Positions 1 to 64,000 of a stretch of DNA of 64,000 bases are shown here, one piece after another (within the stretch, counting starts at the first letter, position 1; each line of letters starts with the position of its first letter). This DNA comes from Candidatus Kaelpia imicola. Lineage in GTDB: Bacteria > Omnitrophota > Gorgyraeia > Kaelpiales > Kaelpiaceae. The translations under genes and the position numbers were made by a program. The stretch spans positions 34,807 to 98,806 of the forward strand of contig JAVCCL010000032.1 in NCBI GenBank assembly GCA_030765505.1, written 5' to 3'. A model generated the notes under the pieces. The model had not been told where the DNA came from. It did no database searches and saw nothing but the letters and a program-made list of their open reading frames with translations.

Positions 1-164
1 CTTGTCATATAAAGGGTAATAGTGGGTTTGGTTATGACCCTATATTTATACCTAAAGAATATAGCAAAACACTGGCTGAGCTAGGAGTTGATATAAAGAA
101 TAAGATTTCACATAGATATAAGGCGATTAGAGAGGTTTTTAACTTTATAAAGGAGAATTATTAG
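1..164 (+). CDS. rdgB: 3' fragment (5' partial) of non-canonical purine NTP pyrophosphatase (RdgB/HAM1 family)
   Basis: Frame 3 reads ...[42 protein letters not shown]..., the conserved C-terminal GFGYDPxF...SHR motif of Ham1/RdgB. Stop TAG at 162-164. Confidence 0.55.
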
Positions 165-267
165 AATTTTGGGGGCAATTTGCATTTTATGTAGTATGGT
201 ATAAATATTGCACAAATATTGCATAAAATGTTTAAAATGAGTAAATTAAAAAAATTCAGAAATCGAC

Positions 268-296
268 TTGACAGTAGGTTGTATTGTGATATAAAT
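268..296 (+). promoter_or_regulatory. sigma-70-like promoter (TTGACA, 17-bp spacer, ATAAAT) upstream of secreted-protein gene
   Basis: TTGACA at 268-273, spacer gtaggttgtattgtgat, then ATAAAT at 291-296. Sequence pattern only. Confidence 0.4.
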
Positions 297-456
297 GTAG
301 CAGGAGGTGGAAGGGCTTAAAGGTGAGACCATGAAGAGAATAAAGTTTAACAATATGATTTTCTGTATTATCGATGCTCGGGAGGGGCGTTGTCAAGATA
401 GATCAAGAAATTCAAATAAGTATGTGTTTAATTTAGTAAAAAAGGAGGAAGGTAAG

Positions 457-1131
457 ATGAAGAAATTTTTGGCACTGGTAGTTTTGGTGGCATTATGTAC
501 AACGCCTGCTTTTGGCCAAGTGGGTGACGGTTTTGTTGCTCCAGAGATAGCTAGTGATGATGTAGGCTTGGTGGCTTCTACGGCTGCTGCTCCATTTGTT
601 GTAGATTGGGGAACAAAAGCTGCATCTGCTTTCGGCAACGCAACAACATTTAGTGGGGTTATAGGTGGAGCTTTATGTGTAGCAATTAACATACAAGAAT
701 TAGACCCTTCATCTATTGATTTTACAAAAATTGAGATTGATTATGCTACTGGAGTACTTACTGCTTCTCCTGGAGCTCTTCCTACAGGTGTTGATTTAGA
801 TAAGTTAGCAGCAAGTATGAAAAGCTCTGTTAGTATTTCGGAAACATTATTAAGCTGGGATGCTAGCTCAGGTACTACTGTGAAGTTAGATGATAATGGG
901 AGCCCAGTAAATGAAGATGGAAAAGTTATTATTGATGCAGAAGGAAATACAGAAGATCCTACTGGATCAGTATCTACTTATGATTTAGCAAGCTATAAGG
1001 TGCAGTTACAGAAAGTTGAAAATTTTCAAGAAGCTCTTGGGCTAGCACGAACTACTAGTCAGAAAAAGACAGCCATTGCAGATTTAGCCGAAGCTGCTAC
1101 ATTACTTGTAAATATGGATAACGGATTTTAA
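457..1131 (+). CDS. secreted hypothetical protein (signal peptide, Ala/Thr/Gly-rich)
   Basis: ORF in track 307-1131. The internal ATG at 457 is preceded by AAAGGAGGAAGG (RBS) and gives MKKFLALVVLVALCTTPAFGQ, a signal peptide with an AxG-Q cleavage site. A hairpin terminator follows. Confidence 0.6.
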   Translation: MKKFLALVVLVALCTTPAFGQVGDGFVAPEIASDDVGLVASTAAAPFVVDWGTKAASAFGNATTFSGVIGGALCVAINIQELDPSSIDFTKIEIDYATGVLTASPGALPTGVDLDKLAASMKSSVSISETLLSWDASSGTTVKLDDNGSPVNEDGKVIIDAEGNTEDPTGSVSTYDLASYKVQLQKVENFQEALGLARTTSQKKTAIADLAEAATLLVNMDNGF

Positions 1132-1149
1132 ATAAGGTTTTAAATAAAG

Positions 1150-1175
1150 CCTCTCCTTCGGGAGAGGTTTTATTG
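1150..1175 (+). terminator. rho-independent terminator
   Basis: gcCTCTCCttcgGGAGAGGttttatt: GC-rich hairpin followed by a T-run. Confidence 0.6.
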
Positions 1176-1225
1176 GAATTGTTTTTTGAAACTTTTGTAA
1201 AGTTTTTAATTAAGGAGAATATTAA

Positions 1226-4200
1226 ATGAGACAGATTAAAAGGAAAGCAAGTTTTAAAGTGCTTTCAATAATTTTTCTAGAATTTTTTCTCCTATCTCAA
1301 ATAGGCTGGGCTTCAGTTTCACAAGAGATGCTCTCTTCTTATGATCCTGGATTTACAGCTTCTTGTCCAATCAATACGAATAGTTCTTTCTCAATTAATA
1401 TTCCTCTCGAATATGAAGATAGTACTTTCTTTGCTTCTAGCGAGTCGACACTTGAAGAAATAAATGGTTTTACAATAATTCAATCTGATAGTAGTAATAA
1501 TATTCAACTTATAAACCAATATTTTTATGTCGAAATAGTTATTGCAGATAGTGTACCGCCGCTACAAGGAGTTGAGGATATACGTAATTATCTGGAAAAT
1601 CCAGTAGGAGTGCAGGAAATTCTTTTGGAAAGAATTAATGTAGATGAAGAAAAAGATGTTTTTTGTTATAGCTTTAAAGATGTTATTAATTCAGAAAATT
1701 TAGCAATAGAGAGGATTGAATTGGATGAGTCTTCAGGTCAAGTAAGCGTAGAAGGCGGTATAGTAATAGATTATTTAGAGGTTTCATGTGAGCTTGATAA
1801 CGGAGAATTAAACTATCCAGATACAGTAAATTCAATTTCTTCAGTGGAAAATTTTATTCAAATAGTTGGAACTACATATATGGAAGAAAATTATCCAGAG
1901 TTAGCCTCGCAATTGAATTTTTTCATGCATTTTGTTTTAAATAGTTATTTTAATAATGCTACAGGTAGTTGGCCTAAGTCTATTTCATCTCTCGAAGTTA
2001 GTTTTCCAGGTAATGATTACATTATAAGCTATGATAATCAGCATATGTCGATAAATTCTCTGGAAGAAGATTCAACAGATATGGATGTAACTATAAACAG
2101 TGTAGTTGAAATATCTCGAGGTCTCAATCTACCTGCCGAGTATACGCTGTCTTTTAGCAAAGACAGTGAAGCTTTACAGTCATTAAGTCATAAAATAACA
2201 TATTTCCCCGAAAGTGCGTTAGAAAATCCTTGGGAATCAATAGAGATTAGAGATTGCCAGACACAAAAATTGTTGTATAAGGCAGAGAGAGAGTTAAGCG
2301 AAGATGGTTTGCAGATATTGTCTTTTTCTGAAACGCAGTATGATTCTAATGAGGAGATAGTCTCTCAGAGGAAAACAGAGAGATTAGATGATGGTTCAAG
2401 CAGATATGTTCTTGCTGACAAATGGAATAAAATTATAATTTATTATGATGTTACAGAGAAAATAAGAAGAGAAGAGCATTATGTAATGAATCCAGCCGAA
2501 GGTGAATATCAACTAGATTACATGAAAAATGTTTCAGATGTTAATTCTTGGCAGAATGCCTCTGATGAAGTATTTCAACATTACTTTTATATAGTCGGAA
2601 ATGTATGGAGTTTTTCTGATCAAAATCTTGGATTAGGTGATATAACTTTAAGTCAACGCATAGACCAGGTTTTAATTAGTGCAGTAGCGTCTTCTGAAAC
2701 AGGCGAGGGGATTTATTACAACATGCTGGATATTGGTGGATACCATGGTGAATATTCCTCGTCCATATATCAAAGATTATATGAATATAGGGCATGTTTA
2801 ACAAGCGACGGTTCTGATTTAAAAGCATTGTTTGGTCAGGAATTACAGCGATATTTACCTCTTCGTCAAATCGAAACTGCGGATGGTTTAGTAGATGTAT
2901 GGGGGATTGTAGCATTTGAATCTGATAAAATTGATTTAGATAAAGCTAATATAAGAGATGCAATTTTAAATACTTCTTTAGAAAGCAAGGTTATGGATTT
3001 ATATGACATGATAATGGAAGAGAATGGTTCTTGGTTTACTCAATTGACGTCTGAGCAGAAAAGAGATGTATTTAGAAAATTTTTGGAGCCGTTAAAAATA
3101 GATGAAGAAGGTTTAATAAGTGCAGTCTTTGAAAGTGTTGATACTGAATACGAAACTTTTGTTGAAATTTTTGATAGATACTTTATGAAAGAAGTAGATA
3201 TTCCAAAATACGACGAGAGTGATTTTGCAGATAAATTTTTGTATATCCTTGGAGGGGCTAAAAGCTCTGATTCTCTCAACTCTTTCGTGGATACAATATG
3301 TTCTTATCAATCAAACATTCAAGCTTTTCCCGGGGATATTAGAATAGAAGAATTTTATATGGGTAAAGATAATTTTTATAATGACAGAGAATTGGCTTTT
3401 GTTGATGTTTATCAGGAGACAGCAGGAGAAGAGCGTAGATTATTGCAGCGCTGGGCGGGTGCTAATATTTATAAATTTACGGAATGGGATCAAGAAGGGA
3501 GTCCTATAGCTTGCGAGTTAGACGGGGAATTTATTTCTTTTCCTCACGAGGATATATTAAAAGCAGGCTCCCCTGGTGATTGGGAAGAGATGAATCAGGC
3601 GCCTAATAGTTTGTTTCCGATGATTCCCAAGGTTCCAGAGTGGATGTGTCATGGGAAGGTCGGTCTTACTCTTATAAAAAAGAGATATGCTACTGATGGG
3701 CTTAATGTTGCAGCTACCCCTGATTTTGAATCTTTCAGACCTGTTGAATTTGGTGATACATTTAACGAAAGCTATTTTACGCAAGATGAATTTTTGTCTA
3801 GAGATCCAGAGATACTTAAAACATTTTTAAATTTAAATACCGTAACCAGAGGTTTAATTGAAAAGTTTAATATTTCAATTTCAGAATTAGAAGGTAAGCC
3901 ACTCAGTGTTGTTTTTTACGAGATTAATCAAACTATAGCTGATAGATTAGGATTTTCCAATGAGATGAGAGAAGAGCAATTAGAACATCTTAGTGTAGTT
4001 AGGCGTGAATATTATCTTAGAGAAGTGCTTGGTATTACCGAAGAGTCTAAAATCGCTGCCTGTCTCTATGAAAGTAATGAAGTTATTGCTGAGGTCTTTA
4101 GAATGGAATCTATTGGATATAGTGAAGAGCAGATACAAGGTTTTTTGGCGATAGATGAATCTCTTGATGGAATAGCAAGCGAACTGGTTTATATGAGTAG

Positions 4201-5800
4201 GGCAGAGATCGAGGTAAACCTTGCAGAGTTTGGATATAGCTCTGAACAGGTAGATGAATTTTTTGCTATAGAAGATGCATGTCGGTTGGAATCGGAAAGT
4301 GTTTTGCAGCTTCTTAAAGAAGTATATGGAGATGATATTGAACAAATTATGATTACTGCTTTTGAAGATTCTATAAAAGGAACTCCGATGCAAGCATTGA
4401 TAGATAGTGAGGAGTATAGAGAATTTAAAGAAGAGGTTGGATTGATGGGGGTGATAACAAGTGATCCTGAAATAGCTAAAATAGTTTTAAATCGGCTATT
4501 GTTATATTACGATGATTATGAAGATATTGATTTAGATGAATTAATAACAGATTTTAATTCTATTGCAAGTAGAAATTCTGATGTAATAAAAGATTATTTA
4601 GACGTTGTATTAATTGGTACAGAAGATTTCAACGACTGGACCGATAAAGAAATAAGAAGTGCATTATCTTGTGCGTATTTAAAGACAAGAAGAGGGGAAG
4701 AGAGCGCAGACGATGCTTATGAACGGAGAGCAGATTTATTTAGCGCTTGGATGGAAGCAAATAGAGATGTAGGTTATCCTGCTTTTGGAGTAGCTCCGAC
4801 TCAGGATATAATGATTGCTCCTTATTCTGATCGTATGAACTGGGCTCAATTTGCAGGTTGGTCTTTAACGGGTTTAAGTGCTGCTTTTCTTGTTGCTTCG
4901 GGCATAGGTGCAATTTCTGCAGTTACTCTTCCTGTATGGTTAACTCCAATAGTTGCAAATGCAGGTCTTGCGAAAGTTGCTGCTTTTACTGTTGCAGGAA
5001 CATTGTTAACTGGAGTAATGACTGGATCATGGGCGCAAGCCCCATATGGAGGTATTCAGGGTTTTCTTCTAGGGATAACTTATCAAATTTTGCCTAGCGT
5101 TATAAGTGGAACATTAAGATTAGGACGTCCCTTGCTTGCAAAAATACTGGGAAGTACTGTTAGAGCGTCCAATTTCCTTTTGGAATCTGCTAGCCAAAGA
5201 GCGCTTCTAATACCTCTTATAAAGACAGCTACTGGAACAGCTTTTAAAGGACATAAAGTATTGACTTTAGCAGAACGTTTTGGTTGGTTTATTGGTAGTT
5301 ACAAGTTTATTTCTCAGCCTATAGCGGAAGGAGTGGCGAATATTGCTATGAGGAGAAAAGGTTTGGATCCTCAAGATTCTCAGAATCTTTGGATTCATGA
5401 ATTGGCTAATATAGGGGCATTATTAATTATGCCGTTATTTATACCTGGGTCTTGGGCGATGAATACAAGTGTTATATATAGCGGTGGCGAATATCAAGCA
5501 ATCAGACCGTTTACAACAGCTAATAACGTATCTCATTATATTGGAAATTGGACGACGCGGGGCAGTTTTCGTAGCTATGGTAGTTCTCAATTATCGGGGG
5601 CTATTGCTATGCCTTTGGGAGTACAAAGATTGCTTGAAGAATTAGATCAAGATGTAACAGGGATAGAGCTAGGGGTTGCATTAGATAGTTATGGTGTGGA
5701 AAATGAGGAATGGCGAGCAACTTTAAATACCGATTTTGATTCTTGGAAGATGGTATATGAAATTTTATCTGAACTAGGGGTGCTTGAAGATGGAGAATAA
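1226..5800 (+). CDS. giant membrane-anchored acidic protein (1524 aa), N-terminal TM/signal, C-terminal Gly/Ala-rich hydrophobic module
   Basis: Uninterrupted 4.6-kb ORF with RBS AAGGAG 9 nt upstream. N-terminal hydrophobic helix (VLSIIFLEFFLLSQIGWASV), a long D/E-rich region, and a C-terminal ~200-aa Gly/Ala-rich multi-helix hydrophobic segment (GWSLTGLSAAFLVASGIGAISAVTLPVWL...). Its stop overlaps the start of the next giant gene. No recognisable catalytic motif. Confidence 0.75.
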   Translation: MRQIKRKASFKVLSIIFLEFFLLSQIGWASVSQEMLSSYDPGFTASCPINTNSSFSINIPLEYEDSTFFASSESTLEEINGFTIIQSDSSNNIQLINQYFYVEIVIADSVPPLQGVEDIRNYLENPVGVQEILLERINVDEEKDVFCYSFKDVINSENLAIERIELDESSGQVSVEGGIVIDYLEVSCELDNGELNYPDTVNSISSVENFIQIVGTTYMEENYPELASQLNFFMHFVLNSYFNNATGSWPKSISSLEVSFPGNDYIISYDNQHMSINSLEEDSTDMDVTINSVVEISRGLNLPAEYTLSFSKDSEALQSLSHKITYFPESALENPWESIEIRDCQTQKLLYKAERELSEDGLQILSFSETQYDSNEEIVSQRKTERLDDGSSRYVLADKWNKIIIYYDVTEKIRREEHYVMNPAEGEYQLDYMKNVSDVNSWQNASDEVFQHYFYIVGNVWSFSDQNLGLGDITLSQRIDQVLISAVASSETGEGIYYNMLDIGGYHGEYSSSIYQRLYEYRACLTSDGSDLKALFGQELQRYLPLRQIETADGLVDVWGIVAFESDKIDLDKANIRDAILNTSLESKVMDLYDMIMEENGSWFTQLTSEQKRDVFRKFLEPLKIDEEGLISAVFESVDTEYETFVEIFDRYFMKEVDIPKYDESDFADKFLYILGGAKSSDSLNSFVDTICSYQSNIQAFPGDIRIEEFYMGKDNFYNDRELAFVDVYQETAGEERRLLQRWAGANIYKFTEWDQEGSPIACELDGEFISFPHEDILKAGSPGDWEEMNQAPNSLFPMIPKVPEWMCHGKVGLTLIKKRYATDGLNVAATPDFESFRPVEFGDTFNESYFTQDEFLSRDPEILKTFLNLNTVTRGLIEKFNISISELEGKPLSVVFYEINQTIADRLGFSNEMREEQLEHLSVVRREYYLREVLGITEESKIAACLYESNEVIAEVFRMESIGYSEEQIQGFLAIDESLDGIASELVYMSRAEIEVNLAEFGYSSEQVDEFFAIEDACRLESESVLQLLKEVYGDDIEQIMITAFEDSIKGTPMQALIDSEEYREFKEEVGLMGVITSDPEIAKIVLNRLLLYYDDYEDIDLDELITDFNSIASRNSDVIKDYLDVVLIGTEDFNDWTDKEIRSALSCAYLKTRRGEESADDAYERRADLFSAWMEANRDVGYPAFGVAPTQDIMIAPYSDRMNWAQFAGWSLTGLSAAFLVASGIGAISAVTLPVWLTPIVANAGLAKVAAFTVAGTLLTGVMTGSWAQAPYGGIQGFLLGITYQILPSVISGTLRLGRPLLAKILGSTVRASNFLLESASQRALLIPLIKTATGTAFKGHKVLTLAERFGWFIGSYKFISQPIAEGVANIAMRRKGLDPQDSQNLWIHELANIGALLIMPLFIPGSWAMNTSVIYSGGEYQAIRPFTTANNVSHYIGNWTTRGSFRSYGSSQLSGAIAMPLGVQRLLEELDQDVTGIELGVALDSYGVENEEWRATLNTDFDSWKMVYEILSELGVLEDGE

Positions 5801-8800
5801 AGGCCAAAAAAAATATTCTAAAAATAAATACTTTGCAAAAGTATTTAAGGATTGGTCTTTACAAGATTTTATAAAGAAGATAATACTTGTTTTAATTAGT
5901 GAGATATTTCTTGTAACACAGTTATGTTATGGAATAGAAATAACTACCGAACCAGATCAGCTTCCTCCTTTTTTCGGGGATGCTACTGACTTTGCTTTTC
6001 CACTCGATGAAACAAGTCTTTTCCCAGTTAGTCAGACTATTTCAGGTGCACCAAGCCAAGTAGGTACTCTTATATTTGATGCCGGCGATAATCAAATTGT
6101 GCCGGTTAATGTTGAAGAAATAACAGATGGAACATATCAGATTACTCTTCCTTTTGGTTCGGAAGAAGATCCTGTTTTTAACAATTTTCTTGTATCTGGA
6201 TATGAAGTTTATGAAAACGGATGGATACATGCTGATTCCTTGGCTTTAGTAGAAGAGGGTTCTTCATATATAACATATCGCAATTTAGACATGAAACCTG
6301 GTGAGTCTGGAGACGGAGAGAGTAGTGGTTTTATTATCTGGAATGCAGAATTTGAAGTCATTGACGGTACATTCGGGGTTATTGAAGAGGGTGAACTTAC
6401 ACAGTTTAGTTCTTATCAAACAAAGATACTTAAAAAAACAATGTTTAACAGCTATGATCCAGATGGACAAAGATATTTTGAGGGTGACAGAACTGATGAT
6501 GGCGGGCTTATTACAAGCCCTGAAGATTTCAGTGGGATATTTACTGATGATTTCAGGGAAAGCTATTTTAAATATCAGCGTGATTTGCTGAGAGGTCATA
6601 TTGATCCCAGTTTATTTGGTGAAATAGAACCGATTGCGTTTCGGATAAATTATGACGACCAGAAAGATCAGTATGATTTTGAAGCAAATATTAATATTAA
6701 TATTTATTCAATGCTTGCTTATTCTGGTTTTGTTTCTTTTAGTTCTGAATCAAATTTAAATAACATAACCTCTACGGCTATAATAATAAATGAAGAAGTT
6801 GATACAGGATTAGATGAAGAAGCTACTGCAATAATAGATGAAGAAGGAGGGGCAGTTTTAAGCGATGAAATAGAATATTTAAATTTTGGTGCTGGCCTTA
6901 AAGTGGAAGAAAGGTGGGGCATGGTCAATACTTTTACGACGCTTTTAAATAAAAATCTTATTGATGAGGACGGGAACGTTAAAATAAGAGTTAAAGTAGG
7001 TGATGGAACAGAGGGTGTAGAGTTTAGTGTTCCTTTTGTTTACTTGTTAGGAGATGTCCCTCCACCAAAAGAATACTCTCGACCCTCATATAGTGTTATA
7101 GACGATAAATATGACGACCTTACATATTTAATAATGCAGGATATTTGGGATGCGCTTAGATATGACATTATAAGAAAAGAACAAGATATGCAGGAACTAG
7201 ACGATATAATCCATTTACCTGGGTATCTTAAAGACTTAGCTTATTGGCATTTTAGGTATGATGAGACAGGTGATGAGACAGGTGAGGTAAAGAAAGGTTA
7301 TTATCTAGGTGATTTTGGAAGTGTTAGATTTGATGAGAATAGTTCCGAAGTTGTTTTTAATCTTGATTTTACTGAAGAAGAAAAAGAAGCGTGGTTGGGT
7401 TGGGTTTCTCCTGATTTGTATTTTTATGATCGAGACCCGAGTAAATTAACAGCGGCTTTAAATGAATATATTGGAGCAGCATTAGATCTCCCAGAAAAAC
7501 CTCAAGGTGTTATTGCAACGATTGAGCAGGTGCGGGAACAGGCTCTGAATGGAGAATATTATACGATTATTCTTGGCGAAAGATTAGATGATGTTACGAC
7601 TACCTTAGAGAGTTTTACAGTCGATGAGTTATATGAAAATAAAGAGGATTTATATTTTAAAAATCCATTCAGACAGCATGCCTTAAAATATCTACTGGAT
7701 AATGATTTGATAGATACATTAGGAAATGTTGCGGTATCTATTAATATTGACCAGAGTTCTCCTCAAGATGTAGTAGAAATAGTGCTTCCATATCAATACT
7801 TTATTTTATTTGCAGATCCATTACGAGAATCTCTTCCATTAGAATGGAGAGATGATGGAGGATCTCATGACGAAGCTTGTGATGTTTTTTATGATATTCT
7901 AGCAAATGTATCCGGGCGATTAGGTGCTAGAGGGAGAGTAGATATTGATTATGAAAGCAAAAGTTTAATTTATACAGGAAATGAAATAGAGTCTATTATA
8001 TCAACCCCAGAGATGGAACTTGAAATTGGTAGTCTTGTTGTAATATTAGCTGAGAGAGTCACTGTAGATAAAATGAATGATATAGAAATAATTCATAAGC
8101 TTCCAGAAGATGTCGAGTTAGATATGAATGCTATGTTTTTAGACTTAGCTAATGGAATGCTTGACGACCATAGCGTAGAAGAAGATGGTGAACTTGTAGA
8201 AGTTAAAGGACTAAATTCATTGCTTTATGATTTGGATGTTTTAATCGAAGAGGGTGATTGGTCAGAGACAGCTGTAGTAATCGATAAAATATCAGCCATT
8301 AGTCTAGATTTTAAAGAGAAGATGGAGTATATACGGGTCTGTGATTACTACGTTGATCGCTTAACATATATCCATGGAGGGAGTCGGAATGCAAAAATAT
8401 TATGGTGTATAAATATTTCACCCAACTCAGATGGAATAGAAAGCGATATTTATCCATTCATTGAAACACTGCAAAAGTTCTCCCAAGGTAATTGGGCAGA
8501 GGGCATGGAGATCTATAATAACCATGCTCAAGAGTATGACGATAGTCGTCACTTTATAACAGGTTTATTTGGTGAGCTTGATACTGAGATCTCAAGTCAG
8601 ATGAAGAAAGTAGCTGTTCGTGTAGGAATAGCTCGTGCGGCAACCTTTGTCATTTTAAGTATTGCATCTGCAAAACTGGGATTTCTTGCAGGTCGATTCT
8701 TAGGCGCTTGGTCTAAGACCCTTCCATTTATACAGAAGATTCAGGCGTCAACAAGTATCGGTGCACAGATGGCAAAAGGTACTTGGGCAGGATTTAAGGC

Positions 8801-11800
8801 GGTTACCAGGATTTTAGGTGTCTATGTAGATAATGCGACTGAAGCAGCACTAATGTGGCAGTCGTTGCTGCCATTTATGGGTAAAGCCGGTAGGATGCTG
8901 GGGAGTTTAAGTCCGAATTTATTTGGTATGGCGTTACGTTATGGAGTTAACGCTTCTATAGTAGGTACAGGTGCAGCAATGGGTTATCTAAAACCAGGGA
9001 GGAATTTATGGTCTTTCATGAATAATCCTGTTGGATTCTTAATCCCTGCGTCTGAACGTCTAGGTAATTTAGGAGATGTTTTTGAATTTATATCTGTTGC
9101 ATTGGATGGATTTAACTTTGCAAGGACTGGAAGATGGCCTACAAGATCTCCTATGCTAGATTTTTGTCGTAAATATGAGATCCATGTCCCACTTATTACA
9201 CAGATTCAAGAAAAGATAGAAGGCTTTAAAACAGAAGTAGCTTTGCAAAATGTGCTGAATAAATTTAAGACGGCTCGGGCAACTATACATCAGGCAAATA
9301 TAGTTTTTAGCGCAGGACTTTTTGCCGGCTTAGATGTAACTGCTCTAGAAGTGGAATCTTCTTCTACTTCAAGTAGCGTTGAGAGTCAGAGTGAATCAGA
9401 CGAAGAGCCCACTGCACAGTTTGTGTATTTTGCTGATTTAGAGAAGTTTCCGAATGAGGAGAGTTTTCTTGATTATATAAAAGGTTTTAAAGTACGAGTT
9501 AGTGGTGAAGTCAGAAACTTCTGGGATGTGTTATATGAAAAGAATGTTGACCAAAGTAAGACATTAACAGAAGCAGGATTTTTAAAACTTAAATATGAAT
9601 TGATTGGATTAACAGTAGAAGAATTACAAAGATTTCAGGAACTGAAAGGAGACGAAGCCGAAGAATTAATAAGTGCTGGAAATATGCCATTCTTTACTCA
9701 ATTTTACCGTGCTTTATCTGAAAATTTGAATAATCTAACAGATAGGACAGATGTTTCTTTAGCTCAGGCGTTGGCTAAAGTCTATACGGTTATGCACAAT
9801 ACCCTTAGCGTAGGAACAGGCATCCCTTTAAATCTAACATTCCCGCAACTGCTTGCAGCATACTTTGTATGTGAGGGATACAATGTAAGAAAAACTGATA
9901 CAGGTAAAATACGTTCAATTATAGATAAAGTCTTTAATGTATCTACAGGTGAAGGCAAAACCTATATAGAACCTGCAGCTGCAGCAGCGCTTGCATTGAT
10001 GAGGAAAGACGGGGAAAAAGCATTTGATACGGTGCTTATTGCATTCTCTTCTAATATTCTTTGTAAAAGAGATTTCGAGGGTAAAACTGATAACGACAGA
10101 GGTGTTAATATCGATATGCAGGAGTTTTATAGCGCCTTGGGCTTAAGAGTAGCCCATTTAGAGGAACCCCGTGATAATACAGTTAAATCATTTGTAGATT
10201 ACAAACGTAATTTACTAGAAAGGTTGAGAGGGCAGCATAAGCCAGACATTGTTTATGCACCTATTTCAAATATAATATTTCACATTGCTTATAAACTGGC
10301 TGATGAGGATTATTCAGAATTTGATAATTTAGACCGAGTAGCTGTAATTCTTGATGAAGTTGATGCTACTGCCTTAGAACAAGCACAGAGTCCATTTATA
10401 ATAAGCAGGGGTGGCGCAGAAACATACCGCGTTGGTACGCCAGAGGGAGATTTCTTTGAAGCTGTAGGTAGATATATTCGCGGATTGGATTTATTCGGCA
10501 AGTTTGGCTTGTGGGAATCATCACCTGAGGTAGATATTGATGCTTTGAAACAGGAAATCCAAGAATCTAGGGATATTAGCGATGAGGATAGAGAAAATCT
10601 GATAGAAGAATTAAGTGCAGGGAATAGTCCTTTGCAGGTATATCGTGACTGGAAGTTAAAAGTATCGTCTGAGTTAAGAGAGCAGATTCCAGAGATATTA
10701 GCTGACAATATTGCAGATTTAAATTACTCTGGCTTAATTGAGGCGCTGGGATCAGCCGAGAGTATAATACAAAATTATAAAGATAAGTACATTATAGAGT
10801 TTGAAAATGGTGTTCCAAGAGTAATTATTGTAAGTGAATTTAGTCACGAAGCACAGCCAGGTAAAAAATGGCAGAATTGGATACACCAAATGATAGAATC
10901 TTATGTAGAAGGGGTTCCTGTGAGTACGACTAGCTATACTTCAGGTTCAGTTATTATGTATGAAATACTTGCAAAAATGGGTTATGTTGTAGGGCTTTCA
11001 GGCACTGTGGATGTATTTCAAAAAGTTTGGCAAGATCTTCTTAATGCCGCAGTTATGACTTTTCCTGAAGCTTTAAATGATTTAGAGCAGTTTCGAAAGA
11101 CAACTCCTGTATATGGTTATACAAATTATGATCGTAGTCAACAGGATATGATTGGAAGCCTTATAGAGCATGCTATGCACGGCGAATCTGTTGTATTGGC
11201 AACATTAAAATATGAACAGAAGTGTGATGCTGTTTTGACATATTTTAGAGATCAGGGTGCCCAAATAGAAGAAGAAGCTATAGAGGAAACAGAGGGTAAG
11301 ATACGCTATAAGGTAACTTTGTCTACGGGAGATGTTCTGTATGTACAGAAATATGGAGCTCGGGAAGATTTAGACCCAGTGTTAAAAGGTATGATTGAAC
11401 AATTAGCAGGAGAAATGGGATTAATTACAATTGGTTCTCCGATTTTTGGTAGGGGAATTGACATTGATACATCACAAAGAATTTCTGAAGATTCTACTGA
11501 TAATAACGCGATATCTAAAAATGAATTGATTCAGGAAGTACTGGAGAATACATTAAGTGGTCAAGCTGTTGTATTTGCTTCAGAAAAGCATGAGGATGCA
11601 CTGAATGAATTCCTATCTTATTTAGCATTAGATGATATAGAAGCTGAGTCTGTAGAAGGCTTAGAAGGTGCTAGAAAAATTAGAATAGAGTATGAAGGTA
11701 AAGAAGTAGTATTGTTTAGTTACGGCACTAAAGAAGGTGATTTATCCCCAGAGGTAAAAGCAAAAATTCAAGCAGAGATAGACCAAGCTAATGAAATTAA

Positions 11801-12992
11801 TGGAGAGGGAGGGAGATTTATTATTTTCTGTTCACCAAATATTGGACAAGAGTTTAATGTTGGCGACTCAGATCAAGTATTGTATGAAATGAAAGGAGAG
11901 TGGGGTTCAATATATCGCAATCTTCATGTTGTTGCTGATGGATTAATGGCATTATGGCTTACACAGCAGATTATTGGAAGAGCAAAACGTGGAGGGCGAC
12001 CAGGGACTGCTGCAGTATTTTTCTCTACCGATTTTGTCAATGATCCAATTTGGCAGCAATATCAAAAATTGTTCATAGCTCATCCGGAATGGTGGGAAAC
12101 AATTGAATCAAGTGTTGTAAGATTGTCTGATTCAATTGGTGACGCAAGGATGAATGAATTTAGTTTTTTAGATGCACGTATTCAAGAAATTCAAGGTATT
12201 CATGTTCAATCAGTTCTTGGAACTTTGATGAATGTGATGGAGCAATACAAACCACTATATGAATTTCAGGTTGATTTTATACGGGGATTGGGTGAAAGAA
12301 TTAATGGCAATCTAACCCAAGAACAACAGCAGAAAATTCAGGAAATTCAGGAAATTCAAGAATCTAAGAATTTTACTGCCGAAGATAAAGAAGATTTAAT
12401 AGGGCAAATACATGCAAGGAATAATCCACATCAAGTGTTTAAAGAATTTAGAATATTTGAAACGCTAGGTGGAATAACAGTCGATAACTTAAAAGGCTGG
12501 ATTCAAAATGACTCTCTCTATTGTAGCGAAGAAACAAAAATTCAATTAATACAAACTTTAGAAAATGAGGATAATTTAATTTCTCCGCAACTGGTTTATT
12601 TAAGGTGGAGAATCTTGGATTCACCGCTATTATCAATAAATCAAAAATCCAACATTGAAGAGCTGTATACATTATTTGCAAACTCTGCAAGAAGTATTGG
12701 AAACAATAATTTGCCGGAGATTATTAATCAGTGTTTAGATGATGTAGGAAATGGAGACTTAAAAGCAATAATGTTAAAATATCTTACTCCTTCGGATCCT
12801 AATTCGCAAAATTCTCAAAGAGAGACAGCAACGAGTAGAGTTGTTCCTACATATAAATCAATGGTGTTGAATAATTTTGGTGGCGAACAAGCTGCTGTTC
12901 ATTATGGAATTAAGAGTGATTTTAATGACTGGCTCTTAGAAGAAGCAGCTGATATATATGAAATTTTAGTTATTTTGGATTTGGTGAACTGA
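5784..12992 (+). CDS. giant multidomain protein (2402 aa) with embedded SecA-like DEAD-box translocase motor
   Basis: 7.2-kb ORF; TTG at 5784 or, more likely, ATG at 5790 overlaps the upstream stop. It has an N-terminal TM helix ([17 protein letters not shown]), a ~900-aa acidic region, a central Gly-rich hydrophobic module ([28 protein letters not shown]...) and a poly-Ser/acidic linker. A SecA-like core follows. Its NBD1 motifs are STGEGKTY (Walker A), [17 protein letters not shown] and [26 protein letters not shown] (Walker B/DEVD). NBD2 matches are LSGTVD (compare MTGTAA), [11 protein letters not shown] (compare NMAGRGTDI) and [18 protein letters not shown] (compare [18 protein letters not shown]). 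Each was aligned by eye to the genuine SecA at 51090-53963. Confidence 0.8.
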   Translation: [2402 protein letters not shown]

Positions 12993-13011
12993 TATTAAAG
13001 TAATATTTGTA

Positions 13012-15936
13012 GTGTTATGCATTTTCACTGTGCTGGTAAGTCCGGGTTGGGCAGATAATATCTCTGGTTTTAAACAAATTATTTCGGAAAGACAAAACTG
13101 GAACTATATATATAATCAGATTATTGTTGGGTTTAAACATAATAGTAGCAATAAAGAGATAGAATCTTTTATTGAAGAGTATGGGTGTGAGCTGATGGCT
13201 CCGATTGATGAGTTTAGGGTTTACGCTTTAGTCTTACCTCGAGGAGTTTATTATAGCGAAGTGAAAAGAAGCTTTCTAAATGATAAAAGAGTAAGATATG
13301 TTTTACCCAGTTACTATATGCATGCGCAAAGCATGTCTGACTTAGAAGGCGTAGTAAAAAGAGCACGAGATGAAAACGAGAGTAGTTTAAATGAAATAGG
13401 ATTTTTACAAGCACAAGAGTATATGCAATTGTACAGTTCACTATTGCCTGAAAGTGGCGGTGTTGTATTTGCTCTTCTTGATAGCTCTGGTCTTCATCCA
13501 GAATTGATTCAACAGTTGAATGATGCAGGAATATATCGCAATGGAGTTTGTTTCCAAAGGAGTGTTGATAATAGTGTAAATGTGGTTAACAATATTGAAG
13601 AATATACAAATGGCCATGGTACTCAAGTTGCTACATTACTCAGCACTTTAGGAGAAGGTTCTGAAATTATGCACATACAGTTCGATGGTGGATTAGGAAC
13701 ATTTATCGAGGGGATTAAATATGCTATCAGAGAGACTAGAGATAATAAAGAGCGATTGATTATAAATTCTAGTATGAGCATTTCTTTAGAATCTTTTAGT
13801 TATGATACAATGAAGTTTTTATTAAGAGATTATTATTTAGCTCAATCAATTGAAGAAGCAAGAATCGATGGTCAGGATGATAAAGCAATATATGATAGCT
13901 ATATTGATTATCGTAATGAGGCTCGAATCAAATCTTATGGTATTGTTGACGAGATTTTTACAATGGTTGATTCTGGAATAATTAATAATTTTCAGAATTG
14001 GGATGAAAGTGATTGGGCAATTGTTAGAGAGAAGTTTTCTTTGTTTGACGAAGAGATAAGTTTACTTAAATATGCTGAACATGTTGCAAGACGCGATTTC
14101 CAGTATTTTGTAAAAAGTCCTCTTTATGAAGATTTTGAAGAATTTTCTCAACATGCAATTATTGTTTCTGCAGCTGGTAATTGTAATGATTCAGGCATGG
14201 CTTTACCTTCGAGTTATCCTGGAGTAATTGGGGTTGGGGCAAGCTATAATGATAATATTGCAAGTTATTCTCGCTATGGCAATGCGGTAGATTTATATGC
14301 TCCAGGAGGGTATGCCTATGGAGATGTTTGGACTTACGACATTCAGGACGGTAGTTTAATTGAAACTAAATCTAAGAGAGGAACATCCCTTGCAGCACCT
14401 TTTGTTACTGCAATGGTTGGCTTAATTTGGAATGAAAATCCAGATTTAACCCCAGCAGAAATGAGTAATATTATTATTGCAAGTTCTTGTAATATATTTG
14501 ATAGTAATTTGGAGATTTATTTTAAACAAATAGATGGGCAGCAAGCAGCTATTCTTGCTTGCGCATATTCTTCTATAAAAGATGTCATAGCATTAATTGA
14601 TGATTATACTTCCGATGAATTTGATTTATTGGAACAGATAAATCAAAATTTAATTTTTAGTCAAAAATTGATTTCAGAACAAGTTGAAAATAGGCTATTA
14701 AACGATATAGATCTTTTTATTTCGGGGGTGCTTACAGCGAAAGAGCTTGAGGTGAATTTTCTCACTCAGCTATGGAATTTGGAGTCAGATGTTGGCATAC
14801 GGGTAGCATCGGGATTAGCTATAAATTATCTTCAGGATGATAGAATTTTAAAATCTGTGCTGGAAAAAAGTATTTCTGGCACTTCGACAGATATAGTACA
14901 GAAAATGTTAGATATTGTAAGCAATGAGGATAATAATTTTGATATTTTTAAAATAGAGCATGTTTTTAAGTCGTATGTAGTATTGAGCGACTTATATCAA
15001 GATTTAAAAGATTCAACCATTTCCCAAAGTTCTTTTATGCAAAGTGTGGAATTAATTTTTGGTATGCAAAATAAAATGTTCGAGAAATATATTCCTCAAT
15101 TTGTGAGTATTATTAATAGATTTATAAATGCTGAAATAGATTCAAACCAAGCTCAGCAAATGGTGTGTAATATAGCGTGGGATGTATGTACATCATTAGG
15201 GGATGAAGATTCTAAAATAGCTATAGCATTATATGTTGATAGCTTAGATGATGTGGAGTTTTTAAAGAATCTTCTTCAGCATCAGTTTCCACAATTAGAC
15301 TCAGGAATAATGGATGTTATTATTCAAGAGTCTTTATTTGAATGTAGAGATACAGACTCTTTAACGTTGCATGTATTTGATGTAGCAAATACATTAAACT
15401 ACTTAAATGAAATGTTTACTGCTATTGAGAAATTTGATTTAGAGTGGAATAATGAAATAGATTATTCGGTAGATTATTTAAAGCTAAGTGATTTGGGTAA
15501 TTGGGAAGACTGGAGTAAATTTTTAGACCAAAATATTCAGCGGAAAGAGTACATGGAAAACTTAGAAGTCTATCAAGATGTAGAATTTTTTTATACAGGT
15601 TTAGTAGAAAATTTATGTTCAATTTTTTTGGAACAAAAAATAATATCTTCAGAGTTTCAGGATGCAATTAATGCTCATATTTGGGATTTTGTAAATGGAG
15701 ATATAGATATTATTGCTGCTCAAGGAAATATTTTGGATAGCATTGAACAGGAAGCAGAATTACCTCAAATTTTATTAGGTACAAGTATTATACGTAGCAT
15801 TAGGTGGGATGAAGTGGATAATATTAGCGTTCCAACGATAGAAACAAACACCTCTCTTACTGTTCCAGGAGTAGATACAGCTGTAATTGATCAGCAGTTT
15901 GGAAATATTGAATTTGATTTTAATCAATTTTTGTAA
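13012..15936 (+). CDS. subtilisin-like serine peptidase (S8 family) with ~500-aa C-terminal extension
   Basis: GTG start. Short N-terminal signal-like segment (LCIFTVLVSPGWA). Asp region VVFALLDSSG, His motif NGHGTQVATLL and Ser motif KRGTSLAAPFVTAM form a subtilase catalytic triad in canonical order. A long extension of unknown function follows. Confidence 0.75.
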   Translation: MLCIFTVLVSPGWADNISGFKQIISERQNWNYIYNQIIVGFKHNSSNKEIESFIEEYGCELMAPIDEFRVYALVLPRGVYYSEVKRSFLNDKRVRYVLPSYYMHAQSMSDLEGVVKRARDENESSLNEIGFLQAQEYMQLYSSLLPESGGVVFALLDSSGLHPELIQQLNDAGIYRNGVCFQRSVDNSVNVVNNIEEYTNGHGTQVATLLSTLGEGSEIMHIQFDGGLGTFIEGIKYAIRETRDNKERLIINSSMSISLESFSYDTMKFLLRDYYLAQSIEEARIDGQDDKAIYDSYIDYRNEARIKSYGIVDEIFTMVDSGIINNFQNWDESDWAIVREKFSLFDEEISLLKYAEHVARRDFQYFVKSPLYEDFEEFSQHAIIVSAAGNCNDSGMALPSSYPGVIGVGASYNDNIASYSRYGNAVDLYAPGGYAYGDVWTYDIQDGSLIETKSKRGTSLAAPFVTAMVGLIWNENPDLTPAEMSNIIIASSCNIFDSNLEIYFKQIDGQQAAILACAYSSIKDVIALIDDYTSDEFDLLEQINQNLIFSQKLISEQVENRLLNDIDLFISGVLTAKELEVNFLTQLWNLESDVGIRVASGLAINYLQDDRILKSVLEKSISGTSTDIVQKMLDIVSNEDNNFDIFKIEHVFKSYVVLSDLYQDLKDSTISQSSFMQSVELIFGMQNKMFEKYIPQFVSIINRFINAEIDSNQAQQMVCNIAWDVCTSLGDEDSKIAIALYVDSLDDVEFLKNLLQHQFPQLDSGIMDVIIQESLFECRDTDSLTLHVFDVANTLNYLNEMFTAIEKFDLEWNNEIDYSVDYLKLSDLGNWEDWSKFLDQNIQRKEYMENLEVYQDVEFFYTGLVENLCSIFLEQKIISSEFQDAINAHIWDFVNGDIDIIAAQGNILDSIEQEAELPQILLGTSIIRSIRWDEVDNISVPTIETNTSLTVPGVDTAVIDQQFGNIEFDFNQFL

Positions 15937-15950
15937 TTTAATTAATATGT

Positions 15951-17489
15951 ATGAAAGTATTGAGTAAAAGAAATATTATTTATTACGTAGGTTGTTTTTT
16001 AAGTATTTCCTTATTGTTTTGTTGCTTTTTTTTATCATATTCAGAAGGTAATGAGTTTAGTCAAGATAAATTAATCTCAGCTGTTTTGATTTTGACAGAA
16101 CAATGGGGTAGCTTGCTAGACAAAGAGCAACTAATAGAAGATATTGAAAAACTAACACCTTTAAAGGCGAAGGCTTCTAAAGAAAGTTTTATTGTAAATA
16201 TTGTCAGAGCTGTGCGGAAACAGGGAGTTTTTTTAGAAGCGTTTGCTTTAGAGTCTAAAGATATAACGAAACTTAAAGAAAATAAAACAGCGTTTATATC
16301 TTTACTCAAAAATGGAGATTTATGTTATGTTGTTAAAAATATAGAGATTAAAAATAATAAAGCTGTATTTAGTTGTATTTTGCCCGATAGAAAGGAAATT
16401 TTTATAGATGAACGTGATTTTTTTTCTTGTTGGGAAGGTATGGTTATTTCAAAACCGCTTGTTAATATTAAAGCAAAAAGATTACTGAATAAGGAGGGGG
16501 ATAATAAATTTGTTGCTCTTTATTTTTATCATTCAGGTGAAGATTTTAACTTATTGCGTAAAGTTTTAGAAAAATTAAAAGAAGAGGCGGAAAGGACAAA
16601 TAAGAAACTTATTTACATTGATGAATTAGGCTTAATTCCAGAAAGGTCTATTGAATCTTATATGAAGGTAAATCAAATTGGAGAAAAAGAGGCTTTTGAG
16701 CTAATTAAGAAGATGTTAAATGAAGATATATCTAATGTTGGAAAAGGAGTTGCTATTTTAGGTGAAACCAATCCATTCTATAGACAGCTTTATCAATATT
16801 TAGCAAAGAATAAGATTGAATCATACATGGAAGACTTGCGATATGATGCATGGAAAAAGATAGTTGTTTTTGACAGCATGGAATATTATAGCAAGGCTAT
16901 CAATTACTTTTTTTTCAACAATATTGATAAGTATATTAAATCTATAGAAAGATTTATTGAGGGATATTGGGAGTATAATATTAAAAGAAGAGATGATGAT
17001 TTTAGAAGTCAAATAAAAAAGATAGTCGCAAAACACCCCAACTCTCTCATTTTTACAATTAGGGGAATTGGGCATTATGGAATGGATAACGATATTAACT
17101 TAGATAATTTAGCAGTGGAAACTTTAGTATTTGGTCGTGGAATATTTGAAGATAATCTGTTGCACTCTCAGATGTATTATATATTGCTTTCGAATGATAT
17201 TGTTATGAAAGAGAACGATAAAAAGCTTGCTATTCTTAAAACATACTTCGAAGATACTTTACGAGCATATTTTGTAAAAAAAGGATTAAATATTCCTGAG
17301 GCGACACAGTTAGTATGCAAAATATCAAAACGGTTGAAAGAAAAAAATGTTTTAAAATTTTCACAAGCAATTTACTATGCTGTGATTAAACAACCGGAGC
17401 AATTGCAGGAAATGTGGGGTTTTACTTACAATTGGTTTAAAAATCAAGGTTTTATCAAAGAGGAAGATCTTAAAGTATTCCAGAATTAA
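15951..17489 (+). CDS. membrane protein with degenerate papain/C39-like domain (catalytic Cys/His not conserved)
   Basis: N-terminal TM (IIYYVGCFLSISLLFCCFFLSY). The segment ...NGDLCYVVKNIEIKNNKAVFSCILPDRKEIFIDERDFFSCWEGMVISKP has the spacing of the C39 His-box (HfvVl...DP..G...F...W.G), but with D in place of His and no N-terminal Cys box. Low-confidence fold assignment. Confidence 0.55.
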   Translation: MKVLSKRNIIYYVGCFLSISLLFCCFFLSYSEGNEFSQDKLISAVLILTEQWGSLLDKEQLIEDIEKLTPLKAKASKESFIVNIVRAVRKQGVFLEAFALESKDITKLKENKTAFISLLKNGDLCYVVKNIEIKNNKAVFSCILPDRKEIFIDERDFFSCWEGMVISKPLVNIKAKRLLNKEGDNKFVALYFYHSGEDFNLLRKVLEKLKEEAERTNKKLIYIDELGLIPERSIESYMKVNQIGEKEAFELIKKMLNEDISNVGKGVAILGETNPFYRQLYQYLAKNKIESYMEDLRYDAWKKIVVFDSMEYYSKAINYFFFNNIDKYIKSIERFIEGYWEYNIKRRDDDFRSQIKKIVAKHPNSLIFTIRGIGHYGMDNDINLDNLAVETLVFGRGIFEDNLLHSQMYYILLSNDIVMKENDKKLAILKTYFEDTLRAYFVKKGLNIPEATQLVCKISKRLKEKNVLKFSQAIYYAVIKQPEQLQEMWGFTYNWFKNQGFIKEEDLKVFQN

Positions 17490-17586
17490 GCCTGCGATTA
17501 TTCGATTTGTTTTTATCCCGTCTTTTATATTTAAAAACATTCTATTTTTTCAATTTAATGGTATAATTACTTATACGGAGGAAGGG

Positions 17587-19296
17587 GTGAAAACAGAGAA
17601 GATTGTACTGTTTGTTCTAGTTTTTTTATCCCTGTTGCTTTTAAATATTTCATATGCAATAGAAGATTTAGAAAATTCAGGGATGTCTATATTAGGGGTA
17701 TATCCTGTCCAATGTCAATCTTATACCGTTTGGAACATTAACACATCTATCCAATCTTTTTCAATGCTTCCTATATTCAATTTAGAAGAGTTAAGCGATG
17801 ATTTCAAGTCCAACATAGATCTTAGTGGTGTATCTTTTTCTAATATAGAGGTTGAAAGTAATTTCAGTCCATATTGTTTTGATAATATTGTTGAATTGCC
17901 TGATATCGAAATAGAAGAGATTGTTGTTGAGTTACCTATTTCAGTAGAAGTTATAGATGAGGGAAATAAAGTATTTAAGCTTATCTTGGGCAATAAAGAG
18001 AGAAGCAGTATAAGTTTTATGGTTAAAGATGATGGTTTCTATGATTTAGAGGGTGAGTTTAAAGATACTTTCCTTGAGTTTGAATGGGCTAATGAACGCT
18101 TTAAAATAACTGTTTGTGATTCTGAAGAGAGCCTAGGGATATCAATTAAACCTTTAAATAGTGAGGTATACCCCAGGATATACTATAAGAAAGAGTTTAA
18201 TCTTGGGGTGTTTGATGGAGAGTACTCGTTGGGTTTTGTGAATCATAAACCTTATCTTGATATTATTTTAAAAGATTCAGATCAGGAGATTTTATCGGTT
18301 GATTTAGATCAAGATGAGCTATCTTTAAAGCTTAATATGAATCTTCCAATGTCTTTTGAGGATAGCATATCTTTAAGCTCCGACTCTTTTAAGATCGAAG
18401 ATGGAAATATTGATGGAAATATTGAAATTACATTAAATGAAGATGAGCAGAAGGTTGTGTTAAGAATAGGAGAGGGCGGTTACTTTGAGATAACTCAAAA
18501 TGGTAGCATGCGGGAGATAATAGATAAATTCTATACTGAGATTGCAGTTGATTTACAAAAGATGGTCGTACAGTTAGCAGAAGACGATGATAGTCTTGAC
18601 CCTAATATGACGGTAGATGATATAAGAGAGGTTTTATGGGAGGCAACAGGGGATGATTTAGAAGGTATGTTTGAAATAGTTCAGGATGCAAATGAGCAGA
18701 GACAGGGATTAGTAGTTCCAGGCGAAGTACGTCTATATTTGGATTTATCTAGTAATAATAGTCAAAAAAACGCTGAGCTTACATTTCCACTAATAGAGGA
18801 TAGCCTAGCCTTAAAGATGGGCTTAGAACCAGATGCTATTCAGATTAATTGTCTTGCTGATATATCAAGTATCTCAACTGCATCTACAGCTGAAGTTGGT
18901 TATAATAGTGATGGTCTAGTTCTATTTAAGCTTGCTGATTTAGCGGCGCTATCTTTAGTTAAGTTAGGAGTATCCCTTGATGGAAATATTGAATCTGTAG
19001 CTTTTAGAGTTAAAAATATCGAGGGTGATATCAACAGGGAAGGGTTTGAGGTAAGGAGTGTAGAAGATAGCTTACTTGGTTCATCAGCCTTGGATATTCT
19101 TCTTAGAGGATTGGAAGTTCAAGATAGTTCTACCAACTGGTGTTTTGGTTATGATTTTGAAGACGATTTATATCTAGGTTTTGGTATACCACTTAGTGAA
19201 GAAGTTAAGATTAGAGGCAGGATAAATAATCAAGGTTTAAGTTTTAAAACGCAGATATCTTTTATGGGGGGGGGGAATTCTAACAATAGAAAGTGA
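17587..19296 (+). CDS. secreted acidic hypothetical protein (569 aa)
   Basis: RBS GGAGGAAGGGG precedes a GTG start. Signal peptide IVLFVLVFLSLLLLNISYAIED. D/E-rich. Contains a G10 homopolymer 25 nt before the stop. Confidence 0.6.
   Translation: MKTEKIVLFVLVFLSLLLLNISYAIEDLENSGMSILGVYPVQCQSYTVWNINTSIQSFSMLPIFNLEELSDDFKSNIDLSGVSFSNIEVESNFSPYCFDNIVELPDIEIEEIVVELPISVEVIDEGNKVFKLILGNKERSSISFMVKDDGFYDLEGEFKDTFLEFEWANERFKITVCDSEESLGISIKPLNSEVYPRIYYKKEFNLGVFDGEYSLGFVNHKPYLDIILKDSDQEILSVDLDQDELSLKLNMNLPMSFEDSISLSSDSFKIEDGNIDGNIEITLNEDEQKVVLRIGEGGYFEITQNGSMREIIDKFYTEIAVDLQKMVVQLAEDDDSLDPNMTVDDIREVLWEATGDDLEGMFEIVQDANEQRQGLVVPGEVRLYLDLSSNNSQKNAELTFPLIEDSLALKMGLEPDAIQINCLADISSISTASTAEVGYNSDGLVLFKLADLAALSLVKLGVSLDGNIESVAFRVKNIEGDINREGFEVRSVEDSLLGSSALDILLRGLEVQDSSTNWCFGYDFEDDLYLGFGIPLSEEVKIRGRINNQGLSFKTQISFMGGGNSNNRK
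19266..19275 (+). repeat. G10 homopolymeric tract inside the 3' end of a CDS
   Basis: atgGGGGGGGGGGaattc, encoding MGGGNS near the C-terminus of the 17587-19296 gene. Extreme outlier for an AT-rich genome. Confidence 0.8.
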
Positions 19297-19515
19297 TGGT
19301 AGTTTTGAATATAAGATAAAGAGAGAGAATATAGATTTTAGATTTATTATTGATAATGAATAATAGACTTATTGTAACTCAATATTCATCAGGTATTTAT
19401 TTTTACCCCCATAATTTTTAAAAGTAGTGATAAAATTTGACAGCCCCTACTTTATATGGTACAAATATATTAGGTAAGAAAAGATGGTAGAACAGAAATT
19501 AAGTTTACATAAGGG

Positions 19516-19872
19516 GTGGGCAAATTGATTTACGATGGGATTGAAAGAAGACAGTGGTCTCGGGTTGATATGAATGTACCTCTTAAATTCAGAGAGGTAG
19601 GTGAATTCAGCCGTTCTCCATTAGATTCAGAGACAAGAGATATAAGTGAAGGCGGTATAAGATTTGCAACTGATAAATTTCTTCCTAAAGATAGTAAGCT
19701 TGTTGTAAACATGGATCTCAATGATATCCCGGTTGTTAAAGCAACTGTTAAGGTTGTTTGGTCGGTAAGAGATTCTCATACCAATATGTATGAGATAGGT
19801 GTTGAGTTTGATACGATTCCTTCAGAGGCAAGAGTTCAGCTTTCCAATATTGTCAGAAAAAACCTGAATTAA
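19516..19872 (+). CDS. PilZ-domain protein (c-di-GMP receptor-like)
   Basis: GTG start. RRQWSR (RxxxR) plus DISEGGIRF (D-x-S-x-x-G) form the bipartite PilZ c-di-GMP binding signature. 118 aa. Confidence 0.7.
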   Translation: MGKLIYDGIERRQWSRVDMNVPLKFREVGEFSRSPLDSETRDISEGGIRFATDKFLPKDSKLVVNMDLNDIPVVKATVKVVWSVRDSHTNMYEIGVEFDTIPSEARVQLSNIVRKNLN

Positions 19873-20894
19873 GATCTATTCTTCCTCTCCAACTCTCTTT
19901 TTCTCTCTAACTCTTTCTGTTTCTTCCTTCTATCTAAGTCGTATTTATCTATCTTCTTATTCAAAGCCTGACGGGATATGCCAAGTAGATTTGCAACCTT
20001 AGATTTATTCCATTTAAGTTCATATAGTATCTCAGTCAATAGCCTCTTCTCGTATATCTCAACTACGCCTTTAAGCGTCTTATCTTTTACTGCCTCTAGT
20101 TTAAGATTGACACCCCCTGACCTTATCTTCTCAGATAAGTCGCTGGGCAGTATATGAGATCCTTCCGATAGTATCACAGCTCTCTCTATCTCATGCTCTA
20201 ATTCCCGTATATTGCCTGGCCAGTCATACTCTAAGAAATATTTTATTGTATCCGGTACTATATTTTTGATGGATTTTTTATCATTTTTATCGGTATATAA
20301 CCTCAGAAAATATTCTGCTAAGACCGGAATATCGTCTTTTCTCTCTTTTAATGGCGGAATCGGAATGTCTATGACGCAGATCCTATAAAAGAGGTCTCTT
20401 CTAAAGGCGCCTCTCTCTACCTCTTTTTCGAGATTTTTATTTGTTGCAGCGATTATTCTTACATCTACATTTATATCATTTGTTGAGCCGACTCTCTTTA
20501 TGGCCCCTTCCTGCAAGACCCTTAAGAGCTTGGATTGCAGGCCTGGTGAAATCTCACTTACTTCATCTAAAAAGAATGTTCCTTTATCGGCTGCTTCAAA
20601 TAGGCCTTTCTTCTCTGCGATTGCTCCGGTAAATGAGCCTTTGATGTGGCCGAATAGTTCTGATTCAAGCAGTGTCTCAGTCAGGGCTGAGCAGTTGACA
20701 GCTATGAAAGGAGCGTTCCTTCTCTTAGAGTGATAATGAAGCGCTTTAGCGATGAGCTCTTTGCCTGTTCCTGTCTCACCCCTTACTAAGATTGTGCTAT
20801 TTGTATTTACAACCTTCTCCATAATCCTATAGCTCTCTTTCATCTGACTGTTTGTGCCTATTATCTCTGGAAATGGATTCTGATATTCTTCCAT
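19869..20894 (-). CDS. sigma-54-dependent transcriptional activator (bEBP), AAA+ plus Fis-type HTH only, no N-terminal sensory domain
   Basis: Walker A GETGTGKE, GAFTGA-like motif ESELFGHIKGSFTGA, arginine finger region GAFRRDLFYRI, and a C-terminal HTH (VANLLGISRQALNKKI). The protein starts directly at the AAA+ domain, as in PspF. It has a basic KR-rich tail. Confidence 0.85.
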   Translation of the reverse strand: MEEYQNPFPEIIGTNSQMKESYRIMEKVVNTNSTILVRGETGTGKELIAKALHYHSKRRNAPFIAVNCSALTETLLESELFGHIKGSFTGAIAEKKGLFEAADKGTFFLDEVSEISPGLQSKLLRVLQEGAIKRVGSTNDINVDVRIIAATNKNLEKEVERGAFRRDLFYRICVIDIPIPPLKERKDDIPVLAEYFLRLYTDKNDKKSIKNIVPDTIKYFLEYDWPGNIRELEHEIERAVILSEGSHILPSDLSEKIRSGGVNLKLEAVKDKTLKGVVEIYEKRLLTEILYELKWNKSKVANLLGISRQALNKKIDKYDLDRRKKQKELERKRELERKNRS

Positions 20895-20896
20895 AT

Positions 20897-22243
20897 TTAA
20901 CCCCTCCTTAACTTTGTAGACAATATTTTAAGTTCCTCTCTGTATTTAGCTACTGTTCTTCTTGCAACATTGACCCCGTCTTCTTTTAATAGCTGTACGA
21001 TTTTATTATCACTAAGAGGTTTTTTGGAATCTTCTGCTACGACTACGTCCTTTATCTTCTCTTTAATAAGTTCACTTGAAATACCTTTCACATTGCTTGA
21101 GAAGAAATCTCTCAGTTCAAATATCCCAGAAGGTGTATCGATATATTTACCGTTTACGGTTCTTGAGATTGTAGATTCATCTAATCCGGTGTTATCTGAA
21201 ACTCTATTTAGAGTTAAGGGTTTAAGTCCGGCCTTGCCCTTCTTAAAGAAATCTTTCTGGTAATTTATGATAAAATCAGTAATTTTGATTATAGTGTTGC
21301 CTCTCTGTTCCATTGCCTGGATAAGCTCTTTTGTGGTTTTAAGTTTCTCTTTTAAATATTTTTTAGTCTCCTGCGGGGTTAGAGGGTCTTTTAATATTTT
21401 AAGGTACTGTTTATTTATCCTTATTTTGGGAATATCTCTCTTGTTAATTTTAAGATTATATTTGCCGTCCGGTGTTATATCCAGAAATAGTTCCGGTATT
21501 GCATAGCTGGGGAATATACTGCTGTAGTTTCTGCCTGGTTTTGGATCCAGGCTCTTCAATATCTGGAGAAACTCTTCCATTTTCTTATCGGTTATCTGGA
21601 GTTCTCTCTCTATTCTTTTGTAATTATGCGTAGCAAGTTCCTCTAAGAATCTTTCTATTATCTCTTGGAATATTTTTTCTTTTAACCCTTTTCTTGCAAG
21701 CTGTATGGTCAGACACTCTTTTATATCTCTGGCTCCGATTCCGGCAGGTTCAAAATCCTGAACTATTTTTAAAACTTTCTCGCATTTTCTATTTGAGACT
21801 TTTAATTTCTCAGCTATCTCAGGCAGGGTTATTTCAAGATATCCATTGGAGTTCAAATTGCCTATCATCTCTTCGCCTATTAAAAGCTCCTCAATGGTCA
21901 TCTTCTGTATATGGAGCTGTTTTAAGAGATGCTCCTGAAGTGTTTCAGGTTTTGTAACTAAACTTTCAAGGTACTCTCTTTTTTTAATGTCTTCCTGGCC
22001 AAACTTTTCAGACCTCTTCTCCCAGATATTATCTTCTTGGAATTCAAATTTCTCTTCATCCGGGATGTCGGGATCTTTCTCTTCTTCGATCTCAAGAAGC
22101 GGGTTCTCTTCGAACTCTTCTTCCAGTTTTTCTTTGAGTTCTGTGATTGGTACCTGGAGAAGGTTTAGGAGCTGCCAAAACTGAGGCAAGAGCTTAAGTT
22201 TTAGCGCCAGGTGCTGTTCAAGACGGGGAATCAATCTTTCCAT
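20897..22243 (-). CDS. rpoN: RNA polymerase sigma-54 factor
   Basis: C-terminal RpoN box ARRTVAKYRE, an HTH, and an acidic region II. 448 aa. Confidence 0.85.
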   Translation of the reverse strand: MERLIPRLEQHLALKLKLLPQFWQLLNLLQVPITELKEKLEEEFEENPLLEIEEEKDPDIPDEEKFEFQEDNIWEKRSEKFGQEDIKKREYLESLVTKPETLQEHLLKQLHIQKMTIEELLIGEEMIGNLNSNGYLEITLPEIAEKLKVSNRKCEKVLKIVQDFEPAGIGARDIKECLTIQLARKGLKEKIFQEIIERFLEELATHNYKRIERELQITDKKMEEFLQILKSLDPKPGRNYSSIFPSYAIPELFLDITPDGKYNLKINKRDIPKIRINKQYLKILKDPLTPQETKKYLKEKLKTTKELIQAMEQRGNTIIKITDFIINYQKDFFKKGKAGLKPLTLNRVSDNTGLDESTISRTVNGKYIDTPSGIFELRDFFSSNVKGISSELIKEKIKDVVVAEDSKKPLSDNKIVQLLKEDGVNVARRTVAKYREELKILSTKLRRG

Positions 22244-22255
22244 AATCTTTTGGGC

Positions 22256-22465
22256 TTAAAACATATCCTCTTTAGAATCTCCAGGCTCTTCTTTGAGGAA
22301 ATCTTCATTATTATCCTCTATTGCCACAAGTGTCAGAGGATTCTTCCTTATTATCTCTGATGAAGTATTGCATTGGGGACAGGAGATTGTCTCCCCGATC
22401 TCAGGTGTAAAATCAAGAAGTATCTCTTCACCGCAAGCAGGACATACTGCAGTGAGCTCTTCCAT
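22256..22465 (-). CDS. LysW-like zinc-ribbon amino-group carrier-type small protein
   Basis: CPACGEEILLDFTPEIGETISCPQCNTS... followed by an acidic tail (EDNNEDFLKEEPGDSKEDMF). This matches the LysW pattern CPxCGAEl...lGE.v.CpdCgaelEvv...acidic. No LysX/ArgX partner nearby. Confidence 0.45.
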   Translation of the reverse strand: MEELTAVCPACGEEILLDFTPEIGETISCPQCNTSSEIIRKNPLTLVAIEDNNEDFLKEEPGDSKEDMF

Positions 22466-22651
22466 TCTTATTTCTCCTTTTATCTGGTTGTTTTGTTCTT
22501 TTAAATCTCACTTAGTTTAACATAAAAACAGAGGGCTTCAAATAAAAATTAGTAGAGGTTTATTTAAATCAAGGGGAAATAGTTGAAATCTTAGGGTTGC
22601 CGCTTCTGATTCTCTTTACAAAATTCTAAATTGGTCTATAATTAATGCACT

Positions 22652-23944
22652 ATGCATAACCTTAAGAGGTTAATTTTAAAAAAAGATGCGCTAATTTCAA
22701 TTATAGGACTCGGTTACGTAGGTTTGCCTTTAGCTGTTGAGTTTGCAAAGAAAGGATATAGGGTTTGCGGAATAGATATAGATAGAGAGAGAGTCAAGAG
22801 TGTGAATAGAGGTAAGTCTTATTTAGTGGATGTAGATGATAAGATTCTCCAAACTTTAGTTAAAGAGAGGAGTTTAAGAGCCGGGACAAGCTATAGCACT
22901 ATTGCTAAGTCCGATGCTGTTATTATATCTGTGCCTACCCCTTTAAGGAAGACCCAGGAGCCTGATATATCTTATGTTATAGCTGCTGTTAAGGAACTTA
23001 AAAGATATCTTAAGAAGAATACCATAGTTGTCTTAGAGAGCACAACTTACCCTGGAACAACGGAGGAGATAATATTACCTCTGCTCTCCGGCGGCGGTTT
23101 TAAGGTGGGGCGTGATTTCTACCTGGCTTTTTCACCCGAGAGGATAGACCCTGCAAATAAGAGATATAATACGAAGAATATTCCCAAGGTTGTAGGGGGC
23201 TGCACCAAGAGCTGTCTTAGTGTTAGTAAATTGTTGTATTCTCAAGTTGTAAAGGAGGTTGTAGCCGTATCTTCTCCCAGAGTTGCTGAGATGGTTAAAC
23301 TCCTGGAGAACTCTTTTAGGGCTGTAAATATAGCTCTGGCTAATGAAATGGCTTTAATATGCGATAGAATAGATATAGATGTCTGGGAGGTTATAAAGGC
23401 AGCAGAGAGCAAGCCTTTTGGTTTTATGCCTTTCTATCCCGGGCCTGGTATCGGAGGCCATTGCATACCGGCAGATCCGATGTACCTTGCCTGGAAATCA
23501 CGGCTCTCTGGGTATGAGCCGGACCTTATTCGCACAGCCCATAAGATAAATTCCAGCATGCCTCAGCATATCCTAAAGTTAGTAAGAGATGCGCTTAAGG
23601 AGAGAAAGACAGCTTTAAACTTTATTAAGGTTCTAATTGTAGGTGTAAGTTATAAAGCAGATGTTAATGATACAAGGGAGTCGCCTGCTATAGAGATAAT
23701 GCGGTTACTCAATAAGAGCAAGGTTAAGATTGAATTTTATGATCCATTAGTAAAAGAGTTAAACTTAAAGGGCAAAAAGTATAAGTCTATTGATTTAAAT
23801 ACGAAAAAAGTAGTAGAGCAAGACGTAGTAATTATTGCTGCGGCCCACAGCGTGATAGATTACAATATTTTCAAGAAGGCAGCTCTTCTTATAGATACAA
23901 GGGGAGTGATAAAGTGGAAAGGTAAAAACCTGATTAGGATATAA
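22652..23944 (+). CDS. nucleotide-sugar dehydrogenase (TviB/WbpA/WecC family, UDP-GlcNAc/ManNAc 6-dehydrogenase-like)
   Basis: N-terminal Rossmann GLGYVGLPLAVEFAKKG (the GLGYVGLP variant typical of TviB/WecC rather than Ugd GAGYVG), and catalytic Cys region GGHCIP. 430 aa. Confidence 0.85.
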   Translation: MHNLKRLILKKDALISIIGLGYVGLPLAVEFAKKGYRVCGIDIDRERVKSVNRGKSYLVDVDDKILQTLVKERSLRAGTSYSTIAKSDAVIISVPTPLRKTQEPDISYVIAAVKELKRYLKKNTIVVLESTTYPGTTEEIILPLLSGGGFKVGRDFYLAFSPERIDPANKRYNTKNIPKVVGGCTKSCLSVSKLLYSQVVKEVVAVSSPRVAEMVKLLENSFRAVNIALANEMALICDRIDIDVWEVIKAAESKPFGFMPFYPGPGIGGHCIPADPMYLAWKSRLSGYEPDLIRTAHKINSSMPQHILKLVRDALKERKTALNFIKVLIVGVSYKADVNDTRESPAIEIMRLLNKSKVKIEFYDPLVKELNLKGKKYKSIDLNTKKVVEQDVVIIAAAHSVIDYNIFKKAALLIDTRGVIKWKGKNLIRI

Positions 23945-23945
23945 A

Positions 23946-24890
23946 ATGGCAAACTGGATGGTTACAGGCGGTGCTGGATTTATAGGTTCTAATATCGTAG
24001 AGGAGCTTTTAAAGAGGGGGGAGAGTGTTAAGATATTTGATAATTTCTCTACTGGCAGAAGAGAGAATCTCGTTTTCTCCGGCGAGAATCTTTCTGGTTT
24101 TGGAGTTATAGAGGGGGATATTAGAGATATGGATTTACTTAAGGAATCTTTTAAGGATATAGATTATGTATTACATCAGGCAGCTCTGCGCTCAGTACCT
24201 AAATCTTTTCATAATCCGGGAGATTATGACGAAGTCAATGTTAAAGGTACGATGAATGTTTTAATTGCAGCTAAAGAAGCTGATATTAAGCGCGTTGTCT
24301 ATGCGTCTTCAAGTTCTGTCTATGGGGAGAGAGAAGATCTGCCTGAAGAAGAGAGTGACTTGCCTAATCCGCTCTCTATCTATGCCGCTGCAAAGCTTAA
24401 CGGAGAGTATTACTGTAATGTCTTCTCAAAGCTTTATGGAGTCCAGACTATAGTTTTAAGGTATTTTAACGTTTTTGGACCTAAACAGTCGCTGGAAAAT
24501 AAATATGCGGTTGTAGTCCCTAAGTTTATCAACTCTTTTATCAAAAAAGAACCACCTCCTATATACGGCGATGGGCTTCAAAGCAGAGATTTCACTTATA
24601 TAACAAATGTTGTTAATGCAAATATTCTTGCAGCAACTGAGAAAGATGCTAGCGGTATATTTAACATTGCCGGAGGTAGAGCCAATACAGTCTTGGAGTT
24701 ATTTAAGATCATAAAAGATTATTTTAAAATCGAATTAGAACCTAAGTTTGAATCTCCGCGAGTTGGAGATGTCAAACATACCCTTGCAGATATAACAAGG
24801 GCAAGGAGCATTCTGGGGTATAGAGCAGAGGTTGATTTCAAAGAGGGTGTCAGGAGAACCATAGAATGGTTTAAGGAGAATACTATATGA
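23946..24890 (+). CDS. NAD-dependent nucleotide-sugar epimerase (TviC/WbpP-like SDR)
   Basis: [12 protein letters not shown] Rossmann fold, YAAAKL (YxxxK), LRYFNVFGP. Adjacent to a TviB-like dehydrogenase, which is the classic TviB/TviC pairing. Confidence 0.85.
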
Positions 24891-25828
24891 AAAGGGCTGT
24901 TGTTACCGGAGGTTGCGGTTTTTTAGGGTCTTATCTGTGTCAAAGGTTGATTGAAGATGGGTTTGAAGTTGTGGCTATAGATAATCTTATTACCGGAGAT
25001 TTGAAAAACATAGAGCAGATAAACTCTGATTCTATTTTTGAACATATAAACTACGATGTCTCTAAGTATATAGATATTCCAGGTGAAGTTGATTGGGTAT
25101 TCCATTTTGCTTCTCCCGCATCTCCGACAGATTATTTGAATTACCCTATTCAGACTCTCAAGGCCGGTGCGTTGGGTACCCACAATACTTTAGGTCTGGC
25201 TAAAGCCAAGGGTGCAAAATATATGCTTGCTTCAACTTCAGAGGTTTATGGCGACCCGCTCCTAAATCCCCAGCCTGAAGATTACTGGGGTAATGTGAAT
25301 CCGATTGGGCCTAGAGGGGTATATGATGAGGCCAAAAGGTTTGCCGAGTCTATGGTTATGGCCTATAGAAGAGTGCATAATATAGATACTAGGATTATCA
25401 GAATATTTAATACTTATGGCCCTAAGATGAGATATGATGACGGTAGAGTAGTACCTAATTTTATAACTCAGGCATTAAGAGGAGAAGACCTGAGTATCTT
25501 TGGCGATGGGACTCAGACCCGGTCGTTCTGTTATGTGGATGATCTGATAAAAGGTATTTTGGCTCTTATGAGAGTCAAGGAACATGAACCTGTTAATCTG
25601 GGAAATTCTCGGGAGTTAAAGGTAGTAGAATTAGCCGGTATTATATTGGATATTACAAAGAGTAAAAGTAAGAAGAGGTTTCTATCTCTTCCTCAAGATG
25701 ATCCTAAATTAAGAAGGCCTGATATAACTAAAGCAAAAAGGCTGCTTGATTGGAAAGCAGAGATATCTTTAGAGCAAGGGCTTGCTAAAACCATAGAGTA
25801 CTTTAAAGAAAGATTGTCACTTGATTAA
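24887..25828 (+). CDS. UDP-glucuronate decarboxylase (UDP-xylose synthase, UXS family)
   Basis: [13 protein letters not shown]...[15 protein letters not shown]...[26 protein letters not shown]...[15 protein letters not shown] matches UXS1 signature blocks almost residue-for-residue. Confidence 0.85.
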
Positions 25829-27086
25829 CAAAATTAAAGTGGTATTCAAAAAACAACAGCTTTATTCCCAGGCGACAATTCTATTCTTAGCTGCCTCTGT
25901 AGGTAACTTCTTTAGTCTGTTGTATCACCTTTTTATGGTTCGGGCGCTTAGCCCTCAAGATTACGGTGTTATGAGCACTCTTTTTGCCTGTATCATGTTT
26001 TTTGCTATGCCTACAGGAAATCTTCAAATTACGCTTACTCGTTTTGTAGCACGCTATCATGGTATGGGCTCTAAATCGGCAATAGTAAGATTACTTAAGG
26101 GTATCTCAGGAAGAATATTTATTTTAGGTGCCATTATTGCAGCAGTAATATTTGTGGGTGCAAGATCTATAGCCGGCTATCTGCATATAGATAATCTTAT
26201 GCCTGTCTACAGTATGGCAGGTGTGGTTATGGCTAGCCTATTGCTGCCGGTTACTATGGCAGGTTTACAAGGTCTGCAGCATTTTCTCTCTTTAGGTTTG
26301 AGTATGATCTGCATGAATGTAGGGAAACTTATATTGGCTGTTGCTTTTGTTTTGTTAGGTTTCGGCGTAACAGGGGCTTTAAACTCTTTGACTGCAGGAG
26401 TTCTGATTGGTGCTGTTATTGCTTTTGCGATTCTAAAGAGTTCTATCAGAAAGATAGATTTTGAAAAAGATACCAATGTAGATGTGAGTTTCAAAGAGAT
26501 ATACCTCTATATTTTACCTGTCAGTCTTGCAATGTTATCTTTTGTGATGTTGACTCATTTAGACCTTATTCTCGTTAAACATTTCTTTACCCCTCTTGAA
26601 GCGGGATATTACTCTATAGCTCAGATGATAGGTAAGATGGTGCTCTTTCTTCCGGCTGCGATATGCATGGTGATGCTGCCAAAGGTTGCTAACTCTCATG
26701 CTAAAGAAGAAGAGACGATACACCATCTTAAGCACTCTACTCTTTATATAGTAGTACTTGTTATCTTTGCAGCCTCTGTGATTATAATATTCCCGGAACT
26801 TATGGTAAAATTGTTTACAGGTAAGGTCTATCCTCAATGCTACAACCTGGTGAGGCTATTCGCTGTAAGTATGGGGTTTTTTGCCATATGTTTTAATTTT
26901 CTGCTCTATTATCTGTCTTTAAACAGGATAAAGTTTATGATTCCCTTCCTCATTGTGCTGGTCTTAGAGGCAGGTTTAATATATTTCTGGCATAATAGCC
27001 TTAGTCAGATATTGGGTATTGTCATAGCTGCTGCTTTTGTACTCTTTTTAGCAAACGTAGTAATAATTAAGAAAAATTTCACTTAA
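25821..27086 (+). CDS. polysaccharide biosynthesis flippase (Wzx/MOP-family-like), 12 predicted TM
   Basis: Multi-TM protein beginning [34 protein letters not shown]..., the typical start of oligosaccharide flippases. Lies in a sugar-nucleotide cluster. Confidence 0.65.
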
Positions 27087-27154
27087 TTAAGTTGACTTGA
27101 AATAACTTTTCGAGTAAGTTATTAATACTTAAGCAGAAATAAGGAGGTGTTTAG

Positions 27155-27448
27155 ATGGTAAAGTACGTTGTGTTGATTTTAGGAGTTCTTTTTGTTGTAT
27201 TGGGTATTGTAGGAGCAGTTGCTTGGTGGCCGAATTTTCTTATAGTGTTAAAAGGCGGAGGTTGTCCTTTTCTGGCTTTCATTGGTGCTATTATGGCAAT
27301 AGCTGCAGTAGGTGAAATTAGAGATGCTATAGCTAGAAAGAAAGAGGAGAAGAAAGAGCCTCAAGAAGAACCAAAGCCAGAACCAGCTGTATCTCAAGAA
27401 GTGACAGAGCAGCAGGAAGCACCCCAAGAAGAGCCCAAGCAAGAATAG
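27155..27448 (+). CDS. small membrane protein with two TM helices and Pro/Glu/Lys-rich C-terminal tail
   Basis: RBS AAGGAGG. MVKYVVLILGVLFVVLGIVGAVAWW...AFIGAIMAIAAVGEI, then KKEEKKEPQEEPKPEPAVSQE... Confidence 0.5.
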   Translation: MVKYVVLILGVLFVVLGIVGAVAWWPNFLIVLKGGGCPFLAFIGAIMAIAAVGEIRDAIARKKEEKKEPQEEPKPEPAVSQEVTEQQEAPQEEPKQE

Positions 27449-27469
27449 ATTAGTTAAGTTATGTTTTAG

Positions 27470-27500
27470 CAGGGGGGTAATTTAGGCCCCCCTTTTTCTA
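27470..27500 (+). terminator. rho-independent terminator
   Basis: aGGGGGGtaatttagGCCCCCCtttttctattttt. Confidence 0.55.
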
Positions 27501-27510
27501 TTTTTATATT

Positions 27511-28917
27511 ATGAGAGTAGTAATTGAACATATAAATGGTCTTTATCAATTTTTAGATGATGAAGAGATTTATCTGGTGGGTGGATTTTTACGGGATCTA
27601 ATCTTAGGCAGAAAAAGAGATTCTCTTGATTTTGATTTTGCCTCCTCAGGCGATGTTGGGTCAATATCTAAAAAGTTTGCAGAGAGTATAGGCGGGAGCT
27701 GGGTCAGTCTGGATGATTTTAACCGTATCTATAGGGTGGTAATAAGAGAAGAGTCTATTATTCAATATGATTTCTCTGCCTTAAGGGGAGAGAGCATAGA
27801 AGAAGATCTAAAGAGCAGAGATTATACAATAAATGCTCTAGGGCTTAAGGTAGAAAAAAAAGGTTTAGATACTGAAAATTTAATAGACCCTTGCGGGGGC
27901 TTGAATGACCTGAGTAAAGAAATAGTTCGAGTTATCTCTGAAGATAATCTGCTCTCCGACCCTCTAAGGATTTTGAGAAGGGTGAGCATTGCTAGTTATC
28001 TCGACTTTACCATTGAACCCTCAAGCTATGAATTACTAAAGAAACATTCAGGTCTTATTAAGAGTATTGCCGGGGAACGAATAAGCTTTGAGCTTTTTAG
28101 ACTCTTTCAGGGCAGCTCTTCTTATAAGTATGTTCAGATATTGCATCAGCTGGGTATCTTAAGCATTATATTGCCAGGTTGGGCAGGGCTCTCTATCCCG
28201 GATCCCGGTCCTTATCATCATCTTCCGGTAGATTTTCACTCTATAGAGAGCTTAAAACAGCTTGAGTCTTTACTTGAAGATTTGGCTGATAATTTAAGAG
28301 TCCAAGACTACTTAAATGAAAAGATAAGAGAGAACCGAAGAAGAGTTGATATCTTAAAGCTTGCAGCCTTGTTACATGATATCGGTAAAGGCTCTGCCTA
28401 TTTTGTAGATAGTGATGGTAAGATAAAATTTACTGGTCATGATAAACTGGGCAGAGAGATGATTGATGATCTAGCTCTTGAGCTTAAGCTTTCCAAGAGA
28501 GAATCTACAATGATATCCGATATGGTCTATTATCATCTAAGGCCGGGTTGTCTTATTGAGTGTATCCATTCTAAAAAGGCGAAGTTCAGGTATTTTAGAG
28601 ATACTGATTCTGAGGCTGTCTCAATCATGCTTCTATCTGTAGCAGATAAGAGTGCTACCCGGGGAGAGTTATCCGATTTAAATGATATAGCTAATCATAG
28701 AGAAGTTTTACTGGATTTAATTGAAGAATATTTTAATAAGAGCGAGGAGATAATACCGCCTAAACTAATAAACGGAAATGATATAATAGAGATCTTAAAA
28801 ATAGAGCCATCTAGAAAGGTAGGCCAGATTTTAAAAGAGATTCAGGAGAGACAGGCATTGGGTGAAATTAAAACTCGTGAAGATGCAATGAAATACATAA
28901 GTCATATAAAGTCTTAA
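27511..28917 (+). CDS. cca: CCA-adding tRNA nucleotidyltransferase with HD domain
   Basis: GGFLRDLILGRKRDSLDFDFA (pol-beta nucleotidyltransferase GGxVRD...DxD), and an HD domain LHDIGK. Confidence 0.8.
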   Translation: MRVVIEHINGLYQFLDDEEIYLVGGFLRDLILGRKRDSLDFDFASSGDVGSISKKFAESIGGSWVSLDDFNRIYRVVIREESIIQYDFSALRGESIEEDLKSRDYTINALGLKVEKKGLDTENLIDPCGGLNDLSKEIVRVISEDNLLSDPLRILRRVSIASYLDFTIEPSSYELLKKHSGLIKSIAGERISFELFRLFQGSSSYKYVQILHQLGILSIILPGWAGLSIPDPGPYHHLPVDFHSIESLKQLESLLEDLADNLRVQDYLNEKIRENRRRVDILKLAALLHDIGKGSAYFVDSDGKIKFTGHDKLGREMIDDLALELKLSKRESTMISDMVYYHLRPGCLIECIHSKKAKFRYFRDTDSEAVSIMLLSVADKSATRGELSDLNDIANHREVLLDLIEEYFNKSEEIIPPKLINGNDIIEILKIEPSRKVGQILKEIQERQALGEIKTREDAMKYISHIKS

Positions 28918-29012
28918 ATTTGACACATATTTAGAAATGCGGTATTTTTAAGGTAAGGGGGCAAAAATCTATTATAAAGAAGCGCAGTCTATTTGTTATA
29001 TTTTTCTTACTT

Positions 29013-29318
29013 TTGTCTGTTGTCTCATCTGGCAAATTTCAGGATATTTCGCTGAATTGTTTCAGAAGAGTAAGAGTGGGCGGTAATATTAATTTTTATC
29101 AAACAGTCCAAGATATCTTGATGGATTTAGAAGAAAGGATTACACATGTGGACAAGGTAATTGTATTTGATGAACTTCGCTGTGGGCCTCATGGCAGTAT
29201 TTCCTGGAAGAGATTGCGAAATATGTTTACTGATGAAAATAGAGTGATATCTGTAACTGATGTACCTGTGGATGAGAATGGAATTATTAACTATAGTACG
29301 AACAGCATTTTGGGGTAA
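29013..29318 (+). CDS. hypothetical protein (weak coding evidence)
   Basis: ORF only; no motif recognised. Confidence 0.25.
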   Translation: MSVVSSGKFQDISLNCFRRVRVGGNINFYQTVQDILMDLEERITHVDKVIVFDELRCGPHGSISWKRLRNMFTDENRVISVTDVPVDENGIINYSTNSILG

Positions 29319-29380
29319 CGCTTCTCGGTCAATTTCGAATACGTCTGGGTGAAAAATATGCTAATAAAAAGGCAACGGTA

Positions 29381-29782
29381 TTGTTTTCTAAGGATAAAGA
29401 TAATAGTATGACAGCGTTGCGAGTTGAAATAGATGGTGAAGTTATTATTAATGAGGCGATGGTTTCATATCTTGTGAACAAAAATGGAGTCGAGCTTTGT
29501 GCTCCATCGTGTAACAATAATGTATTTGGGGTAGAACCTTTTCAGGATTACTTTTACTTTAGGTCTATAAGTCCGGAAGGTGATAATGCGGAGTATAATA
29601 CGTTGTATATTGTAAATCAGCGCCTTTCTCCTAAAGGGGGATTCATTCTTTTCAGCAAAACTCAAGAGACAATACTTTCAGATGAATTTGCCAAATCTCC
29701 TGTGTATTGTTTTTATGGTTTTTTACAAGAAGGTAAGGCGTTAAGCTACTCTCTAGAATTAGTTGAAGGCCCTGAGTTGTAA
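29381..29782 (+). CDS. hypothetical protein (weak coding evidence)
   Basis: ORF only; no motif recognised. Confidence 0.25.
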   Translation: MFSKDKDNSMTALRVEIDGEVIINEAMVSYLVNKNGVELCAPSCNNNVFGVEPFQDYFYFRSISPEGDNAEYNTLYIVNQRLSPKGGFILFSKTQETILSDEFAKSPVYCFYGFLQEGKALSYSLELVEGPEL

Positions 29783-29816
29783 TTTTACCAATCCTTATCC
29801 TGTTTTGTACCTGTAC

Positions 29817-29845
29817 TTGCAATTTATTTATATTCCTTTTACAAT
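29817..29845 (+). promoter_or_regulatory. sigma-70-like promoter for tRNA-Ser
   Basis: TTGCAA (29817-22), 17-nt spacer, TACAAT (29840-45), 9 nt before the tRNA 5' end. Confidence 0.4.
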
Positions 29846-29854
29846 TGATGGCAT

Positions 29855-29946
29855 GGAGAGGTGTGAGAGCGGCCGAATCAAAACGACTGGAAATCGTTTG
29901 ACCTAAGAAATTAGGTCCCTGGGTTCAAATCCCAGCCTCTCCGCCA
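29855..29946 (+). tRNA. tRNA-Ser (anticodon GGA), type II with long variable arm, CCA encoded
   Basis: Acceptor GGAGAGG pairs with CCTCTCC. Anticodon stem AACGA/TCGTT with loop CTGGAAA (anticodon GGA, U33, A37). Long variable arm GACCTAAgaaaTTAGGTC. T-arm GGGTTCAAATCCC. 3' end CCGCCA. Confidence 0.8.
29928..29946 (+). repeat. att-like 19-bp core (tRNA-Ser 3' end), copy 1 of 3
   Basis: AATCCCAGCCTCTCCGCCA recurs at 31515-31533 (exact) and 32738-32754 (variant ...CCGCTA). Confidence 0.8.
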
Positions 29947-30024
29947 TTAATCCTTCCTAAATCTATATTCTTCCTTAGTTTGTATTCGATATATCTATAT
30001 GGTATAAATATATAAAAGGGTGGC

Positions 30025-31314
30025 TTGGTAGATAAAATGAAGAGAATTTCAATTATTAAAATTGTTTTAATATTTTTAGCGTTTGGTCTATTTATTCCAA
30101 ATATTTCTTTTGCTAGAAGAACTAAGAATGCAGATAATATAGCAGTTTCTTTGCATCAAATACTTGTAGGAATTGGATATGAGCAAGAAGCAGGTGAAAT
30201 CAATGCTTTAATATTAGAAATTTTCCCTGATTTTGGGGATCTTAAAGCCTTATCTCCTCAGGCAAAGATTGTAGCTTTAGCTGATATAATAAAACAAAAT
30301 ATATCTGCACATAGCTGGAGTGAAGGAGAAGATTTATTATATTTTGAATTATCAGACGTGCTTAATAGTAGAAAATCCATTTGCTTTGGTTATGCCGAGC
30401 TTTTTTACGTTTTAGGTAAAACGCTAGGGCTAGATGTGGAGGTAATTCCAATTTATCCAGGACACGGAGCCAATCTGATTAAATTAGATAGTGGTCATGT
30501 GGTTTTAGATTTAGCTAATGAGTTAGTTTCTAATTATTATCAGAGTCAGGTTTTTAACTGGGATGAAAATTATCAAAGAGAAGGAAGTATATGGTGTTTA
30601 AAAGAAGGGAGTAATTTGCCTCAAATATATAAAATTGTTCAAAGGGTAAACGAGCAGGGGATAATTGAAGGTAGATACTATAATCGTGGTTGGATGTTAG
30701 AACAGGCGGGACGCACTAATGAGGCAGTCGAGTGTTATGGTAGAGCAACGGGAGTGGCTCAAGCTTGGAGCAACATTGGTTTAATTTTATCTAATCAAGG
30801 GCAATACAATGAGGCAATTCGATATTTTGACAGAGCGATAGAGTTAAACCCATATTTAGCCGAGACTTTTTACAATCGCGCTTCTACTAAAATTGTTCTA
30901 GGATTACACAGTGAGGCAGTTGATGATTGCGATATAGCGATAGGTTTTAATTCAAACCTAGCCCAAGCGTGGTTTAATCGCGGGACTGCTTTGGCCTTTC
31001 TAAAGCAATATGATGAAGCAAAAGAAAGTTTTAGAGAAGCAATAAAATTAACACCAGATCCATCAATTTTATCGGAAGCTTTTTATAATCTTGGTCTGGT
31101 TCATATTAACTTAGGGATCATTAATAAAGCGCTTGAATATTTTACATATTCAGCTCAACATAACCAAAATAATGCTGAGGCATGGTTTCATGTTGGATAT
31201 TGCAAATTCCAATTAGGACAATCACAGGAAGGAATTGAAGCTGTCAGAAAAGCGATTAAACTAGACCCTAGCATGAAGGATCGTCTTCCGCCTGAAGTTC
31301 AAAGATTACTATAA
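30025..31314 (+). CDS. secreted transglutaminase-like cysteine peptidase-fold protein with C-terminal TPR repeats, FARR leader
   Basis: Leader MKRISIIKIVLIFLAFGLFIPNISFA|RR. Cys-His-Asp arrangement CFGYAELFYVLGKTLGLDVEVIPIYPGHGANLIKLDSGHVVLDLAN (transglutaminase-like core). At least 5 TPR units (AWSNIGLILSNQGQYNEAIRYFDRAIELNP...). Confidence 0.65.
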   Translation: MVDKMKRISIIKIVLIFLAFGLFIPNISFARRTKNADNIAVSLHQILVGIGYEQEAGEINALILEIFPDFGDLKALSPQAKIVALADIIKQNISAHSWSEGEDLLYFELSDVLNSRKSICFGYAELFYVLGKTLGLDVEVIPIYPGHGANLIKLDSGHVVLDLANELVSNYYQSQVFNWDENYQREGSIWCLKEGSNLPQIYKIVQRVNEQGIIEGRYYNRGWMLEQAGRTNEAVECYGRATGVAQAWSNIGLILSNQGQYNEAIRYFDRAIELNPYLAETFYNRASTKIVLGLHSEAVDDCDIAIGFNSNLAQAWFNRGTALAFLKQYDEAKESFREAIKLTPDPSILSEAFYNLGLVHINLGIINKALEYFTYSAQHNQNNAEAWFHVGYCKFQLGQSQEGIEAVRKAIKLDPSMKDRLPPEVQRLL

Positions 31315-31360
31315 GTAAAAATAAGTGAATTTATCTAAAAACAATTTTCTCTTGGTAAAA

Positions 31361-31533
31361 TACTCTTGTGCCCAAACTGTGCCCATCTTACATCAAAACA
31401 AACGTATGCAAACGTAGGCAAACGTAACCATTCGCACTCGATAAGTCCTTCATAAAGCAGTGGTTTATAACATATATGTTGATATATAAGGAGTTAAGGG
31501 ATTTAATCTAATAGAATCCCAGCCTCTCCGCCA
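31361..31533 (+). repeat. ~170-bp island repeat unit R ending in tRNA-Ser 3' core (copy A)
   Basis: gtgcccaaactgtgcccatcttacatc...aaacgtatgcaaacgtaggcaaacgtaacc...aaggagttaagggatttaatctaatagAATCCCAGCCTCTCCGCCA. Near-identical copy at 32588-32756, partial copy at ~34335-34400. Confidence 0.75.
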
Positions 31534-31622
31534 TTAATCCTTCCTAAATCTATATTACCCCTCAATTTGTATCGTATATATCTATATGGTATAAATATAT
31601 AAAAGGATGGCTTGGGCATAAA

Positions 31623-32528
31623 ATGAAGAGAATTTCAATTATTAGAATTATTTTGATATTTTTAGCGCTTGGTCTATTTATTCCAAATATTTCTTTTGCC
31701 AGAAGGGTGAGGGAAGTATTAACTCAAGTTGATAATTTTGGGACAGTTACTTATTATGAAAGTTATAATGGTAATTTTCGTCCATTAAAAATAGTTGATA
31801 AATTAGGTCATGTTTTAGATGAATATTATTATAGAGGTTCTGAATTAGATAGAGTTATAACAACAAATTTAGAGACAGGAGAAAAGTTAGAATTACGAAT
31901 AAAAAAAGTAGAAGGTAGGCCTGGATTACAAGCTGATATATACATTGAACAAAAATATGTGGGATTTCGAGAGTGGGAAATTAATGAAGGATGGATAATA
32001 TTGGGAGATATTACTATAGATGAAGGGATGCGCAAAAATGGTATTGGCTTAACGGTTTCAAATTGGATTGTTGCTTACTCAAATATGGTTGAAGGTGTTA
32101 CCAAAGCAACCACATTGTCTCAAAATCCTCTGATAATTTCTATTATGCAGCGTGTCACTAAGTTAGAGACAGTTAGTTATGCTCAAGCTGCTCTTTTGGG
32201 TATTAGAAGTCTAGGAACCAATTTAAGCAATACAGATCTTATTAAAAGTATAGAGTCTTTTTCTATTGGCAATGCTGACAATCTAAGGTTTGGTGTTGAT
32301 ATGTATAGGGTGATATTTGATGATAGCAAAGTTTTTTCTTCAAATTATCCATCGTTGCCAGTAGGAACAGAATTGGATAATTTTGAAGTTCTTGGTGATT
32401 GGATAGTTAAGTTGGATGGAGTTGTTATAGGCCAGATTAAATCTTTTTGTTCCTTTCTGTGTTTAGGTGGAGAGATAAATCCAATTCACGTTTTCATAGA
32501 CGAAGAAGGTAAAGTGGTTCAGTATTAA
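31623..32528 (+). CDS. secreted hypothetical protein, leader paralogous to 30025 gene, unrelated mature domain
   Basis: The first ~28 codons and ~110 bp upstream are nearly identical at nucleotide level to the 30025 gene (MKRISIIRIILIFLALGLFIPNISFARR). The rest has no similarity. Confidence 0.65.
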   Translation: MKRISIIRIILIFLALGLFIPNISFARRVREVLTQVDNFGTVTYYESYNGNFRPLKIVDKLGHVLDEYYYRGSELDRVITTNLETGEKLELRIKKVEGRPGLQADIYIEQKYVGFREWEINEGWIILGDITIDEGMRKNGIGLTVSNWIVAYSNMVEGVTKATTLSQNPLIISIMQRVTKLETVSYAQAALLGIRSLGTNLSNTDLIKSIESFSIGNADNLRFGVDMYRVIFDDSKVFSSNYPSLPVGTELDNFEVLGDWIVKLDGVVIGQIKSFCSFLCLGGEINPIHVFIDEEGKVVQY

Positions 32529-32587
32529 ATAGATTAAATTGTCAATTGATAGCTCTGCAATATGAACGATAATAGAGAGTTTTATTT

Positions 32588-32756
32588 CTGTGCCCAAACT
32601 GTGCCCATCTTACATCGAAACATCCGTAGGCAAACGTAAGCAAACGTAACAATCCGCACTCAGTAAATCCTTTACAAATAAGAGGTTTATAGTATAGTTT
32701 ATTGATGTATAAGGAGTTAAGGGATTTAGCCTAACAGAATCCCAGCCTCTCCGCTA
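32588..32756 (+). repeat. island repeat unit R (copy B) ending in variant att core
   Basis: Same architecture as 31361-31533: gtgcccaaactgtgcccatcttacatcgaaacatccgtaggcaaacgtaagcaaacgtaac...cagAATCCCAGCCTCTCCGCta. Confidence 0.75.
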
Positions 32757-32807
32757 GTTAATTTTGGCTTCAAATTAGAAGTTCCACCTCTTTTAGTAAT
32801 GTAGAAT

Positions 32808-33806
32808 ATGTTTAAAAGAATACTTAAAACAGTTTACTGTAATGCATCTTTAAGCCAAAAACGAAAATTTATAAAATGTTACAAATATTTTAAGAAAGGG
32901 TGGATTATAAAAAATATTCTTTCTTCATTAGTTAGACGTTTCTTTATAATACGCAAAATTAAAAATTTTGCTCTCTTCGAACAAATGTTTTATTCCCAAA
33001 ATGGAGAGGATGGCATAATAAAAGCAATATTTGGTAAAATAGGATCAACTAATAAATTTTGTGTAGAGTTTGGCATTCATCCAATGGAGGGTAATACCAT
33101 TTACCTACAAAAAAAAGGGTGGAATTGTTTATGGATGGATTAAAATGGTGATGGAAAAGTTATTAGAAAAGAATATATAACTGTAGAGAATATTAATCAG
33201 TTATTAGTAAATTACAATGTTCCTAAAGAATTTGACTTGCTTTCTATCGATATAGATTTCAATGATTATTGGATTTGGAAGGCAATCAGGGGATACTCCC
33301 CAAGAGTTGTAGTTATTGAATATAATTCCTCTATTCCTCCAGCAGAAAGTAAGACTATAGAGTATGATCAAAATGCCCATTGGGATGGCACTAATTATTT
33401 TGGAGCGAGTTTATTAGCATTAACAAAACTTAGTAAATCAAAAGGGTATACTTTAGTGGCATGTGATAAAAAAGGAACCAACGCTTTTTTTGTAAAAACT
33501 GATTTGATTAAGAATAATTTCAAAGTTAAAGAAGTTAAAAAGATTTACAACCCACCCAAATATGGCAAAAAAGTCAATGGCAAATACATTGGGCACCCTC
33601 CAAGTAATAAATCAATGAGTTCTATTTTAATTAGTATTTCTTATGCTGCCTCTCTGTATCATGCTGTGTCTACGACTTTGTTTTCGACATTTTTGCAGGC
33701 TCCATCCAAAAATTACTTCACTTTATTCCGCAAAATTTGTTTAATCATATGCGTTAAAAAGAATTTATTGCTCAGTTTGATGAAATCAAACAATCTCGTA
33801 GAATAG
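32808..33806 (+). pseudogene. disrupted gene: single reading frame interrupted by in-frame TAA (33141-33143); weak FkbM-methyltransferase-like C-terminal half
   Basis: ORFs 32808-33143 and 33237-33806 are in the same frame. Translation runs through ...KGWNCLWMD*NGDGKVIRKEYITVENINQLLVNYNVPKEFDLLSIDIDFNDYWIWKAIRGYSPRVVVIEYN... with only one stop. Confidence 0.5.
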
Positions 33807-34451
33807 GATTAAAAAAGCTTTAAATCGTCAGAAACAATAGACCGATAGGTAATAACTGACGTGCGGAGATTTTAGTCACTACTATTGTGTCTTACCTTTA
33901 CTTTTTTGTATAGTATACGATATCTAAACGGTAAGAGAGTGTTTATAGATAATGTGAGAAAATTACTCATTTTAGCATTTGTTATGCTTTTATTATAATA
34001 AAGATAGCCTTGTAAGTATTTCTTGCAGGACGAGAAAGCGTTAAGCGATACAAATTTTCTAAAATGATAATTTGTTTTCGGGTATTACTGTTCCATCCAT
34101 TCTTTTGAATCAAAGGATCTAAATGTAGCGGAGAGAAGAAGAGAATTAATAAGTCTCTTTGATAATTGTTTAAATAAAGAAGAGATAGATTTTCTAATTA
34201 CAGGTTCTATAAAATCAATTATGTTAGCTTCTCGCTAATAAGCCATATCCCTCAGTTAGTCAAGCTGTACCTATATTAGGTATACTACCTTAGGATATTT
34301 TTATAATTTAATCTTATATGCATATATCCAGTAGACTCTTTACAAAGAAATATTTCATAGTATAGTTTATTAATGCGTATATGTTGTGGGTGTTAATCAA
34401 ATAGTTATTATTGGTATTGATTGTATGGAGGTAATTGTTTAAAGAATTATT

Positions 34452-35237
34452 ATGAAGAGTAATTTTAAATATATCTATGGTCCGGTCTCTTCCTGGAGAT
34501 TGGGTTCTTCTTTGGGTATTGACCCTATATCGGGAGAGAATAAAATATGCAGCTTTGACTGCGTATATTGTCAAATAAAAGAGCTGAGTCTATTAAGCAT
34601 GGAGAGAAAGATTTTTGTAGAGACTGAATTGATTGTTAATGAACTTCAGGCTCTACCTTCAGGTTTAGATATTGACTACGTTACTCTCTCAGGTAGGGGC
34701 GAGCCTACTCTGGCTTTAAACATTAAGGATATAACTATCGCTGCAAAGAGTATCTTAGGTCATCCAGTTGCTCTTCTTACTAACTCTACTATGCTTTTAA
34801 GAGAAGATGTTAGAGATGATATTTTAGATATTGATTTTGTAATAGCCAAGGTAGATGCTTGTAGCGATGAACATTTAAGGGTTATCAACAGGCCTCATGA
34901 AGATTTAGATTTTTTAAGCATATTAGATGGAATTAAGAAGTTCAAAGCTAATTATAAAGGAAAATTTGGAATCCAGATTATGTTTTTAGAGTCAAATAAA
35001 TTTGAGGCAGAAGGTATTGCAAGAATTGCATCAGAATTAAATCCAGATGAAGTGCAGCTTAATACTCCCTTGCGTGATTCTAAAGTCAAAGCTCTTTCGA
35101 AAGACGATATGGATAAAATAAAGGATTGCTTTAAGGGTTTCAATGCTATTTCGGTTTATGATAGAGAGAAGAAAAAAGTAGAATCAATAAGTAAAAAAGA
35201 TACAATGAGAAGAAGGGGAAAGGATTATGATAATTGA
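34452..35237 (+). CDS. radical SAM domain protein
   Basis: YGPVSSWRLGSSLGIDPISGENKICSFDCVYCQ contains the CxxxCxxC radical-SAM cluster motif in the conserved GPVxSRRLGxSLGI...C context. Lies directly upstream of feoAB. Confidence 0.8.
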   Translation: MKSNFKYIYGPVSSWRLGSSLGIDPISGENKICSFDCVYCQIKELSLLSMERKIFVETELIVNELQALPSGLDIDYVTLSGRGEPTLALNIKDITIAAKSILGHPVALLTNSTMLLREDVRDDILDIDFVIAKVDACSDEHLRVINRPHEDLDFLSILDGIKKFKANYKGKFGIQIMFLESNKFEAEGIARIASELNPDEVQLNTPLRDSKVKALSKDDMDKIKDCFKGFNAISVYDREKKKVESISKKDTMRRRGKDYDN

Positions 35238-35460
35238 TATAACTGATCTAAAATCCAAAGAGAGCGGTGTGATTATTGAGATAAAAGGCGGCTGTGGTCT
35301 TATTGACCGCCTTCAGAGCATGGGCATAAGAATCGGTAAGAGAGTCATTAAGGTTAGTTCTCATTTCTGGAGAGGCCCGCAGACTATCGAGATTGATAAT
35401 TTTAAAGTTGCTATCGGTCATGGTATGGCTAAGAAGATTAGGGTAGATACAGGTAAATGA
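35227..35460 (+). CDS. feoA: ferrous iron transport protein A (FeoA)
   Basis: 77-aa SH3-like FeoA pattern (GVIIEIKGGCGLIDRLQSMGIRIGKRVIKV). Its stop overlaps the feoB start (ATGA). Confidence 0.7.
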   Translation: MIIDITDLKSKESGVIIEIKGGCGLIDRLQSMGIRIGKRVIKVSSHFWRGPQTIEIDNFKVAIGHGMAKKIRVDTGK

Positions 35461-37166
35461 AAAATATTCTGTTAGTTGGAAATCCCAATGTAGGTAAGAG
35501 TGCGATATTCTCTCGTCTTACCGGGGCAAGGGTTGTTATATCTAACTTTTCTGGCTCAACCGTTGAATATACAAAGGGTCGAAGTAAGATCTTCGGAGAT
35601 ATTGTAGATGTAATAGATGTTCCAGGTACATATAGTTTGAAACCCAATTGTTGCGCTGAAGAGGTTGCAGTTAAGATGATTGATGAGGGTGATATTGTTA
35701 TCAATGTAGTTGATGCAACGAATTTGGAAAGAAACCTCTATCTCACCCTAGAATTAATCGAAAGAGGTCTGCCTGTTATAGTTGCGTTAAATATTTGGGA
35801 TGAGACAAAGCATCGTGGGATTAGTATAGATATCAAGAGATTAGAAGAGCTGTTAGGAGTACCTGTTGTAAGTACTTGCGGTTTAACGGGGGAAGGTATA
35901 AGAGAAATAGCATCAAAGATGAAAGATTTAAAGCCAAAACAGAAAGAGGATGTTTCTGATCAGCAGCGTTGGATAGAGATAGGCAGTATTACTCAAGAGG
36001 TACAGAGACTTTGCCACAGGCACCATACATTTCTTGAGATATTAGAAGGATTGAGCATTAGACCGGTTAGCGGTCTGATCATAGGATTAATTATTATGGT
36101 AGCCTCTTTCTTTGTAGTAAGGGTTATAGGCGAAGGTGTTATCAACCATCTATTGGATCCGCTATTTGAAAATTACTGGCTTCCCGTAATGAACAGTCTA
36201 AGCACTGTTCTCTCTAAGTTTAGCTTTTTGCATTATGTGATCATAGGCAAGTTGATTAATGGAGGGATAGACTTTGGGCTCTCATTCGGGCTTTTGACTA
36301 CAGGACTCTATGTGCCCATTGTAATGGTGGCTCCTTATATCTTAAGCTTCTATTTTGTTCTAGGGCTCATGGAAGATTTTGGGTATCTGCCTCGTCTTGC
36401 TGTTTTAGTTGACAATGTAATGCATAAATTAGGATTACACGGCTATGCTGCTGTTGGGATGATCTTAGGTTTAGGTTGCAATGTCTCTGGTGCTTTATCA
36501 GTACGATTACTTGAAAGCAGGAGGGAGAAGTTTATTGCTTCAACGCTTCTTAGTATTGCGGTACCCTGCATGGCTCAGATCGCTGTTATAGCCGGGTTGT
36601 TAGGGGCTAGGAGCGGTAGGGCGGTAATGATTGTATTTTTAACCCTTCTCTTGCTATGGTTCATTATAGGATATATTTTAAATAAGGTTTTAAGAGGAGA
36701 GAGTGCTCCTTTGATTCTTGAGATTCCTCCATACAGGAGACCTCATTTTAGGGCTGTTTTAAAGAAGCTTTGGATGCGGATATCGAGTTTTTTTATTACT
36801 GCGATACCCTATGTTTTGTTAGGTGTTCTCTTGGTTAATATGCTCTATGCTTTTGGAATTGTAGATTTCTTTGCTCACATTTTTTCACCGGTACTTAAAA
36901 ACATCTGGGGTTTGCCGCCTGAGGCAATATCGGCATTATTGATTGGGTTTTTAAGAAAAGATGTTGCTGTGGGTATGTTGGGGCCAATGGGTTTAACATT
37001 GAAACAGCTTACTGTAGGTTGTGTTATTCTTGCCATATACTTTCCCTGTTTTGCTACTTTCATAGTCTTATTTAGAGAGCTGGGGTTAAGAGATATGCTA
37101 AAGGCGGCTTTTATTATGGTAGGAGTGGCGCTTATGGTTGGAGGAATACTTAACTTTATACTCTAA
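35457..37166 (+). CDS. feoB: ferrous iron transporter FeoB
   Basis: N-terminal G-domain LLVGNPNVGKSAIFSRLTG, DVPG, NIWD. A long polytopic membrane domain follows. Confidence 0.9.
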   Translation: MKNILLVGNPNVGKSAIFSRLTGARVVISNFSGSTVEYTKGRSKIFGDIVDVIDVPGTYSLKPNCCAEEVAVKMIDEGDIVINVVDATNLERNLYLTLELIERGLPVIVALNIWDETKHRGISIDIKRLEELLGVPVVSTCGLTGEGIREIASKMKDLKPKQKEDVSDQQRWIEIGSITQEVQRLCHRHHTFLEILEGLSIRPVSGLIIGLIIMVASFFVVRVIGEGVINHLLDPLFENYWLPVMNSLSTVLSKFSFLHYVIIGKLINGGIDFGLSFGLLTTGLYVPIVMVAPYILSFYFVLGLMEDFGYLPRLAVLVDNVMHKLGLHGYAAVGMILGLGCNVSGALSVRLLESRREKFIASTLLSIAVPCMAQIAVIAGLLGARSGRAVMIVFLTLLLLWFIIGYILNKVLRGESAPLILEIPPYRRPHFRAVLKKLWMRISSFFITAIPYVLLGVLLVNMLYAFGIVDFFAHIFSPVLKNIWGLPPEAISALLIGFLRKDVAVGMLGPMGLTLKQLTVGCVILAIYFPCFATFIVLFRELGLRDMLKAAFIMVGVALMVGGILNFIL

Positions 37167-37168
37167 CT

Positions 37169-37489
37169 ATGAAATTTGAAGAACTGGATAAAGATAGGAA
37201 GATTCTTAACTTAGAGGCTGAGGCCATGGTTCAAGAGGTTAAAGATTCTTTTCATAAATTAGCAAAAGAGACCCATCCGGATGTTGCTAAAGATAAAAAC
37301 AAGGAGAAAGCGATAGAGAGGTTCAGGGAGATATCATGGGCATATGAAGTTATTATGAATTATCTATTCCATTATAAATTCTCTTTCAAGGAAGAGGATT
37401 TTAATAAGAAACATTTAGACTTAAACAGAGGAATAAAAGACCACATGAACAGGTTCTTTGATAATTGGCTAGGAGATTTATCTATTTGA
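37169..37489 (+). CDS. small J-domain-like protein
   Basis: LAKETHPDVAKDKNKEKAIERFREISWAYEVI: an HPD tripeptide in the J-domain helix II/III context. Confidence 0.45.
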   Translation: MKFEELDKDRKILNLEAEAMVQEVKDSFHKLAKETHPDVAKDKNKEKAIERFREISWAYEVIMNYLFHYKFSFKEEDFNKKHLDLNRGIKDHMNRFFDNWLGDLSI

Positions 37490-37521
37490 CTTTTAAACCC
37501 TTATTATTTAGAATTCTTGCT

Positions 37522-38472
37522 ATGAAAAACTTCAAGGTTCTTATCGTACTTATAGTCTTTTTCAGCTTCTTAAACAATGCGTTTTCTTTTTGGATCTGGA
37601 CCCCTGAGACAGGTAAATGGATAAACCCTGATAGTTATGTTCGGGATACACCTGAGGAACAGTTTAATCTGGGTTATAAGAAATTTCAGGAGGAAGATTT
37701 TAAAGGAGCTATTGAGGCTTTTAAAAAACTCGTCAAATATTATGAAAAGTCAAAATATGCTCCGGAAGCACAGTTCTACATTGGCCAGGCTTACGAGAGG
37801 CTGGGCAAATATTATTCGGCATTTAAATCATATCAGAAGATCATAGACACCTATCCTTATACCTCAAGAGTAGATGAGGTTATATCTCTGGAATACAAGA
37901 TAGCCAATCTCTATTTTGTGAGAGATAATGAAGATAGGAATTTAATAGAGAGGGTATCTTTCTTGGATGATAACTCGAAAGCTATTGAGATATTTAAAAA
38001 AGTAGTCGATAATTCTCCTTACGGAGAGTATGCGCCTTTGGCTCAGTTTAAATTAGGCCTGGTGTATAAACGAATAGGCGATTACCCCGGAGCAGAAGAA
38101 GCTTTTAAAAATCTTATTACAGGTTATCCGGGTTCTGAGCTGGCGGATGATGCAGTGATACAGCTTGCAGAGGTTGCATCAGAGAAAGAAGCCAAGGTAG
38201 ATTATTCTCAGGAAGGGACAGAGATTGCAATCAAGAGACTAGAAGAGATGTCTCAAATTGGTGATATGCCTGAAGAAGGTGATAGGATATTAATAAGGTT
38301 AAAAGAGCGTAAGGCGGAGAGTCTCTATAATACAGCTAAGTTTTATGAGAAGCAAAAGTTATATGATAGTGCTGTGATATATTATGAAGAAATAGTTAAA
38401 CAATATCCTAATACTGATTGGGCTGTAATAGCTGCCGGGAAGGTTGCAGCATTGAAGAAGAAGGAAAATTAA
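37522..38472 (+). CDS. TPR-repeat protein (BamD/YbgF-like), signal peptide
   Basis: ATG at 37522 gives MKNFKVLIVLIVFFSFLNNAFSF. Repeated ...A.F.lG.ay....y..A...f..l...YP.s.....A.. units. The track's upstream start at 37465 overlaps the previous gene. Confidence 0.55.
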   Translation: MKNFKVLIVLIVFFSFLNNAFSFWIWTPETGKWINPDSYVRDTPEEQFNLGYKKFQEEDFKGAIEAFKKLVKYYEKSKYAPEAQFYIGQAYERLGKYYSAFKSYQKIIDTYPYTSRVDEVISLEYKIANLYFVRDNEDRNLIERVSFLDDNSKAIEIFKKVVDNSPYGEYAPLAQFKLGLVYKRIGDYPGAEEAFKNLITGYPGSELADDAVIQLAEVASEKEAKVDYSQEGTEIAIKRLEEMSQIGDMPEEGDRILIRLKERKAESLYNTAKFYEKQKLYDSAVIYYEEIVKQYPNTDWAVIAAGKVAALKKKEN

Positions 38473-38991
38473 TTGAAAAGATTAGCGACGTTATTATTGG
38501 CTGCTTTAATTGTCTCAGGTTGCGGTTATACTTTGAGAAGCGCTCAAGATTCACCTTATGAGACAATCTACATTCCGGTATTCTTTAATAAGATCTCTAT
38601 AAATAACATCTCTTCAGATTATAAACTCTATTATCGCGGTCTAGAGATAGAGCTTGAGAATATTTTAAGAGAGAGGTTTAGATATGATGGTAATATTCTA
38701 CCCGTCTCTAGTGTCCAAGATGCTGATATTGTCGTAGAAGGTGAGATATTAGACTATAACAAGAGTGCTCTAAGCTATGCTAGCAACGAGGATGTTGATG
38801 AGTATAAGATTACGGTTAGTACAAATGTCCGTCTCATAGAGAAAGAAAAAGAGCTCTGGGCTGAAAGCATGTCTGGAGAGTCAACCTATCTTACAGCAGG
38901 TGCTAATGCTAAAAGCGAGACTCAGGCTTTAAGGGATGCTCTGGGTGATCTATCCAGAAAGATTGTAGATAGAGTAGTAATTAACTGGTGA
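38473..38991 (+). CDS. lptE: LptE-like LPS-assembly lipoprotein
   Basis: Lipobox LIVSGC followed by GYTLRS (compare LptE CGFHLRG). ~170 aa. Immediately followed by a holA-like gene, as in the conserved leuS-lptE-holA arrangement. Confidence 0.55.
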   Translation: MKRLATLLLAALIVSGCGYTLRSAQDSPYETIYIPVFFNKISINNISSDYKLYYRGLEIELENILRERFRYDGNILPVSSVQDADIVVEGEILDYNKSALSYASNEDVDEYKITVSTNVRLIEKEKELWAESMSGESTYLTAGANAKSETQALRDALGDLSRKIVDRVVINW

Positions 38992-39836
38992 GTGCTTTTT
39001 TAATACATTCAAAAGATAGTACTCTTGCTGAGATATTTTTAGAGTCTCAGTTCAAAAGATTAAATCCCAAGAGAGTCCAAAGATATTCTTTTAAATCTAT
39101 AAGTTTTGAAAATATTATAGCTGATATATTTAATTCTTCTCTTTTTGAAGATAGAACATTGTATTTTATAGATAATGCAGAAGCTCTTAAACCAAAAAAT
39201 ATAGCCTTCTTAAAAGAAAAAATAGATTTTACACAACTTAAAGATAGCTACATTTTTAATCTTATAAGCAAGACTTATTGGCTGCAGCTGCCTAAATGGG
39301 AGGGCATCAAGGGGTTAAAAGTTATAGAATTGCGATTTAACCCGAGCGACATAAAGCTATACCTTGAGGAATTTAGCGATAAGAAGGTTTCTCAAGAAGT
39401 CCTAAGCCATATAGTGAAGGTATATAACAAAAGCAGAGATTTTAAATCTATTCTTGATGCTGTTTCAAAAGTTGAGCTGCTTTATCCCGAGAAAGATTAT
39501 ATAGACTTAGGTTCTCTCAGTGAATTTCTTCAGGAGAGAGAACCGCCCGAGATAAAGTATCTTTACGAGATGGTATTGGCAAAGGACGCGAAGCGTTCTC
39601 TTGAGACAGTCTTATCTCTAAAGGAGAAAGGCTATAAAGACGAGAGAATACTTCTCTCTCTTATGCCTCGTTTTCTTGATAATGTAGATAATAGAGAGGC
39701 TGATTTTATTGTCCATCTGGAGAAGAGTTTTAAAACGGGTAAGAAAGATGCCTACTCTTTAATTTTGGATCTGATCCTGTTTTTTACACACAGAGAGATT
39801 TTTAAAATATCTGCCGGAGTTTTAAATAATGATTAA
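38988..39836 (+). CDS. holA: DNA polymerase III delta subunit-like (by synteny with lptE)
   Basis: GTG start overlaps the lptE stop. Size and position are as for holA. No decisive motif, so the call rests on inference. Confidence 0.4.
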   Translation: MSAFLIHSKDSTLAEIFLESQFKRLNPKRVQRYSFKSISFENIIADIFNSSLFEDRTLYFIDNAEALKPKNIAFLKEKIDFTQLKDSYIFNLISKTYWLQLPKWEGIKGLKVIELRFNPSDIKLYLEEFSDKKVSQEVLSHIVKVYNKSRDFKSILDAVSKVELLYPEKDYIDLGSLSEFLQEREPPEIKYLYEMVLAKDAKRSLETVLSLKEKGYKDERILLSLMPRFLDNVDNREADFIVHLEKSFKTGKKDAYSLILDLILFFTHREIFKISAGVLNND

Positions 39837-40116
39837 AGAGATGATAAAAGTAGGAGATAGCTTTATAGAGGCTGTTTCAATTGAATTAGATAATCATAAT
39901 CTTATTGTTTTAAGAGGTAGCAGGGGTTACGTTATGTGTGGTTATCTTAGTATGGATGCAGCAGATAATTTTGGGGATGTTGCGATTAAGATAACAGGGA
40001 TTAGGACAATTCAGGAAGCATTAAATACTGAAGCTGAAGAGGTTAGTAGAGAGGCTAAAAATATCGGTATCTATGAGGGCCAGAGTATTAATGAGATTCT
40101 TGAGTTAATCGTATAG
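39829..40116 (+). CDS. small hypothetical protein (DUF1805/YunC-like pattern)
   Basis: LRGSRGYVMCGYLSMDAADNFGDVAIKITGIRTIQEAL resembles the DUF1805 core. Low confidence. Confidence 0.35.
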   Translation: MIKEMIKVGDSFIEAVSIELDNHNLIVLRGSRGYVMCGYLSMDAADNFGDVAIKITGIRTIQEALNTEAEEVSREAKNIGIYEGQSINEILELIV

Positions 40117-40128
40117 GAGGTATAAGTT

Positions 40129-40638
40129 ATGAAAAGATTAACCTTTGCCGTTACCGGTTTAGTTTTAATTTTATCTTCTTTAGGCTACGCTCAAGATAGG
40201 GTGCTTCTATTAAGAGAGGCAAAAGAACATAGGAGAGCAACCGCTGCAGTCGAGGCTTATCTAGAAGGCAATATTCTGGAAGTAAAAGTAATAGCCAGGA
40301 TGGATAGGACAAAACCTAGAATATATAATGTGATAGTGATTGGTCCTAAGATTGGTCGCTTGGTACCTAAGATGCGTGAGACTCTTTATCCTACTATGGA
40401 AGACGAAGAGCCTTTTCCGACAAAAAAAAGTGGTGGTTTTATAAGGTTCTCCAGTAAAGAAGAAGCAAAGAAAACATCGGGAACGCTTACAAAAGAGCTC
40501 TTAAAATTTGAGATACCAAGCGAGAAAGTGGTAGCTGGAAAGCGTTATCAGATCTGGGTTAAGATAGAGAGCATGCAGAGAGGCGGCGATAAAGAATCAT
40601 TTAAGTTTGACTTAGAGGATTTTGCCGGTTATTTCTAA
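40129..40638 (+). CDS. secreted hypothetical protein
   Basis: RBS GGAGG. Signal peptide MKRLTFAVTGLVLILSSLGYAQD. Confidence 0.5.
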   Translation: MKRLTFAVTGLVLILSSLGYAQDRVLLLREAKEHRRATAAVEAYLEGNILEVKVIARMDRTKPRIYNVIVIGPKIGRLVPKMRETLYPTMEDEEPFPTKKSGGFIRFSSKEEAKKTSGTLTKELLKFEIPSEKVVAGKRYQIWVKIESMQRGGDKESFKFDLEDFAGYF

Positions 40639-40741
40639 AGTCTGCTTTTATAATTTTTCTCTTTTTTCTAATTTGAAAAGTAGTTAATTTTCTGTATAAT
40701 ATAGTTGTAGTTAATAGCTATAGTATCTTTCAATTTGCGAA

Positions 40742-40750
40742 GGGGGGGGG
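40742..40750 (+). repeat. G9 homopolymeric tract immediately upstream of a start codon
   Basis: gaaGGGGGGGGGattTTGagg... sits 4 nt before the TTG start of the FARR-leader gene at 40754. Confidence 0.8.
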
Positions 40751-40753
40751 ATT

Positions 40754-41662
40754 TTGAGGTTATACTTAAGATTTTTGATAATAATCAGTCTGTTTTTTTT
40801 ATCTAATCTCAATATCAATAATTCTTTTGCCAGAAGAACAAAAACCATCCCTAATGAGAATAATCCAGACGATAAGCTTGGTTCTGATATAGATTTGGCA
40901 CAACAAGAGCTTAGAGAGATAAAGCAGAGATCAGGTCTTTCTATAGAAGATTTTGCTAAGGAATTAAACATATCAGTTATGTTTATGCGTTTATACCTTG
41001 TAGGTAATATGGCTATCCCTGATGCTCGCCTTTAAGAGGCTCGAGAGAGATTTAAGCCTGGTCAGGATAGAGTGGCAGTGCTTGTAAGGCTGCAATCTGA
41101 ATTTGGATTAAATAGAAAAGTACTTGCTTTAAAACTTGGTATAACAAAGTTTCATCTAAGTAAGATATTAGGCTATAAAGTTCCTGTTTCAGATGAGATA
41201 TTCAATAAGTCAACTCAGCTTTATAGGCTAAATATGTTAATTAGGTTGCAGGATACATTGAGTGTTGATAATTCTGTTTTAGCTGAGGAGCTTGAAGTTA
41301 AGCTTAGTGAATTAGAAAAGATTCTTAGTGCAGAAGCAGATATAGCAGATGATATGGTTGAAAAGATAAGTCAATTGCAGCAAAAACATGCGCAGGAAAA
41401 TCAGAGAGAGTTTTATTATCCCGGTTATATCTATGCCCGCTGGCTGCTTGAAGAAGCAATAAATATATTGGGTGTAGAGGAGAAAGATTTTGCCAAAAGC
41501 ATAAAAACATCAGCAGAGAGTTTGACAAGGATATTACATGCCGGCAGTCCTATTGAAATCTCCTGTATAAAAAAGGCTCAGGATTTATTAAGTGATGAAG
41601 AGTTCACAAAGTATAAAGAAAGAATGGAAGAACGAATAGCTGAATTTATCAGTTCCTATTAA
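40754..41662 (+). pseudogene. FARR-leader secreted protein with four tandem ~40-aa HTH-like modules, interrupted by in-frame TAA (41033-41035)
   Basis: ORFs 40754-41035 and 41072-41662 share one frame. Read-through gives ...MAIPDARL*EARERFKPGQDRVAVLVRLQSEFG.... Modules: SGLSIEDFAKELNISVMFMRLYL / FGLNRKVLALKLGITKFHLSKIL / LSVDNSVLAEELEVKLSELEKIL / LGVEEKDFAKSIKTSAESLTRIL. Leader: LIIISLFFLSNLNINNSFA|RRTK. Confidence 0.45.
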
Positions 41663-41844
41663 AATTCAGATTAAATATTTAATTTTTAGCTTGTTTAAAA
41701 TAGATAAGTTTAGTATTTTAATCCCAACCTCTATGGAGTGGTCTCATCTCAAAGAAGAGTTATAAAATTCTCCAAATTGCTGTTGATTAGTTAGTCCTTA
41801 TTGGTATAATAGTGCTCAAATTTCAACCATTATAAGGAGGGTCT

Positions 41845-44800
41845 ATGCCGAAGCGTTCTGATATCCACAAAGTTCTAATAATAGGGTCAGGTCCGATTAT
41901 TATAGGGCAAGCTTGTGAATTTGACTATTCAGGTACTCAGGCCTGTAAGGCTCTTAAAGAAGAAGGTTATGAGGTTATCCTTGTCAATTCTAATCCGGCA
42001 ACTATCATGACTGATCCTGATATGGCTGACAAAACATACATAGAACCTTTAACGATTGAGAGTATAGCAAAAATTATAGAGAAAGAGAGGCCTGATGCTT
42101 TACTTCCTAATCTTGGCGGTCAGACAGGACTAAATCTATCTTCTACCTTATATAAAGAAGGAATACTTGATAAATACAATGTTGAGGTAATAGGAGTAAA
42201 GACTGATGCTATAGAACGCGGCGAAGATAGGCTGGTTTTTAAAGAGACAATGGATAAACTTGGTATTCCGCTTGCAAAGTCTGAGATATCTCACTCGGTT
42301 GAGGAAGCAGAAAGAATAGCCAGCGAACTATGTTATCCCGTTGTATTACGCCCTGCATATACTATGGGTGGTACAGGAGGAGGCATAGCTTATAATGTTG
42401 AAGAGTTAAGGACCATAGTTACGCGTGGTCTAGCGGCAAGCATTGTAAATCAAGTTTTAGTTGAAGAAGCTGTTATCGGCTGGGAGGAGCTTGAGCTTGA
42501 AGTAGTCCGTGATGCTAAAGATCAGAAAATTACAGTATGTTTTATTGAAAATGTAGATGCGATGGGGGTTCATACCGGGGATAGTTTCTGTGTTGCGCCG
42601 ATGCTTACGGTATCTGATGATCTGCAGAAAAAATTAGAGGATATTTCATATAAAATAGTAGATGCAATAGGTGTAACAGGCGGGACAAATGTTCAATTTG
42701 CCCATAACAAAAAAGACGGAAGAATAGTTGTTATTGAGATAAATCCCAGAACCTCTCGCTCATCAGCTCTGGCCTCAAAGGCAACAGGCTTTCCTATTGC
42801 AAGGGTCTCTACCAAGCTTGCAGTAGGCCTAACAATGGATGAGATTCCTTATTGGAGAGATGGAACGTTGGAGAAGTACACCCCCTCGGGTGATTATGTT
42901 GTAGTTAAATTTGCACGTTGGGCATTTGAAAAGTTCTCACAAGCAAAAGATATACTTGGTACTCAGATGAAAGCAGTGGGAGAGGCTATGAGTATTGCTA
43001 AAACTTTTAAAGAGTCTTTTCAGAAATCTATCAGGTCTCTTGAGATAAAGAGGTATGGTTTAGGAGGAGTGAAAAAATTTAGAGACCTTTCGTTAGATGA
43101 GTTAAAAAAGAAGCTGATATACCCATCAAGTGAAAGAGTCTTTATTGTATATGAAGCTTTAAGAAAAGGTATCACGGTAGAAGAGCTTTATAAGATTACT
43201 CATATAGGAGAATGGTTTTTGGAAGAGATAAAAGAGCTGGTTGATTTTGAAGAGAAAATAGCTACTGGAGATTGGAAAAGTTTATCTGAGGGTAATTTGA
43301 GAAAAGCTAAAGAACTTGGGTTCTCTGACAAATATTTAGCTTCTATCTTCTGTGTTGAAGAGAAAGAAGTTAGAGAGAAGAGAGTCTCTTTAGATATAAA
43401 TGTTCGCTTTGAAGCTGTACCTGTAAGCGGAGTCGAAGATACAGCCTATTATTATTCGACCTATTCTAAAGGAGAAGATGAAGTTTCTGTATCGGATAAT
43501 AAAAAGATTATGATTCTCGGTGGAGGGCCTAATAGAATAGGCCAGGGTATAGAGTTTGACTATACCTGTGTCCATGCTGCATTTGCTTTAAAGGATGAAG
43601 GTTTTGAAACTATTATGGTTAACTGCAATCCTGAAACCGTCTCTACCGATTATGATACTTCTGATAAGTTATATTTTGAGCCTCTGACGGTTGAAGATGT
43701 TTTAGCTGTATACAAAAAAGAGAAACCTCAAGGTATTATAGTTCAATTTGGCGGCCAGACACCATTAAATATTGCCCAGGAGCTAAAAGATTGCGGGGTT
43801 AATATATTGGGGACTTCTCCTGAGAGTATTCATTTTGCAGAAGATAGAGAACGTTTTAGAAAAAAGATGATAGATTTAAGTGTTCTTCAGCCCGAGAGTG
43901 GTATAGCACGTTCAGTAGATGAGACTGTAAAGATAGCTGATAATATCGGATATCCTCTTATGGTTAGACCCTCTTTTGTTTTAGGGGGGCGGGGTATGGA
44001 GGTTATATATGACGAAGATAGGCTCTTAAAATATGCTGAGGAGGCGATAGACGTATCGCCTGAATACCCGATGCTTATTGATAGATTCTTAGAGAATGCT
44101 GTTGAGCTTGAAGTCGATGCTTTATCGGATGGTGAGGATACTTTTGTTGCTTCTGTTATGGAACATATTGAGTATGCCGGAGTACACTCTGGTGATTCTG
44201 CCTGTGTTATTCCAACCAGAACTATATCTAAAGAACATCTTGATAAAATAGAGGAGTATACTAGGTCAATAGCAAAAGAGCTTAAAGTTGTAGGACTGAT
44301 AAATATTCAATATGCTATCTGTGATAATAAGGTCTATATCTTAGAAGCAAACCCTAGAGCATCCCGTACAGTACCTTTGGTTTCAAAAGTTACCGGAATA
44401 CCTATAGCGAGAATTGCAACGCTTCTTATGCTGGGTAAAAAGATAAAAGATTTTAAGGAATTAAAAAAATATAATTTACCTTACTTTGGAATTAAAGAGG
44501 CGGTCTTCCCTTTCAATATGTTTCCTGAGGTTGATCCTGTATTAGGACCTGAGATGAAGGCAACAGGTGAGGTGATGGGTATAGCCGATAGTTTCGGGCT
44601 TGCGTTTTATAAGGCTCAGGAAGCTGCTGGTGTTAAATTACCAACTTCAGGAGCTGTTCTTTTGACAGTTAAAAATAAGGATAAAGAGCCGCTTCTTCCA
44701 ATCGCAAAAGGGTTGGATAGGTTAGGTTTTAAGATCTATGCTACAGATGGTACGGCCGATTTTCTAAAAGATAACGGCATAGAAGTTCTAAGGGTAAAGA

Positions 44801-45048
44801 AACTGCATCAGGGTAGGCCCAACATAGTAGATCTTATTAAAAATAAAAAGCTTCAGCTTATTATAAATACTCCTGTTGGTAAAGAGAGCAAGTATGATGA
44901 CAGCTACATTAGGATTATGGCTATTCAGAATAAAGTCTCTTATATGACTACTATCTCAGCTGCATTGGCTGGAGTAGAAGGAATTGAAGCTGCTAAAGAT
45001 AAAGAGCTTACAGTTAAGGCTTTGCAGGATTATTATAAGGATAAATAG
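41845..45048 (+). CDS. carB: carbamoyl-phosphate synthase large subunit
   Basis: 1067 aa with duplicated ATP-grasp halves (KVLIIGSGPIIIGQACEFDYSGTQA... and KIMILGGGPNRIGQGIEFDYTCVHA...) and a C-terminal MGS-like domain. RBS AAGGAGGG. Confidence 0.95.
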   Translation: MPKRSDIHKVLIIGSGPIIIGQACEFDYSGTQACKALKEEGYEVILVNSNPATIMTDPDMADKTYIEPLTIESIAKIIEKERPDALLPNLGGQTGLNLSSTLYKEGILDKYNVEVIGVKTDAIERGEDRLVFKETMDKLGIPLAKSEISHSVEEAERIASELCYPVVLRPAYTMGGTGGGIAYNVEELRTIVTRGLAASIVNQVLVEEAVIGWEELELEVVRDAKDQKITVCFIENVDAMGVHTGDSFCVAPMLTVSDDLQKKLEDISYKIVDAIGVTGGTNVQFAHNKKDGRIVVIEINPRTSRSSALASKATGFPIARVSTKLAVGLTMDEIPYWRDGTLEKYTPSGDYVVVKFARWAFEKFSQAKDILGTQMKAVGEAMSIAKTFKESFQKSIRSLEIKRYGLGGVKKFRDLSLDELKKKLIYPSSERVFIVYEALRKGITVEELYKITHIGEWFLEEIKELVDFEEKIATGDWKSLSEGNLRKAKELGFSDKYLASIFCVEEKEVREKRVSLDINVRFEAVPVSGVEDTAYYYSTYSKGEDEVSVSDNKKIMILGGGPNRIGQGIEFDYTCVHAAFALKDEGFETIMVNCNPETVSTDYDTSDKLYFEPLTVEDVLAVYKKEKPQGIIVQFGGQTPLNIAQELKDCGVNILGTSPESIHFAEDRERFRKKMIDLSVLQPESGIARSVDETVKIADNIGYPLMVRPSFVLGGRGMEVIYDEDRLLKYAEEAIDVSPEYPMLIDRFLENAVELEVDALSDGEDTFVASVMEHIEYAGVHSGDSACVIPTRTISKEHLDKIEEYTRSIAKELKVVGLINIQYAICDNKVYILEANPRASRTVPLVSKVTGIPIARIATLLMLGKKIKDFKELKKYNLPYFGIKEAVFPFNMFPEVDPVLGPEMKATGEVMGIADSFGLAFYKAQEAAGVKLPTSGAVLLTVKNKDKEPLLPIAKGLDRLGFKIYATDGTADFLKDNGIEVLRVKKLHQGRPNIVDLIKNKKLQLIINTPVGKESKYDDSYIRIMAIQNKVSYMTTISAALAGVEGIEAAKDKELTVKALQDYYKDK

Positions 45049-45075
45049 CAGTTCTTTTTATCCTTCAACTCTGAT

Positions 45076-46299
45076 ATGAAGCGTTTTACTTTCCATAAAC
45101 CGGAACTGGTTGTTCCTGCCGGTGACTGGCCATCTTTAGTCACGGCTATTGAGAATGGGGCAGATAGTATTTACTTCGGTATCCAAGGATTAAATATGCG
45201 CGAACGCGCCTCCAATTTTAAGATTTCAGACTTAAAGAAGATCATGCGATTATTACACGAGAGAAAGGTAAAAGGATATCTCACTCTCAATGTCGTAGTC
45301 ATGAATGATGAATTAAGAAGAGCAGAGAAGATTTTGTTAAAGGCTAATGAGAGCAATATTGATGCTGTAATAGCATGGGATATGGCTATTATCTCCTTGG
45401 CAAAAAGAATGGGATTAAAAATTCATCTCTCAACTCAAGCCAGCGTCTCTAATATTGAAGCAATAAGATGCTATAACAGATTAGGTATTAAGAGAGTTGT
45501 TTTAGCACGGGAATGTAGTCTCTCTGATATAAGAAAGATTAAAGGTTTAATAAAAAGAGAAAATATAGATACCCAGATAGAGACTTTTATCCATGGTGCG
45601 ATGTGTGTCAGTATATCGGGAAGATGTTTTTTATCTGAATATTCTTATGGAGAGTCTGCAAACAGAGGCAGGTGTCTTCAGCCTTGCAGGCGTGAGTTCA
45701 TTATAAAAGAGAGGCGGGGCGATTTGGAGTATAGTTTAGGGAAAGACTATATCTTAAGCCCAAAAGACTTATGTACGATAGATTTTATAGATAGTTTAAT
45801 AAGAGCAGAGATAGATGCTTTTAAGATTGAAGGCAGGATGCGTTCTCCAGAGTATATAAAGGCTGTAGTATCTACCTATAGAGAGGCAATAGATGCTTTT
45901 TATGAAAATAGGCTAAACGAATCTTTAAAAAAGAAACTTAAGAAAAAACTTAAGAGTGTATATAATAGAGGATTTTCAGACGGCTTCTATTTTAAAAACC
46001 CTGATGGAGATATAAGCAGGCGTTTAGAGCATCTCTATGAGAAGATATATTTAGGTGAGGTTAAAAAGTATTATCCTAAGATTTCTGTTGCAGAGATATT
46101 AATCCAAGCCGGTACTCTAAAAAAAGAGGATGAGTTATTATTTATAGGTAAAAGTACTTCAGCTCAATTTGTAAAAGCGTCTGAAATTCAGCAAAAGCAT
46201 AAATATGTAACTCGAGTAAAGAAAAGCGAATTAGCCGGAATCAAAATTCCTTTTAGAGTCAAAGAGAGAGACAAGGTCTATATCTGGAGAAAAAAATAA
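45076..46299 (+). CDS. peptidase U32 family protein
   Basis: ETFIHGAMCVSISGRCFLSEY matches the U32 signature (E-x-F-x2-G-[SA]-[LIVM]-C-x4-G-x-C). Confidence 0.85.
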   Translation: MKRFTFHKPELVVPAGDWPSLVTAIENGADSIYFGIQGLNMRERASNFKISDLKKIMRLLHERKVKGYLTLNVVVMNDELRRAEKILLKANESNIDAVIAWDMAIISLAKRMGLKIHLSTQASVSNIEAIRCYNRLGIKRVVLARECSLSDIRKIKGLIKRENIDTQIETFIHGAMCVSISGRCFLSEYSYGESANRGRCLQPCRREFIIKERRGDLEYSLGKDYILSPKDLCTIDFIDSLIRAEIDAFKIEGRMRSPEYIKAVVSTYREAIDAFYENRLNESLKKKLKKKLKSVYNRGFSDGFYFKNPDGDISRRLEHLYEKIYLGEVKKYYPKISVAEILIQAGTLKKEDELLFIGKSTSAQFVKASEIQQKHKYVTRVKKSELAGIKIPFRVKERDKVYIWRKK

Positions 46300-46395
46300 G
46301 AATAGAGGTAGTGTAGTATGGCGCTAATGTCTCTTTGAAAACGTTAAAAGTTTTATATTGAAATTGAGTTTATAGATTAAAAACAAGTGTTAATT

Positions 46396-46662
46396 TTAAC
46401 CCTTTGCTTTGTTTAGTAGGATCTGTAATCTTGATATATAGCGTGAAGCTTTATTCTTGTGAATAATGTTTTTGCTTTCAGCCTGCATCAATCTCTTTTT
46501 AAGTTCTTCAAAATATTCTTCAGCTTCTGATAGTTTTTTCTCTGCTACCAGTACTCTGAATTTCTTGATTTTAGTCTTAAGTTCTGATTTTACAGTTTTA
46601 TTTTTAGACTCTCTCTTTACATTTTGCCTGAGTCTTTTGCAGGCAGACTTTAAATTCGGCAT
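46396..46662 (-). CDS. rpsT: 30S ribosomal protein S20
   Basis: MPNLKSACKRLRQNVKRESKNK...IHKNKASRYISRLQ, the typical S20 sequence. The internal ATG at 46662 has GGAGG 7 nt upstream. The longer upstream start in the track is unlikely. Confidence 0.85.
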   Translation of the reverse strand: MPNLKSACKRLRQNVKRESKNKTVKSELKTKIKKFRVLVAEKKLSEAEEYFEELKKRLMQAESKNIIHKNKASRYISRLQILLNKAKG

Positions 46663-46710
46663 TGTAAAACCTCCAGTTTTGAGACAAAATATAGCATATA
46701 TCATTTCGGT

Positions 46711-48282
46711 TTGTCAAACAATTTTAATAGATATATAAGCATAAATATGTTTAGACAGATATTAAGGAACTCTTTTACGATTGGAACAGCCACTTTTATC
46801 AGCAGGGTATTGGGGTTTATACGAGATATTTTGATTGCTTTTTTCTTTGGAACCGGCTATGAAGCTCAGGCTTTTGTTGTGGCTTTTCGTCTTCCGAATA
46901 TCTGGCGTAGTTTCGTGGGGGAGGAGGCGGTTAATGCTGCGGTTGTCCCGGTTCTATCTGAATATAGAGCTAAGGAAGATTCAGACAATTTTAAAGGTCT
47001 ATCTAAATCTCTTATAAAGTCTTCTGCCTTCATGTTGACTTTGGTTACTATAGGTGGGATTTTTTTTGCTCCATTGTTAATTAAGTTGATAGCACCTGGC
47101 TTTATAGCTGATATCCAAAAATATGTTCTCTCCGTTAGGTTGACCAGGGTAATATTTCCTTATGTACTTCTTATAGGGTTAACGGCTATAGTAGCGGGTA
47201 TTGCAATGTCTCAACGGATATTCTGGAGCTATTCCTGGGCTCCTGCCGTTTTAAATATCTCTATCATATCCAGCATTCTTGTCTTAGGCAGAAGATATGG
47301 AGTCTATGCATTGGCTTTTGGGATAATAATAGGTGGGGTCATTCAGCTTTTGATGCAGTTTTTTGCTATAAGAGGAAAAGGAGTGTATAGGGCAAAGACC
47401 AGGATGTTCCATCCGGAATATGGTAGGATTTGGAAGCTGTTGCTCCCCAGGTTTCTTGGTGCTGGAGTCTATCAAGTTAGCATATTTATAGATACTATCT
47501 TAGCCTCTCTTCAATCCATCGTAGGTTCCGGTGCTATTGCAGCTCTGTATTATGCTCAAAGGTTTGTACAGCTTCCACTGGCTGTTTTTGCTACCTCTCT
47601 TGCAACTGCGGTACTGCCTTTCTTCTCTGCCAGGAGAACAAAAAATGAAAATGCATCTATAGGAGATAATCTGCTTCTCTCTTTAAGGTTCGTCTCTTTT
47701 ATTATGATACCTGCGACGTTTGGTTTTTTCATTTTAGCAAAAGAGATAATATCTGTTGTTTTTCAACATGGTAGTTTCTCTAGTTATTCTACAGCTATAA
47801 CATCTGGTGCTCTGAGGTTCTATGCTTTAGGTCTGCTATTTTATGCGGGTATAAAGATTCTCGTTGTTACTTTCTATTCTATGCAGGATACTTTGACGCC
47901 GGTAAAGATATCGGTGATATCTTTAGCTGTAAATATAGCAGCTAGCATTGCCTTGATGTTTCCAATGAAAGTCTCAGGCTTATGTCTTGCCACCTCTTTT
48001 GCGGCAAGTTGTAATTTTATTCTGCTGTTCCTGGCTTTAAATAAAAAGATAAAGTTTTATAATAAAAATTTTGTATCAGGTATTTTAAAGATCTTGCTTT
48101 GCTCTGTTATCATGGCTGGAGCCCTACTCTTTACCAAGAGGTTGTTTTTGGAAAATATCTCTTCAGATATTTTGGTGCTTATCTCCCTGATATTGATATC
48201 AATATTTGTCTATCTATTTTCAAGTCTTTTTATAAACAGCGAAGATTTGCGGAGATTTATATGGTCTGGAAAGAAAAGATAG
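46711..48282 (+). CDS. murJ: lipid II flippase MurJ (MviN)
   Basis: ...ISRVLGFIRDILIAFFFGTGYEAQAFVVAFRLPNIWR... and 14 TM segments. The true start may be ATG 46747 (MFRQIL...). Confidence 0.85.
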   Translation: MSNNFNRYISINMFRQILRNSFTIGTATFISRVLGFIRDILIAFFFGTGYEAQAFVVAFRLPNIWRSFVGEEAVNAAVVPVLSEYRAKEDSDNFKGLSKSLIKSSAFMLTLVTIGGIFFAPLLIKLIAPGFIADIQKYVLSVRLTRVIFPYVLLIGLTAIVAGIAMSQRIFWSYSWAPAVLNISIISSILVLGRRYGVYALAFGIIIGGVIQLLMQFFAIRGKGVYRAKTRMFHPEYGRIWKLLLPRFLGAGVYQVSIFIDTILASLQSIVGSGAIAALYYAQRFVQLPLAVFATSLATAVLPFFSARRTKNENASIGDNLLLSLRFVSFIMIPATFGFFILAKEIISVVFQHGSFSSYSTAITSGALRFYALGLLFYAGIKILVVTFYSMQDTLTPVKISVISLAVNIAASIALMFPMKVSGLCLATSFAASCNFILLFLALNKKIKFYNKNFVSGILKILLCSVIMAGALLFTKRLFLENISSDILVLISLILISIFVYLFSSLFINSEDLRRFIWSGKKR

Positions 48283-49682
48283 ATAAGCTTCCGGATTTAG
48301 CCGGTGTCTATATTTTTAAAGATGTAAAAAGAGAGACTATTTATATAGGAAAAGCTAAATCAATATTTAAAAGAGTCTATAACCATTTTTATTCCAAAAA
48401 TACTAGCTCAAAAAGCGAGAGATTGATTTCCAGAGTAAAGAATATTGATTATATTATCACCTCTTCTGAGGCTGAAGCGTTATTGCTTGAATCATATCTT
48501 ATTAAAAGAGAGAAGCCTTTTTACAATATAAGTTTAAAGGATGATAAGTCTTATCCTTACCTTAAAATTATGCTTAAAGATGATTTCCCGCGTATCTTTG
48601 TAGCTCGCAATAAGAGTAAAGATGGTTCGCTCTATCTGGGCCCCTATCCGGATGTTAAGGGATTGAAGTTGACTCTTAAAATTTTGAGAGGGATTGTTCC
48701 TTTTAGAAGTTGTAGAAATTTTAGTAAGAACGGATGCCTTTATTTACATATAGGTTTCTGTCCTGGGCCTTGCCTGAGCAAAATAAGCCAAGCAGAGTAT
48801 CGCAAGAGCATATTAATTATAGTGAAGACTCTTCTTGGAGATAGAGAAGGTGTAGTGAAAGATTTAACGGAAGAGATGGACGGCTATGTTAAAGATAGAG
48901 AGTATGAGAAAGCTGCTAAGGTACGGGATAGATTGAGGGCTTTGGGAGGCAGTTCAGGCATCTTTGGTCTTAGCGGAGGGATTAATGTACTGGAGAACAT
49001 AAAGAAGATTTTAAATCTTCCTAAAGTGCCCCGCATTATTGATGCTGTGGATATATCTAATATATCTGGCACTTCTGCAGCAGGAGCCGTGGTTAGATTT
49101 AAAGACGGAGTTAGAGATAAAAATCTCTATCGCAAATTTAGGCTAAAAAAACAGAATTTTATAGATGATTATGAAATGATGTCTGAAGTTATGCTGAGGC
49201 GTTACAGGGATCTTTTCAAGAAAAAAGAAGATTTGCCTGATCTTATCATGCTTGATGGCGGTAAGGGTCATCTGAATAGAATTAGTGCGATTATTAACAA
49301 GGATTTTAAAATAGATATACCTTTGATTGCCTATGCTAAAGGAAGAGATCTCATTCACTCCGGATATAGAAAGAGCCCCGTAGCTCTATCTCAAAATTCT
49401 TTGGAGAAGAATCTTCTTATCAGGATAAGAGATGAGGCTCACAGGTTTGCTATTGGATACCACAGGCGTTTGAGAGGGAAGAGAATGAAAAAGACTGCTT
49501 TTGAAAATATACCCGGAGTCGGTATATCTAAAGTCAATGCTGTTTTAAAATACCTCAGCGATTTAGGTCGCTATAAAGATATATCGGTTTCAGATCTAAA
49601 AAGAATTAAAGGCATCGGCGATATGCTTGCAGGGAGGATATATAATTATGTTAAAAAGAAAGGAATTAAAGAAACTTCTTAA
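48261..49682 (+). CDS. uvrC: excinuclease ABC subunit C
   Basis: GIY-YIG module AGVYIFKDVKRETIYIGKAKSIFKRVYNHF...PFYNI, RNaseH-like endonuclease region and C-terminal HhH (IPGVGISKVNAVLKYL...IKGIGDMLAGRI). Start ATG 48261 overlaps the murJ end. Shorter (~474 aa) than typical UvrC. Confidence 0.85.
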   Translation: MVWKEKIDKLPDLAGVYIFKDVKRETIYIGKAKSIFKRVYNHFYSKNTSSKSERLISRVKNIDYIITSSEAEALLLESYLIKREKPFYNISLKDDKSYPYLKIMLKDDFPRIFVARNKSKDGSLYLGPYPDVKGLKLTLKILRGIVPFRSCRNFSKNGCLYLHIGFCPGPCLSKISQAEYRKSILIIVKTLLGDREGVVKDLTEEMDGYVKDREYEKAAKVRDRLRALGGSSGIFGLSGGINVLENIKKILNLPKVPRIIDAVDISNISGTSAAGAVVRFKDGVRDKNLYRKFRLKKQNFIDDYEMMSEVMLRRYRDLFKKKEDLPDLIMLDGGKGHLNRISAIINKDFKIDIPLIAYAKGRDLIHSGYRKSPVALSQNSLEKNLLIRIRDEAHRFAIGYHRRLRGKRMKKTAFENIPGVGISKVNAVLKYLSDLGRYKDISVSDLKRIKGIGDMLAGRIYNYVKKKGIKETS

Positions 49683-49968
49683 AGGGTTGCCGAAGTTTAA
49701 AGAGATGGTATATCTTAAGATATTGGAGATTCCCTATGGAGAGACCCGTAGTTATAAACGGGTTGCAGAAGAGATTGGAGTTTCAAATAGAGTAAGGGCT
49801 GTTGCGAGAGCTATATCAGAGAACCCTTATCCTTTCCTAATACCCTGTCATCGAGTTATAAGGAGCGATGGAACCCCTGGCGGATATATGTTTGGTTTGG
49901 AAATTAAAAAGAAGTTACTAGATTTGGAAAAAAGAGTAAAATCCGTTATAATAGAGAAGTCTAGGTAA
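49648..49968 (+). CDS. ogt: methylated-DNA--protein-cysteine methyltransferase (DNA-binding/active-site domain only)
   Basis: IPYGETRSYKRVAEEIGVSNRVRAVARAISENPYPFLIPCHRVIRSDGTPGGY carries the PCHRV active-site motif. Confidence 0.75.
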   Translation: MLKRKELKKLLKGLPKFKEMVYLKILEIPYGETRSYKRVAEEIGVSNRVRAVARAISENPYPFLIPCHRVIRSDGTPGGYMFGLEIKKKLLDLEKRVKSVIIEKSR

Positions 49969-50005
49969 CCTGTTTGTATATATTATGAATCTATTGGGAG
50001 GAGAT

Positions 50006-51080
50006 ATGAGAGATAACTTAATACAGAGAGTGGTAGAGCTTAAAGAGAGATTTCAAGAACTGCGAGGTTTTCTTTAACCTGGATAAAAAGAATAAACATA
50101 TAGCAGAGATAGAAGAGAAGATATCTCAGCCTGGATTTTGGGATCAGGGCTCTATAAATACCAGCATCCTTAAAGAACTCAAAATCCTTAAAGAGAGTGT
50201 TGGAGATTCCAAGTTTTTAGAGAGAGAGTTAAAAGATTTAAAAGAGTTGATTGATATATCAACGGATGAAGAGGACAATTCTTTGTCTTTAGAGTTGAAA
50301 AAAGTTGAGTCAGAGATTAATAGATTAGAATTCAAGGCTTACCTAAGTGAACCCCATGATTCCGGCAATGCTATAATGTCAATCCATGCCGGGGCTGGCG
50401 GTACGGAGTCTTGTGACTGGACTCAGATGTTAATCAGAATGTATTCCAGGTGGGTTGAAAAAAGAGGGTATAAGATAGAGATGCTGGATATTCTAGAAGG
50501 TGAAGAGGCTGGTGTTAAAAATGCTACTTTTATCATAAAGGGCGATTATGTCTACGGTTTTTTAAAGGCTGAGAAAGGGGTTCATAGATTGGTGAGAATA
50601 TCACCTTTTGATGCGAATAAGCGCAGACATACTTCTTTTGCATTAGTTGAGGTGCTGCCTGAAGTCGAAGATATTGAAGTTAATATAGATGGTAAAGATT
50701 TAAGAATTGATACATTCCGTTCTTCTGGTGCCGGCGGTCAGCATGTGAATGTAACGGACTCTGCAATACGAATAACGCATAACCCAACCGGCATTGTTGT
50801 TGAGTGCCAGAATGAACGTTCCCAGCATAAAAATAAAGCTACAGCTATGAAGGTCCTGAGATCTAAGCTTTATGATTTAAATAAAGAGAAGCAGAAGGAA
50901 GAGCTTCAGGAGATGCGGGTTAAAGGAGATATAGGCTGGGGTTACCAGATACGTTCCTACGTCTTACATCCCTATACCATGGCAAAAGACCATAGAACTG
51001 GATTGGAGGTTGGTAATGTCCAGGGTGTATTAAATGGTAACATAGACGGTTTTATAGAAGCCTATTTGAAGAAAAGGTAA
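50006..51080 (+). CDS. prfB: peptide chain release factor 2 with programmed +1 frameshift (site CTT TAA C at 50072-50078)
   Basis: RBS GGGAGGAG. Frame 0 reads MRDNLIQRVVELKERFQELRGFL*. The +1 frame continues NLDKKNKHIAEIEEKISQPGFWDQ...SPFDANKRRHTSFA...GGQHVN(GGQ)..., aligned to E. coli RF2 ([27 protein letters not shown]) at the homologous frameshift position. Confidence 0.85.
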
Positions 51081-51089
51081 GGGTATACC

Positions 51090-53963
51090 ATGCTTAATTT
51101 TATAATGAAAAAGATCGTAGGAACCCAGAACGAAAGAGAGTTAAAAAAACTCAATCCTTTGGTTAATGAGATAGACTCTTATGAAAACGAAATGCAGAGA
51201 TTAACCGATGCAGAGTTGCGTCTTAAGACCGATAAGTTTAGAGAGAGGCTTTCGGCTGGAGAGAGCTTGGAAGATATTCTACCCGATGCTTTTTCGGTTG
51301 TAAGGGAAGTTGCAAAAAGAAGACTGAAAATGAGACATTTTGGTGTCCAGCTTATAGGCGGAGCAGTGCTTCATCAGGGTAAGATTGCTGAGATGGCAAC
51401 AGGTGAAGGTAAGACTCTCGTTGCGACACTCTCTGCTTATTTAAATGCTTTAAATTCAAAAGGCGTACATATTGTTACTGTAAATGATTATCTTGCTAAA
51501 CGTGATAGGGATTGGATGGGTTCTATCTATGAATCTTTAGGCTTAACTGTAGGCGTTATTGTGCATGGACAGAGCCATGCTCAGAAAAAAGAAGCTTATA
51601 ATTGCGATATTACCTATGGCACAAACAATGAGTTTGGGTTTGATTATTTAAGAGATAATATGGTGATATCTCAAGAAGATGTGGTTCAGCGAGCTCACCA
51701 TTACGCTATAGTAGATGAAGTTGATTCGATACTCATTGATGAGGCAAGGACCCCTCTTATTATCTCGGGTCCTTCTGAGGAGTCAGTGGATAAATATTAT
51801 CTTGCAGATAGAGTAGCTAAGCAGCTTCAGGCAAGAGTGATTATTGATGCAAGAAATACTCAGGATGGATTTACTGTAATCAGAACTCAGGATGGACGTG
51901 AAGAGAAGATTCCTCGGGAGGAGTTTAACGACAGCTGTGATGCTATAGCCGAGGAGAAGAGCAATAATTCTCGCATAACTCAAAAAGGTGAGAAAAAGTG
52001 TGAAGAGATACTGAAGATAGATAGTCTTTGGGAGGAGATGCCGAATGCTTATTCTGAACCCTGGTCTCATTACATAAACCAGTCTTTGAGAGCCAGGTTT
52101 CTATTTAAGAGAGATACTCATTATGTTGTAAAAGATGGCAAGGTTTTAATAGTAGATGAATTCACAGGCCGTCTTATGCCCGGGCGCCGCTGGTCTGACG
52201 GTTTACATCAGGCGATTGAGGCTAAAGAAGCTCTTAAGATAGAACAAGAGAATCAGACTCTTGCGACTATATCCTTTCAGAACTATTTCAGAATGTATCA
52301 GAAACTCTCCGGTATGACAGGGACGGCGGCTACGGAGGCCCCGGAGTTTAACAAGATATATAATTTAGAAGTGATCGTTGTGCCTCCCAATAAAACCTTA
52401 AGAAGATCGCAGAACCCCGATGTGATTTATAAAAGTCAGAGAGAGAAGTTCAATGCAGTTGTCGGTGATATTAGCCAGATGTATGAAGCGGGCAGGCCTG
52501 TACTTGTGGGAACTACATCCATAGAGAAGTCTGAGATTATAAGTGAATTATTAAAAAGAAGAGGAGTGGTTCACAATGTACTCAATGCTAAATACCATGA
52601 GAAGGAGGCTGAGATTATTGCTCAGACAGGAAGGCTTAAGGCGGTGACGATAGCGACAAATATGGCTGGCCGCGGAACAGATATTCTTTTAGGCGGTAAC
52701 CCGGAATTTTTGACAAAAGCTAGATTAAAACAGAATAATAGAGATAGTAACGATATTACCGAGGAGGAGTTTAAAAAGGCAGCCCAGGAAGTTTCATCTT
52801 TAGTGGAGGATGAGCATAAAAAAGTAATTGAATTGGGAGGCCTTCATGTCATAGGAACAGAACGTCATGAATCAAGACGCATCGATAACCAGCTCAGGGG
52901 GCGTTCTGGCCGTCAGGGTGACCCTGGCTCTTCAAAATTCTACCTATCGTTAGAAGATGATCTGATGCGTATTTTTGGTTCTGAGAGAATTGCTATGATT
53001 ATGGATAGGCTGGGCATTGAAGACGGCGAAAAGATAGAGCACGGTTTAATCACTAGAGCTATAGGTACGGCTCAGAAAAGGGTTGAGAGTTTTAATTTCG
53101 AGATCAGGAAGCATCTCTTGGATTATGATGATGTAATGAATAAGCAGCGTCAGGCAATATATAATGAACGCAGGGGCGTTCTGTTTAATGAAAATCTAAA
53201 AGAACATATTTATGAAATAATAGATGAGGTTTTAGAGTATCAGATAGAGATTTATATCTCTGAATCTGAACTGGCTGATAACTATGATTGGGATGGGCTC
53301 TCTAAGTGGTTATTGGATAAATTTAGAGTTCAGATTACAGGAGATAGATTGAAAGAGAGATCTTTAGAGGGTGAGAGAGAGCATAAGAGCAGCTGGCATA
53401 GGATCGTAACTAACTGCTTTGAATATCTGAGTACTAAGATGAAAGAGATTTATCAAGATAGGGAGAGAGAGCTGGAAGAGAATGAGATAAGAAGATTAGA
53501 GAGGATGATATTCTTACATGTTATAGATATGAGATGGAAACAGCACCTCTATGGCTTGGATTATTTAAGAGAGGGTATAGGTCTTAGAGCTTATGGGCAG
53601 AGAGATCCGTTGGTTGAATATAGAAATGAATCTTATGCGATGTTTCAAGAGATGGCTGCGAGGATCAAACTGGATGTTGTCGAGTATCTGTTCAAATTTC
53701 ATCCCAGGTTTAGGATGGCTTCAGGCGGTTTGATTGAAAAATCTGCCCAGGACTACAAACATGAAGAGGTTAATCAGTTCCAGTCTTTGAAAAAGATGAA
53801 ATCTGAATCTGAAGACCCAACTCGTTTGACGCCGCATGAGAAGCTAGGAGTAGATAGACACCAGACCTACAGGAGGGATAATAAAAAAGTAGGTAGAAAT
53901 GATCCCTGTCCTTGTAATAGCGGTAAGAAGTATAAAAAATGCTGTTATCCAAAATATGGATGA
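51090..53963 (+). CDS. secA: preprotein translocase ATPase SecA (with C-terminal zinc-binding [13 protein letters not shown] tail)
   Basis: [83 protein letters not shown], and a C-terminal Zn finger. Confidence 0.95.
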   Translation: [957 protein letters not shown]

Positions 53964-55402
53964 AAATCTTTTTGACTGTTCTGCTCTCTGCACTATTAAC
54001 AGCAGCTGGTTTTTATTATTCTGACCTGTTTCTGCTCTTCTCTCTTACTCCTCTAATCTATATCGGAATAAGCACAGCGTCTCTTAAGAGAAAATTTTTA
54101 TTAGGATATTTTTGGGGTATCATAACTTTTAGTTTTTTGTCATATTGGGTTATTCATATAACTTTTCTCGGGTTTTTAGCGGCAATTTTTTATCTCGCTT
54201 TATACCCCGGACTCTTTACAGCTCTAATTAGTAGAAATAGAAAATTGACTAATCCTTTTTATATAGCAACTCTATGGGTATCTCTTGAATTTTTGCGTTC
54301 TTTTCTCTTTACAGGTTTTCCTTGGGGTTTTTTGGGTTATGCTTTTTGGAGCCGTTTGAATTTTATTCAGATTGCAGATCTATTCGGTATCTACGGTATA
54401 TCATTTGCAGTTGTTTTGATTAATACAGCGTTACTCTATTCATTTATCGAAAAAAATAGAAGGTATAAGGCGGTTAATTTTATAATAATCCTATTAACCA
54501 TAGTCTGTTCTTTTTGTTATAGCAGGCATCGCTTGAACTCTCTTCTGCCTGAAGGTAGTATTAATAACGTTGCCTTGATTCAGACAAATGTGGATTCTAA
54601 CCTAAAGTGGGATCCAGAACTGTATGGAGATAATTTAAAAAGAATCAGGTTGCTTGGGCTAATTGCAAAAGAGAGAGGGGCGGAACTTATAATATTTCCT
54701 GAGACAGTATTGCCCTATAGCTGGAATAGAGATAAGAGAGTTATGGATGATATAGAAGATATCGTCAAAGAGCTCAACAGCAATCTGATTTTAGGCATTC
54801 CTTATTATCAGGATGACAAGCTTTATAACTCATCTCTTTTATTTAGCAAGAATGGAGAGGTCAAAGGCAGGTATTTTAAGAATCATCTGGTGCCTTTCGG
54901 TGAGTATCTTCCATGTAAGAAAATATTATCTTTTTTAACGGAGTTTTATCCTGTCGGATATTATTCTCCCGGCGTAGATTCAAATCTTCTTAAGTATCAA
55001 GACCACTATTTTTCTGTTTTGATATGCTACGAAGATATCTTCTCTGATATTACAAGAAAAGCTGCTTTAAGCGGTGCCTCTTTTTTAGTTAATCAGTCTG
55101 ATGAAGGTTGGTTTAAGAACAGCCAAGAGATATATCTGAATAATCAGATTGCGGTTTTCCGTGCAATCGAGAGTAGACGCTCGCTTTTGCGTTCAACAAA
55201 TACAGGCATAACTTGCTTGATAGATTATAAGGGGCGTATATTAAGTCAATTAGATCCATTTAGGGCAGATGTTTTAATGGTTGCTGTTCCAATTTATAGA
55301 GAGTTATCTTTTTATTCTAAATATGGTTTATTGTTACTTATTATTATTGTTTTTATTTTTGTTTTATTGTATTCCGCTTGGAGTAATAAAAAAACGTTCT
55401 AA
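53939..55402 (+). CDS. lnt: apolipoprotein N-acyltransferase
   Basis: N-terminal polytopic membrane domain plus C-terminal CN-hydrolase (nitrilase) domain (ELIIFPETVL...LICYEDIF). An alternative start at ATG 53960 would overlap the secA stop. Confidence 0.75.
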   Translation: MLLSKIWMKIFLTVLLSALLTAAGFYYSDLFLLFSLTPLIYIGISTASLKRKFLLGYFWGIITFSFLSYWVIHITFLGFLAAIFYLALYPGLFTALISRNRKLTNPFYIATLWVSLEFLRSFLFTGFPWGFLGYAFWSRLNFIQIADLFGIYGISFAVVLINTALLYSFIEKNRRYKAVNFIIILLTIVCSFCYSRHRLNSLLPEGSINNVALIQTNVDSNLKWDPELYGDNLKRIRLLGLIAKERGAELIIFPETVLPYSWNRDKRVMDDIEDIVKELNSNLILGIPYYQDDKLYNSSLLFSKNGEVKGRYFKNHLVPFGEYLPCKKILSFLTEFYPVGYYSPGVDSNLLKYQDHYFSVLICYEDIFSDITRKAALSGASFLVNQSDEGWFKNSQEIYLNNQIAVFRAIESRRSLLRSTNTGITCLIDYKGRILSQLDPFRADVLMVAVPIYRELSFYSKYGLLLLIIIVFIFVLLYSAWSNKKTF

Positions 55403-55436
55403 GTTTATAATATTTAAGTTTTCTTCAATTAGGAAT

Positions 55437-55570
55437 AGTTCGAGTCCTTGTTGGGGAGTTTTTATATTTAAGCCTCTGTAAAACAATAACTTACAGAGGT
55501 TTTTTTATTTATTTTAAAAACAGCGTGGTTATTTGACACTGCGTATATATGTGGTATATATATTGCAGAT
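55437..55570 (+). repeat. intergenic terminator+promoter module, copy 1 (second copy 56584-56720)
   Basis: ggggagtttttatat.taaGCCTCTGTA...CAGAGG.ttttttatttat...cgtggttatttga...tggta.a.ata...tatattgc shared between the two loci. Confidence 0.7.
55473..55510 (+). terminator. rho-independent terminator (member of repeated intergenic module)
   Basis: aaGCCTCTGTAAaacaataacTTACAGAGGtttttttattt. Confidence 0.6.
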
Positions 55571-55615
55571 ACTTTGTGAGGCGTGAGGGGGATGGAATGA
55601 AAAAAGGAGCTCAAT

Positions 55616-56521
55616 GTGATTAAAAAGGGTATGGCTGGCTGGTTTCTATTATTAATGTTTATTATAGTAGGTTGTTATGAAAATTTTGCAATATTTACTA
55701 ATAATGAAGATTCTACCCAGGATTATGCTTTACACCTACGTAGATTAAAAGATTCTTCTTTTCAATTCCAAGATATTGCTCAACCCGATTTTTTTGAAAG
55801 AAACTGGGAACGTTTGCGCGATGGAATACGTTTCCAATCATCTTCTGGCATTCTCATAGAGATACGAAGAAACGATGAAGCGTTCGTTATGGTATGCGTA
55901 TATAATCCAAAAGATTCTACTCAGATGACAGAGGCAGGCCAGTTTGTTGAAATTTATAATGCTAGTCTCGATAGCATAAGGAAAATAGAGCAAGAAAGAG
56001 GTATAGTAAATCATTATCAAGTTGGAGTACCAACAAATAGTCCTATTACACCTGCTATATATGATTTTTATAGCGTAACAAATTTAACTGAAAAGGAATT
56101 TAATATCTATCTTGAAGGTGTTAGGCAAGTAAAAGCAGGTTCTATCAAAGATACATATGATATAGTAGATCCTGATTTAAGAGAAACAGCTAAAATATTA
56201 GCCACGGATATTGCCGCGGAGATAGGAGGAAGACGTCTGGATCCTGTACTTATGATAGCAAGTAAACAAAAATTGATTGAAGGGTTAGAGATTTTTTTAA
56301 GAGAGTATGATAAAGAATTGTTTGGTTTTAGTTTTTGCGGTGATAGTATCAAAGAACAAAATATTTTTATAGGCGGAAGGATAATAAAAATTGGCGAGTT
56401 GGAAGAGCTAGCACTTCGGTTAAAACAATGCAAATCTTATCTTGAGGGAGACTTAGGCAATCTTTTTTATCGCTCGTATCTAATGTACGCACAAGGAATG
56501 CCGATAATAAGCTTTAGATAG
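55616..56521 (+). CDS. putative lipoprotein, hypothetical
   Basis: AAGGAG 6 nt upstream of the GTG start. MIKKGMAGWFLLLMFIIVGC has a lipobox-like IVGC. Confidence 0.5.
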   Translation: MIKKGMAGWFLLLMFIIVGCYENFAIFTNNEDSTQDYALHLRRLKDSSFQFQDIAQPDFFERNWERLRDGIRFQSSSGILIEIRRNDEAFVMVCVYNPKDSTQMTEAGQFVEIYNASLDSIRKIEQERGIVNHYQVGVPTNSPITPAIYDFYSVTNLTEKEFNIYLEGVRQVKAGSIKDTYDIVDPDLRETAKILATDIAAEIGGRRLDPVLMIASKQKLIEGLEIFLREYDKELFGFSFCGDSIKEQNIFIGGRIIKIGELEELALRLKQCKSYLEGDLGNLFYRSYLMYAQGMPIISFR

Positions 56522-56617
56522 TCAGGTGTTATTATAATCTTATCTGTAATTTTCTTTAGCTTCCTCTGAGTATAGCCAGTTGCGAAATTCGTCCAACACG
56601 GGGAGTTTTATATCTCA

Positions 56618-56658
56618 AGCCTCTGTATAGCGATAAGTTTCAGAGGCTTTTTTATTTA
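56618..56658 (+). terminator. rho-independent terminator (second copy of repeated intergenic module)
   Basis: aAGCCTCTGtatagcgataagtttCAGAGGCTtttttattt. Confidence 0.6.
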
Positions 56659-56681
56659 TCCAAATAAAATGACGTGGTTAT

Positions 56682-58082
56682 TTGAAATCGGTAATTACAT
56701 ATGGTACAAATACTATATATTGCTTAATAAAATATAAGGGGGATGAAATTATAGCAATCGTAAAAAAATGTTTACTTAGTGTATGTGTGATAGTTTTTTT
56801 GCTTAATCTTCACTCATTTTTTATATCTAAAGAAATTTCCAATTCATCTGTATCGCAAAATTCCGCTTATAGAAGATGTAGATATTTTTCTAATTATCCA
56901 AGAGAACAAATAATTGGTATTACGATCCGGAAAAAAGAAGCTCTGCTGTGGAATTATAGAAACGGTAATGTGCCAGCTGATTTATATGAGATAATTGGCA
57001 GAAACCTTGACGTAATTATTAATGGAGGCATTGAACAGATTTATAATTATTTTCCAATAAATCGTATTAATAATAATGTTGCTGAACATATTAATGTTTC
57101 ATTTTGTAATATGTTACTAAACATTGTGTTGCAAAATGAGCCTGATTTAAATGGAAATCAACGTAGCGCTTTATATGGAAATATTGATAGCTATCTAATG
57201 ACTCCGGAAATAAAAATTGCTCAACTTACAGAAGGAGAAAAGACTCTTTCCTCTTCACATATTGTAGCGAAACCCTGGGGAATGGAAGTCTGGATTGCGG
57301 AAAATGATCTTTTCGGGATAAAAGCCATATATATAATGCAAGGAGAACATGAGTCTGTTCAGTGGCATATGAAAAAAACTGAATCTCAGTTGTATTTTGG
57401 ACATGGAGAGATTTTGCATTTGCTTCTAGATGAGTTTGGAAATTTAAGAGAAAAAGTAGGATTATTCCATGAGTCTGACATGGAAGAGGTATCGTCTTTT
57501 TTTGATAGTTTACCTTTTGTGAATATTGGCGGTGAAAATTTGACTATTCGAAATATACCTGTGGGTACTGTGCATACTTCAAGACCTACTCAGGGACTTA
57601 TTATGCACTTGGAATTTAATTCAGGGGAAGAAGCTGCAGCTCCAACTGTGACTACTAGATTATTAGATAAATACACAGATAGCGAAAGGACTATTAAAGA
57701 AGCTCAAAGATTAAATATAAATTGGTGGGGCCCGAGGCTTCCTGTTGCATTAGGAGACGATGTAGCAAGAGTTGAATTTTCTGATGCGGGAAGAGAAATA
57801 CAGGAAAGTATAATTACTGAAGATGATGGTGTAGTGAGAATAGAGACTACGCCCAACTATGTGATTGATCAAATCACTTTTTCTAATGGAGAAAGTAGAA
57901 ATATTGGAGGACGTACACGTACATCGGAAGTAGTACTTGTATTAAATGGAATATTGAATGTAATCAAAGAAGGTCAACACTATTCATTGTTTCCTGGAGA
58001 GGTTTTAGAAATAGAGAAGGGAGAAAGTATTACTTTAACATCTTATGATAAGTGTAAAATTATACATACTTACGCACCATGA
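56682..58082 (+). CDS. bicupin protein, mannose-6-phosphate isomerase type II-like cupins; N-terminal hydrophobic segment; start uncertain
   Basis: VAKPWGMEVWIAENDLFGIKAIYIMQGEHESVQWHMKKTESQLYFGHGEIL carries the KPWG...H...H cupin motif. A second cupin-like block is at the C-terminus. The track's TTG start lies inside the promoter-like repeat, so the real start is probably near 56760. Confidence 0.45.
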   Translation: MKSVITYGTNTIYCLIKYKGDEIIAIVKKCLLSVCVIVFLLNLHSFFISKEISNSSVSQNSAYRRCRYFSNYPREQIIGITIRKKEALLWNYRNGNVPADLYEIIGRNLDVIINGGIEQIYNYFPINRINNNVAEHINVSFCNMLLNIVLQNEPDLNGNQRSALYGNIDSYLMTPEIKIAQLTEGEKTLSSSHIVAKPWGMEVWIAENDLFGIKAIYIMQGEHESVQWHMKKTESQLYFGHGEILHLLLDEFGNLREKVGLFHESDMEEVSSFFDSLPFVNIGGENLTIRNIPVGTVHTSRPTQGLIMHLEFNSGEEAAAPTVTTRLLDKYTDSERTIKEAQRLNINWWGPRLPVALGDDVARVEFSDAGREIQESIITEDDGVVRIETTPNYVIDQITFSNGESRNIGGRTRTSEVVLVLNGILNVIKEGQHYSLFPGEVLEIEKGESITLTSYDKCKIIHTYAP

Positions 58083-58095
58083 GGTTTATATTCAG

Positions 58096-60234
58096 ATGAA
58101 AAATTTTAAGTTAAAAAAATATCGATTCAACTGTATCATCACTCTCATAATATTTTTGTTTAATTTGAACGTGGCATTCGCAAGAAGGATACAGGATGTA
58201 GAGACTTCTTTTCCTAACAGTGTCGTTGATATAGTAGATGAAGCCAGGAGAAAAGGTGTCACTGTTTTATTCATTGGGCCACAATCACCTTTAATTGTAG
58301 ATTCTGCAATACTGGCAGCTCGAATTGAACAGCAGCCGCTAATATTTATACCTAGCCGTAATCAGGTTGATATGGACGAATTTGGTGGTGGGTATGTGGA
58401 AGGTTGGAATCAAGAACGTTTCGTAGGATTTGTAAGGCAACGCATGCAAGAATTAGGAGCTAGCGATGTTCCCGTTTATTTTTATCGTGATCATAGTGGA
58501 CCTTGGCAAAGAGATGAAGAGTTTAGAGAGGCGATTTCTGCTGAGGAAGCTATGCAGCGAGCTAAAATGTCGCTTCTTGCAGATTTGAAAGCGGGTTTTA
58601 ATGTACTTCATATAGATGCTAGTAGAAGTCCTCATAGTTCTGAGTGTGTTGAGTTAGGTAAGGTACAAGAAATGTTGATGTTACAGAGAACAGTTGAACT
58701 GATTGAATATGTTGAAAACCAACGTTGTACGCTAGGATTACCAGCTATTCAATATGAGGTTAGGGGAGAAAGGAAATATTGGGACCAAAGTATGATTGAA
58801 ATAACAGAACGTTTTTTAGTCTCTTTAAAAAGACTTCTTGAACTACGGGGTTTAAATCAAGACCTGATAGGATTTGTTACTGTTAATCCTTCTCCTTTAA
58901 GAGAGCGAGGTACTAGCCAAGCTGTACTAGATGAGGATTTTGTTCAACGATTGGCTGCTTCGATTAATGAGCAAGGTTATTATGTCAAATATCACAACGG
59001 TGATTTTATGGATCCATCTGATCGCGAAAAACTATCTTCATTAGGAGTGTATACACTAAATGTTGCACCGGAAGTTCCAGTAGTGCAAACACGTGCTTTA
59101 TTAGCTTTGGCAGATGAAGAAACGCGCATTTTAGAAAATGTTGCCAACAACGGTCTTGTTCCATCTCATTTGCGAGAGGTTATTACTGAGGCTGTATTTT
59201 TAGATGGTCGTTGGAAAAAATGGGTTCCACTTACAGAAGGCTGGAGTGAGGAAGATGTTAGATCTGATCATGCAAAATTAAAAGAAGTCGTTGAATTCAA
59301 TGCTCACTATTCCTATGGAGATAGTGAGGTGCAAGGAGCTCTGAGACTGTTAGAGCAGAATATGAATAGTTTACGATACGAAAACTATTTGCAGTTATTT
59401 ATACAAAGCAGAATCATCACAAAAATTATGGATTTTTATGAGTCATTGGATGGTATAACTCAGGTGCAATCCAGTCAGCATTCTTATGATATTTATGGAG
59501 ATAAAATAATTAGCAATGTAGAAGCTATAAGAGAGATACAAGAAAATACTGGTATTAGTCGACCAATAACAGTTGCTATTACTGGAGATATGGCAGCAGG
59601 TAAAACAACATTTGTCAACGGTGATGGAGATTTAAATATACAAGGACTCAAGAAGCGTTTAGAAGATAAAGGGCATACAGTTGTTTTGATAGATGACGAA
59701 ATGTTCTTGGAAAGCAGAGAAACACGACTGTTAGGACAATCATCTTTAGATACTAATGATCGTAACTTTGATTTTTTATACTTTCAACATCTTTTCGATC
59801 AGAATGCAATGCAATATTTGTTTGAAGAATTAGGTTCGTTCATAAGGGGCAGTCAAGCTATCTTATCAGTGCCTTTTCAAATATATGATCGAACAACAGG
59901 AAGACGTGGTCGAAACATAAATTTTAATATACCTCGCGATGCCGTAATAATATATTCAGGAGTAATGCTTAATCATTTGCCTCATGAGGTAGGTTTTGAT
60001 ATCTCTGTTTCAATGGAGTATAATATGCAGGATACAGATGAAGTTTTAGCTCGTATTCTTCAACGTGAAAGTAGAAAACCAAGTATGAATCAAATAAGTA
60101 GAGAAGAACTGTTGCAGAGAATCCGATATGATTTAGCTGCTTATAGACTTTATAGAATAAAATTTCCTTTCCAAGGTGATTATATAATAGATGTAAGCTC
60201 ATTTGAAGAGCCAATTTTAATCAACAACCTATAA
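58096..60234 (+). CDS. fusion protein: FARR-type leader, GatZ/KbaZ-like (tagatose-bisphosphate aldolase accessory fold) domain, C-terminal P-loop kinase (uridine kinase/PRK-like)
   Basis: Leader MKNFKLKKYRFNCIITLIIFLFNLNVAFA|RR. LFIGPQSPLIVDSAILAARIEQQPLIFIPSRNQVDMDEFGGGYVEGWNQERFVGFV...YRDHSGPWQRDEE...AGFNVLHIDASR aligns block-by-block with E. coli GatZ. C-terminal Walker A ITGDMAAGKTTFV, then VVLIDDEMF. Confidence 0.6.
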   Translation: MKNFKLKKYRFNCIITLIIFLFNLNVAFARRIQDVETSFPNSVVDIVDEARRKGVTVLFIGPQSPLIVDSAILAARIEQQPLIFIPSRNQVDMDEFGGGYVEGWNQERFVGFVRQRMQELGASDVPVYFYRDHSGPWQRDEEFREAISAEEAMQRAKMSLLADLKAGFNVLHIDASRSPHSSECVELGKVQEMLMLQRTVELIEYVENQRCTLGLPAIQYEVRGERKYWDQSMIEITERFLVSLKRLLELRGLNQDLIGFVTVNPSPLRERGTSQAVLDEDFVQRLAASINEQGYYVKYHNGDFMDPSDREKLSSLGVYTLNVAPEVPVVQTRALLALADEETRILENVANNGLVPSHLREVITEAVFLDGRWKKWVPLTEGWSEEDVRSDHAKLKEVVEFNAHYSYGDSEVQGALRLLEQNMNSLRYENYLQLFIQSRIITKIMDFYESLDGITQVQSSQHSYDIYGDKIISNVEAIREIQENTGISRPITVAITGDMAAGKTTFVNGDGDLNIQGLKKRLEDKGHTVVLIDDEMFLESRETRLLGQSSLDTNDRNFDFLYFQHLFDQNAMQYLFEELGSFIRGSQAILSVPFQIYDRTTGRRGRNINFNIPRDAVIIYSGVMLNHLPHEVGFDISVSMEYNMQDTDEVLARILQRESRKPSMNQISREELLQRIRYDLAAYRLYRIKFPFQGDYIIDVSSFEEPILINNL

Positions 60235-60249
60235 AATTCTGTCTGTTTT

Positions 60250-61460
60250 AAGCATCATAATAAGATCCTACCTGTGCAAAAATTTACTCATTCTCTATAA
60301 TAATGTCTAATAATCCCACCCAGCCTTGATTCACATTTAACCCTGCCGTCTAAATTCTTTGACCTATATCTTATTGGCATATTATTCAGTGCCGAATGCG
60401 GCCTTACGGTATTGTAATATTTAACGTACTCCTTAACCAAATACCTAAAATGCCTCTCTCCAAACACAAAGAAATAATCCAAACATTCTCTCTTTATCGT
60501 TCCCACCCACCCTTCTGCATAAGGGTTTAAATTAGGTGATCTATAGGGAATCTTCTTTACCCTCACTCCGTATTCTTCGATTATCCTGTCAAATTCCTTG
60601 GAATATTTCCCGTCTCCGTCTCTTATCAGAAGCTTTCTGTCCGATTCCTTACCTGTTTCAAATAAAAAAGATACACTTCTTGCTCTGTTAGTTACCCATT
60701 CCCTGTTAGGATGTTTGGTAATTCCTGCAATATGAACTTTCCTTGTATGCACATTAATAAAGAATAACGCATGGAGGCTCTTTGGCCCCGCCATTGTCCA
60801 TACGGTCTTTGTAAAGAAGTCACAAGCCCAGAGGGTCTTAACGTGCCTTTTGATAAAATCATCCCAGGTATCCTCAGTTCTTTTGGGAGTCGGATCAAGC
60901 CCGTTCTCTTTTAAGATATTCTTTATGGTATTTCGTGATAGGCAGTATATCCTCAGCTTCTTAATCTCACCTAATATTCTTGTATAACCCCAGTTGTTCT
61001 CTTTGGCCAGCTTTCTGATCTCTTGTTTGGTTCTTGGCCTTCCTCTTTTGGGGCTTTGTTTTCCCTGAGGCTCTCTGCCTTTAACCCATCTTCTAAAACT
61101 GGAATAACTGACAATAGAAATCAATTTCTGTATATCACCTTTTAAAGGAAGGCCATATTTAATGAGCCTTCTCTTTTCAGTCGGGGTAATAATGATACGG
61201 CCTTTGATTTTCTTACGCAGGATCTGGTTTTCTACCTTAAGGTATTCTATCTGCCTGATCAACCGGCTATGCACTAAGTGCTCTAAAAGAAACAAAAACT
61301 TTTGAAAAAGCCTGCCGTTCGTGTTATAAAAGCACTTGCTTGACATGTTTACCTCCTTGAAATTGCACCGTTTTGGTTAAATGTCCACCCCATGAGGCTG
61401 GACATCTTGCAACTGTTTGAAAACAAAAGAGTTATTCAAATTGACTCTCCAAAATACCGG
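60250..61460 (-). mobile_element. IS481-like insertion sequence (boundaries approximate; inverted repeats not resolved)
   Basis: Transposase ORF with short flanks. Terminal IRs could not be identified confidently by eye. Confidence 0.35.
60288..61346 (-). CDS. IS481-family DDE transposase (rve integrase core)
   Basis: N-terminal HTH/leucine-zipper (LIRQIEYLKVENQILRKKI) fused to a DDE core (...HTRKVHIAGITKHPNREWV...LIRDGDGKYSKEFDRIIEEYGVRVKKIPYRSPNLNPYAEGWVGTIKRECLDYF...). Single-ORF architecture typical of IS481. Confidence 0.85.
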   Translation of the reverse strand: MSSKCFYNTNGRLFQKFLFLLEHLVHSRLIRQIEYLKVENQILRKKIKGRIIITPTEKRRLIKYGLPLKGDIQKLISIVSYSSFRRWVKGREPQGKQSPKRGRPRTKQEIRKLAKENNWGYTRILGEIKKLRIYCLSRNTIKNILKENGLDPTPKRTEDTWDDFIKRHVKTLWACDFFTKTVWTMAGPKSLHALFFINVHTRKVHIAGITKHPNREWVTNRARSVSFLFETGKESDRKLLIRDGDGKYSKEFDRIIEEYGVRVKKIPYRSPNLNPYAEGWVGTIKRECLDYFFVFGERHFRYLVKEYVKYYNTVRPHSALNNMPIRYRSKNLDGRVKCESRLGGIIRHYYRE

Positions 61461-61881
61461 ACAAAATTGGACAAATTTACCACCTTTTAGCCGTATTCTC
61501 TTAATTTTTGCCCCCTGGAACCATTAGCCTGTTAAATACAAGTTCGAGCCTCTTGCGGGGCGGTGATAATGCTACTAAAACAACCTCTCTGAATTGGCAT
61601 ATAATCCGATATATCTGGTTATATAGCGCATATCTATAAGCCCAGGAATCAGAGATATAATTATAACTAATATTTGCACGGGGAGCCAGTTACTTATCGT
61701 AGCCGGGGATTTTTTATAGGGAAAATGTTTTTCTCGCAGTAGAAATACAGAGTTCGGATTTTTACCCGAATTGACCCCCCTTATTCAGATATCCGAACTT
61801 TTTTGTTTCTTGACTTTTTGGTTTGGAAATGGTTATATTTATATAACCATTTAGTTATTTGGTTGTGAAAGGGTGTTTTTT

Positions 61882-62223
61882 ATGAAAGATTTGGATGTTA
61901 TCTTTAAGGCGTTGGCTGATGTTAATAGGGTGAGGATTTTGAAACTTCTCGGCAGGCGCAGGATGTGTGTTTGTGAGCTTGCGTTTGTTTTGGGGGTTTC
62001 TCAGCCTGCTGTGTCGAAGCAGCTTAAGAAAATGGTAAAGGCTGGTTTGGTTGATTGTGAGCAGGACGGGTTTTGGACTAATTATTTCATTAGCCCAAAG
62101 AATCTTTACGCAAAGAAGCTGTTGACAATACTGAGTCAGTGGTTAAATGATGAAAAAATGATAATTGATGATTTGAAGAAAACAGAGAAAGCTAATAGAG
62201 AAAAGCTCTGCTGCAAGAAGTAA
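61882..62223 (+). CDS. ArsR/SmtB-family transcriptional regulator
   Basis: VNRVRILKLLGRRRMCVCELAFVLGVSQPAVSKQLKKMVKAGLV: winged HTH with a Cys pair in the metal-sensing position. Confidence 0.8.
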   Translation: MKDLDVIFKALADVNRVRILKLLGRRRMCVCELAFVLGVSQPAVSKQLKKMVKAGLVDCEQDGFWTNYFISPKNLYAKKLLTILSQWLNDEKMIIDDLKKTEKANREKLCCKK

Positions 62224-62260
62224 ATATTTTTTTGCAAAAATTATATAACCAAATGGAAAT

Positions 62261-63445
62261 ATGGAGACAAGGATGAAGGAAAGAGATAGGTTTTTGTTGA
62301 TGTTTGCAGCTTTTTTGGGATGTTTTTATCTGCCTGTGGAGCTTCTGCCTTTCAGAAATCCTGTCTTTGAATCTCTTGCATTGGTTCGGTGGTATGCACG
62401 TGAGCATGTTTTGCTTTGTCTTGTTCCTGCCTTCTTTATTGCGGGTGCTATCTCGGTTTTTGTAAGTCAGGCATCAGTGATTAAGTATTTTGGCGCAGAA
62501 GCCAAAAAGGTATTAGCTTATAGCGTTGCTTCTGTTTCGGGGACTATTCTTGCTGTTTGTTCCTGCACGGTTCTTCCGTTGTTTTCCGGTATTTATAAGA
62601 AAGGGGCTGGTTTGGGGCCTGCTGTTGCTTTTCTTTATTCTGGGCCAGCTATTAATGTTTTGGCCATAATAATGACTGCTCGAATTCTCGGTTGGCAGTT
62701 AGGCGTAGCCAGAGCCATAGGAGCTATTGTATTTAGTGTGGTTGTTGGGCTTTTGATGCATCTCATATTTCTTAAGGAAGAGCGTGCGAGACAGGTTAGC
62801 GGAAAGTTTCAGTTTGGTAAAGAAAAGGAAGCACGGCCTCTTTGGAAGAACGGGATGTATTTTTTCTCTATGGTCGCAGTCCTTGTTTTCGCTAATTGGG
62901 GAAAGCCTCAGACTGGTGATGCTGGCTGGTGGGCTGTTGTTTTTGGTTCGAAGTGGGTGATTACGCTTGTTTTTTTGTCTCTTTTGGGCTTTATGCTGTT
63001 TCGGTGGTTTAAGAAAAACGAGCTTAAAGAATGGACTGGTTCGTCATGGTCTTTTGCAAAGCAGATTATGCCTCTTCTCCTTGCCGGCGTTCTTGTAGCG
63101 GGTCTTCTTCTGGGAAGGCCGGGGTATGAGGGTTTGATCCCGTCTCGGCTTATTGAAATGCTTGTTGGCGGCAATTCGTTGTCTGCTAATTTTTTTGCTT
63201 CGATTGTCGGGGCGTTCATGTATTTTGCCACCTTGACTGAGGTTCCGATTTTGCAGGGACTTATAGGTGCAGGTATGGGGAAAGGGCCGGCATTAGCTCT
63301 TTTGCTTGCTGGGCCTGCTTTGAGTCTTCCTAACATGCTTGTTATCAGGGGTGTGATTGGCACAAAGAAGACGGTTGTTTACGTAAGCTTGGTCGTTGTC
63401 ATGGCAACAATAAGCGGAATTATTTTTGGAATTATTGCAGGATAA
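62261..63445 (+). CDS. ArsP/DUF318-family permease (CSC-motif membrane permease)
   Basis: Polytopic. AVCSCTVLPLFSGIYKKGAGLGPAVAFLYSGPAINVL matches the ArsP T-P-F-C-S-C-S motif region. Confidence 0.65.
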   Translation: METRMKERDRFLLMFAAFLGCFYLPVELLPFRNPVFESLALVRWYAREHVLLCLVPAFFIAGAISVFVSQASVIKYFGAEAKKVLAYSVASVSGTILAVCSCTVLPLFSGIYKKGAGLGPAVAFLYSGPAINVLAIIMTARILGWQLGVARAIGAIVFSVVVGLLMHLIFLKEERARQVSGKFQFGKEKEARPLWKNGMYFFSMVAVLVFANWGKPQTGDAGWWAVVFGSKWVITLVFLSLLGFMLFRWFKKNELKEWTGSSWSFAKQIMPLLLAGVLVAGLLLGRPGYEGLIPSRLIEMLVGGNSLSANFFASIVGAFMYFATLTEVPILQGLIGAGMGKGPALALLLAGPALSLPNMLVIRGVIGTKKTVVYVSLVVVMATISGIIFGIIAG

Positions 63446-63463
63446 AAATAGGAGGAAATAAAG

Positions 63464-63694
63464 ATGAAGATTGAGATTTTAGGCATGGGTTGTCCAAAAT
63501 GCAAACAGCTCTTTGATAATGCCGAGAAAGCTTTAAATGAATTGGGCATTGAGGCGGAATTGGTCAAGGTTGAGGATATGGATAAAATAACGGAGTATGG
63601 CGTTATGACTACGCCTGCTTTGGTTGTTGATGGAAAAGTTAAGGTTGCTGGCAAGGTGCCTTCGAGCGATGAGATTAAGGGGCTGCTTTCATAA
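63464..63694 (+). CDS. thioredoxin-fold redox-active disulfide protein (small, CPKC)
   Basis: MKIEILGMGCPKCKQL...VMTTPALVVDGKV: redox-active disulfide protein 2 family. Confidence 0.75.
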   Translation: MKIEILGMGCPKCKQLFDNAEKALNELGIEAELVKVEDMDKITEYGVMTTPALVVDGKVKVAGKVPSSDEIKGLLS

Positions 63695-63709
63695 AAAGAG
63701 GTAATTGAA

Positions 63710-64000
63710 ATGTCTGAAAAATGTGGTTGTGAAACAAACAAGGTTTTGGTGTTTCCCTGCTCGGGGGGTGCTGATGTGGGTGCCCTTTCTGATGCTGTTG
63801 CAAGAAAGTTGTCAAAGGACGGAAAAGCAAAGATGTTCTGTCTTGCAGGGATTGGCGCTCACGTTGACGGAATGATTGAATCTGCCAAATCAGCAGATAA
63901 GATAATCTCTATTGACGGCTGTCCAGCGATGTGTGCAAGAAGGCTTCTTGAGCATGCAGGATTTGTCCCTGAGCCTTATGTCCTTAAGCAGTTCGGTTTT
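63710..64000 (+). CDS. DGC-domain putative zinc-binding protein (3' partial at window end)
   Basis: MSEKCGCETNKVLVFPCSGGADVGALSD...IDGCPAMCARRLLE: Cys-rich DGC-type motifs. Runs off the window. Confidence 0.45.
   Translation, partial: MSEKCGCETNKVLVFPCSGGADVGALSDAVARKLSKDGKAKMFCLAGIGAHVDGMIESAKSADKIISIDGCPAMCARRLLEHAGFVPEPYVLKQFGF

Follow-up and report, generated by a model that had tools for sequence, protein, structure and literature searches.

The five plus-strand genes at positions 1226 to 19296 of the window, the 64,000-nucleotide stretch analysed here from a metagenome-assembled genome (MAG) of the uncultured Candidatus Kaelpia imicola (Omnitrophota), were read as an apparatus dedicated to exporting and processing giant acidic surface proteins. 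We put at about an even chance that the block represents, in expanded and unfused form, a lineage-specific variant of an Omnitrophota envelope system for producing very large acidic proteins of the cell surface. A membrane-tethered SecA-like motor would drive export of the long acidic ectodomains of ORF1 and ORF2, and perhaps those of ORF3 and ORF5, acting beside, or in place of, the housekeeping SecA. Once outside the membrane, the exported chains would be processed or matured by ORF3 and ORF4; in ORF4, the C39-like domain would bind the substrate or leader and the TIKI domain would act as the hydrolase. Partial read-through at a hairpin after a small upstream gene, ORF0, could give a high ratio of small to giant protein, and the PilZ protein encoded downstream may tie the system to c-di-GMP.

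An earlier sequence-only reading had described five tightly packed same-strand genes, and their coordinates and spacing were confirmed. ORF1 (1226–5800, 1524 aa, ATG start) overlaps ORF2 (5784–12992, 2402 aa from TTG; 2400 aa from ATG 5790, the NCBI start) by 11–17 nt, the overlap being as reported. ORF3 (13012–15936, 974 aa from GTG) follows after 19 nt, or after 1 nt when started at ATT 12994 (980 aa). ORF4 (15951–17489, 512 aa) begins 14 nt further on, where a gap of 13 nt had been given, and ORF5 (17587–19296 as called, 569 aa from GTG) after another 97 nt. The start-stop distances of 1–19 nt, together with the lack of a Shine-Dalgarno sequence before ORF4, fit translational coupling. No strong internal terminator was found in the block: the sole strong terminator-like site sits upstream of ORF1, and the sites inside are short matches in coding regions. 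The flanks are as previously described, with the C-terminus of rdgB upstream (3–161) and, downstream, a sigma-54 activator and rpoN on the minus strand. Directly 3' of the block, a PilZ-domain protein (19516–19872, plus strand; PF07238, 57.9 bits) represents a possible c-di-GMP input; a PilZ gene holds the equivalent position in locus L004. Acidity had been claimed for all five products and holds for four of them (ORF1, ORF2, ORF3 and ORF5, net charge -63 to -188), but ORF4 carries a net charge of +7 (D+E 13.9 %, K+R 15.2 %).

ORF1 and ORF2 each contain an acidic domain of 0.9–1.2 kaa followed by a hydrophobic block. ORF1 is a membrane-anchored surface protein with a leader at aa 8–29 (1247–1312; KVLSIIFLEFFLLSQIGWA before S), an acidic ectodomain at about aa 30–1200 (D+E 19.1 %) and a C-terminal hydrophobic block at about aa 1206–1419, a layout like that of ORF2 without the motor. 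ORF2 consists, in order, of a cleavable-looking leader (5859–5936; KKIILVLISEIFLVTQLCYG before I), an acidic ectodomain of about 890 aa (aa 52–940; D+E 20.4 %, K+R 6.6 %), a TM segment with a conserved membrane-proximal basic module (8604–9203, aa 941–1140), a linker, the SecA-like ATPase and a C-terminal helical tail of 310 aa. The module after the TM segment (K+R 11.0 %, D+E 4.0 %) carries the motifs LR.G.NA..VG and NP.GFL.P....GNLGD..EF, and homologs of aa 941–1140 occur in P0027, P0029, P0030, P0031 and P0034. From the charge asymmetry between ectodomain and module we infer that the cytoplasmic membrane separates the acidic domains, on its outer side, from the motor, on its inner side; the TM count is uncertain, as a second hydrophobic segment is possible at aa 1166–1192.

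Both leaders follow the motif K-h7-E-h-F-h-h-S/T-Q-x-x-aromatic-small, in which K, seven hydrophobic residues, E, F and S/T-Q precede a terminal small-x-small site. It is carried by six proteins (ORF1, ORF2, the giants of L001 and L002, P0031 and P0034); translating the window and 25 loci in all six frames turned up no other copy. The leader is also the one stretch of ORF1 and ORF2 recognized by a profile built from six other giants. ORF1 had no match in Pfam or NCBIfam, and among 5.8 billion proteins it matched only itself. Leader, architecture and gene position, rather than homologous bodies, thus carry the putative link of ORF1 and ORF2 to other giants. Two facts count against the export and processing reading at this point: ORF1 and ORF2 are orphans without close homologs, and the leader could be removed without a special protease, its end being a site of the ordinary signal-peptidase-I type.

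ORF3 is a secreted S8 subtilase (PF00082, 79.9 bits; PF22148, 31.8 bits), as had been recognized from the sequence, with a fervidolysin-like N-propeptide, catalytic residues D157/H202/N390/S459 with the triad intact, about 130 aa inserted between His and Asn, and an acidic C-terminal domain of 480 aa. The statement that every product has an N-terminal TM helix or signal peptide needs a qualification here: the full signal peptide of ORF3 (MKVIFVVLCIFTVLVSPGWA before DN) is obtained only from ATT 12994, and the GTG start leaves only its hydrophobic core. ORF4, the sole well-conserved member of the five, had been called a C39-like membrane protein. The C39-like fold (about aa 36–170, 16056–16460) and an N-terminal anchor (aa 9–27; the protein is exported or anchored) are present, but the catalytic Cys, His and Asp are all missing, and a second domain of TIKI/EreA/ChaN fold (about aa 180–512, 16488–17486) had been overlooked. 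The TIKI superfamily is defined by two His, two Glu and a conserved basic residue (PMC6254334); ORF4 retains the expected His/Glu/His/Arg, and its second domain is predicted to be a TIKI-superfamily hydrolase domain. Across 24 homologs from Omnitrophota H194, D224-E225, R347 and H375 are invariant, and the ORF4 model has a pLDDT of 90.1. At the sequence level the family hardly connects to the TIKI, TraB-PrgY, erythromycin esterase and ChaN superfamily: Pfam TraB_PrgY_gumN matches one of the 24 members (E 0.03). ORF4 was rejected as a C39 protease, given the lost catalytic residues, the position after a signal peptide and the lack of fusion to an ABC transporter. Unlike the C39-like domains of type I secretion, such as that of HlyB (PDB 3zua; 3b79), that of ORF4 is not joined to an ABC transporter, follows a signal peptide or anchor, which places it outside the cytoplasm, and has a TIKI-fold domain as its partner, a fusion not found in the literature searched.

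The sequence-only reading had called genes this large rare in bacteria, which is correct for most bacteria but not for Omnitrophota, where they are common (10.1101/2023.11.21.568195). The giant proteins of this phylum are reported to carry signal peptides, domains of C39 and/or S8 type, and TM anchors with a divergent SecA_DEAD domain behind them that lacks scaffold and wing, with a canonical SecA encoded separately and pilZ directly downstream of most giant genes (10.1101/2023.11.21.568195). The block shares with these SecA_DEAD giants (West-Roberts et al. 2023, 10.1101/2023.11.21.568195; 10.64898/2026.06.07.730766) the phylum, the N-terminal signal sequence and an acidic, mostly unannotatable body; a TM anchor followed by a divergent SecA_DEAD domain without scaffold or wing match, a likeness of domain layout; and C39-like and S8 modules, a separate canonical SecA and pilZ immediately downstream. 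Since the giant genes hold these modules in fused form, they and the unfused operon could be two packagings of one system. The giants are, however, single proteins of >10–80 kaa, whereas the block divides into five or six genes of 0.5–2.4 kaa each, and its S8 and C39-like modules lie downstream of the motor instead of near the N-terminus. Also unlike the giants, the block has no detected carbohydrate-active or dockerin-type domains, no type II secretion genes occur among the window ORFs scanned, and its C39-like module is fused to the TIKI-fold domain.

A core cassette of a small secreted protein, a hairpin (in seven loci), a giant leader-bearing protein and an ORF4-family gene was found in eight loci. 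The order small gene, giant (1.7–1.9 kaa), ORF4-family gene occurs in L001, L002, L028, L029, L030 and L031, and L021 encodes proteins of 241 aa and 1847 aa, an 846-aa SecA_DEAD protein (68 bits) and an ORF4 homolog, in this order. In L004, a homolog of ORF3 (48 % identity) lies immediately 5' of the ORF4 homolog, with PilZ next. Neither the cassette nor the common leader motif is described in the literature searched. Co-occurrence of the five genes across genomes, on which the operon claim had been staked, was partial: pairs and a three-gene core are found together in Omnitrophota, but the full set is not conserved. A SecA-like gene is present in 2 of about 27 distinct ORF4-family loci, and six core cassettes lack it; therefore, the core cassette does not require the motor.

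These neighbourhoods also bear on a rather unlikely alternative, that the genes are merely co-located, ORF4 (with ORF5 in some genomes) being a general envelope-maintenance hydrolase, ORF1 and ORF2 independent fast-evolving surface or adhesion proteins, and the packing a matter of shared regulation of envelope genes and not of a functional complex. In seven distinct loci an ORF4-like gene stands in a conserved housekeeping neighbourhood with genes for SAM hydroxide adenosyltransferase, UvrA, TPR/YfiO, ExbB and ExbD. Giant genes are missing from these surroundings, so a dedication of ORF4 to neighbouring giants does not extend to every genome. Other homologs lie near glycolysis genes, and P0031, a leader-bearing homolog of the N-terminal half of ORF2, is alone on its contig. 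ORF5, with its own upstream signals and its absence from L004, points the same way. Against mere co-location, the ORF4-family gene in the eight loci, from divergent genomes, comes directly 3' of the giant (gap of 0–20 nt or overlap) or is separated only by a paralog or by a SecA-like gene, with or without a subtilase, and the spacing that fits translational coupling also argues against it.

By synteny, the region between rdgB and ORF1 would also belong to the proposed apparatus. ORF0 (457–1131, plus strand; 224 aa from ATG 457, the mechanical ORF beginning at GTG 307) encodes a small secreted protein with signal peptide MKKFLALVVLVALCTTPAFG and Shine-Dalgarno sequence AAGGAGGAAGG. It is preceded by TTGACA-16-TATAAA (269–296) and a sigma-54-like TGGTAT-N5-TTGCA (197–212). 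It occupies the slot of the small signal-peptide protein preceding the giant gene in seven other loci, with no detectable homology to those proteins except the signal peptide. Between ORF0 and ORF1, a GC-rich hairpin with a 14-bp stem and a U-run (1143–1174, plus strand; intrinsic terminator or attenuator) is the strongest terminator-like site within 1–20000. A comparable strong hairpin, unrelated in sequence, separates small and giant gene in 7 of the 8 loci. On the other side, the hairpin could simply terminate a separate ORF0 unit.

A motor on one giant protein had been proposed before, and this was borne out: ORF2 matches SecA_DEAD (PF07517) at 33.3 bits, above the Pfam gathering score of 24.6. 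NCBIfam SecA models score 35–41 bits, far under their equivalog cut-offs of 800–930, and PDB SecA sequences match at E 7e-5. The domain (9894–12053, about aa 1371–2090) has Walker A TGEGKT (aa 1388), Walker B LDEVD (1523), motif III GLSGT (1737), motif V FGRGIDI (1888) and motif VI GRAKRGGRPG (2065), all intact and at alignment positions that hardly vary among SecA homologs. These features indicate a very divergent SecA-like ATPase. Like SecA and SecA2, it has NBD1, NBD2 and the stem of the preprotein cross-linking domain. Unlike them, it sits inside a 2402-aa integral membrane protein, lacks detectable PP_bind, SecA_SW and SEC-C, and has the first half of NBD2 duplicated in a degenerate copy (about aa 1930–2045; E 5e-10). 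Partners of accessory SecA2 systems (SecY2, Asp, glycosyltransferase) do not accompany it. A further objection to export is that a C-terminal motor cannot aid co-translational export of its own N-terminal domain.

It is improbable, in our view, that the domain instead serves as a membrane-tethered ATPase which remodels or signals through the ORF2 ectodomain by inside-out mechanical coupling, or has some other polymer as its substrate. Its extreme divergence would suit such a role (of 1.84 billion representatives, 35 match at E<=1e-3; the canonical housekeeping SecA, complete at 51090–53963 of the same window, is 21 % identical to it over 556 aa), as would the duplicated NBD2 half, the lack of PF01043 (preprotein cross-linking), PF07516 (scaffold/wing) and SEC-C matches, a helical insert with a repeated 40-aa motif at the cross-linking position, and the motor's absence from most core cassettes. 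However, SecA is the best match by sequence and by fold, with DinG/XPD and MDA5-type helicases far behind; the best 34 Foldseek matches are all SecA (lowest E 6e-17), for a model (mean pLDDT 58.6) whose confidence is low except in the two nucleotide-binding domains. The beta-hairpin stem and GRxxPGxxW..G.HQ segment flanking the cross-linking domain are conserved, the L021 homolog has a weak PF01043 match (21.3 bits), and the neighbouring products are all exported.

Of the earlier suggestion of a secretion or contact-dependent system, secretion or envelope function stands as the best reading, and the contact-dependent part found no specific support. A type I or bacteriocin-type system with a C39 peptidase cleaving double-glycine leaders, or contact-dependent toxin delivery (CDI, Rhs, MARTX-like), is very improbable: the C39-like fold, the large secreted proteins and the use of the TIKI fold in MARTX effector domains (PMC6254334) recall such systems, but ABC transporter, membrane-fusion and TolC-type genes are absent in or beside the block, ORF4 is non-catalytic and extracytoplasmic, the leaders are N-terminal hydrophobic signal sequences, and Pfam and NCBIfam show no RTX, haemagglutinin-repeat, Rhs/YD, TpsB/POTRA, toxin or immunity domain in any product.

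ORF5, a secreted acidic protein, has a strong Shine-Dalgarno sequence of its own and an extended -10-like TGgTATAAT at about 17559–17568; its transcription may thus be partly independent, and a promoter of its own would count against a single apparatus. A homolog is absent from L004, the nearest relative; in L010, L012 and L020 homologs adjoin those of ORF4. The stop at 19296 follows a G10 tract (19266–19275) which shifts the frame, and with one G fewer the ORF runs from 17587 to 19363 and matches the C-termini of its homologs.

The block of five plus-strand genes (ORF1 to ORF5, 1226-19296) is most likely an expanded and unfused form of the machinery for making the giant surface proteins of Omnitrophota. 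These giant proteins reach more than 100,000 aa, and to our knowledge their export route, their cleavage and the roles of their SecA-like, C39 and S8 modules have not been established. In a preprint, the giant proteins are reported to carry signal peptides and C39 and/or S8 domains, in genomes that have a separate canonical SecA and pilZ genes immediately downstream (West-Roberts et al., 10.1101/2023.11.21.568195). C39 and SecA_DEAD are described as the two largest architecture clusters of long Omnitrophota proteins in a second preprint (10.64898/2026.06.07.730766). Each of these features is present in the window, but the genes that carry them are separate and range from ordinary to large. Shared with the SecA_DEAD giants are the Omnitrophota origin, an N-terminal signal, a separate canonical SecA in the genome, a TM anchor followed by a divergent SecA_DEAD domain without scaffold/wing, and a pilZ gene downstream (19516-19872 here; also in L004, the nearest related locus). 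However, the C39-like and S8 domains lie in separate genes (ORF4 and ORF3) and not in the same polypeptide, and ORF1 and ORF2 have 1524 and 2402 aa, unlike giants of more than 10,000-30,000 aa with many TM regions. Since the combination of SecA-like, C39 and S8 domains in Omnitrophota surface giants has already been published as a preprint, the block is not a new kind of system; it is a modular variant which adds a gene cassette, a leader motif and a re-defined "C39" component. What was observed directly is narrower than this reading and comprises domain identities, intact motifs, the leader, a charge asymmetry and a recurrent gene order.

The five genes proposed by the sequence-only reading were reproduced exactly by a mechanical ORF list: ORF1 (1226-5800, 1524 aa), ORF2 (5784-12992, 2402 aa, or 2400 aa from ATG 5790 in the public annotation), ORF3 (13012-15936, 974 aa), ORF4 (15951-17489, 512 aa) and ORF5 (17587-19296, 569 aa). 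P9L98_05135, P9L98_05140 and P9L98_05150, annotated as hypothetical proteins in a Candidatus Kaelpia imicola MAG (contig of 103 kb), are identical to the products of ORF1, ORF2 and ORF4, respectively. ORF1 and ORF2 overlap by 17 nt (TTG 5784) or 11 nt (ATG 5790), and the following gaps measure 19 nt (ORF2-ORF3), 14 nt (ORF3-ORF4, with no Shine-Dalgarno sequence before ORF4) and 97 nt (ORF4-ORF5). In the last of these gaps there are TGgTATAAT, which resembles an extended -10 element, and a strong Shine-Dalgarno sequence (GGAGGAAGG). The flanks also agreed with that reading, with the rdgB C-terminus (3-161) upstream and a PilZ / sigma-54 block downstream; in addition, ORF0, encoding a 224-aa secreted protein from ATG 457, was found between rdgB and ORF1. 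The strongly acidic composition claimed for every product was confirmed for four of them (net charge -63 to -188) and does not hold for ORF4 (net +7).

Only one strong terminator-like hairpin was found in 1-20000, at 1143-1174, upstream of ORF1. Terminator-like sites also occur within the ORFs, but only as short matches in coding sequence and about as often as chance would produce, and they were not taken as evidence of independent transcription. A sigma-54-type element (TGGTAT-N5-TTGCA, a pattern match) is located at 197-212 in the gap between rdgB and ORF0, 245 nt upstream of the ORF0 ATG, beside a near-consensus sigma-70 promoter (TTGACA-16-TATAAA, 269-296), and directly upstream of ORF1 the sigma-54 pattern had no match. 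An almost identical sigma-54-like element lies at 55552-55567, and matches to this pattern are commoner in the window than in shuffled sequence (33 vs 18.3 +/- 4.3). The cluster is closely followed by rpoN and a sigma-54 activator gene, at 19869-22243 on the minus strand; the domain matches of the activator (341 aa) are AAA+, lid and HTH only. The PilZ protein encoded at 19516-19872 may provide a c-di-GMP input. An Rfam scan of 1-23000 identified no RNA element.

To compare gene order, ORF4 was used as the anchor gene and about 27 distinct loci were examined. L004 encodes homologs of ORF3 (48 % identity) and ORF4 (57 %), PilZ, a sigma-54 activator and rpoN, and has the same synteny as the window except that ORF5 is absent. 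In L021, the ORF4 homolog is preceded by three genes, which encode in this order a secreted protein of 241 aa, an acidic one of 1847 aa and an anchored SecA_DEAD protein of 846 aa (68 bits, with a weak PP_bind match). In six further loci (L001, L002 and L028-L031), a small secreted protein (151-261 aa) precedes a protein of 1684-1902 aa without Pfam match, after which come one or two ORF4-family genes at gaps of 0-20 nt or with overlaps. A cassette of small secreted protein, hairpin, leader-bearing giant and ORF4-family gene thus recurs in eight loci including the window. The strong GC-rich hairpin between the small and the giant gene, usually followed by a U-run, is present in seven of these eight cassettes with unrelated sequences (L001 2696-2779; L002 3080-3186; L028 1342-1414; L029 3712-3802; L031 623-711; L021 1607-1674; window 1129-1228), the exception being L030 with its gap of 20 nt. 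In the window, the hairpin after ORF0 may set the ratio of small to giant protein. ORF0 has no significant similarity to the other small upstream proteins beyond the signal peptide, and these proteins are therefore treated as candidate positional analogs only. Motors are encoded in only two of the eight cassettes, so the SecA-like motor is optional for the core cassette.

The recurrent order bears on the rival reading that the genes are merely co-located without forming a common machine, which we consider unlikely. Seven more distant ORF4 homologs (L008/L016, L015, L017, L018, L019, L022 and L023) lie in a conserved neighbourhood with no giant gene nearby, in the order SAM hydroxide adenosyltransferase, ORF4-like, UvrA, TPR/YfiO-like, ExbB, ExbD and, further on, PilM. 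These homologs, and the lone P0031, an ORF2-like protein, count against a strict link between ORF4 and the giants. The P0031 gene (L026 294-3875, from a JGI metagenome) is complete, encodes 1193 aa with an ORF2-type leader and membrane module and without SecA-like domain, and stands on its 4.4-kb contig with no co-directional neighbour. Several other ORF4 homologs were observed near glycolysis genes (PGK, iPGM, FBP aldolase).

ORF2 consists of a leader (aa 26-51), an 889-aa ectodomain rich in acidic residues (D+E 20.4 %, K+R 6.6 %), a TM segment (aa 943-973), and a conserved 170-aa module after it with the opposite composition (D+E 4.0 %, K+R 11.0 %), followed by the motor. This charge asymmetry is consistent with a topology in which the acidic part would lie outside the membrane and the motor inside. 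Homologs of the membrane module occur in three proteins of about 1200 aa (P0029, P0031 and P0034) and in P0027, a truncated SecA-bearing protein; a metagenome scan with it returned two short contigs only, which carry a stand-alone 1193-aa homolog and give no information on synteny. ORF1 has the layout of ORF2 minus the motor: its leader is followed by an acidic ectodomain of 1170 aa and, at the C-terminus, by a hydrophobic block. It yielded no family match in Pfam or NCBIfam and no homolog. Word-indexed homolog searches with ORF1 and ORF2 returned self matches only. The two proteins were also considered as paralogs, for which BLASTP aligned the hydrophobic blocks alone at a non-significant E of 0.52, and this relationship was regarded as unsupported. 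That they are the halves of one frameshifted gene was ruled out because ORF2 opens with its own complete copy of the leader.

The leader follows the motif [KR]-h7-E-[ILF]-[FL]-h-h-[STN]-Q-x-x-[FWY]-[AGS], whose C-terminal end is an ordinary small-x-small signal-peptidase-type site. It is carried by ORF1, ORF2, the giants of L001 and L002, P0031 and P0034, and variants occur in L029 and L031; the strict regular expression found nothing further when the window and 25 loci were translated in all six frames. The giants of L001, L002, L028, L029, L030 and L031 are mutually homologous. A profile of these six giants matched only the leader of ORF1, ORF2 and the L021 giant, and homology of the protein bodies was therefore rejected.

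The sequence-only reading had placed a motor in one of the giant proteins, and this is borne out by ORF2. PF07517 (SecA DEAD-like) matched with 33.3 bits against a cut-off of 24.6, PDB SecA sequences matched at E 7e-5, and both nucleotide-binding domains have their motifs, namely Walker A (TGEGKT, aa 1388) and Walker B (LDEVD, aa 1523) in NBD1 and motifs III (GLSGT, aa 1737), V (FGRGIDI, aa 1888) and VI (GRAKRGGRPG, aa 2065) in NBD2, all in nearly invariant columns when ORF2 is aligned with 23 SecA-like proteins. For aa 1203-2402, AlphaFold2 gave a model (mean pLDDT 58.6) in which only the two nucleotide-binding domains are confident. A Foldseek search of the PDB with this model nevertheless put SecA structures in all of the first 34 places (best E 6e-17). 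NCBIfam SecA/SecA2 models scored 35-41 bits, far under their equivalog cut-offs (41 vs 814). A complete canonical SecA of 957 aa with DEAD, PP_bind, P-loop, scaffold/wing and SEC-C domains is encoded at 51090-53963 and shares 21 % identity with ORF2 over 556 residues; the ORF2 motor is thus a second, highly divergent SecA paralog, embedded in a 2402-aa membrane protein where SecA is normally soluble or peripheral and of about 800-1000 aa. An exhaustive HMMER search with ORF2 aa 930-2129 gave 35 weak matches only, too few for a motor phylogeny.

That this motor has a role other than export is improbable. ORF2 has no match to PF01043 (preprotein cross-linking), PF07516 (scaffold/wing) or PF02810 (SEC-C), the last two of which the canonical SecA of the window has. 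The preprotein cross-linking position is occupied by an insert of the right length with a conserved stem, predicted to be helical with low to medium confidence, and the motor homolog of L021 scored 21.3 bits for PF01043, under the cut-off of 23.5. After motif VI only the first ~50 residues align to SecA, weakly (E 0.039), and in the scaffold/wing region a long helix was predicted with pLDDT below 50. Between motifs V and VI of ORF2, the first half of NBD2 is repeated in tandem in degenerate form (E 5e-10; about 11157-11483 vs 11571-11918, aa ~1792-1900 and 1930-2045), and this copy has GQEFNV in place of the GRGIDI of motif V. A ~40-aa motif (..ED.E.LI....A.N.P.QV...) has one copy at the PPXD position and another in the C-terminal tail (E 2e-8; about 10581-10703 vs 12360-12488, aa ~1600-1640 and 2193-2235).

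ORF3 is an S8 subtilase (PF00082, 79.9 bits) with a fervidolysin-type propeptide (PF22148, 31.8 bits) and intact catalytic residues D157 (LLDSSG), H202 (HGTQVA), N390 (AAGN) and S459 (GTSLAAP). The protein also carries about 130 inserted residues and ends in a domain of 480 aa without recognised fold. From GTG 13012 the protein has a hydrophobic core only, without charged N-region, and there is no Shine-Dalgarno sequence. An in-frame ATT at 12994 lies one base past the ORF2 stop and 6 nt past GGTGA, and from this codon ORF3 gains a textbook signal peptide, MKVIFVVLCIFTVLVSPGWA, ahead of DN. ATT 12994 is thus probably the start of ORF3.

ORF4 is the single well-conserved protein of the block; its 24 homologs are each about 500 aa long and come without exception from Omnitrophota-type MAGs. 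Its AlphaFold2 model, built on the alignment of these homologs, reached a pLDDT of 90.1 and contains a papain-like C39 fold and a second, alpha/beta domain of TIKI fold. No conserved catalytic Cys, His or Asp was found in the C39-like domain across the 24 homologs, and opposite the ComA His and Asp the alignment shows gaps or residues that are not conserved. In the family, H194, D224-E225, R347 and H375 are invariant in 24 sequences, and the Glu two residues past the His (HxE; E197 in ORF4) is kept in the consensus. It has been reported that active enzymes of the TIKI superfamily are defined by a set of 2His/2Glu and a conserved basic residue (PMC6254334), which the invariant residues of ORF4 appear to mirror. 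The "C39" module of the system is, as judged from these residues, a non-catalytic domain paired with a predicted TIKI-fold hydrolase; a domain of TIKI/TraB/EreA type is not mentioned in the 2023 giant-protein preprint (10.1101/2023.11.21.568195). ORF4 has no ABC domains, and its N-terminal signal peptide or anchor leads both domains to be predicted as extracytoplasmic, unlike the C39 domain of ABC exporters, which is cytoplasmic and fused to TMD-NBD. A type I secretion or contact-dependent toxin system is highly improbable, as the features that define such systems are not found: no TpsB/POTRA, haemagglutinin or YD repeats or toxin/immunity domain was matched by Pfam or NCBIfam at E<=0.1 in the six products. 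The secretion-type interpretation of the sequence-only reading was thus partly supported, and its contact-dependent option was not, there being no CDI, two-partner or Rhs domain in these searches. The SecY2, Asp1-3 and glycosyltransferase partners of an accessory Sec (SecA2-SecY2) system are also missing among the genes at 1-24000.

In the preferred reading of the block as an unfused giant-protein system, the membrane would hold ORF1 and ORF2 with their acidic domains facing outwards, and the SecA-like motor of ORF2, itself tethered to the membrane, would drive the export of long acidic chains in trans. Once outside, these chains would be processed or matured by the subtilase and the C39-like/TIKI protein. 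A bolder proposal is that the cassette represents a previously unrecognised, Omnitrophota-specific sorting pathway for surface proteins and that the giant genes are fused operons of the same units; jointly, these two propositions are unlikely. Such a pathway would combine a dedicated leader (hydrophobic helix with fixed Glu and Gln), an exported C39-like/TIKI-fold enzyme that both recognises and processes either the leader or the chain as it emerges and, in some lineages, SecA-like motors tethered to the membrane. The leader motif and the cassette were not found in the giant-protein literature searched. If the giant genes are fused operons, this operon would be a tractable modular ancestor or fission product. 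Should the link to the giant genes hold, fusion of operon units would be their suggested origin, and the mechanisms of export and processing would become testable. The size of the giant proteins makes them experimentally intractable, and the locus offers the same modules as clonable genes of 0.5-2.4 kaa, including a SecA-like motor domain expressible on its own and, in ORF4, a confident predicted fold with testable putative catalytic residues. The giant-protein leader motif, the eight-locus cassette and the non-catalytic "C39" paired with a TIKI-fold predicted hydrolase are three further handles, none of them found in the literature searched. The operon, with its function inferred and its key proteins orphans, could thus make the giant-protein problem approachable by experiment.

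ORF5 gave no family match and is an accessory partner of ORF4; its homologs directly adjoin ORF4 homologs in L010, L012 and L020. As assembled, ORF5 ends in MGGGNSNNRK at 19296, shortly after a G10 homopolymer (19266-19275). With one G fewer, the frame would run on to 19361-19363 before meeting a stop and the protein would end in GGGILTIESDGSFEYKIKRENIDFRFIIDNE, in agreement with how the L010 and L012 homologs end; the tract is either a homopolymer assembly error or a site of slipped-strand phase variation. ORF4-family genes are often paired as paralogs, in tandem in L001 (8500-11497) and L002 (8340-11521), flanking the ORF5 homolog in L012 (2-1261 and 3531-5024), and also in L010 (2-547 and 5862-7397). 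In L009, the second ORF4-family locus of MAG M55B152, the ORF4 homolog is followed by a gene (5049-7154) whose product of 701 aa is anchored at its N-terminus and matches PF01937 (94.9 bits), an ARMT1-like domain of damage-control phosphatases that is unexpected in an apparently exported protein.

What the first reader, a model, noticed from the sequence alone, without database searches (positions are those of the whole stretch)
4840..9120. Paralogous Gly/Ala-rich hydrophobic modules at the C-terminus of giant protein 1 and the centre of giant protein 2
Both giant proteins contain a ~170-220-aa segment of low-complexity small-residue hydrophobic helices. In protein 1 it is GLSAAFLVASGIGAISAVTLPVWLTPIVANAGLAKVAAFTVAGTLLTGVMTGSW...; in protein 2 it is GIARAATFVILSIASAKLGFLAGRFLGAW...GVNASIVGTGAAMGYL.... 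Each is full of GxxxG/AxxxA-type spacings, in otherwise highly charged proteins. In protein 2 this module is followed directly by the cytoplasmic-type SecA motor and preceded by the acidic domain. That arrangement is consistent with a membrane-spanning conduit or pore-forming element that places the N-terminal 900 aa outside and the motor inside.
Basis: seen in the sequence. Interest (0 to 1): 0.55.

Follow-up and report, generated by a model that had tools for sequence, protein, structure and literature searches.

The report
Unrelated membrane anchors of two surface proteins
The two glycine/alanine-rich hydrophobic stretches are real and look like inner-membrane anchors of two neighbouring surface proteins of an Omnitrophota bacterium, one carrying a SecA-like ATPase. 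They are not detectably related to each other, and this anchor-plus-SecA layout has already been described for the giant proteins of this phylum.

Summary
The window comes from a Candidatus Kaelpia imicola (Omnitrophota) genome. Both segments exist where stated. They are G/A-rich, almost free of acidic residues and net basic, inside very acidic proteins.

The claim that they are paralogous fails:
- BLASTP between the proteins gives E 0.52.
- A profile of the protein-2 module family recovers protein 2 at 1.6e-33, but scores protein 1 no better than its own shuffles.
- hhalign gives a probability of 0.05%.
- GxxxG/AxxxA spacings are not above what the composition predicts.

The two architectures also differ. 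The protein-2 module is one conserved transmembrane helix followed by about 150 aa of basic juxtamembrane domain with invariant polar residues (NNPxGF…GNLGDxxEF). Seven relatives were found. Three of them carry the divergent SecA-like motor after the module. Protein 1 has 3–4 transmembrane-like helices around a basic loop and has no homologues.

A pore or conduit is not.

The operon (two surface proteins, an S8 peptidase, a C39-like protein, then PilZ) looks like a small, split version of the Omnitrophota giant-gene loci described in 2023. The only thing the two proteins share is an N-terminal leader motif.

Verdict: a new member of a known kind, of modest interest.

The parts
1226..5800 (+). 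P1: 1524-aa acidic surface protein (NCBI P9L98_05135, hypothetical). No homologue other than itself was found.
   Evidence: only itself among 5.8e9 clusters; no family
1265..1315 (+). P1 N-terminal leader with the motif IIFLEFFLLSQIGWA. The same motif type occurs in P2 and its relatives.
4838..5461 (+). P1 hydrophobic module (aa 1205-1412). Transmembrane-like segments: aa 1217-1235 (ΔG 1.3), 1251-1269 (3.3), marginal 1279-1297 (5.6) and 1388-1406 (4.7). Strongly basic loop at aa 1298-1387.
5462..5797 (+). P1 C-terminal tail of about 110 aa, polar then acidic. In the 4-helix model it is predicted to lie outside.
   Evidence: inference from helix parity and the positive-inside rule
5784..12992 (+). 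P2: 2402-aa protein (NCBI start is ATG 5790, 2400 aa, P9L98_05140). It overlaps the P1 stop by 11-17 nt.
5880..5936 (+). P2 N-terminal leader / signal-peptide core: IILVLISEIFLVTQLCYGI.
5946..8585 (+). P2 acidic ectodomain (aa 55-934). Parts are homologous to the N-terminal regions of P0005 and P0007.
8637..8693 (+). P2 single conserved transmembrane helix (aa 952-970, ΔG 3.1). The equivalent segment in relatives scores ΔG 2.0-4.5.
8694..9158 (+). P2 conserved basic, G/A-rich juxtamembrane domain (aa 971-1125). Signatures: G+PGA, LRxGxNAxxVG, NNPxGFLxP, GNLGDxxEF.
   Evidence: leave-P2-out HMM hits P2 at 1.6e-33
9354..9428 (+). Ser/Glu-rich low-complexity linker between the module and the motor.
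9633..12167 (+). Divergent SecA-like ATPase. Walker A is STGEGKT at aa 1387 and DEVD at aa 1523. It has a PPXD-like insert and a tandemly duplicated NBD2 half. No scaffold/wing domain.
13012..15936 (+). S8 subtilase-like peptidase, 974 aa, 19 nt after P2.
15951..17489 (+). 512-aa protein with an N-terminal transmembrane segment and a weak C39-peptidase-like region (below the Pfam cut-off).
17587..19296 (+). 569-aa secreted or anchored protein of unknown family.
19516..19872 (+). PilZ-domain protein downstream of the operon. PilZ genes are also reported downstream of Omnitrophota giant genes.
   Evidence: bioRxiv 10.1101/2023.11.21.568195
51090..53963 (+). Canonical full-length SecA of the same genome (DEAD, PP-binding, P-loop, scaffold/wing and SEC-C domains). 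It shows that the P2 motor is an extra, divergent copy.

Best explanation
The two modules are analogous, not homologous. They are inner-membrane anchors of two co-transcribed, signal-peptide-bearing, highly acidic surface proteins of an Omnitrophota bacterium.

**P2.**
- The module is a single G/A-rich transmembrane helix.
- It is followed by a conserved, basic, moderately hydrophobic juxtamembrane domain of about 150 aa. This domain belongs to a rare unnamed family with NNPxGFLxP and GNLGDxxEF signatures.
- I infer that the module lies at or on the cytoplasmic face and tethers the divergent SecA-type ATPase, which lacks SecA's own scaffold/wing domain, to the membrane.

**P1.** The anchor is 3-4 helices flanking a 90-aa basic cytoplasmic loop.

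**Why the compositions look alike.** Richness in G and A, depletion of D and E, and net positive charge are what transmembrane helices plus positive-inside loops look like against a very acidic background.

**Inferred function.** The tethered motor helps export or handle the large acidic ectodomains, either its own or P1's. Both carry the same leader motif. The adjacent S8 and C39-like proteins then process them. This would be a small, multi-gene version of the Omnitrophota giant-protein system.

**Shown:** composition, lack of homology, family conservation, hydropathy and charge pattern, SecA similarity, gene order.
**Inferred:** actual topology, membrane tethering as the module's role, and any export function.
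For: **Source and composition**
- Source organism.
- Composition contrast between modules and the rest of the proteins.

**The P2 module family**
- Relatives: P0003, P0005, P0006, P0007, P0009, plus P0034 found by cluster look-up and read by eye only.
- The four module-region hits (P0005, P0006, P0007, P0009) are 31-36% identical, with E down to 1e-16 in a library of 1.84e9 proteins.
- 16 columns are invariant.
- A profile built without P2 recovers P2 at 1.6e-33.
- In every member checked there is one transmembrane-grade segment at the module start, with a charge flip across it. P0034 was judged by eye.

**Calibration of the ΔG scan**
- At threshold 3.4: 0 segments in 9027 aa of soluble sequence, 38 in 1907 aa of membrane proteins.
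- P2 aa 952-970 (3.1) and P1 aa 1217-1235 and 1251-1269 (1.3, 3.3) pass this threshold.

**Module followed by motor**
- The architecture recurs in P0003 and P0034.
- The same module precedes a different C-terminal domain in P0005, P0006, P0007 and P0009.

**The motor**
- It is SecA-like but lacks SecA_SW.
- The canonical SecA lies elsewhere in the window.

**Shared features and context**
- Both proteins carry the same leader motif, and it is found nowhere else in the window.
- The genes are tightly packed or overlapping.
- West-Roberts et al. 2023 describe transmembrane regions next to divergent SecA domains, C39/S8 peptidases and downstream pilZ genes in Omnitrophota giant genes.
Against: - No trained topology predictor could be run. 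The transmembrane calls rest on a simple, additive hydrophobicity scale.
- The P2 helix contains a Lys (K964) and scores only 3.1.
- The post-helix domain has GRAVY 0.2-0.45. That is too hydrophobic for an ordinary soluble domain, so part of it could be membrane-embedded or re-entrant.
- P0034 has weak fn3-like domains between the module and the motor. These are usually extracytoplasmic.
- AlphaFold models of both modules were uninformative, with pLDDT 37 and 41.
- P1 has no homologues, so a very remote relationship cannot be excluded. The pairwise score is marginally above shuffles (p 0.02-0.04).
- No protein longer than 3155 aa was among the 32 hits of the sensitive search. A specific relationship to the giant proteins is therefore not shown.
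Confidence: 0.6

Rival explanations
1. The two modules are paralogous membrane-embedded helical bundles. They associate to form a conduit or pore through which the tethered SecA-like motor pushes substrate.
For: - The best BLASTP alignment between the two whole proteins falls between the two modules.
- The Smith-Waterman score is marginally above shuffles.
- The two compositions are nearly identical.
- The genes overlap and share a leader motif.
- The post-helix domain is unusually hydrophobic.
- The motor lacks the SecA domains that normally dock on SecY.
Against: - The family HMM, hhalign and the composition-matched shuffle test show no signal.
- The number of transmembrane-grade segments differs: 1 against 3-4.
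- None of the P2 family signatures is present in P1.
- Relatives of P2 occur without any P1-like neighbour.
- The invariant residues of the P2 module are polar or charged.
Confidence: 0.1
2. The P1 C-terminal module is a membrane-inserting toxin domain of the colicin or glycine-zipper type. It would be delivered to the prey or host membrane by a secreted adhesin-like protein, and would not anchor P1 in the producer's own membrane.
For: - The domain order (a large secreted N-terminal region followed by a C-terminal G/A-rich hydrophobic domain of about 200 aa) resembles pore-forming bacteriocins. This is my own knowledge.
- Omnitrophota are thought to be predatory or epibiotic.
- P1 is an orphan, as fast-evolving effectors often are.
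Against: - No match to any pore-forming family in Pfam at E ≤ 1, and none in the PDB.
- No small immunity-like gene lies between P1 and P2, because the genes overlap.
- The basic 90-aa loop between hydrophobic segments fits the positive-inside topology of a resident membrane protein.
Confidence: 0.1
3. The modules are homologous, but have diverged beyond what can be detected with one orphan sequence and a 6-7-member family.
For: - The pairwise score is marginal, p 0.02-0.04.
- There are loosely similar local patterns (GRPxLA; ERxG…FIS; GxWxTR).
- SecA domains of this protein class evolve very fast.
Against: - The similar patterns are not all colinear.
- The profile score of P1 equals that of its shuffles.
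- The architecture differs.
Confidence: 0.15

Closest known systems
Omnitrophota giant proteins ('Archaeovorin' and 'Dockerin-type'), West-Roberts et al. 2023, bioRxiv 10.1101/2023.11.21.568195
   Same: - Same phylum.
- Signal peptide and extracellular region.
- Transmembrane anchor directly before a divergent SecA_DEAD / preprotein-binding domain that lacks scaffold and wing.
- C39 and S8 peptidase functions.
- A pilZ gene downstream.
- A separate canonical SecA in the same genome.
- The authors already proposed that the adjacent transmembrane regions anchor the SecA-like domain.
   Different: - The proteins here are 1.5 and 2.4 kaa, not over 10-80 kaa.
- The S8 and C39-like parts are separate genes, not domains of one polypeptide.
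- There is one transmembrane helix rather than 'numerous' ones.
- No carbohydrate-active or dockerin domains were detected.
- No type II / type IV secretion cluster is visible in the 1.2 kb upstream.
- No giant protein appeared among the sequence hits, so direct kinship is untested.
Canonical SecA preprotein translocase ATPase (in this window at 51090..53963)
   Same: Walker A (GEGKT), the DEVD…SPxIIS motif, GxSGT, GRGxDI and the arginine-finger region align colinearly.
   Different: - 21% identity.
- No scaffold/wing domain or SEC-C.
- The NBD2 half is duplicated, with a degenerate second copy.
- It is fused behind a signal peptide, a 900-aa ectodomain and a transmembrane module.
Type I (single-pass) membrane proteins with a positive-inside juxtamembrane region
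   Same: A cleavable-looking signal peptide, a large ectodomain, one hydrophobic helix, and a charge flip to net positive after it.
   Different: The juxtamembrane region is a conserved domain of about 150 aa with invariant polar motifs and intermediate hydrophobicity, not a short stop-transfer stretch.

Membership tests
Omnitrophota giant-protein-type SecA fusion (West-Roberts 2023) | Divergent SecA_DEAD (plus preprotein-binding) domain lacking the scaffold/wing domain | tested here: met
   - SecA_DEAD E 4e-8.
- SecA_PP_bind only E 0.04, below the cut-off.
- No SecA_SW hit at E ≤ 1.
- The canonical SecA in the same window has all of these domains.
Omnitrophota giant-protein-type SecA fusion (West-Roberts 2023) | Transmembrane region adjacent to (N-terminal of) the SecA-like domain | tested here: met
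   Transmembrane-grade helix at aa 952-970, about 300-400 aa before the motor.
Omnitrophota giant-protein-type SecA fusion (West-Roberts 2023) | Associated C39 and/or S8 peptidase domains | tested here: inconclusive
   Both are present as separate downstream genes, not as domains of the same protein. S8 is clear (E 2.6e-22). C39 is weak (20.9 bits, below the cut-off of 22).
Omnitrophota giant-protein-type SecA fusion (West-Roberts 2023) | pilZ gene(s) immediately downstream | tested here: met
   PilZ ORF at 19516..19872, E 1.4e-15. It lies after three intervening genes.
Omnitrophota giant-protein-type SecA fusion (West-Roberts 2023) | Giant length (over 10,000-30,000 aa) with numerous transmembrane helices | tested here: not met
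   2402 aa. One internal transmembrane-grade segment plus the leader.
Omnitrophota giant-protein-type SecA fusion (West-Roberts 2023) | SecA domain falls in the giant-protein clade, separate from canonical SecA | not tested
   No giant-protein sequences could be retrieved. The closest motors are P0003, P0004/P0034 and P0008 (at most 3155 aa; P0003 and P0008 are from Omnitrophota genomes). All are closer than canonical SecAs.
Canonical SecA | NBD1 and NBD2 motor motifs | tested here: met
   Colinear alignment to SecA residues 98-670, E 3e-9. PDB SecA hits at E 7e-5.
Canonical SecA | Helical scaffold / wing domain and C-terminal SEC-C | tested here: not met
   No Pfam match in aa 2040-2402 at E ≤ 1.
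P2-module family (unnamed; alignment A1) | One transmembrane helix, then the G+PGA, LRxGxNAxxVG, NNPxGFLxP and GNLGDxxEF motifs | tested here: met
   For P2: the leave-one-out HMM gives E 1.6e-33, with 16 invariant columns.
P2-module family (unnamed; alignment A1) | The same signatures in the P1 module (the paralogy claim) | tested here: not met
   - HMM E > 20.
- hhalign probability 0.05%.
- The real score is no better than 198-342 of about 920 block shuffles.
Pore-forming colicin / glycine-zipper toxin domains | Sequence match to a known pore-forming domain family | tested here: not met
   No relevant Pfam hit at E ≤ 1-5 for either module or for the family members. Nothing relevant in the PDB.

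The most novel reading that the evidence does not exclude
The conserved P2-type module (a transmembrane helix plus a basic, G/A-rich, polar-motif domain) is not a passive tether. It is a dedicated membrane-embedded partner of the fused SecA-like motor. Together they would form a self-contained, SecYEG-independent export device for very large acidic surface proteins in Omnitrophota. This would be the minimal core from which the giant-protein systems are built.
Probability: 0.08. Interest if true: 0.8.

Novelty: new member of a known kind. Interest (0 to 1): 0.3.

Why it matters
How Omnitrophota export and anchor their enormous surface proteins is unknown, and so is what the divergent SecA-like domains in those proteins do. 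A 2.4-kaa protein with the same logic is far more tractable than a 40-85-kaa giant. It has a leader, an ectodomain, one transmembrane helix, a conserved juxtamembrane domain and a SecA-like motor, with the peptidases encoded as separate genes. It could be expressed, topology-mapped and assayed for ATPase activity. The unnamed module family and the shared leader motif give concrete handles for that work. The specific claim of paralogous pore modules, however, does not hold.

Tried and rejected
**Word-index homology searches**
- Whole P2 and whole P1 each returned only themselves.
- The search with alignment A1 returned nothing, not even P2 itself.

**Collection scans**
- Genome-collection scans with the P2 C-terminal 1500 aa and with the module core found no relatives.
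- The metagenome scan returned only the known P0007 contig and a near-duplicate.
- Two viral-contig scans found nothing.

**Structure prediction**
- AlphaFold2 of the P2 module with the 6-sequence alignment gave pLDDT 37.
- AlphaFold2 of the P1 module alone gave pLDDT 41.
- Both models are all-helical but unusable, so no fold search was run.

**Library searches**
- The PDB sequence and profile searches gave only chance-level hits.
- The Pfam scan of all family members, NCBIfam and PADLOC gave nothing relevant for the modules.

**Neighbours of P2 relatives**
- I looked for a P1-like partner next to P2 relatives in L001, L004 and L007 and found none.

**Readings rejected**
- A frameshifted single giant gene. 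P2 has its own leader with the family motif and its own start codon overlapping the P1 stop.
- A prepilin (class III) signal. There is no G/A followed by F/M cleavage context, and the Glu is not at +5.

Full report
**Source and layout**

The window is from a metagenome-assembled genome of Candidatus Kaelpia imicola, phylum Omnitrophota. The organism comes from Ace Lake, Antarctica (PMC8542988). The flagged interval covers the C-terminus of ORF 1226..5800 (P1, 1524 aa) and the first 1112 residues of ORF 5784..12992 (P2, 2402 aa; NCBI uses the ATG at 5790).

The P2 start overlaps the P1 stop. P2 is followed at gaps of 19, 14 and 97 nt by three genes:
- an S8 subtilase-like protein;
- a 512-aa protein with a weak C39-like region;
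- a 569-aa protein of unknown family.

A PilZ gene comes next. A strong terminator hairpin at 1143-1174 separates this block from the small secreted-protein gene upstream.

**The observation**

The compositional contrast is real and strong:

| Region | G % | A % | D+E % | Net charge |
|---|---|---|---|---|
| Both modules | about 11 | 12.6-12.7 | 3-4 | positive |
| Rest of both proteins | 5-7 | 5-6 | 18-19 | negative |

The 'GxxxG/AxxxA' spacing is not more frequent than in shuffles of the same composition. It follows from the G/A richness and is not an independent signal.

**The SecA-like motor**

The motor after the P2 module is genuine but divergent:
- Pfam SecA_DEAD, E 4e-8.
- NCBIfam SecA, E 7e-11.
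- PDB SecA chains, E 7e-5.
- A colinear alignment at 21% identity to this genome's own canonical SecA, E 3e-9. That SecA lies at 51090..53963 and has all five SecA domains.

P2 has no scaffold/wing domain or SEC-C.

**Are the modules paralogous? No detectable homology.**

- BLASTP of the two proteins does place its best alignment between the two modules, but at E 0.52.
- A Smith-Waterman score of 53 compares with 37±6 for shuffles, p about 0.02-0.04. The reversed sequence scores 44.

The decisive test needed a profile. A full HMMER scan of 1.84 billion representatives with P2 aa 881-2080 found real relatives of the module region: P0005, P0006, P0007 and P0009, 31-36% identical, with E down to 1e-16. 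It also found motor relatives: P0003, P0004 and P0008. On inspection P0003 carries the module as well.

The six-sequence alignment has 16 invariant columns and clear signatures: G+PGA, LRxGxNAxxVG, NNPxGFLxP and GNLGDxxEF. An HMM built without P2 finds P2 among all window ORFs at 1.6e-33. P1 scores below zero, with E above 20. hhalign gives a probability of 0.05%. The real P1 module also scores no better than its own block-shuffled versions: 342 of 936 and 198 of 914 shuffles score at least as high.

The caveat is that P1 is an orphan and cannot contribute a profile of its own.

**Are they membrane segments? Partly.**

No trained topology predictor was available. I used an additive Hessa-type ΔG scan over 19-residue windows and calibrated it on this genome:

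| Threshold | Segments in 9027 aa of soluble sequence | Segments in 1907 aa of MurJ, FeoB, Wzx, Lnt, ArsP |
|---|---|---|
| 3.4 | 0 | 38 |
| 4.8 | 1 | 49 |

- P2 has exactly one internal segment under these thresholds: aa 952-970, ΔG 3.1.
- P1 has aa 1217-1235 (1.3), 1251-1269 (3.3), 1388-1406 (4.7) and a marginal 1279-1297 (5.6).
- In every P2 relative the same single segment is conserved at the start of the module (ΔG 2.0-4.5). Net charge flips from negative in the 150 aa before it to positive in the 150 aa after it.

Together with the N-terminal signal peptide, this gives a type-I-like topology: ectodomain out, everything after the helix in.

The remaining ~150 aa of the P2 module carry invariant R, N, D and E residues. 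Their GRAVY is 0.2-0.45, between this genome's soluble proteins (−0.2 to −0.7) and its membrane proteins (0.85-1.1). I read this region as a conserved juxtamembrane or interfacial domain, not a helix bundle spanning the bilayer. A re-entrant or oligomeric embedded structure cannot be excluded.

In P1, a 90-aa loop with 13 K/R residues (aa 1298-1387) sits between the third and fourth hydrophobic segments. That fits a four-helix topology (out, in, out, in, then a loop, then out).

AlphaFold2 gave unusable models for both modules, with pLDDT 37 and 41.

**What the family shows**

- A cluster mate of P0004, called P0034 (1947 aa), is a full-length P2-like protein. It has a leader, an ectodomain, the module, two weak fn3-like domains and a SecA-like motor.
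- P0003 is a fragment from an Omnitrophota genome with the module, a linker and the motor.
- P0005, P0006, P0007 and P0009 have the same leader/ectodomain and module, but a different C-terminal domain and no motor.

So the module is a conserved joint between variable outside and inside parts, and the module-then-motor order recurs in three proteins. None of the relatives whose neighbourhoods could be read has a P1-like neighbour. This argues against an obligatory module-module pair.

**What P1 and P2 do share**

They share an N-terminal leader motif:
- P1: IIFLEFFLLSQIGWA
- P2: VLISEIFLVTQLCYG
- P0007: VIICELFIVTQISYA
- P0009: IVFVELFVLSQDGFS
- P0034: TIIELFLFNQFSYA

The motif E[LIF]F[LIVF][LVI][ST]Q occurs only in these two leaders among 197 ORF pieces of the window. 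This suggests a common export or sorting route.

**Comparison with what is known**

West-Roberts et al. (bioRxiv 10.1101/2023.11.21.568195) report the following for Omnitrophota giant proteins:
- Most carry divergent SecA DEAD / preprotein-binding domains without scaffold and wing.
- C39 and S8 peptidase domains are common.
- pilZ genes follow the giant genes.
- Canonical SecA is encoded separately.

The present locus has all of these elements. The difference is that it is spread over genes of 0.5-2.4 kaa instead of one polypeptide of 10-85 kaa.

Kinship to the giants is not demonstrated. No protein longer than 3155 aa was among the 32 hits, and no type II / type IV secretion genes are visible in the short upstream stretch.

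I therefore file it as a new, small, split member of a known kind. Two points appear to be undescribed: the conserved juxtamembrane domain family, which has no Pfam, NCBIfam or PDB match, and the leader motif.

**Mechanism**

Most likely (confidence about 0.6), both modules are membrane anchors that look alike because they obey the same physical rules. The P2 anchor plus its juxtamembrane domain holds a SecA-type ATPase at the cytoplasmic face. That it assists export or processing of the acidic ectodomains is inference only.

Rivals, each at about 0.1-0.15, are:
- a prey-directed pore-forming role for the P1 C-terminus;
- homology that exists but is undetectable.

Noticed in passing
window 1265-1315 (P1 aa 14-30) and 5880-5936 (P2 aa 33-51); also the N-termini of P0007, P0009 and P0034: A shared N-terminal leader motif, (I/V)xxxE(L/I/F)F(L/I/V/F)(L/V/F)(S/T/N)Q-xx-(W/Y/F)-(A/G/S). 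A Glu sits inside the hydrophobic core, and a signal-peptidase-like site follows directly. In the window it occurs only in these two adjacent genes. It may be a dedicated sorting signal.
   Followed up: partly
window 11133-11483 and 11511-11879 (P2 aa ~1784-1900 and ~1910-2032): A tandem duplication of the N-terminal half of the SecA NBD2-like domain. The local alignment scores 110 against 31±5 for shuffles. In the second copy the GRGxDI motif is degenerate (GQEFNV).
   Followed up: partly
window 10548-10658 and 12345-12455 (P2 aa 1589-1625 and 2188-2224): An internal 36-aa repeat (QEIQES..ED+E.LI....N.P.QV…). One copy lies in the PPXD-like insert of the motor and one in the C-terminal region. 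Score 92 against 35±6 for shuffles.
   Followed up: partly
window 51090-53963: The canonical full-length SecA (all five Pfam SecA domains) lies directly after prfB (50247-51080). The genome therefore has a normal SecA as well as the divergent fused copy.
   Followed up: yes
window 19516-19872: A PilZ-domain gene lies just downstream of the operon. This matches the pilZ genes reported downstream of Omnitrophota giant genes.
   Followed up: partly
window 197-222, 269-298 and 19869-22243 (- strand): A sigma-54-like -24/-12 element (TGGTATAAATATTGCA) and a near-consensus sigma-70-like TTGACA-N17-TATAAA lie upstream of the small secreted-protein gene. rpoN lies at the other end of the gene block, with an enhancer-binding protein whose AAA+ match starts at residue 11, leaving no room for an N-terminal sensory domain. 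Window-wide, the sigma-54 pattern is only slightly enriched (41 matches against 28±5).
   Followed up: partly
window 307-1131 (likely true start ATG 457): This ORF probably starts at ATG 457, behind an AGGAGG ribosome-binding site. That gives a secreted A/T/S-rich protein of about 224 aa (signal MKKFLALVVLVALCTTPAFG). It is followed by a strong terminator at 1143-1174.
   Followed up: no
P0034 aa ~900-1100 (L007 ~5090-5690): This P2-like relative has two weak fn3-like domains between the membrane module and the SecA-like motor. In the inferred topology that is on the cytoplasmic side, which is unusual for fn3 and is a mild caution about the topology model.
   Followed up: no
P0005, P0006 and P0007 C-termini: The motor-less relatives share a different conserved C-terminal domain of about 370 aa (ending …RLSFRFDL…LDITSPYI…) that has no family match.
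   Followed up: no
window 60288-61346 (- strand): An integrase-core (rve_3) transposase-like ORF. Local GC skew is reversed here, as it is at 20-22 kb.
   Followed up: no

Follow-up and report, generated by a model that had tools for sequence, protein, structure and literature searches.

A SecA-type motor fused to a putative membrane-anchored surface protein of Candidatus Kaelpia imicola: a compact version of a design described for Omnitrophota giant proteins

Introduction

What is a second SecA-like motor doing inside a long membrane protein? The question is raised by a gene in a 64 kb stretch of DNA (the window) from Candidatus Kaelpia imicola, an uncultured member of the Omnitrophota. A first-pass annotation of the window had reported a complete SecA-like motor embedded in a membrane protein and had considered this not to be a described architecture. 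The claim of novelty does not hold. Omnitrophota giant proteins in which membrane anchors are followed by SecA_DEAD and SecA_PP_bind domains, without scaffold or wing, have already been published, with the SecA-bearing giants named “Archaeovorin” and “Dockerin-type” and a role in export proposed (West-Roberts et al. 2023, bioRxiv 10.1101/2023.11.21.568195). A cluster of PF07517 architectures has likewise been found among Omnitrophota long proteins (Nielsen & Lui 2026, bioRxiv 10.64898/2026.06.07.730766), and C39 and S8 peptidase domains accompany the SecA domains in the published giants (10.1101/2023.11.21.568195; 10.64898/2026.06.07.730766). The design is therefore already described in two preprints, and the protein analysed here is a small, more tractable version of it.

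Results

The motor-bearing gene (5790..12992, forward strand) encodes a protein of 2,400 aa (MDP8216683.1; P9L98_05140), labelled “hypothetical protein” at NCBI. The open reading frame first reported at 5784-12992 is present as claimed and only its start has been moved, since ATG 5790 is likely to be the start codon rather than TTG 5784, where the mechanical ORF begins. This ATG has AGGGG approximately 10 nt upstream, precedes the end of the upstream gene so that the two genes overlap by 11 nt, and gives a product of the same length as the database entry (P0005/MDP8216683.1). Because of this change, the residue numbers of the first-pass annotation equal the ATG-based numbers plus 2. The frame is unbroken over 7.2 kb in a genome of 35% G+C, and the modules follow in the order Sec-type signal sequence, acidic region of about 890 aa, transmembrane (TM) helix with Gly-rich module, Ser/acidic linker and motor.

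The N-terminal hydrophobic segment IILVLISEIFLVTQLCYGI (5880..5936, forward strand) follows a Lys-rich n-region, reaches a Kyte-Doolittle peak of 2.17 and contains a conserved Glu. Although first taken for a TM anchor, it more closely resembles a cleavable Sec signal peptide, having small residues at -3 and -1 (C-Y-G followed by I), and judged from these residues it is probably a signal peptide, the alternative being a signal anchor. Its E-x-F-L-x-x-Q pattern recurs in the 1,524-aa neighbour described below and in the orthologue P0045. The conserved Glu could also point to a prepilin-type (class III) signal: P0045 alone combines a Gly at position -1 with a Glu at +5, the two window proteins lack this combination, and all three have small residues at -3 and -1 as is typical of signal peptidase I sites.

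The acidic region (5937..8609, forward strand) has 18-23 Asp plus Glu against 2-11 Lys plus Arg per 100 aa and contains no recognisable domain, with no match in Pfam, NCBIfam or the PDB. It differs widely between orthologues, and we infer that it is extracytoplasmic. It is followed by the hydrophobic Gly-rich module (8610..9353, forward strand; Kyte-Doolittle 1.84), which is kept in the orthologues P0006 and P0045 and consists of a single conserved TM helix (aa 941-974, nt 8610-8711) and, downstream, conserved amphipathic segments rich in Gly, Ala and Ser (NPVGFL.P...LGNLGD..EF). The net charges of the 40 residues on the N and C sides of the helix are -1/+6, -1/+4 and -3/+5 in the three orthologues, and since this is a positive-inside bias the motor is assigned to the cytoplasm, the topology being based on hydropathy and charge counts only. 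Next comes the Ser/acidic linker ESSSTSSSVESQSESDEEPT (9354..9413, forward strand), visible in the ORF sequence, and the whole distance from membrane to motor is about 370 aa, partly of low complexity. The acidic region, Gly-rich hydrophobic module and linker of the first-pass annotation are thus all found in the ORF, and the motor does follow, towards the C-terminus, an exported acidic region, a module that spans the membrane, and the linker. At the site equivalent to the linker, P0045 carries two fn3-like units and a Ser/Thr linker. Units of this kind between membrane module and motor are unusual in a cytoplasmic segment and count against a cytoplasmic motor.

The motor occupies approximately aa 1351-2079 (nt 9840-12026). 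Pfam SecA_DEAD (PF07517) matches it above the gathering score (33.3 versus 24.6 bits, E 4.1e-8, aa 1379-1743 in TTG numbering) and gives 57.6 and 36.2 bits with P0006 and P0045. The NCBIfam SecA model PRK12904 matches aa 1380-1905 (E 7e-11), and BLASTP aligns the motor with the window's own SecA over 556 columns at 21% identity (E 2e-9). Against the PDB, phmmer finds SecA chains only. Alignment of the family profile with 15 SecAs by hhalign gives a probability of 99.94% (E 3.4e-37) and spans NBD1, the preprotein cross-linking domain (PPXD) and NBD2. SecA alone is matched by sequence in Pfam, NCBIfam and the PDB, and DEAD, ResIII and Helicase_C give no match even at E <= 1. A structural model agrees: Foldseek fills its first 36 places with SecA or SecA2, the AF2 model being of moderate quality (pLDDT 59.7, from an alignment of 12 SecA-like sequences); an earlier run on 1,063 aa with a 4-sequence alignment was discarded (pLDDT 38.7). 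Every motif block that had been listed is present in the ORF, the catalytic residues are all intact, and with Walker A, Walker B and motifs III, V and VI non-degenerate, the description of a second, fused SecA paralogue is genuine. To call the motor “complete” was an overstatement, since the detectable parts are NBD1, the C-terminal part of the PPXD and NBD2.

The first part of NBD1 (9840..10406, forward strand) comprises a Q-like motif (FPQLLAAY), Walker A (VSTGEGKTY, aa 1384-1392; STGEGKT, nt 9939-9965), motif Ia (AFSSNILCKRD) and Walker B (LDEVD...SPFIIS, aa 1517-1539, nt 10338-10406). Columns Q14, G48, G50, K51, T52, D183, E184 and D186 are invariant in the 12-sequence alignment, and orthologues vary around them as GEGKT, GQGKT or GQGKS in Walker A and DEVD, DECD or DEAD in Walker B. 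At the PPXD position there is an insert (aa 1540-1704; 10407..10901, forward strand) whose N-terminal part is helical, lacks similarity to SecA and stands in place of the “bulb” in a low-confidence part of the AF2 model; most of the insert has pLDDT below 50. Its end VIIVSEFSHEAQPGKKWQNWIHQMIES (10821-10901) is SecA-like and provides the best phmmer stretch in the PDB, against SecA residues about 352-438. Conservation within the family is highest at the end of the PPXD, in GKKWQNWIHQMIES, and Pfam SecA_PP_bind (PF01043) stays below its cut-off (13.2 versus 23.5 bits, E 0.14) and matches at profile positions 67-110 only.

The second part of NBD1 (10902..11165, forward strand) contains motif III (GLSGTVD, 10992-11012), with G396 and T400 invariant. 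NBD2 (11166..12026, forward strand) has an internal half-duplication (self-alignment z = 13.1) that is lineage-specific and missing from P0045. Copy 1 (about 11166-11489) retains motif V (GRGIDI, within GSPIFGRGIDI), and copy 2 (about 11544-11882), with the degenerate NIGQEFNV, occupies the site of SecA's variable insert; the duplication could impair the ATPase. Motif VI (IGRAKRGGRPG, aa 2059-2079) lies in QQIIGRAKRGGRPG at 11964-12026, and R549, G550, D552, Q721, G724, R725 and R728 of motifs V and VI are nearly invariant in the 12-sequence alignment.

Where SecA has its scaffold, wing and zinc finger, the protein has a C-terminal region of about 320 aa (12027..12989, forward strand), which is helical at low confidence in both AF2 runs and ends in a hydrophobic tail DFNDWLLEEAADIYEILVILDLVN (12918-12989) conserved in P0045. 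The region matches nothing in Pfam, NCBIfam or the PDB. SecA_SW (PF07516) is not found in the protein at E <= 1, the hhalign match stops after motif VI, and the last 321 aa give a probability of 0.07% (E 0.68) against the SecA profile. SEC-C (PF02810) has no match in the protein, whose C-terminus is not Cys-rich, and the two-helix finger is not detectable by Pfam or hhalign. The sole scaffold- or wing-like trace is a short resemblance (RMNEFSF / RVESFNF) in one MAFFT alignment.

Searches for relatives returned few. Among 1.84 billion representative proteins there are three at E <= 1e-8, two of the same family and P0008, a SecA domain of an Omnitrophota long protein known from a partial sequence of 3,155 aa. 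A word-indexed homologue search found no relative with the motor alone, and P0006 and one SecA only with the family profile; scans of GTDB genome contigs and JGI metagenome contigs gave no relative. The fusion, with identical module order, is nevertheless present in three independent assemblies, namely this metagenome-assembled genome (MAG), P0006 (an NCBI MAG) and the full-length P0045 (1,947 aa, JGI metagenome contig), and is therefore not chimeric. GC3 is 0.22-0.30 along the whole gene and codon usage is homogeneous across the fusion junction, the N-terminal part and the motor having a cosine of 0.96, whereas comparison with the genome's canonical secA gives 0.89-0.91. A crude neighbour-joining tree, in which P0008 was the one Omnitrophota long-protein SecA domain, sets the family, P0008 and the membrane-tethered P0043/P0044 apart from canonical SecAs in 98/100 bootstraps; the family groups with P0008 alone in 13/100, and long-branch attraction is possible.

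The gene belongs to five tightly packed genes on the same strand that form an operon after a strong terminator at 1143-1174, with rpoN downstream. The long surface protein and the subtilase said to be co-encoded with the motor are indeed in this operon. The first gene (1226..5800, forward strand) encodes the 1,524-aa partner, which has the layout of the motor protein without the motor: a signal sequence with Glu, a long exported region, a multi-segment hydrophobic module (aa about 1217-1410) and a short tail ending DFDSWKMVYEILSELGVLEDGE. Homology of the two long proteins is not established by the z-scores of their exported regions (1.2), membrane modules (2.6), N-termini (2.9) and C-tails (a modest 4.4). 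After the motor gene come an S8 subtilase (13012..15936, forward strand), a membrane-anchored, weakly C39-like protein of 512 aa (15951..17489, forward strand) and a protein of 569 aa that has a signal peptide and matches no family in Pfam or NCBIfam (17587..19296, forward strand). The subtilase has a fervidolysin-type N-terminal prodomain (Peptidase_S8, E 2.6e-22; Fervidolysin_NPro-like, E 1.9e-7), a long C-terminal extension and visible catalytic residues D (ALLDSSG), H (HGT) and S (GTSLAAP). Peptidase_C39 is below threshold on the 512-aa protein (20.9 bits against a cut-off of 22) and covers profile positions 33-126 only, leaving the part with the catalytic Cys unmatched. The neighbours of P0045 include neither S8 nor C39, which means that the operon is not conserved.

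Three other contexts were considered for the operon and rejected. A sigma-54 promoter, sought because rpoN and an activator adjoin the operon, was not found in 1175-1225. A type VII secretion locus is not indicated, as the mycosin match of the S8 protease reaches 63 bits against a cut-off of 279, and for a defence system PADLOC gives a generic subtilase match only. The housekeeping SecA (MDP8216720.1; 51090..53963, forward strand) lies outside the motor locus between prfB and lnt; it is the complete, canonical SecA it was said to be, with all five SecA Pfam domains, SEC-C included, at E down to 3e-130.

Discussion

On balance, it is reasonably likely that the gene encodes a compact Omnitrophota membrane-anchored surface protein with a SecA-derived ATPase that handles polypeptide at the cytoplasmic face. 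It shares with the Omnitrophota giants the phylum, a divergent SecA motor that lacks scaffold and wing and comes behind membrane anchors, close to the C-terminus, a largely unannotated exported part, a normal SecA elsewhere in the genome, the association with S8 and C39 peptidase modules (C39 being sub-threshold here) and the idea of export. It differs in size, being 2,400 aa compared with more than 30,000 aa (West-Roberts) and at least 10,000 aa (Nielsen & Lui), and in having the S8 and C39-like proteins encoded by separate genes of an operon, whereas in the giants they are domains of one chain. Furthermore, it has no glycosyl-transferase, dockerin or other enzyme domains, and the half-duplication of NBD2 is peculiar to its own lineage.

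The protein and canonical SecA (PDB 2FSF, 3DIN, 3JV2) have in common a DEAD-type NBD1/NBD2 motor, in which motifs Q, I, Ia, II, III, V and VI are all present and NBD1 carries the C-terminal PPXD part as an insert. Unlike SecA, it is without scaffold, two-helix finger, wing, C-terminal linker and SEC-C zinc finger, the first 85 or so SecA residues are unmatched, NBD2 is partly duplicated, and the membrane anchor is covalent rather than the association peripheral. Since the scaffold and the two-helix finger that couples SecA to SecY are undetectable, SecA-like translocation is not assured. Other SecA-derived, wing-less motors are the scaffold-less proteins of about 680 aa (P0037-40 and P0042) and P0043/P0044, in which the motor is followed by a multi-span region. 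The P0037-44 set resembles our protein in having such a motor with membrane segments or in dedicated export-like operons; it differs in that the motor comes first and the membrane part last, in coming from other taxa by composition and in its HlyD-like neighbours. One of them, the scaffold-less ATPase P0040, is encoded in an operon with HlyD-type membrane-fusion proteins, which fits the reuse of SecA-derived motors in dedicated export systems.

From its sequence the protein is predicted to serve, probably, in exporting or assembling the surface proteins that its operon encodes; the dedicated export or injection machine suggested in the first-pass annotation is a hypothesis. The acidic region would be exported by the general Sec pathway and then remain tethered, leaving the motor permanently at the cytoplasmic face of the membrane. 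Held there, the motor would have a covalent anchor in place of the parts of SecA that target it to lipid and SecY. It would hydrolyse ATP and grip and move unfolded polypeptide as SecA does. Since the motor is made last, it could not handle the N-terminal domain of the same chain while that chain is being synthesised, and its likely clients would be other copies of the motor protein or the surface proteins that the five-gene operon encodes. The route may be either SecYEG or a conduit formed by the hydrophobic modules of the motor protein and the 1,524-aa partner, and the S8 subtilase and C39-like protein may process the exported products. A bolder proposal, which we offer as speculative and rather doubtful, is that the compact family (the 2,400-aa protein, P0045 and P0006) represents a minimal SecA-derived export or assembly device independent of SecYEG, in which the covalently anchored motor would move or mount large surface proteins by means of its own conserved Gly-rich membrane module and, in this operon, the multi-span module of the 1,524-aa partner, the giants being elaborations of it.

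It is also conceivable, though unlikely, that the protein is a trans-membrane mechanotransducer in which ATP-driven motions reshape the exported region through the membrane module, in the manner of MacB or FtsEX, and so control adhesion or protease activation. A conserved membrane module does link motor and exported region within one chain, the elements that couple SecA to SecY are missing, and the signal peptide allows the exported region to take the general Sec pathway unaided. However, the strong conservation of GKKWQNWIHQMIES, the stretch most specific to SecA and related to the substrate clamp, suggests that polypeptide handling has been retained, and the long linker between membrane and motor would be a poor transmitter of force.

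Still less probable is a delivered effector, where the whole protein, or a piece cut free by the S8 and C39-like proteases encoded in the same operon, would enter prey or host and the ATPase act in the cytoplasm of the target, for example by interfering with its Sec translocon. The Omnitrophota have been described as predatory or epibiotic and their giant proteins have been implicated in prey contact (10.1101/2023.11.21.568195), and SecA-like helicase-related domains are listed among the C-terminal domains of Amoebophilus effectors (PMC3482391). The fn3-like units beside the P0045 motor and the joining of a TIR domain to a SecA-like motor in P0041 would fit as well. Against this, the conserved TM helix with its positive-inside bias in all three orthologues points to a resident membrane protein, no injection apparatus is seen within the window, and there is no toxin-like domain or PADLOC match beyond the generic subtilase.

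A superfamily 2 nucleic-acid helicase or translocase unconnected with protein transport is very improbable: SecA is itself an SF2 protein and the Foldseek entries that follow the SecAs are XPD, DinG, DdmD and MDA5, but the sequence matches are exclusive to SecA, the best structural ones are SecA or SecA2, and the SecA-specific PPXD end is present. SecA2s tend to be reduced in the wing or in the C-terminal domains. An accessory-Sec SecA2 (PDB 4UAQ, 6SXH) would, like our protein, be a second specialised SecA paralogue beside the housekeeping SecA, and there are weak NCBIfam secA2 matches (TIGR03714, E 3e-10) besides the SecA2 structures in Foldseek. SecA2, however, is soluble, keeps its scaffold and works with SecY2/Asp or SecYEG, whereas this motor forms part of the chain of a membrane protein, no scaffold or wing is found in it, and its operon has no SecY2, Asp or glycosyltransferase genes. 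The scores are far below the secA2 cut-offs (TIGR03714, 38.9 versus 930 bits; TIGR04221, 17.5 versus 725) and those of the canonical SecA equivalogs (PRK12904, 41 versus 814; TIGR00963, 35.5 versus 800), and we regard a SecA2 or a second canonical SecA as highly improbable. An artefact, be it a chimeric assembly of a secA fragment with an unrelated ORF or a decaying pseudogene, might be suspected in a MAG and is largely refuted by the recurrence of the fusion, the even GC3 and codon usage, the long open frame with conserved catalytic motifs and the low identity to the genome's own SecA.

Read as a membrane-anchored surface protein with a SecA-derived motor, the protein bears on a wider problem. 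SecA-like domains are the only clue to the production and export, in Omnitrophota, of proteins that are tens of thousands of residues long, and the genes of the published giants are too large for cloning or purification. Here the same elements are contained within one 7.2-kb gene and four neighbours, the S8 protease and the weakly C39-like protein included. The locus is thus a realistic entry to the biochemistry of the class, by way of ATPase activity, topology and structure, and could show if a tethered SecA motor works without a scaffold and two-helix finger.

Results

The window belongs to a metagenome-assembled genome of Candidatus Kaelpia imicola (phylum Omnitrophota), and several of its proteins are identical to NCBI entries on one 103-kb contig. 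The open reading frame flagged in the first-pass annotation is present in the window as described and encodes a SecA-fusion protein of 2,400 aa (5790-12992, +). The mechanical ORF begins at TTG 5784, and AGGGG lies about 10 nt 5' of ATG 5790, which is the start of database entry MDP8216683.1 (2,400 aa, "hypothetical protein"). Residues are counted here from ATG 5790, so that the numbers of that annotation equal ours plus 2. All the motif blocks that it quoted were found in the protein, and the SecA likeness of the motor (aa ~1351-2079) is far above chance by BLASTP, Pfam, NCBIfam, phmmer and hhalign. BLASTP against the canonical SecA of the same genome (51090-53963, +) gave E 2e-9 with 21% identity over 556 columns, Pfam SecA_DEAD scored 33.3 bits (gathering score 24.6), and aa 1380-1905 matched positions 94-501 of the NCBIfam full-length SecA model (E 7e-11). 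When the fusion protein and two relatives were compared by hhalign with a profile of 15 SecAs, the match spanned both nucleotide-binding domains (NBD1, NBD2) and the preprotein cross-linking domain (PPXD), with a probability of 99.94% (E 3.4e-37). An AlphaFold2 model of aa 1340-2160 had a pLDDT of 59.7, with both nucleotide-binding cores at 70-86, and the best 36 Foldseek matches to it in the PDB were all SecA or SecA2 (E 2e-15 to 3e-7). Since the model was built from an alignment of 12 SecA-like sequences, this result is corroboration rather than independent proof.

In the 12-sequence alignment, the Q-motif glutamine, Walker A G-x-GKT, Walker B D-E-x-D, motif III G..T, motif V R-G-x-D and motif VI Q..GR..R.G are invariant or nearly so, and the fusion protein has the consensus residue at every one of these catalytic columns. 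The Walker A and B motifs are also kept in its two orthologues (GQGKT with DECD, GQGKS with DEAD), and therefore are not degenerate. The motor had been called complete, which holds for the ATPase core; no scaffold, two-helix finger, wing or zinc finger is detectable in it, since SecA similarity ends past motif VI, where the hhalign match stops. Pfam found neither SecA_SW nor SEC-C in the protein, and the last 321 residues alone matched the SecA profile with an hhalign probability of 0.07%.

At the PPXD position lies an insert (aa 1540-1704) that resembles the PPXD only in part. Its first two-thirds are helical and without SecA similarity, and the Pfam PPXD model scored 13.2 bits, below threshold. 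Its end, VIIVSEFSHEAQPGKKWQNWIHQMIES, aligns to solved SecAs better than any other stretch (phmmer, PDB) and is the most conserved part among the fusion protein and its orthologues. NBD2 carries a tandem half-duplication (aa ~1793-1898 and ~1919-2030; z = 13 against shuffles), in which motif V GRGxD is kept in the first copy only; the second is situated between motifs V and VI, the site of a variable insert in SecAs. Since it is not found in P0045, the full-length orthologue from a JGI metagenome contig, the half-duplication is lineage-specific. A separate 36-aa repeat (z = 12 against shuffles), likewise not found in P0045, has one copy in the PPXD-position insert (QEIQESRDISDEDRENLIEELSAGNSPLQVYRDWKL, 10551-10658) and one in the C-terminal helical region (QEIQESKNFTAEDKEDLIGQIHARNNPHQVFKEFRI, 12348-12455).

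Behind the Lys-rich N-terminus lies a hydrophobic segment of 19 residues (Kyte-Doolittle 2.17) that ends C-Y-G|I, and small residues at -3 and -1 are also found at the operon's other N-termini (G-W-A|S, S-Y-A|I). This segment, taken at first for a TM anchor, thus looks like a cleavable Sec signal peptide and not a permanent anchor. In the two long operon proteins (1256-1312 and 5880-5936) and in P0045 (aa 11-29) the segment has a conserved Glu and Gln (IIFLEFFLLSQ, LISEIFLVTQ, TIIELFLFNQ), which is unusual for Sec signal peptides. The P0045 sequence G|ITIIE agrees with a prepilin-type site that has its Glu at +5, whereas the two window proteins have no Gly at -1; type II secretion genes have been noted near giant genes by West-Roberts et al. 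(bioRxiv 10.1101/2023.11.21.568195).

The exported region comprises ~890 acidic residues, in which no domain was detected with Pfam, NCBIfam or the PDB. Downstream of it is a Gly-rich hydrophobic module that is conserved in both orthologues, one segment of which has, in all three proteins, the hydrophobicity needed to cross the membrane. The net charges of the 40 residues before and after this segment are -1/+6, -1/+4 and -3/+5, so that the positive-inside rule would place the part that follows, motor included, in the cytoplasm, where an ATPase has to be. Between the membrane module and the motor lie a Ser/acidic linker and a helical region of ~140 aa. At the extreme C-terminus, the 1,524-aa (5732-5797) and 2,400-aa (12918-12989) operon proteins have a similar tail, DF[DN]xW...(V/I)YEIL..L, a likeness with modest support (local alignment z = 4.4); the P0045 C-terminus reads ...EANGLYEFNLIMLMI. 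The common tail could be a docking or oligomerisation helix.

The gene is the second of five tightly spaced same-strand genes (1226-19296, +), which lie downstream of a strong intrinsic-terminator-like hairpin (1143-1174; 14-bp stem, then the T-rich stretch TTTTATT) that separates them from a gene for a 274-aa adhesin-like protein. The first gene, whose stop is overlapped by the start of the fusion gene by 11 nt, encodes the 1,524-aa protein, which has the layout of the fusion protein minus the motor: a signal sequence, a long exported region and a multi-segment hydrophobic module. The third encodes an S8 subtilase (13012-15936) whose prodomain is of the fervidolysin type and whose D/H/S triad is visible in the sequence. 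Its N-terminal hydrophobic stretch is only 14 residues long (MLCIFTVLVSPGWA, followed by DN), a large insertion separates the oxyanion-hole Asn region from the catalytic Ser, and its ~480-aa helical C-terminal extension has no family match. The fourth product is a membrane protein of 512 aa, in which a C39-like stretch scores below threshold, and the fifth is a signal-peptide protein of 569 aa. Around P0045 the operon is not conserved, which leaves the fusion protein itself as the unit that is.

The canonical secA, flanked by prfB and lnt, is 38 kb distant. In the release-factor ORF just upstream of it (50247-51080) the PCRF profile was matched only from position 64, and the N-terminal part would be in another frame, as for the programmed +1 frameshift of prfB. 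Convergent to the operon are rpoN (sigma-54) and a gene for a 340-aa sigma-54 activator without a receiver domain (19869-22243, -). Two nearly identical -24/-12-like elements, TGGTATAWATATTGCA, are present at 197-212 and 55552-55567, each upstream of an ORF, and the window is enriched for a relaxed form of the pattern (33 matches, 18.3 +/- 4.3 expected); none was found directly upstream of the operon. A transposase/integrase-core gene (rve_3; 60288-61346, -) lies where the GC skew changes sign.

With aa 1338-2400 as the query, 1.84 billion representative proteins were searched exhaustively by phmmer, which gave 31 matches at E <= 1e-3, including the protein itself. Only two belong to its own family, P0006 (a partial protein of an independent Omnitrophota MAG) and P0007/P0045. 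A third, P0008, comes from Omnitrophota as well; it is partial (3,155 aa) and the SecA module embedded in it is less divergent. The others, judged from the subset checked by Pfam or aligned, look like ordinary SecAs. No further relatives came from scanning GTDB genomes and contigs of JGI metagenomes. In a neighbour-joining tree that is crude and open to long-branch attraction, the three family members formed a clade (100/100) and, together with P0008, P0043 and P0044, split from the canonical SecAs including Kaelpia's own (98/100). P0043 (L001/L002 8001-12074) and P0044, SecA-like proteins of ~1,350 aa, have an N-terminal motor followed by a long multi-span hydrophobic region, and P0041 (1,733 aa) joins a TIR domain to such a motor. 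P0040 (L003 8001-10034) is a member of a ~680-aa SecA-like family with SecA_DEAD, PP_bind and P-loop_SecA and no scaffold or wing. Its operon includes two or three HlyD/CzcB-type membrane-fusion proteins, one with faint M50-protease and PqqD matches, which suggests another non-canonical SecA-driven export system.

Discussion

The analysis shows the architecture of the SecA-fusion protein, its intact catalytic motifs and its charge-based topology. We consider it highly probable that it is a membrane-anchored protein with a SecA-type ATPase; that it acts in protein export or assembly is tentative, and slightly more apt to be wrong than right. The reading as a whole, in which a motor at the cytoplasmic face would move the surface proteins of its operon or further copies of itself, is on balance probable. 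The signal peptide would send the acidic region through the general Sec pathway until the conserved helix stopped transfer and anchored it, and the motor would thereby be fixed at the inner face of the membrane. Ordinary SecA is targeted to the membrane and SecY by its N-terminal lipid-binding helix and C-terminal parts, and these are exactly the parts that are missing or replaced in the fusion protein. The strong conservation of the PPXD end suggests a motor that can still clamp polypeptide. Since the motor is made after the exported domain it cannot help its own chain co-translationally; its clients may be other copies of the protein or its operon partners, and the S8 subtilase and C39-like protein may process them once exported. 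Coupling to SecY is doubtful because the two-helix finger and scaffold are undetectable, and the Gly-rich modules of the fusion protein and the 1,524-aa partner are candidates for an alternative conduit.

A motor so placed might instead act as a mechanotransducer that remodels the exported region, which we regard as unlikely. It is improbable that the protein is delivered into a prey or host cell and acts there as an effector, a reading supported only by analogy with the SecA-like domains known in Amoebophilus effectors (PMC3482391), the life style of the phylum Omnitrophota and the fn3-like units that adjoin the motor in P0045 (L004 2390-8233). These are two beta-rich units between the membrane module and the motor (aa ~900-1080; Pfam fn3 E 9.5e-4, below threshold), a segment that should be cytoplasmic by the charge-based topology. 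A nucleic-acid helicase is very improbable; no other helicase family was matched in Pfam even at E <= 1, phmmer against all PDB chains matched the motor to SecA and SecA2 only, and XPD, DinG and MDA5 rank in Foldseek only after the 36 SecA and SecA2 entries. We give still less credence to a SecA2; no SecY2/Asp genes were recognised in the window. Nor were any secretion-system or defence genes. That an assembly artefact explains the fusion can practically be dismissed, since the same module order in two further assemblies (P0006, and the full-length 1,947-aa P0045 on its 10-kb contig), GC3 and codon usage that are uniform across the junction and closer to the adjoining operon genes than to the genome's real secA, and the 21% identity to that secA argue against a chimeric join.

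The first-pass observation is sound, and its interpretation is partly right: correct as to a SecA-type ATPase core, overstated as to completeness and novelty. It had held the architecture to be undescribed, but it is not new, since two preprints describe such designs. West-Roberts et al. (bioRxiv 10.1101/2023.11.21.568195) found divergent SecA_DEAD and SecA preprotein-binding domains in the majority of Omnitrophota giant proteins, in the Dockerin-type ones behind transmembrane anchors and close to the C-terminus, "as seen in Archaeovorins". These domains make up a separate long-branch clade, to which the normal SecA of those genomes does not belong; they may serve to export the giant protein or accessory proteins, and they occur on the same proteins as C39 and S8 peptidase domains. 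Nielsen & Lui (bioRxiv 10.64898/2026.06.07.730766) described a PF07517 architecture cluster and a C39 cluster in a set of 916 long Omnitrophota proteins, 94% of them with membrane or signal segments. Unlike these published proteins of 10-147 kaa, the SecA-fusion protein has 2.4 kaa, lacks enzyme or repeat domains, has a half-duplicated NBD2 and belongs to a distinct and very small sequence family, and the protease modules that are domains of the giant proteins are separate genes in the Kaelpia operon. Judged from sequence, the locus is a compact, operon-split form of the published Omnitrophota design, and the compact protein would be far easier to study than the giant genes.
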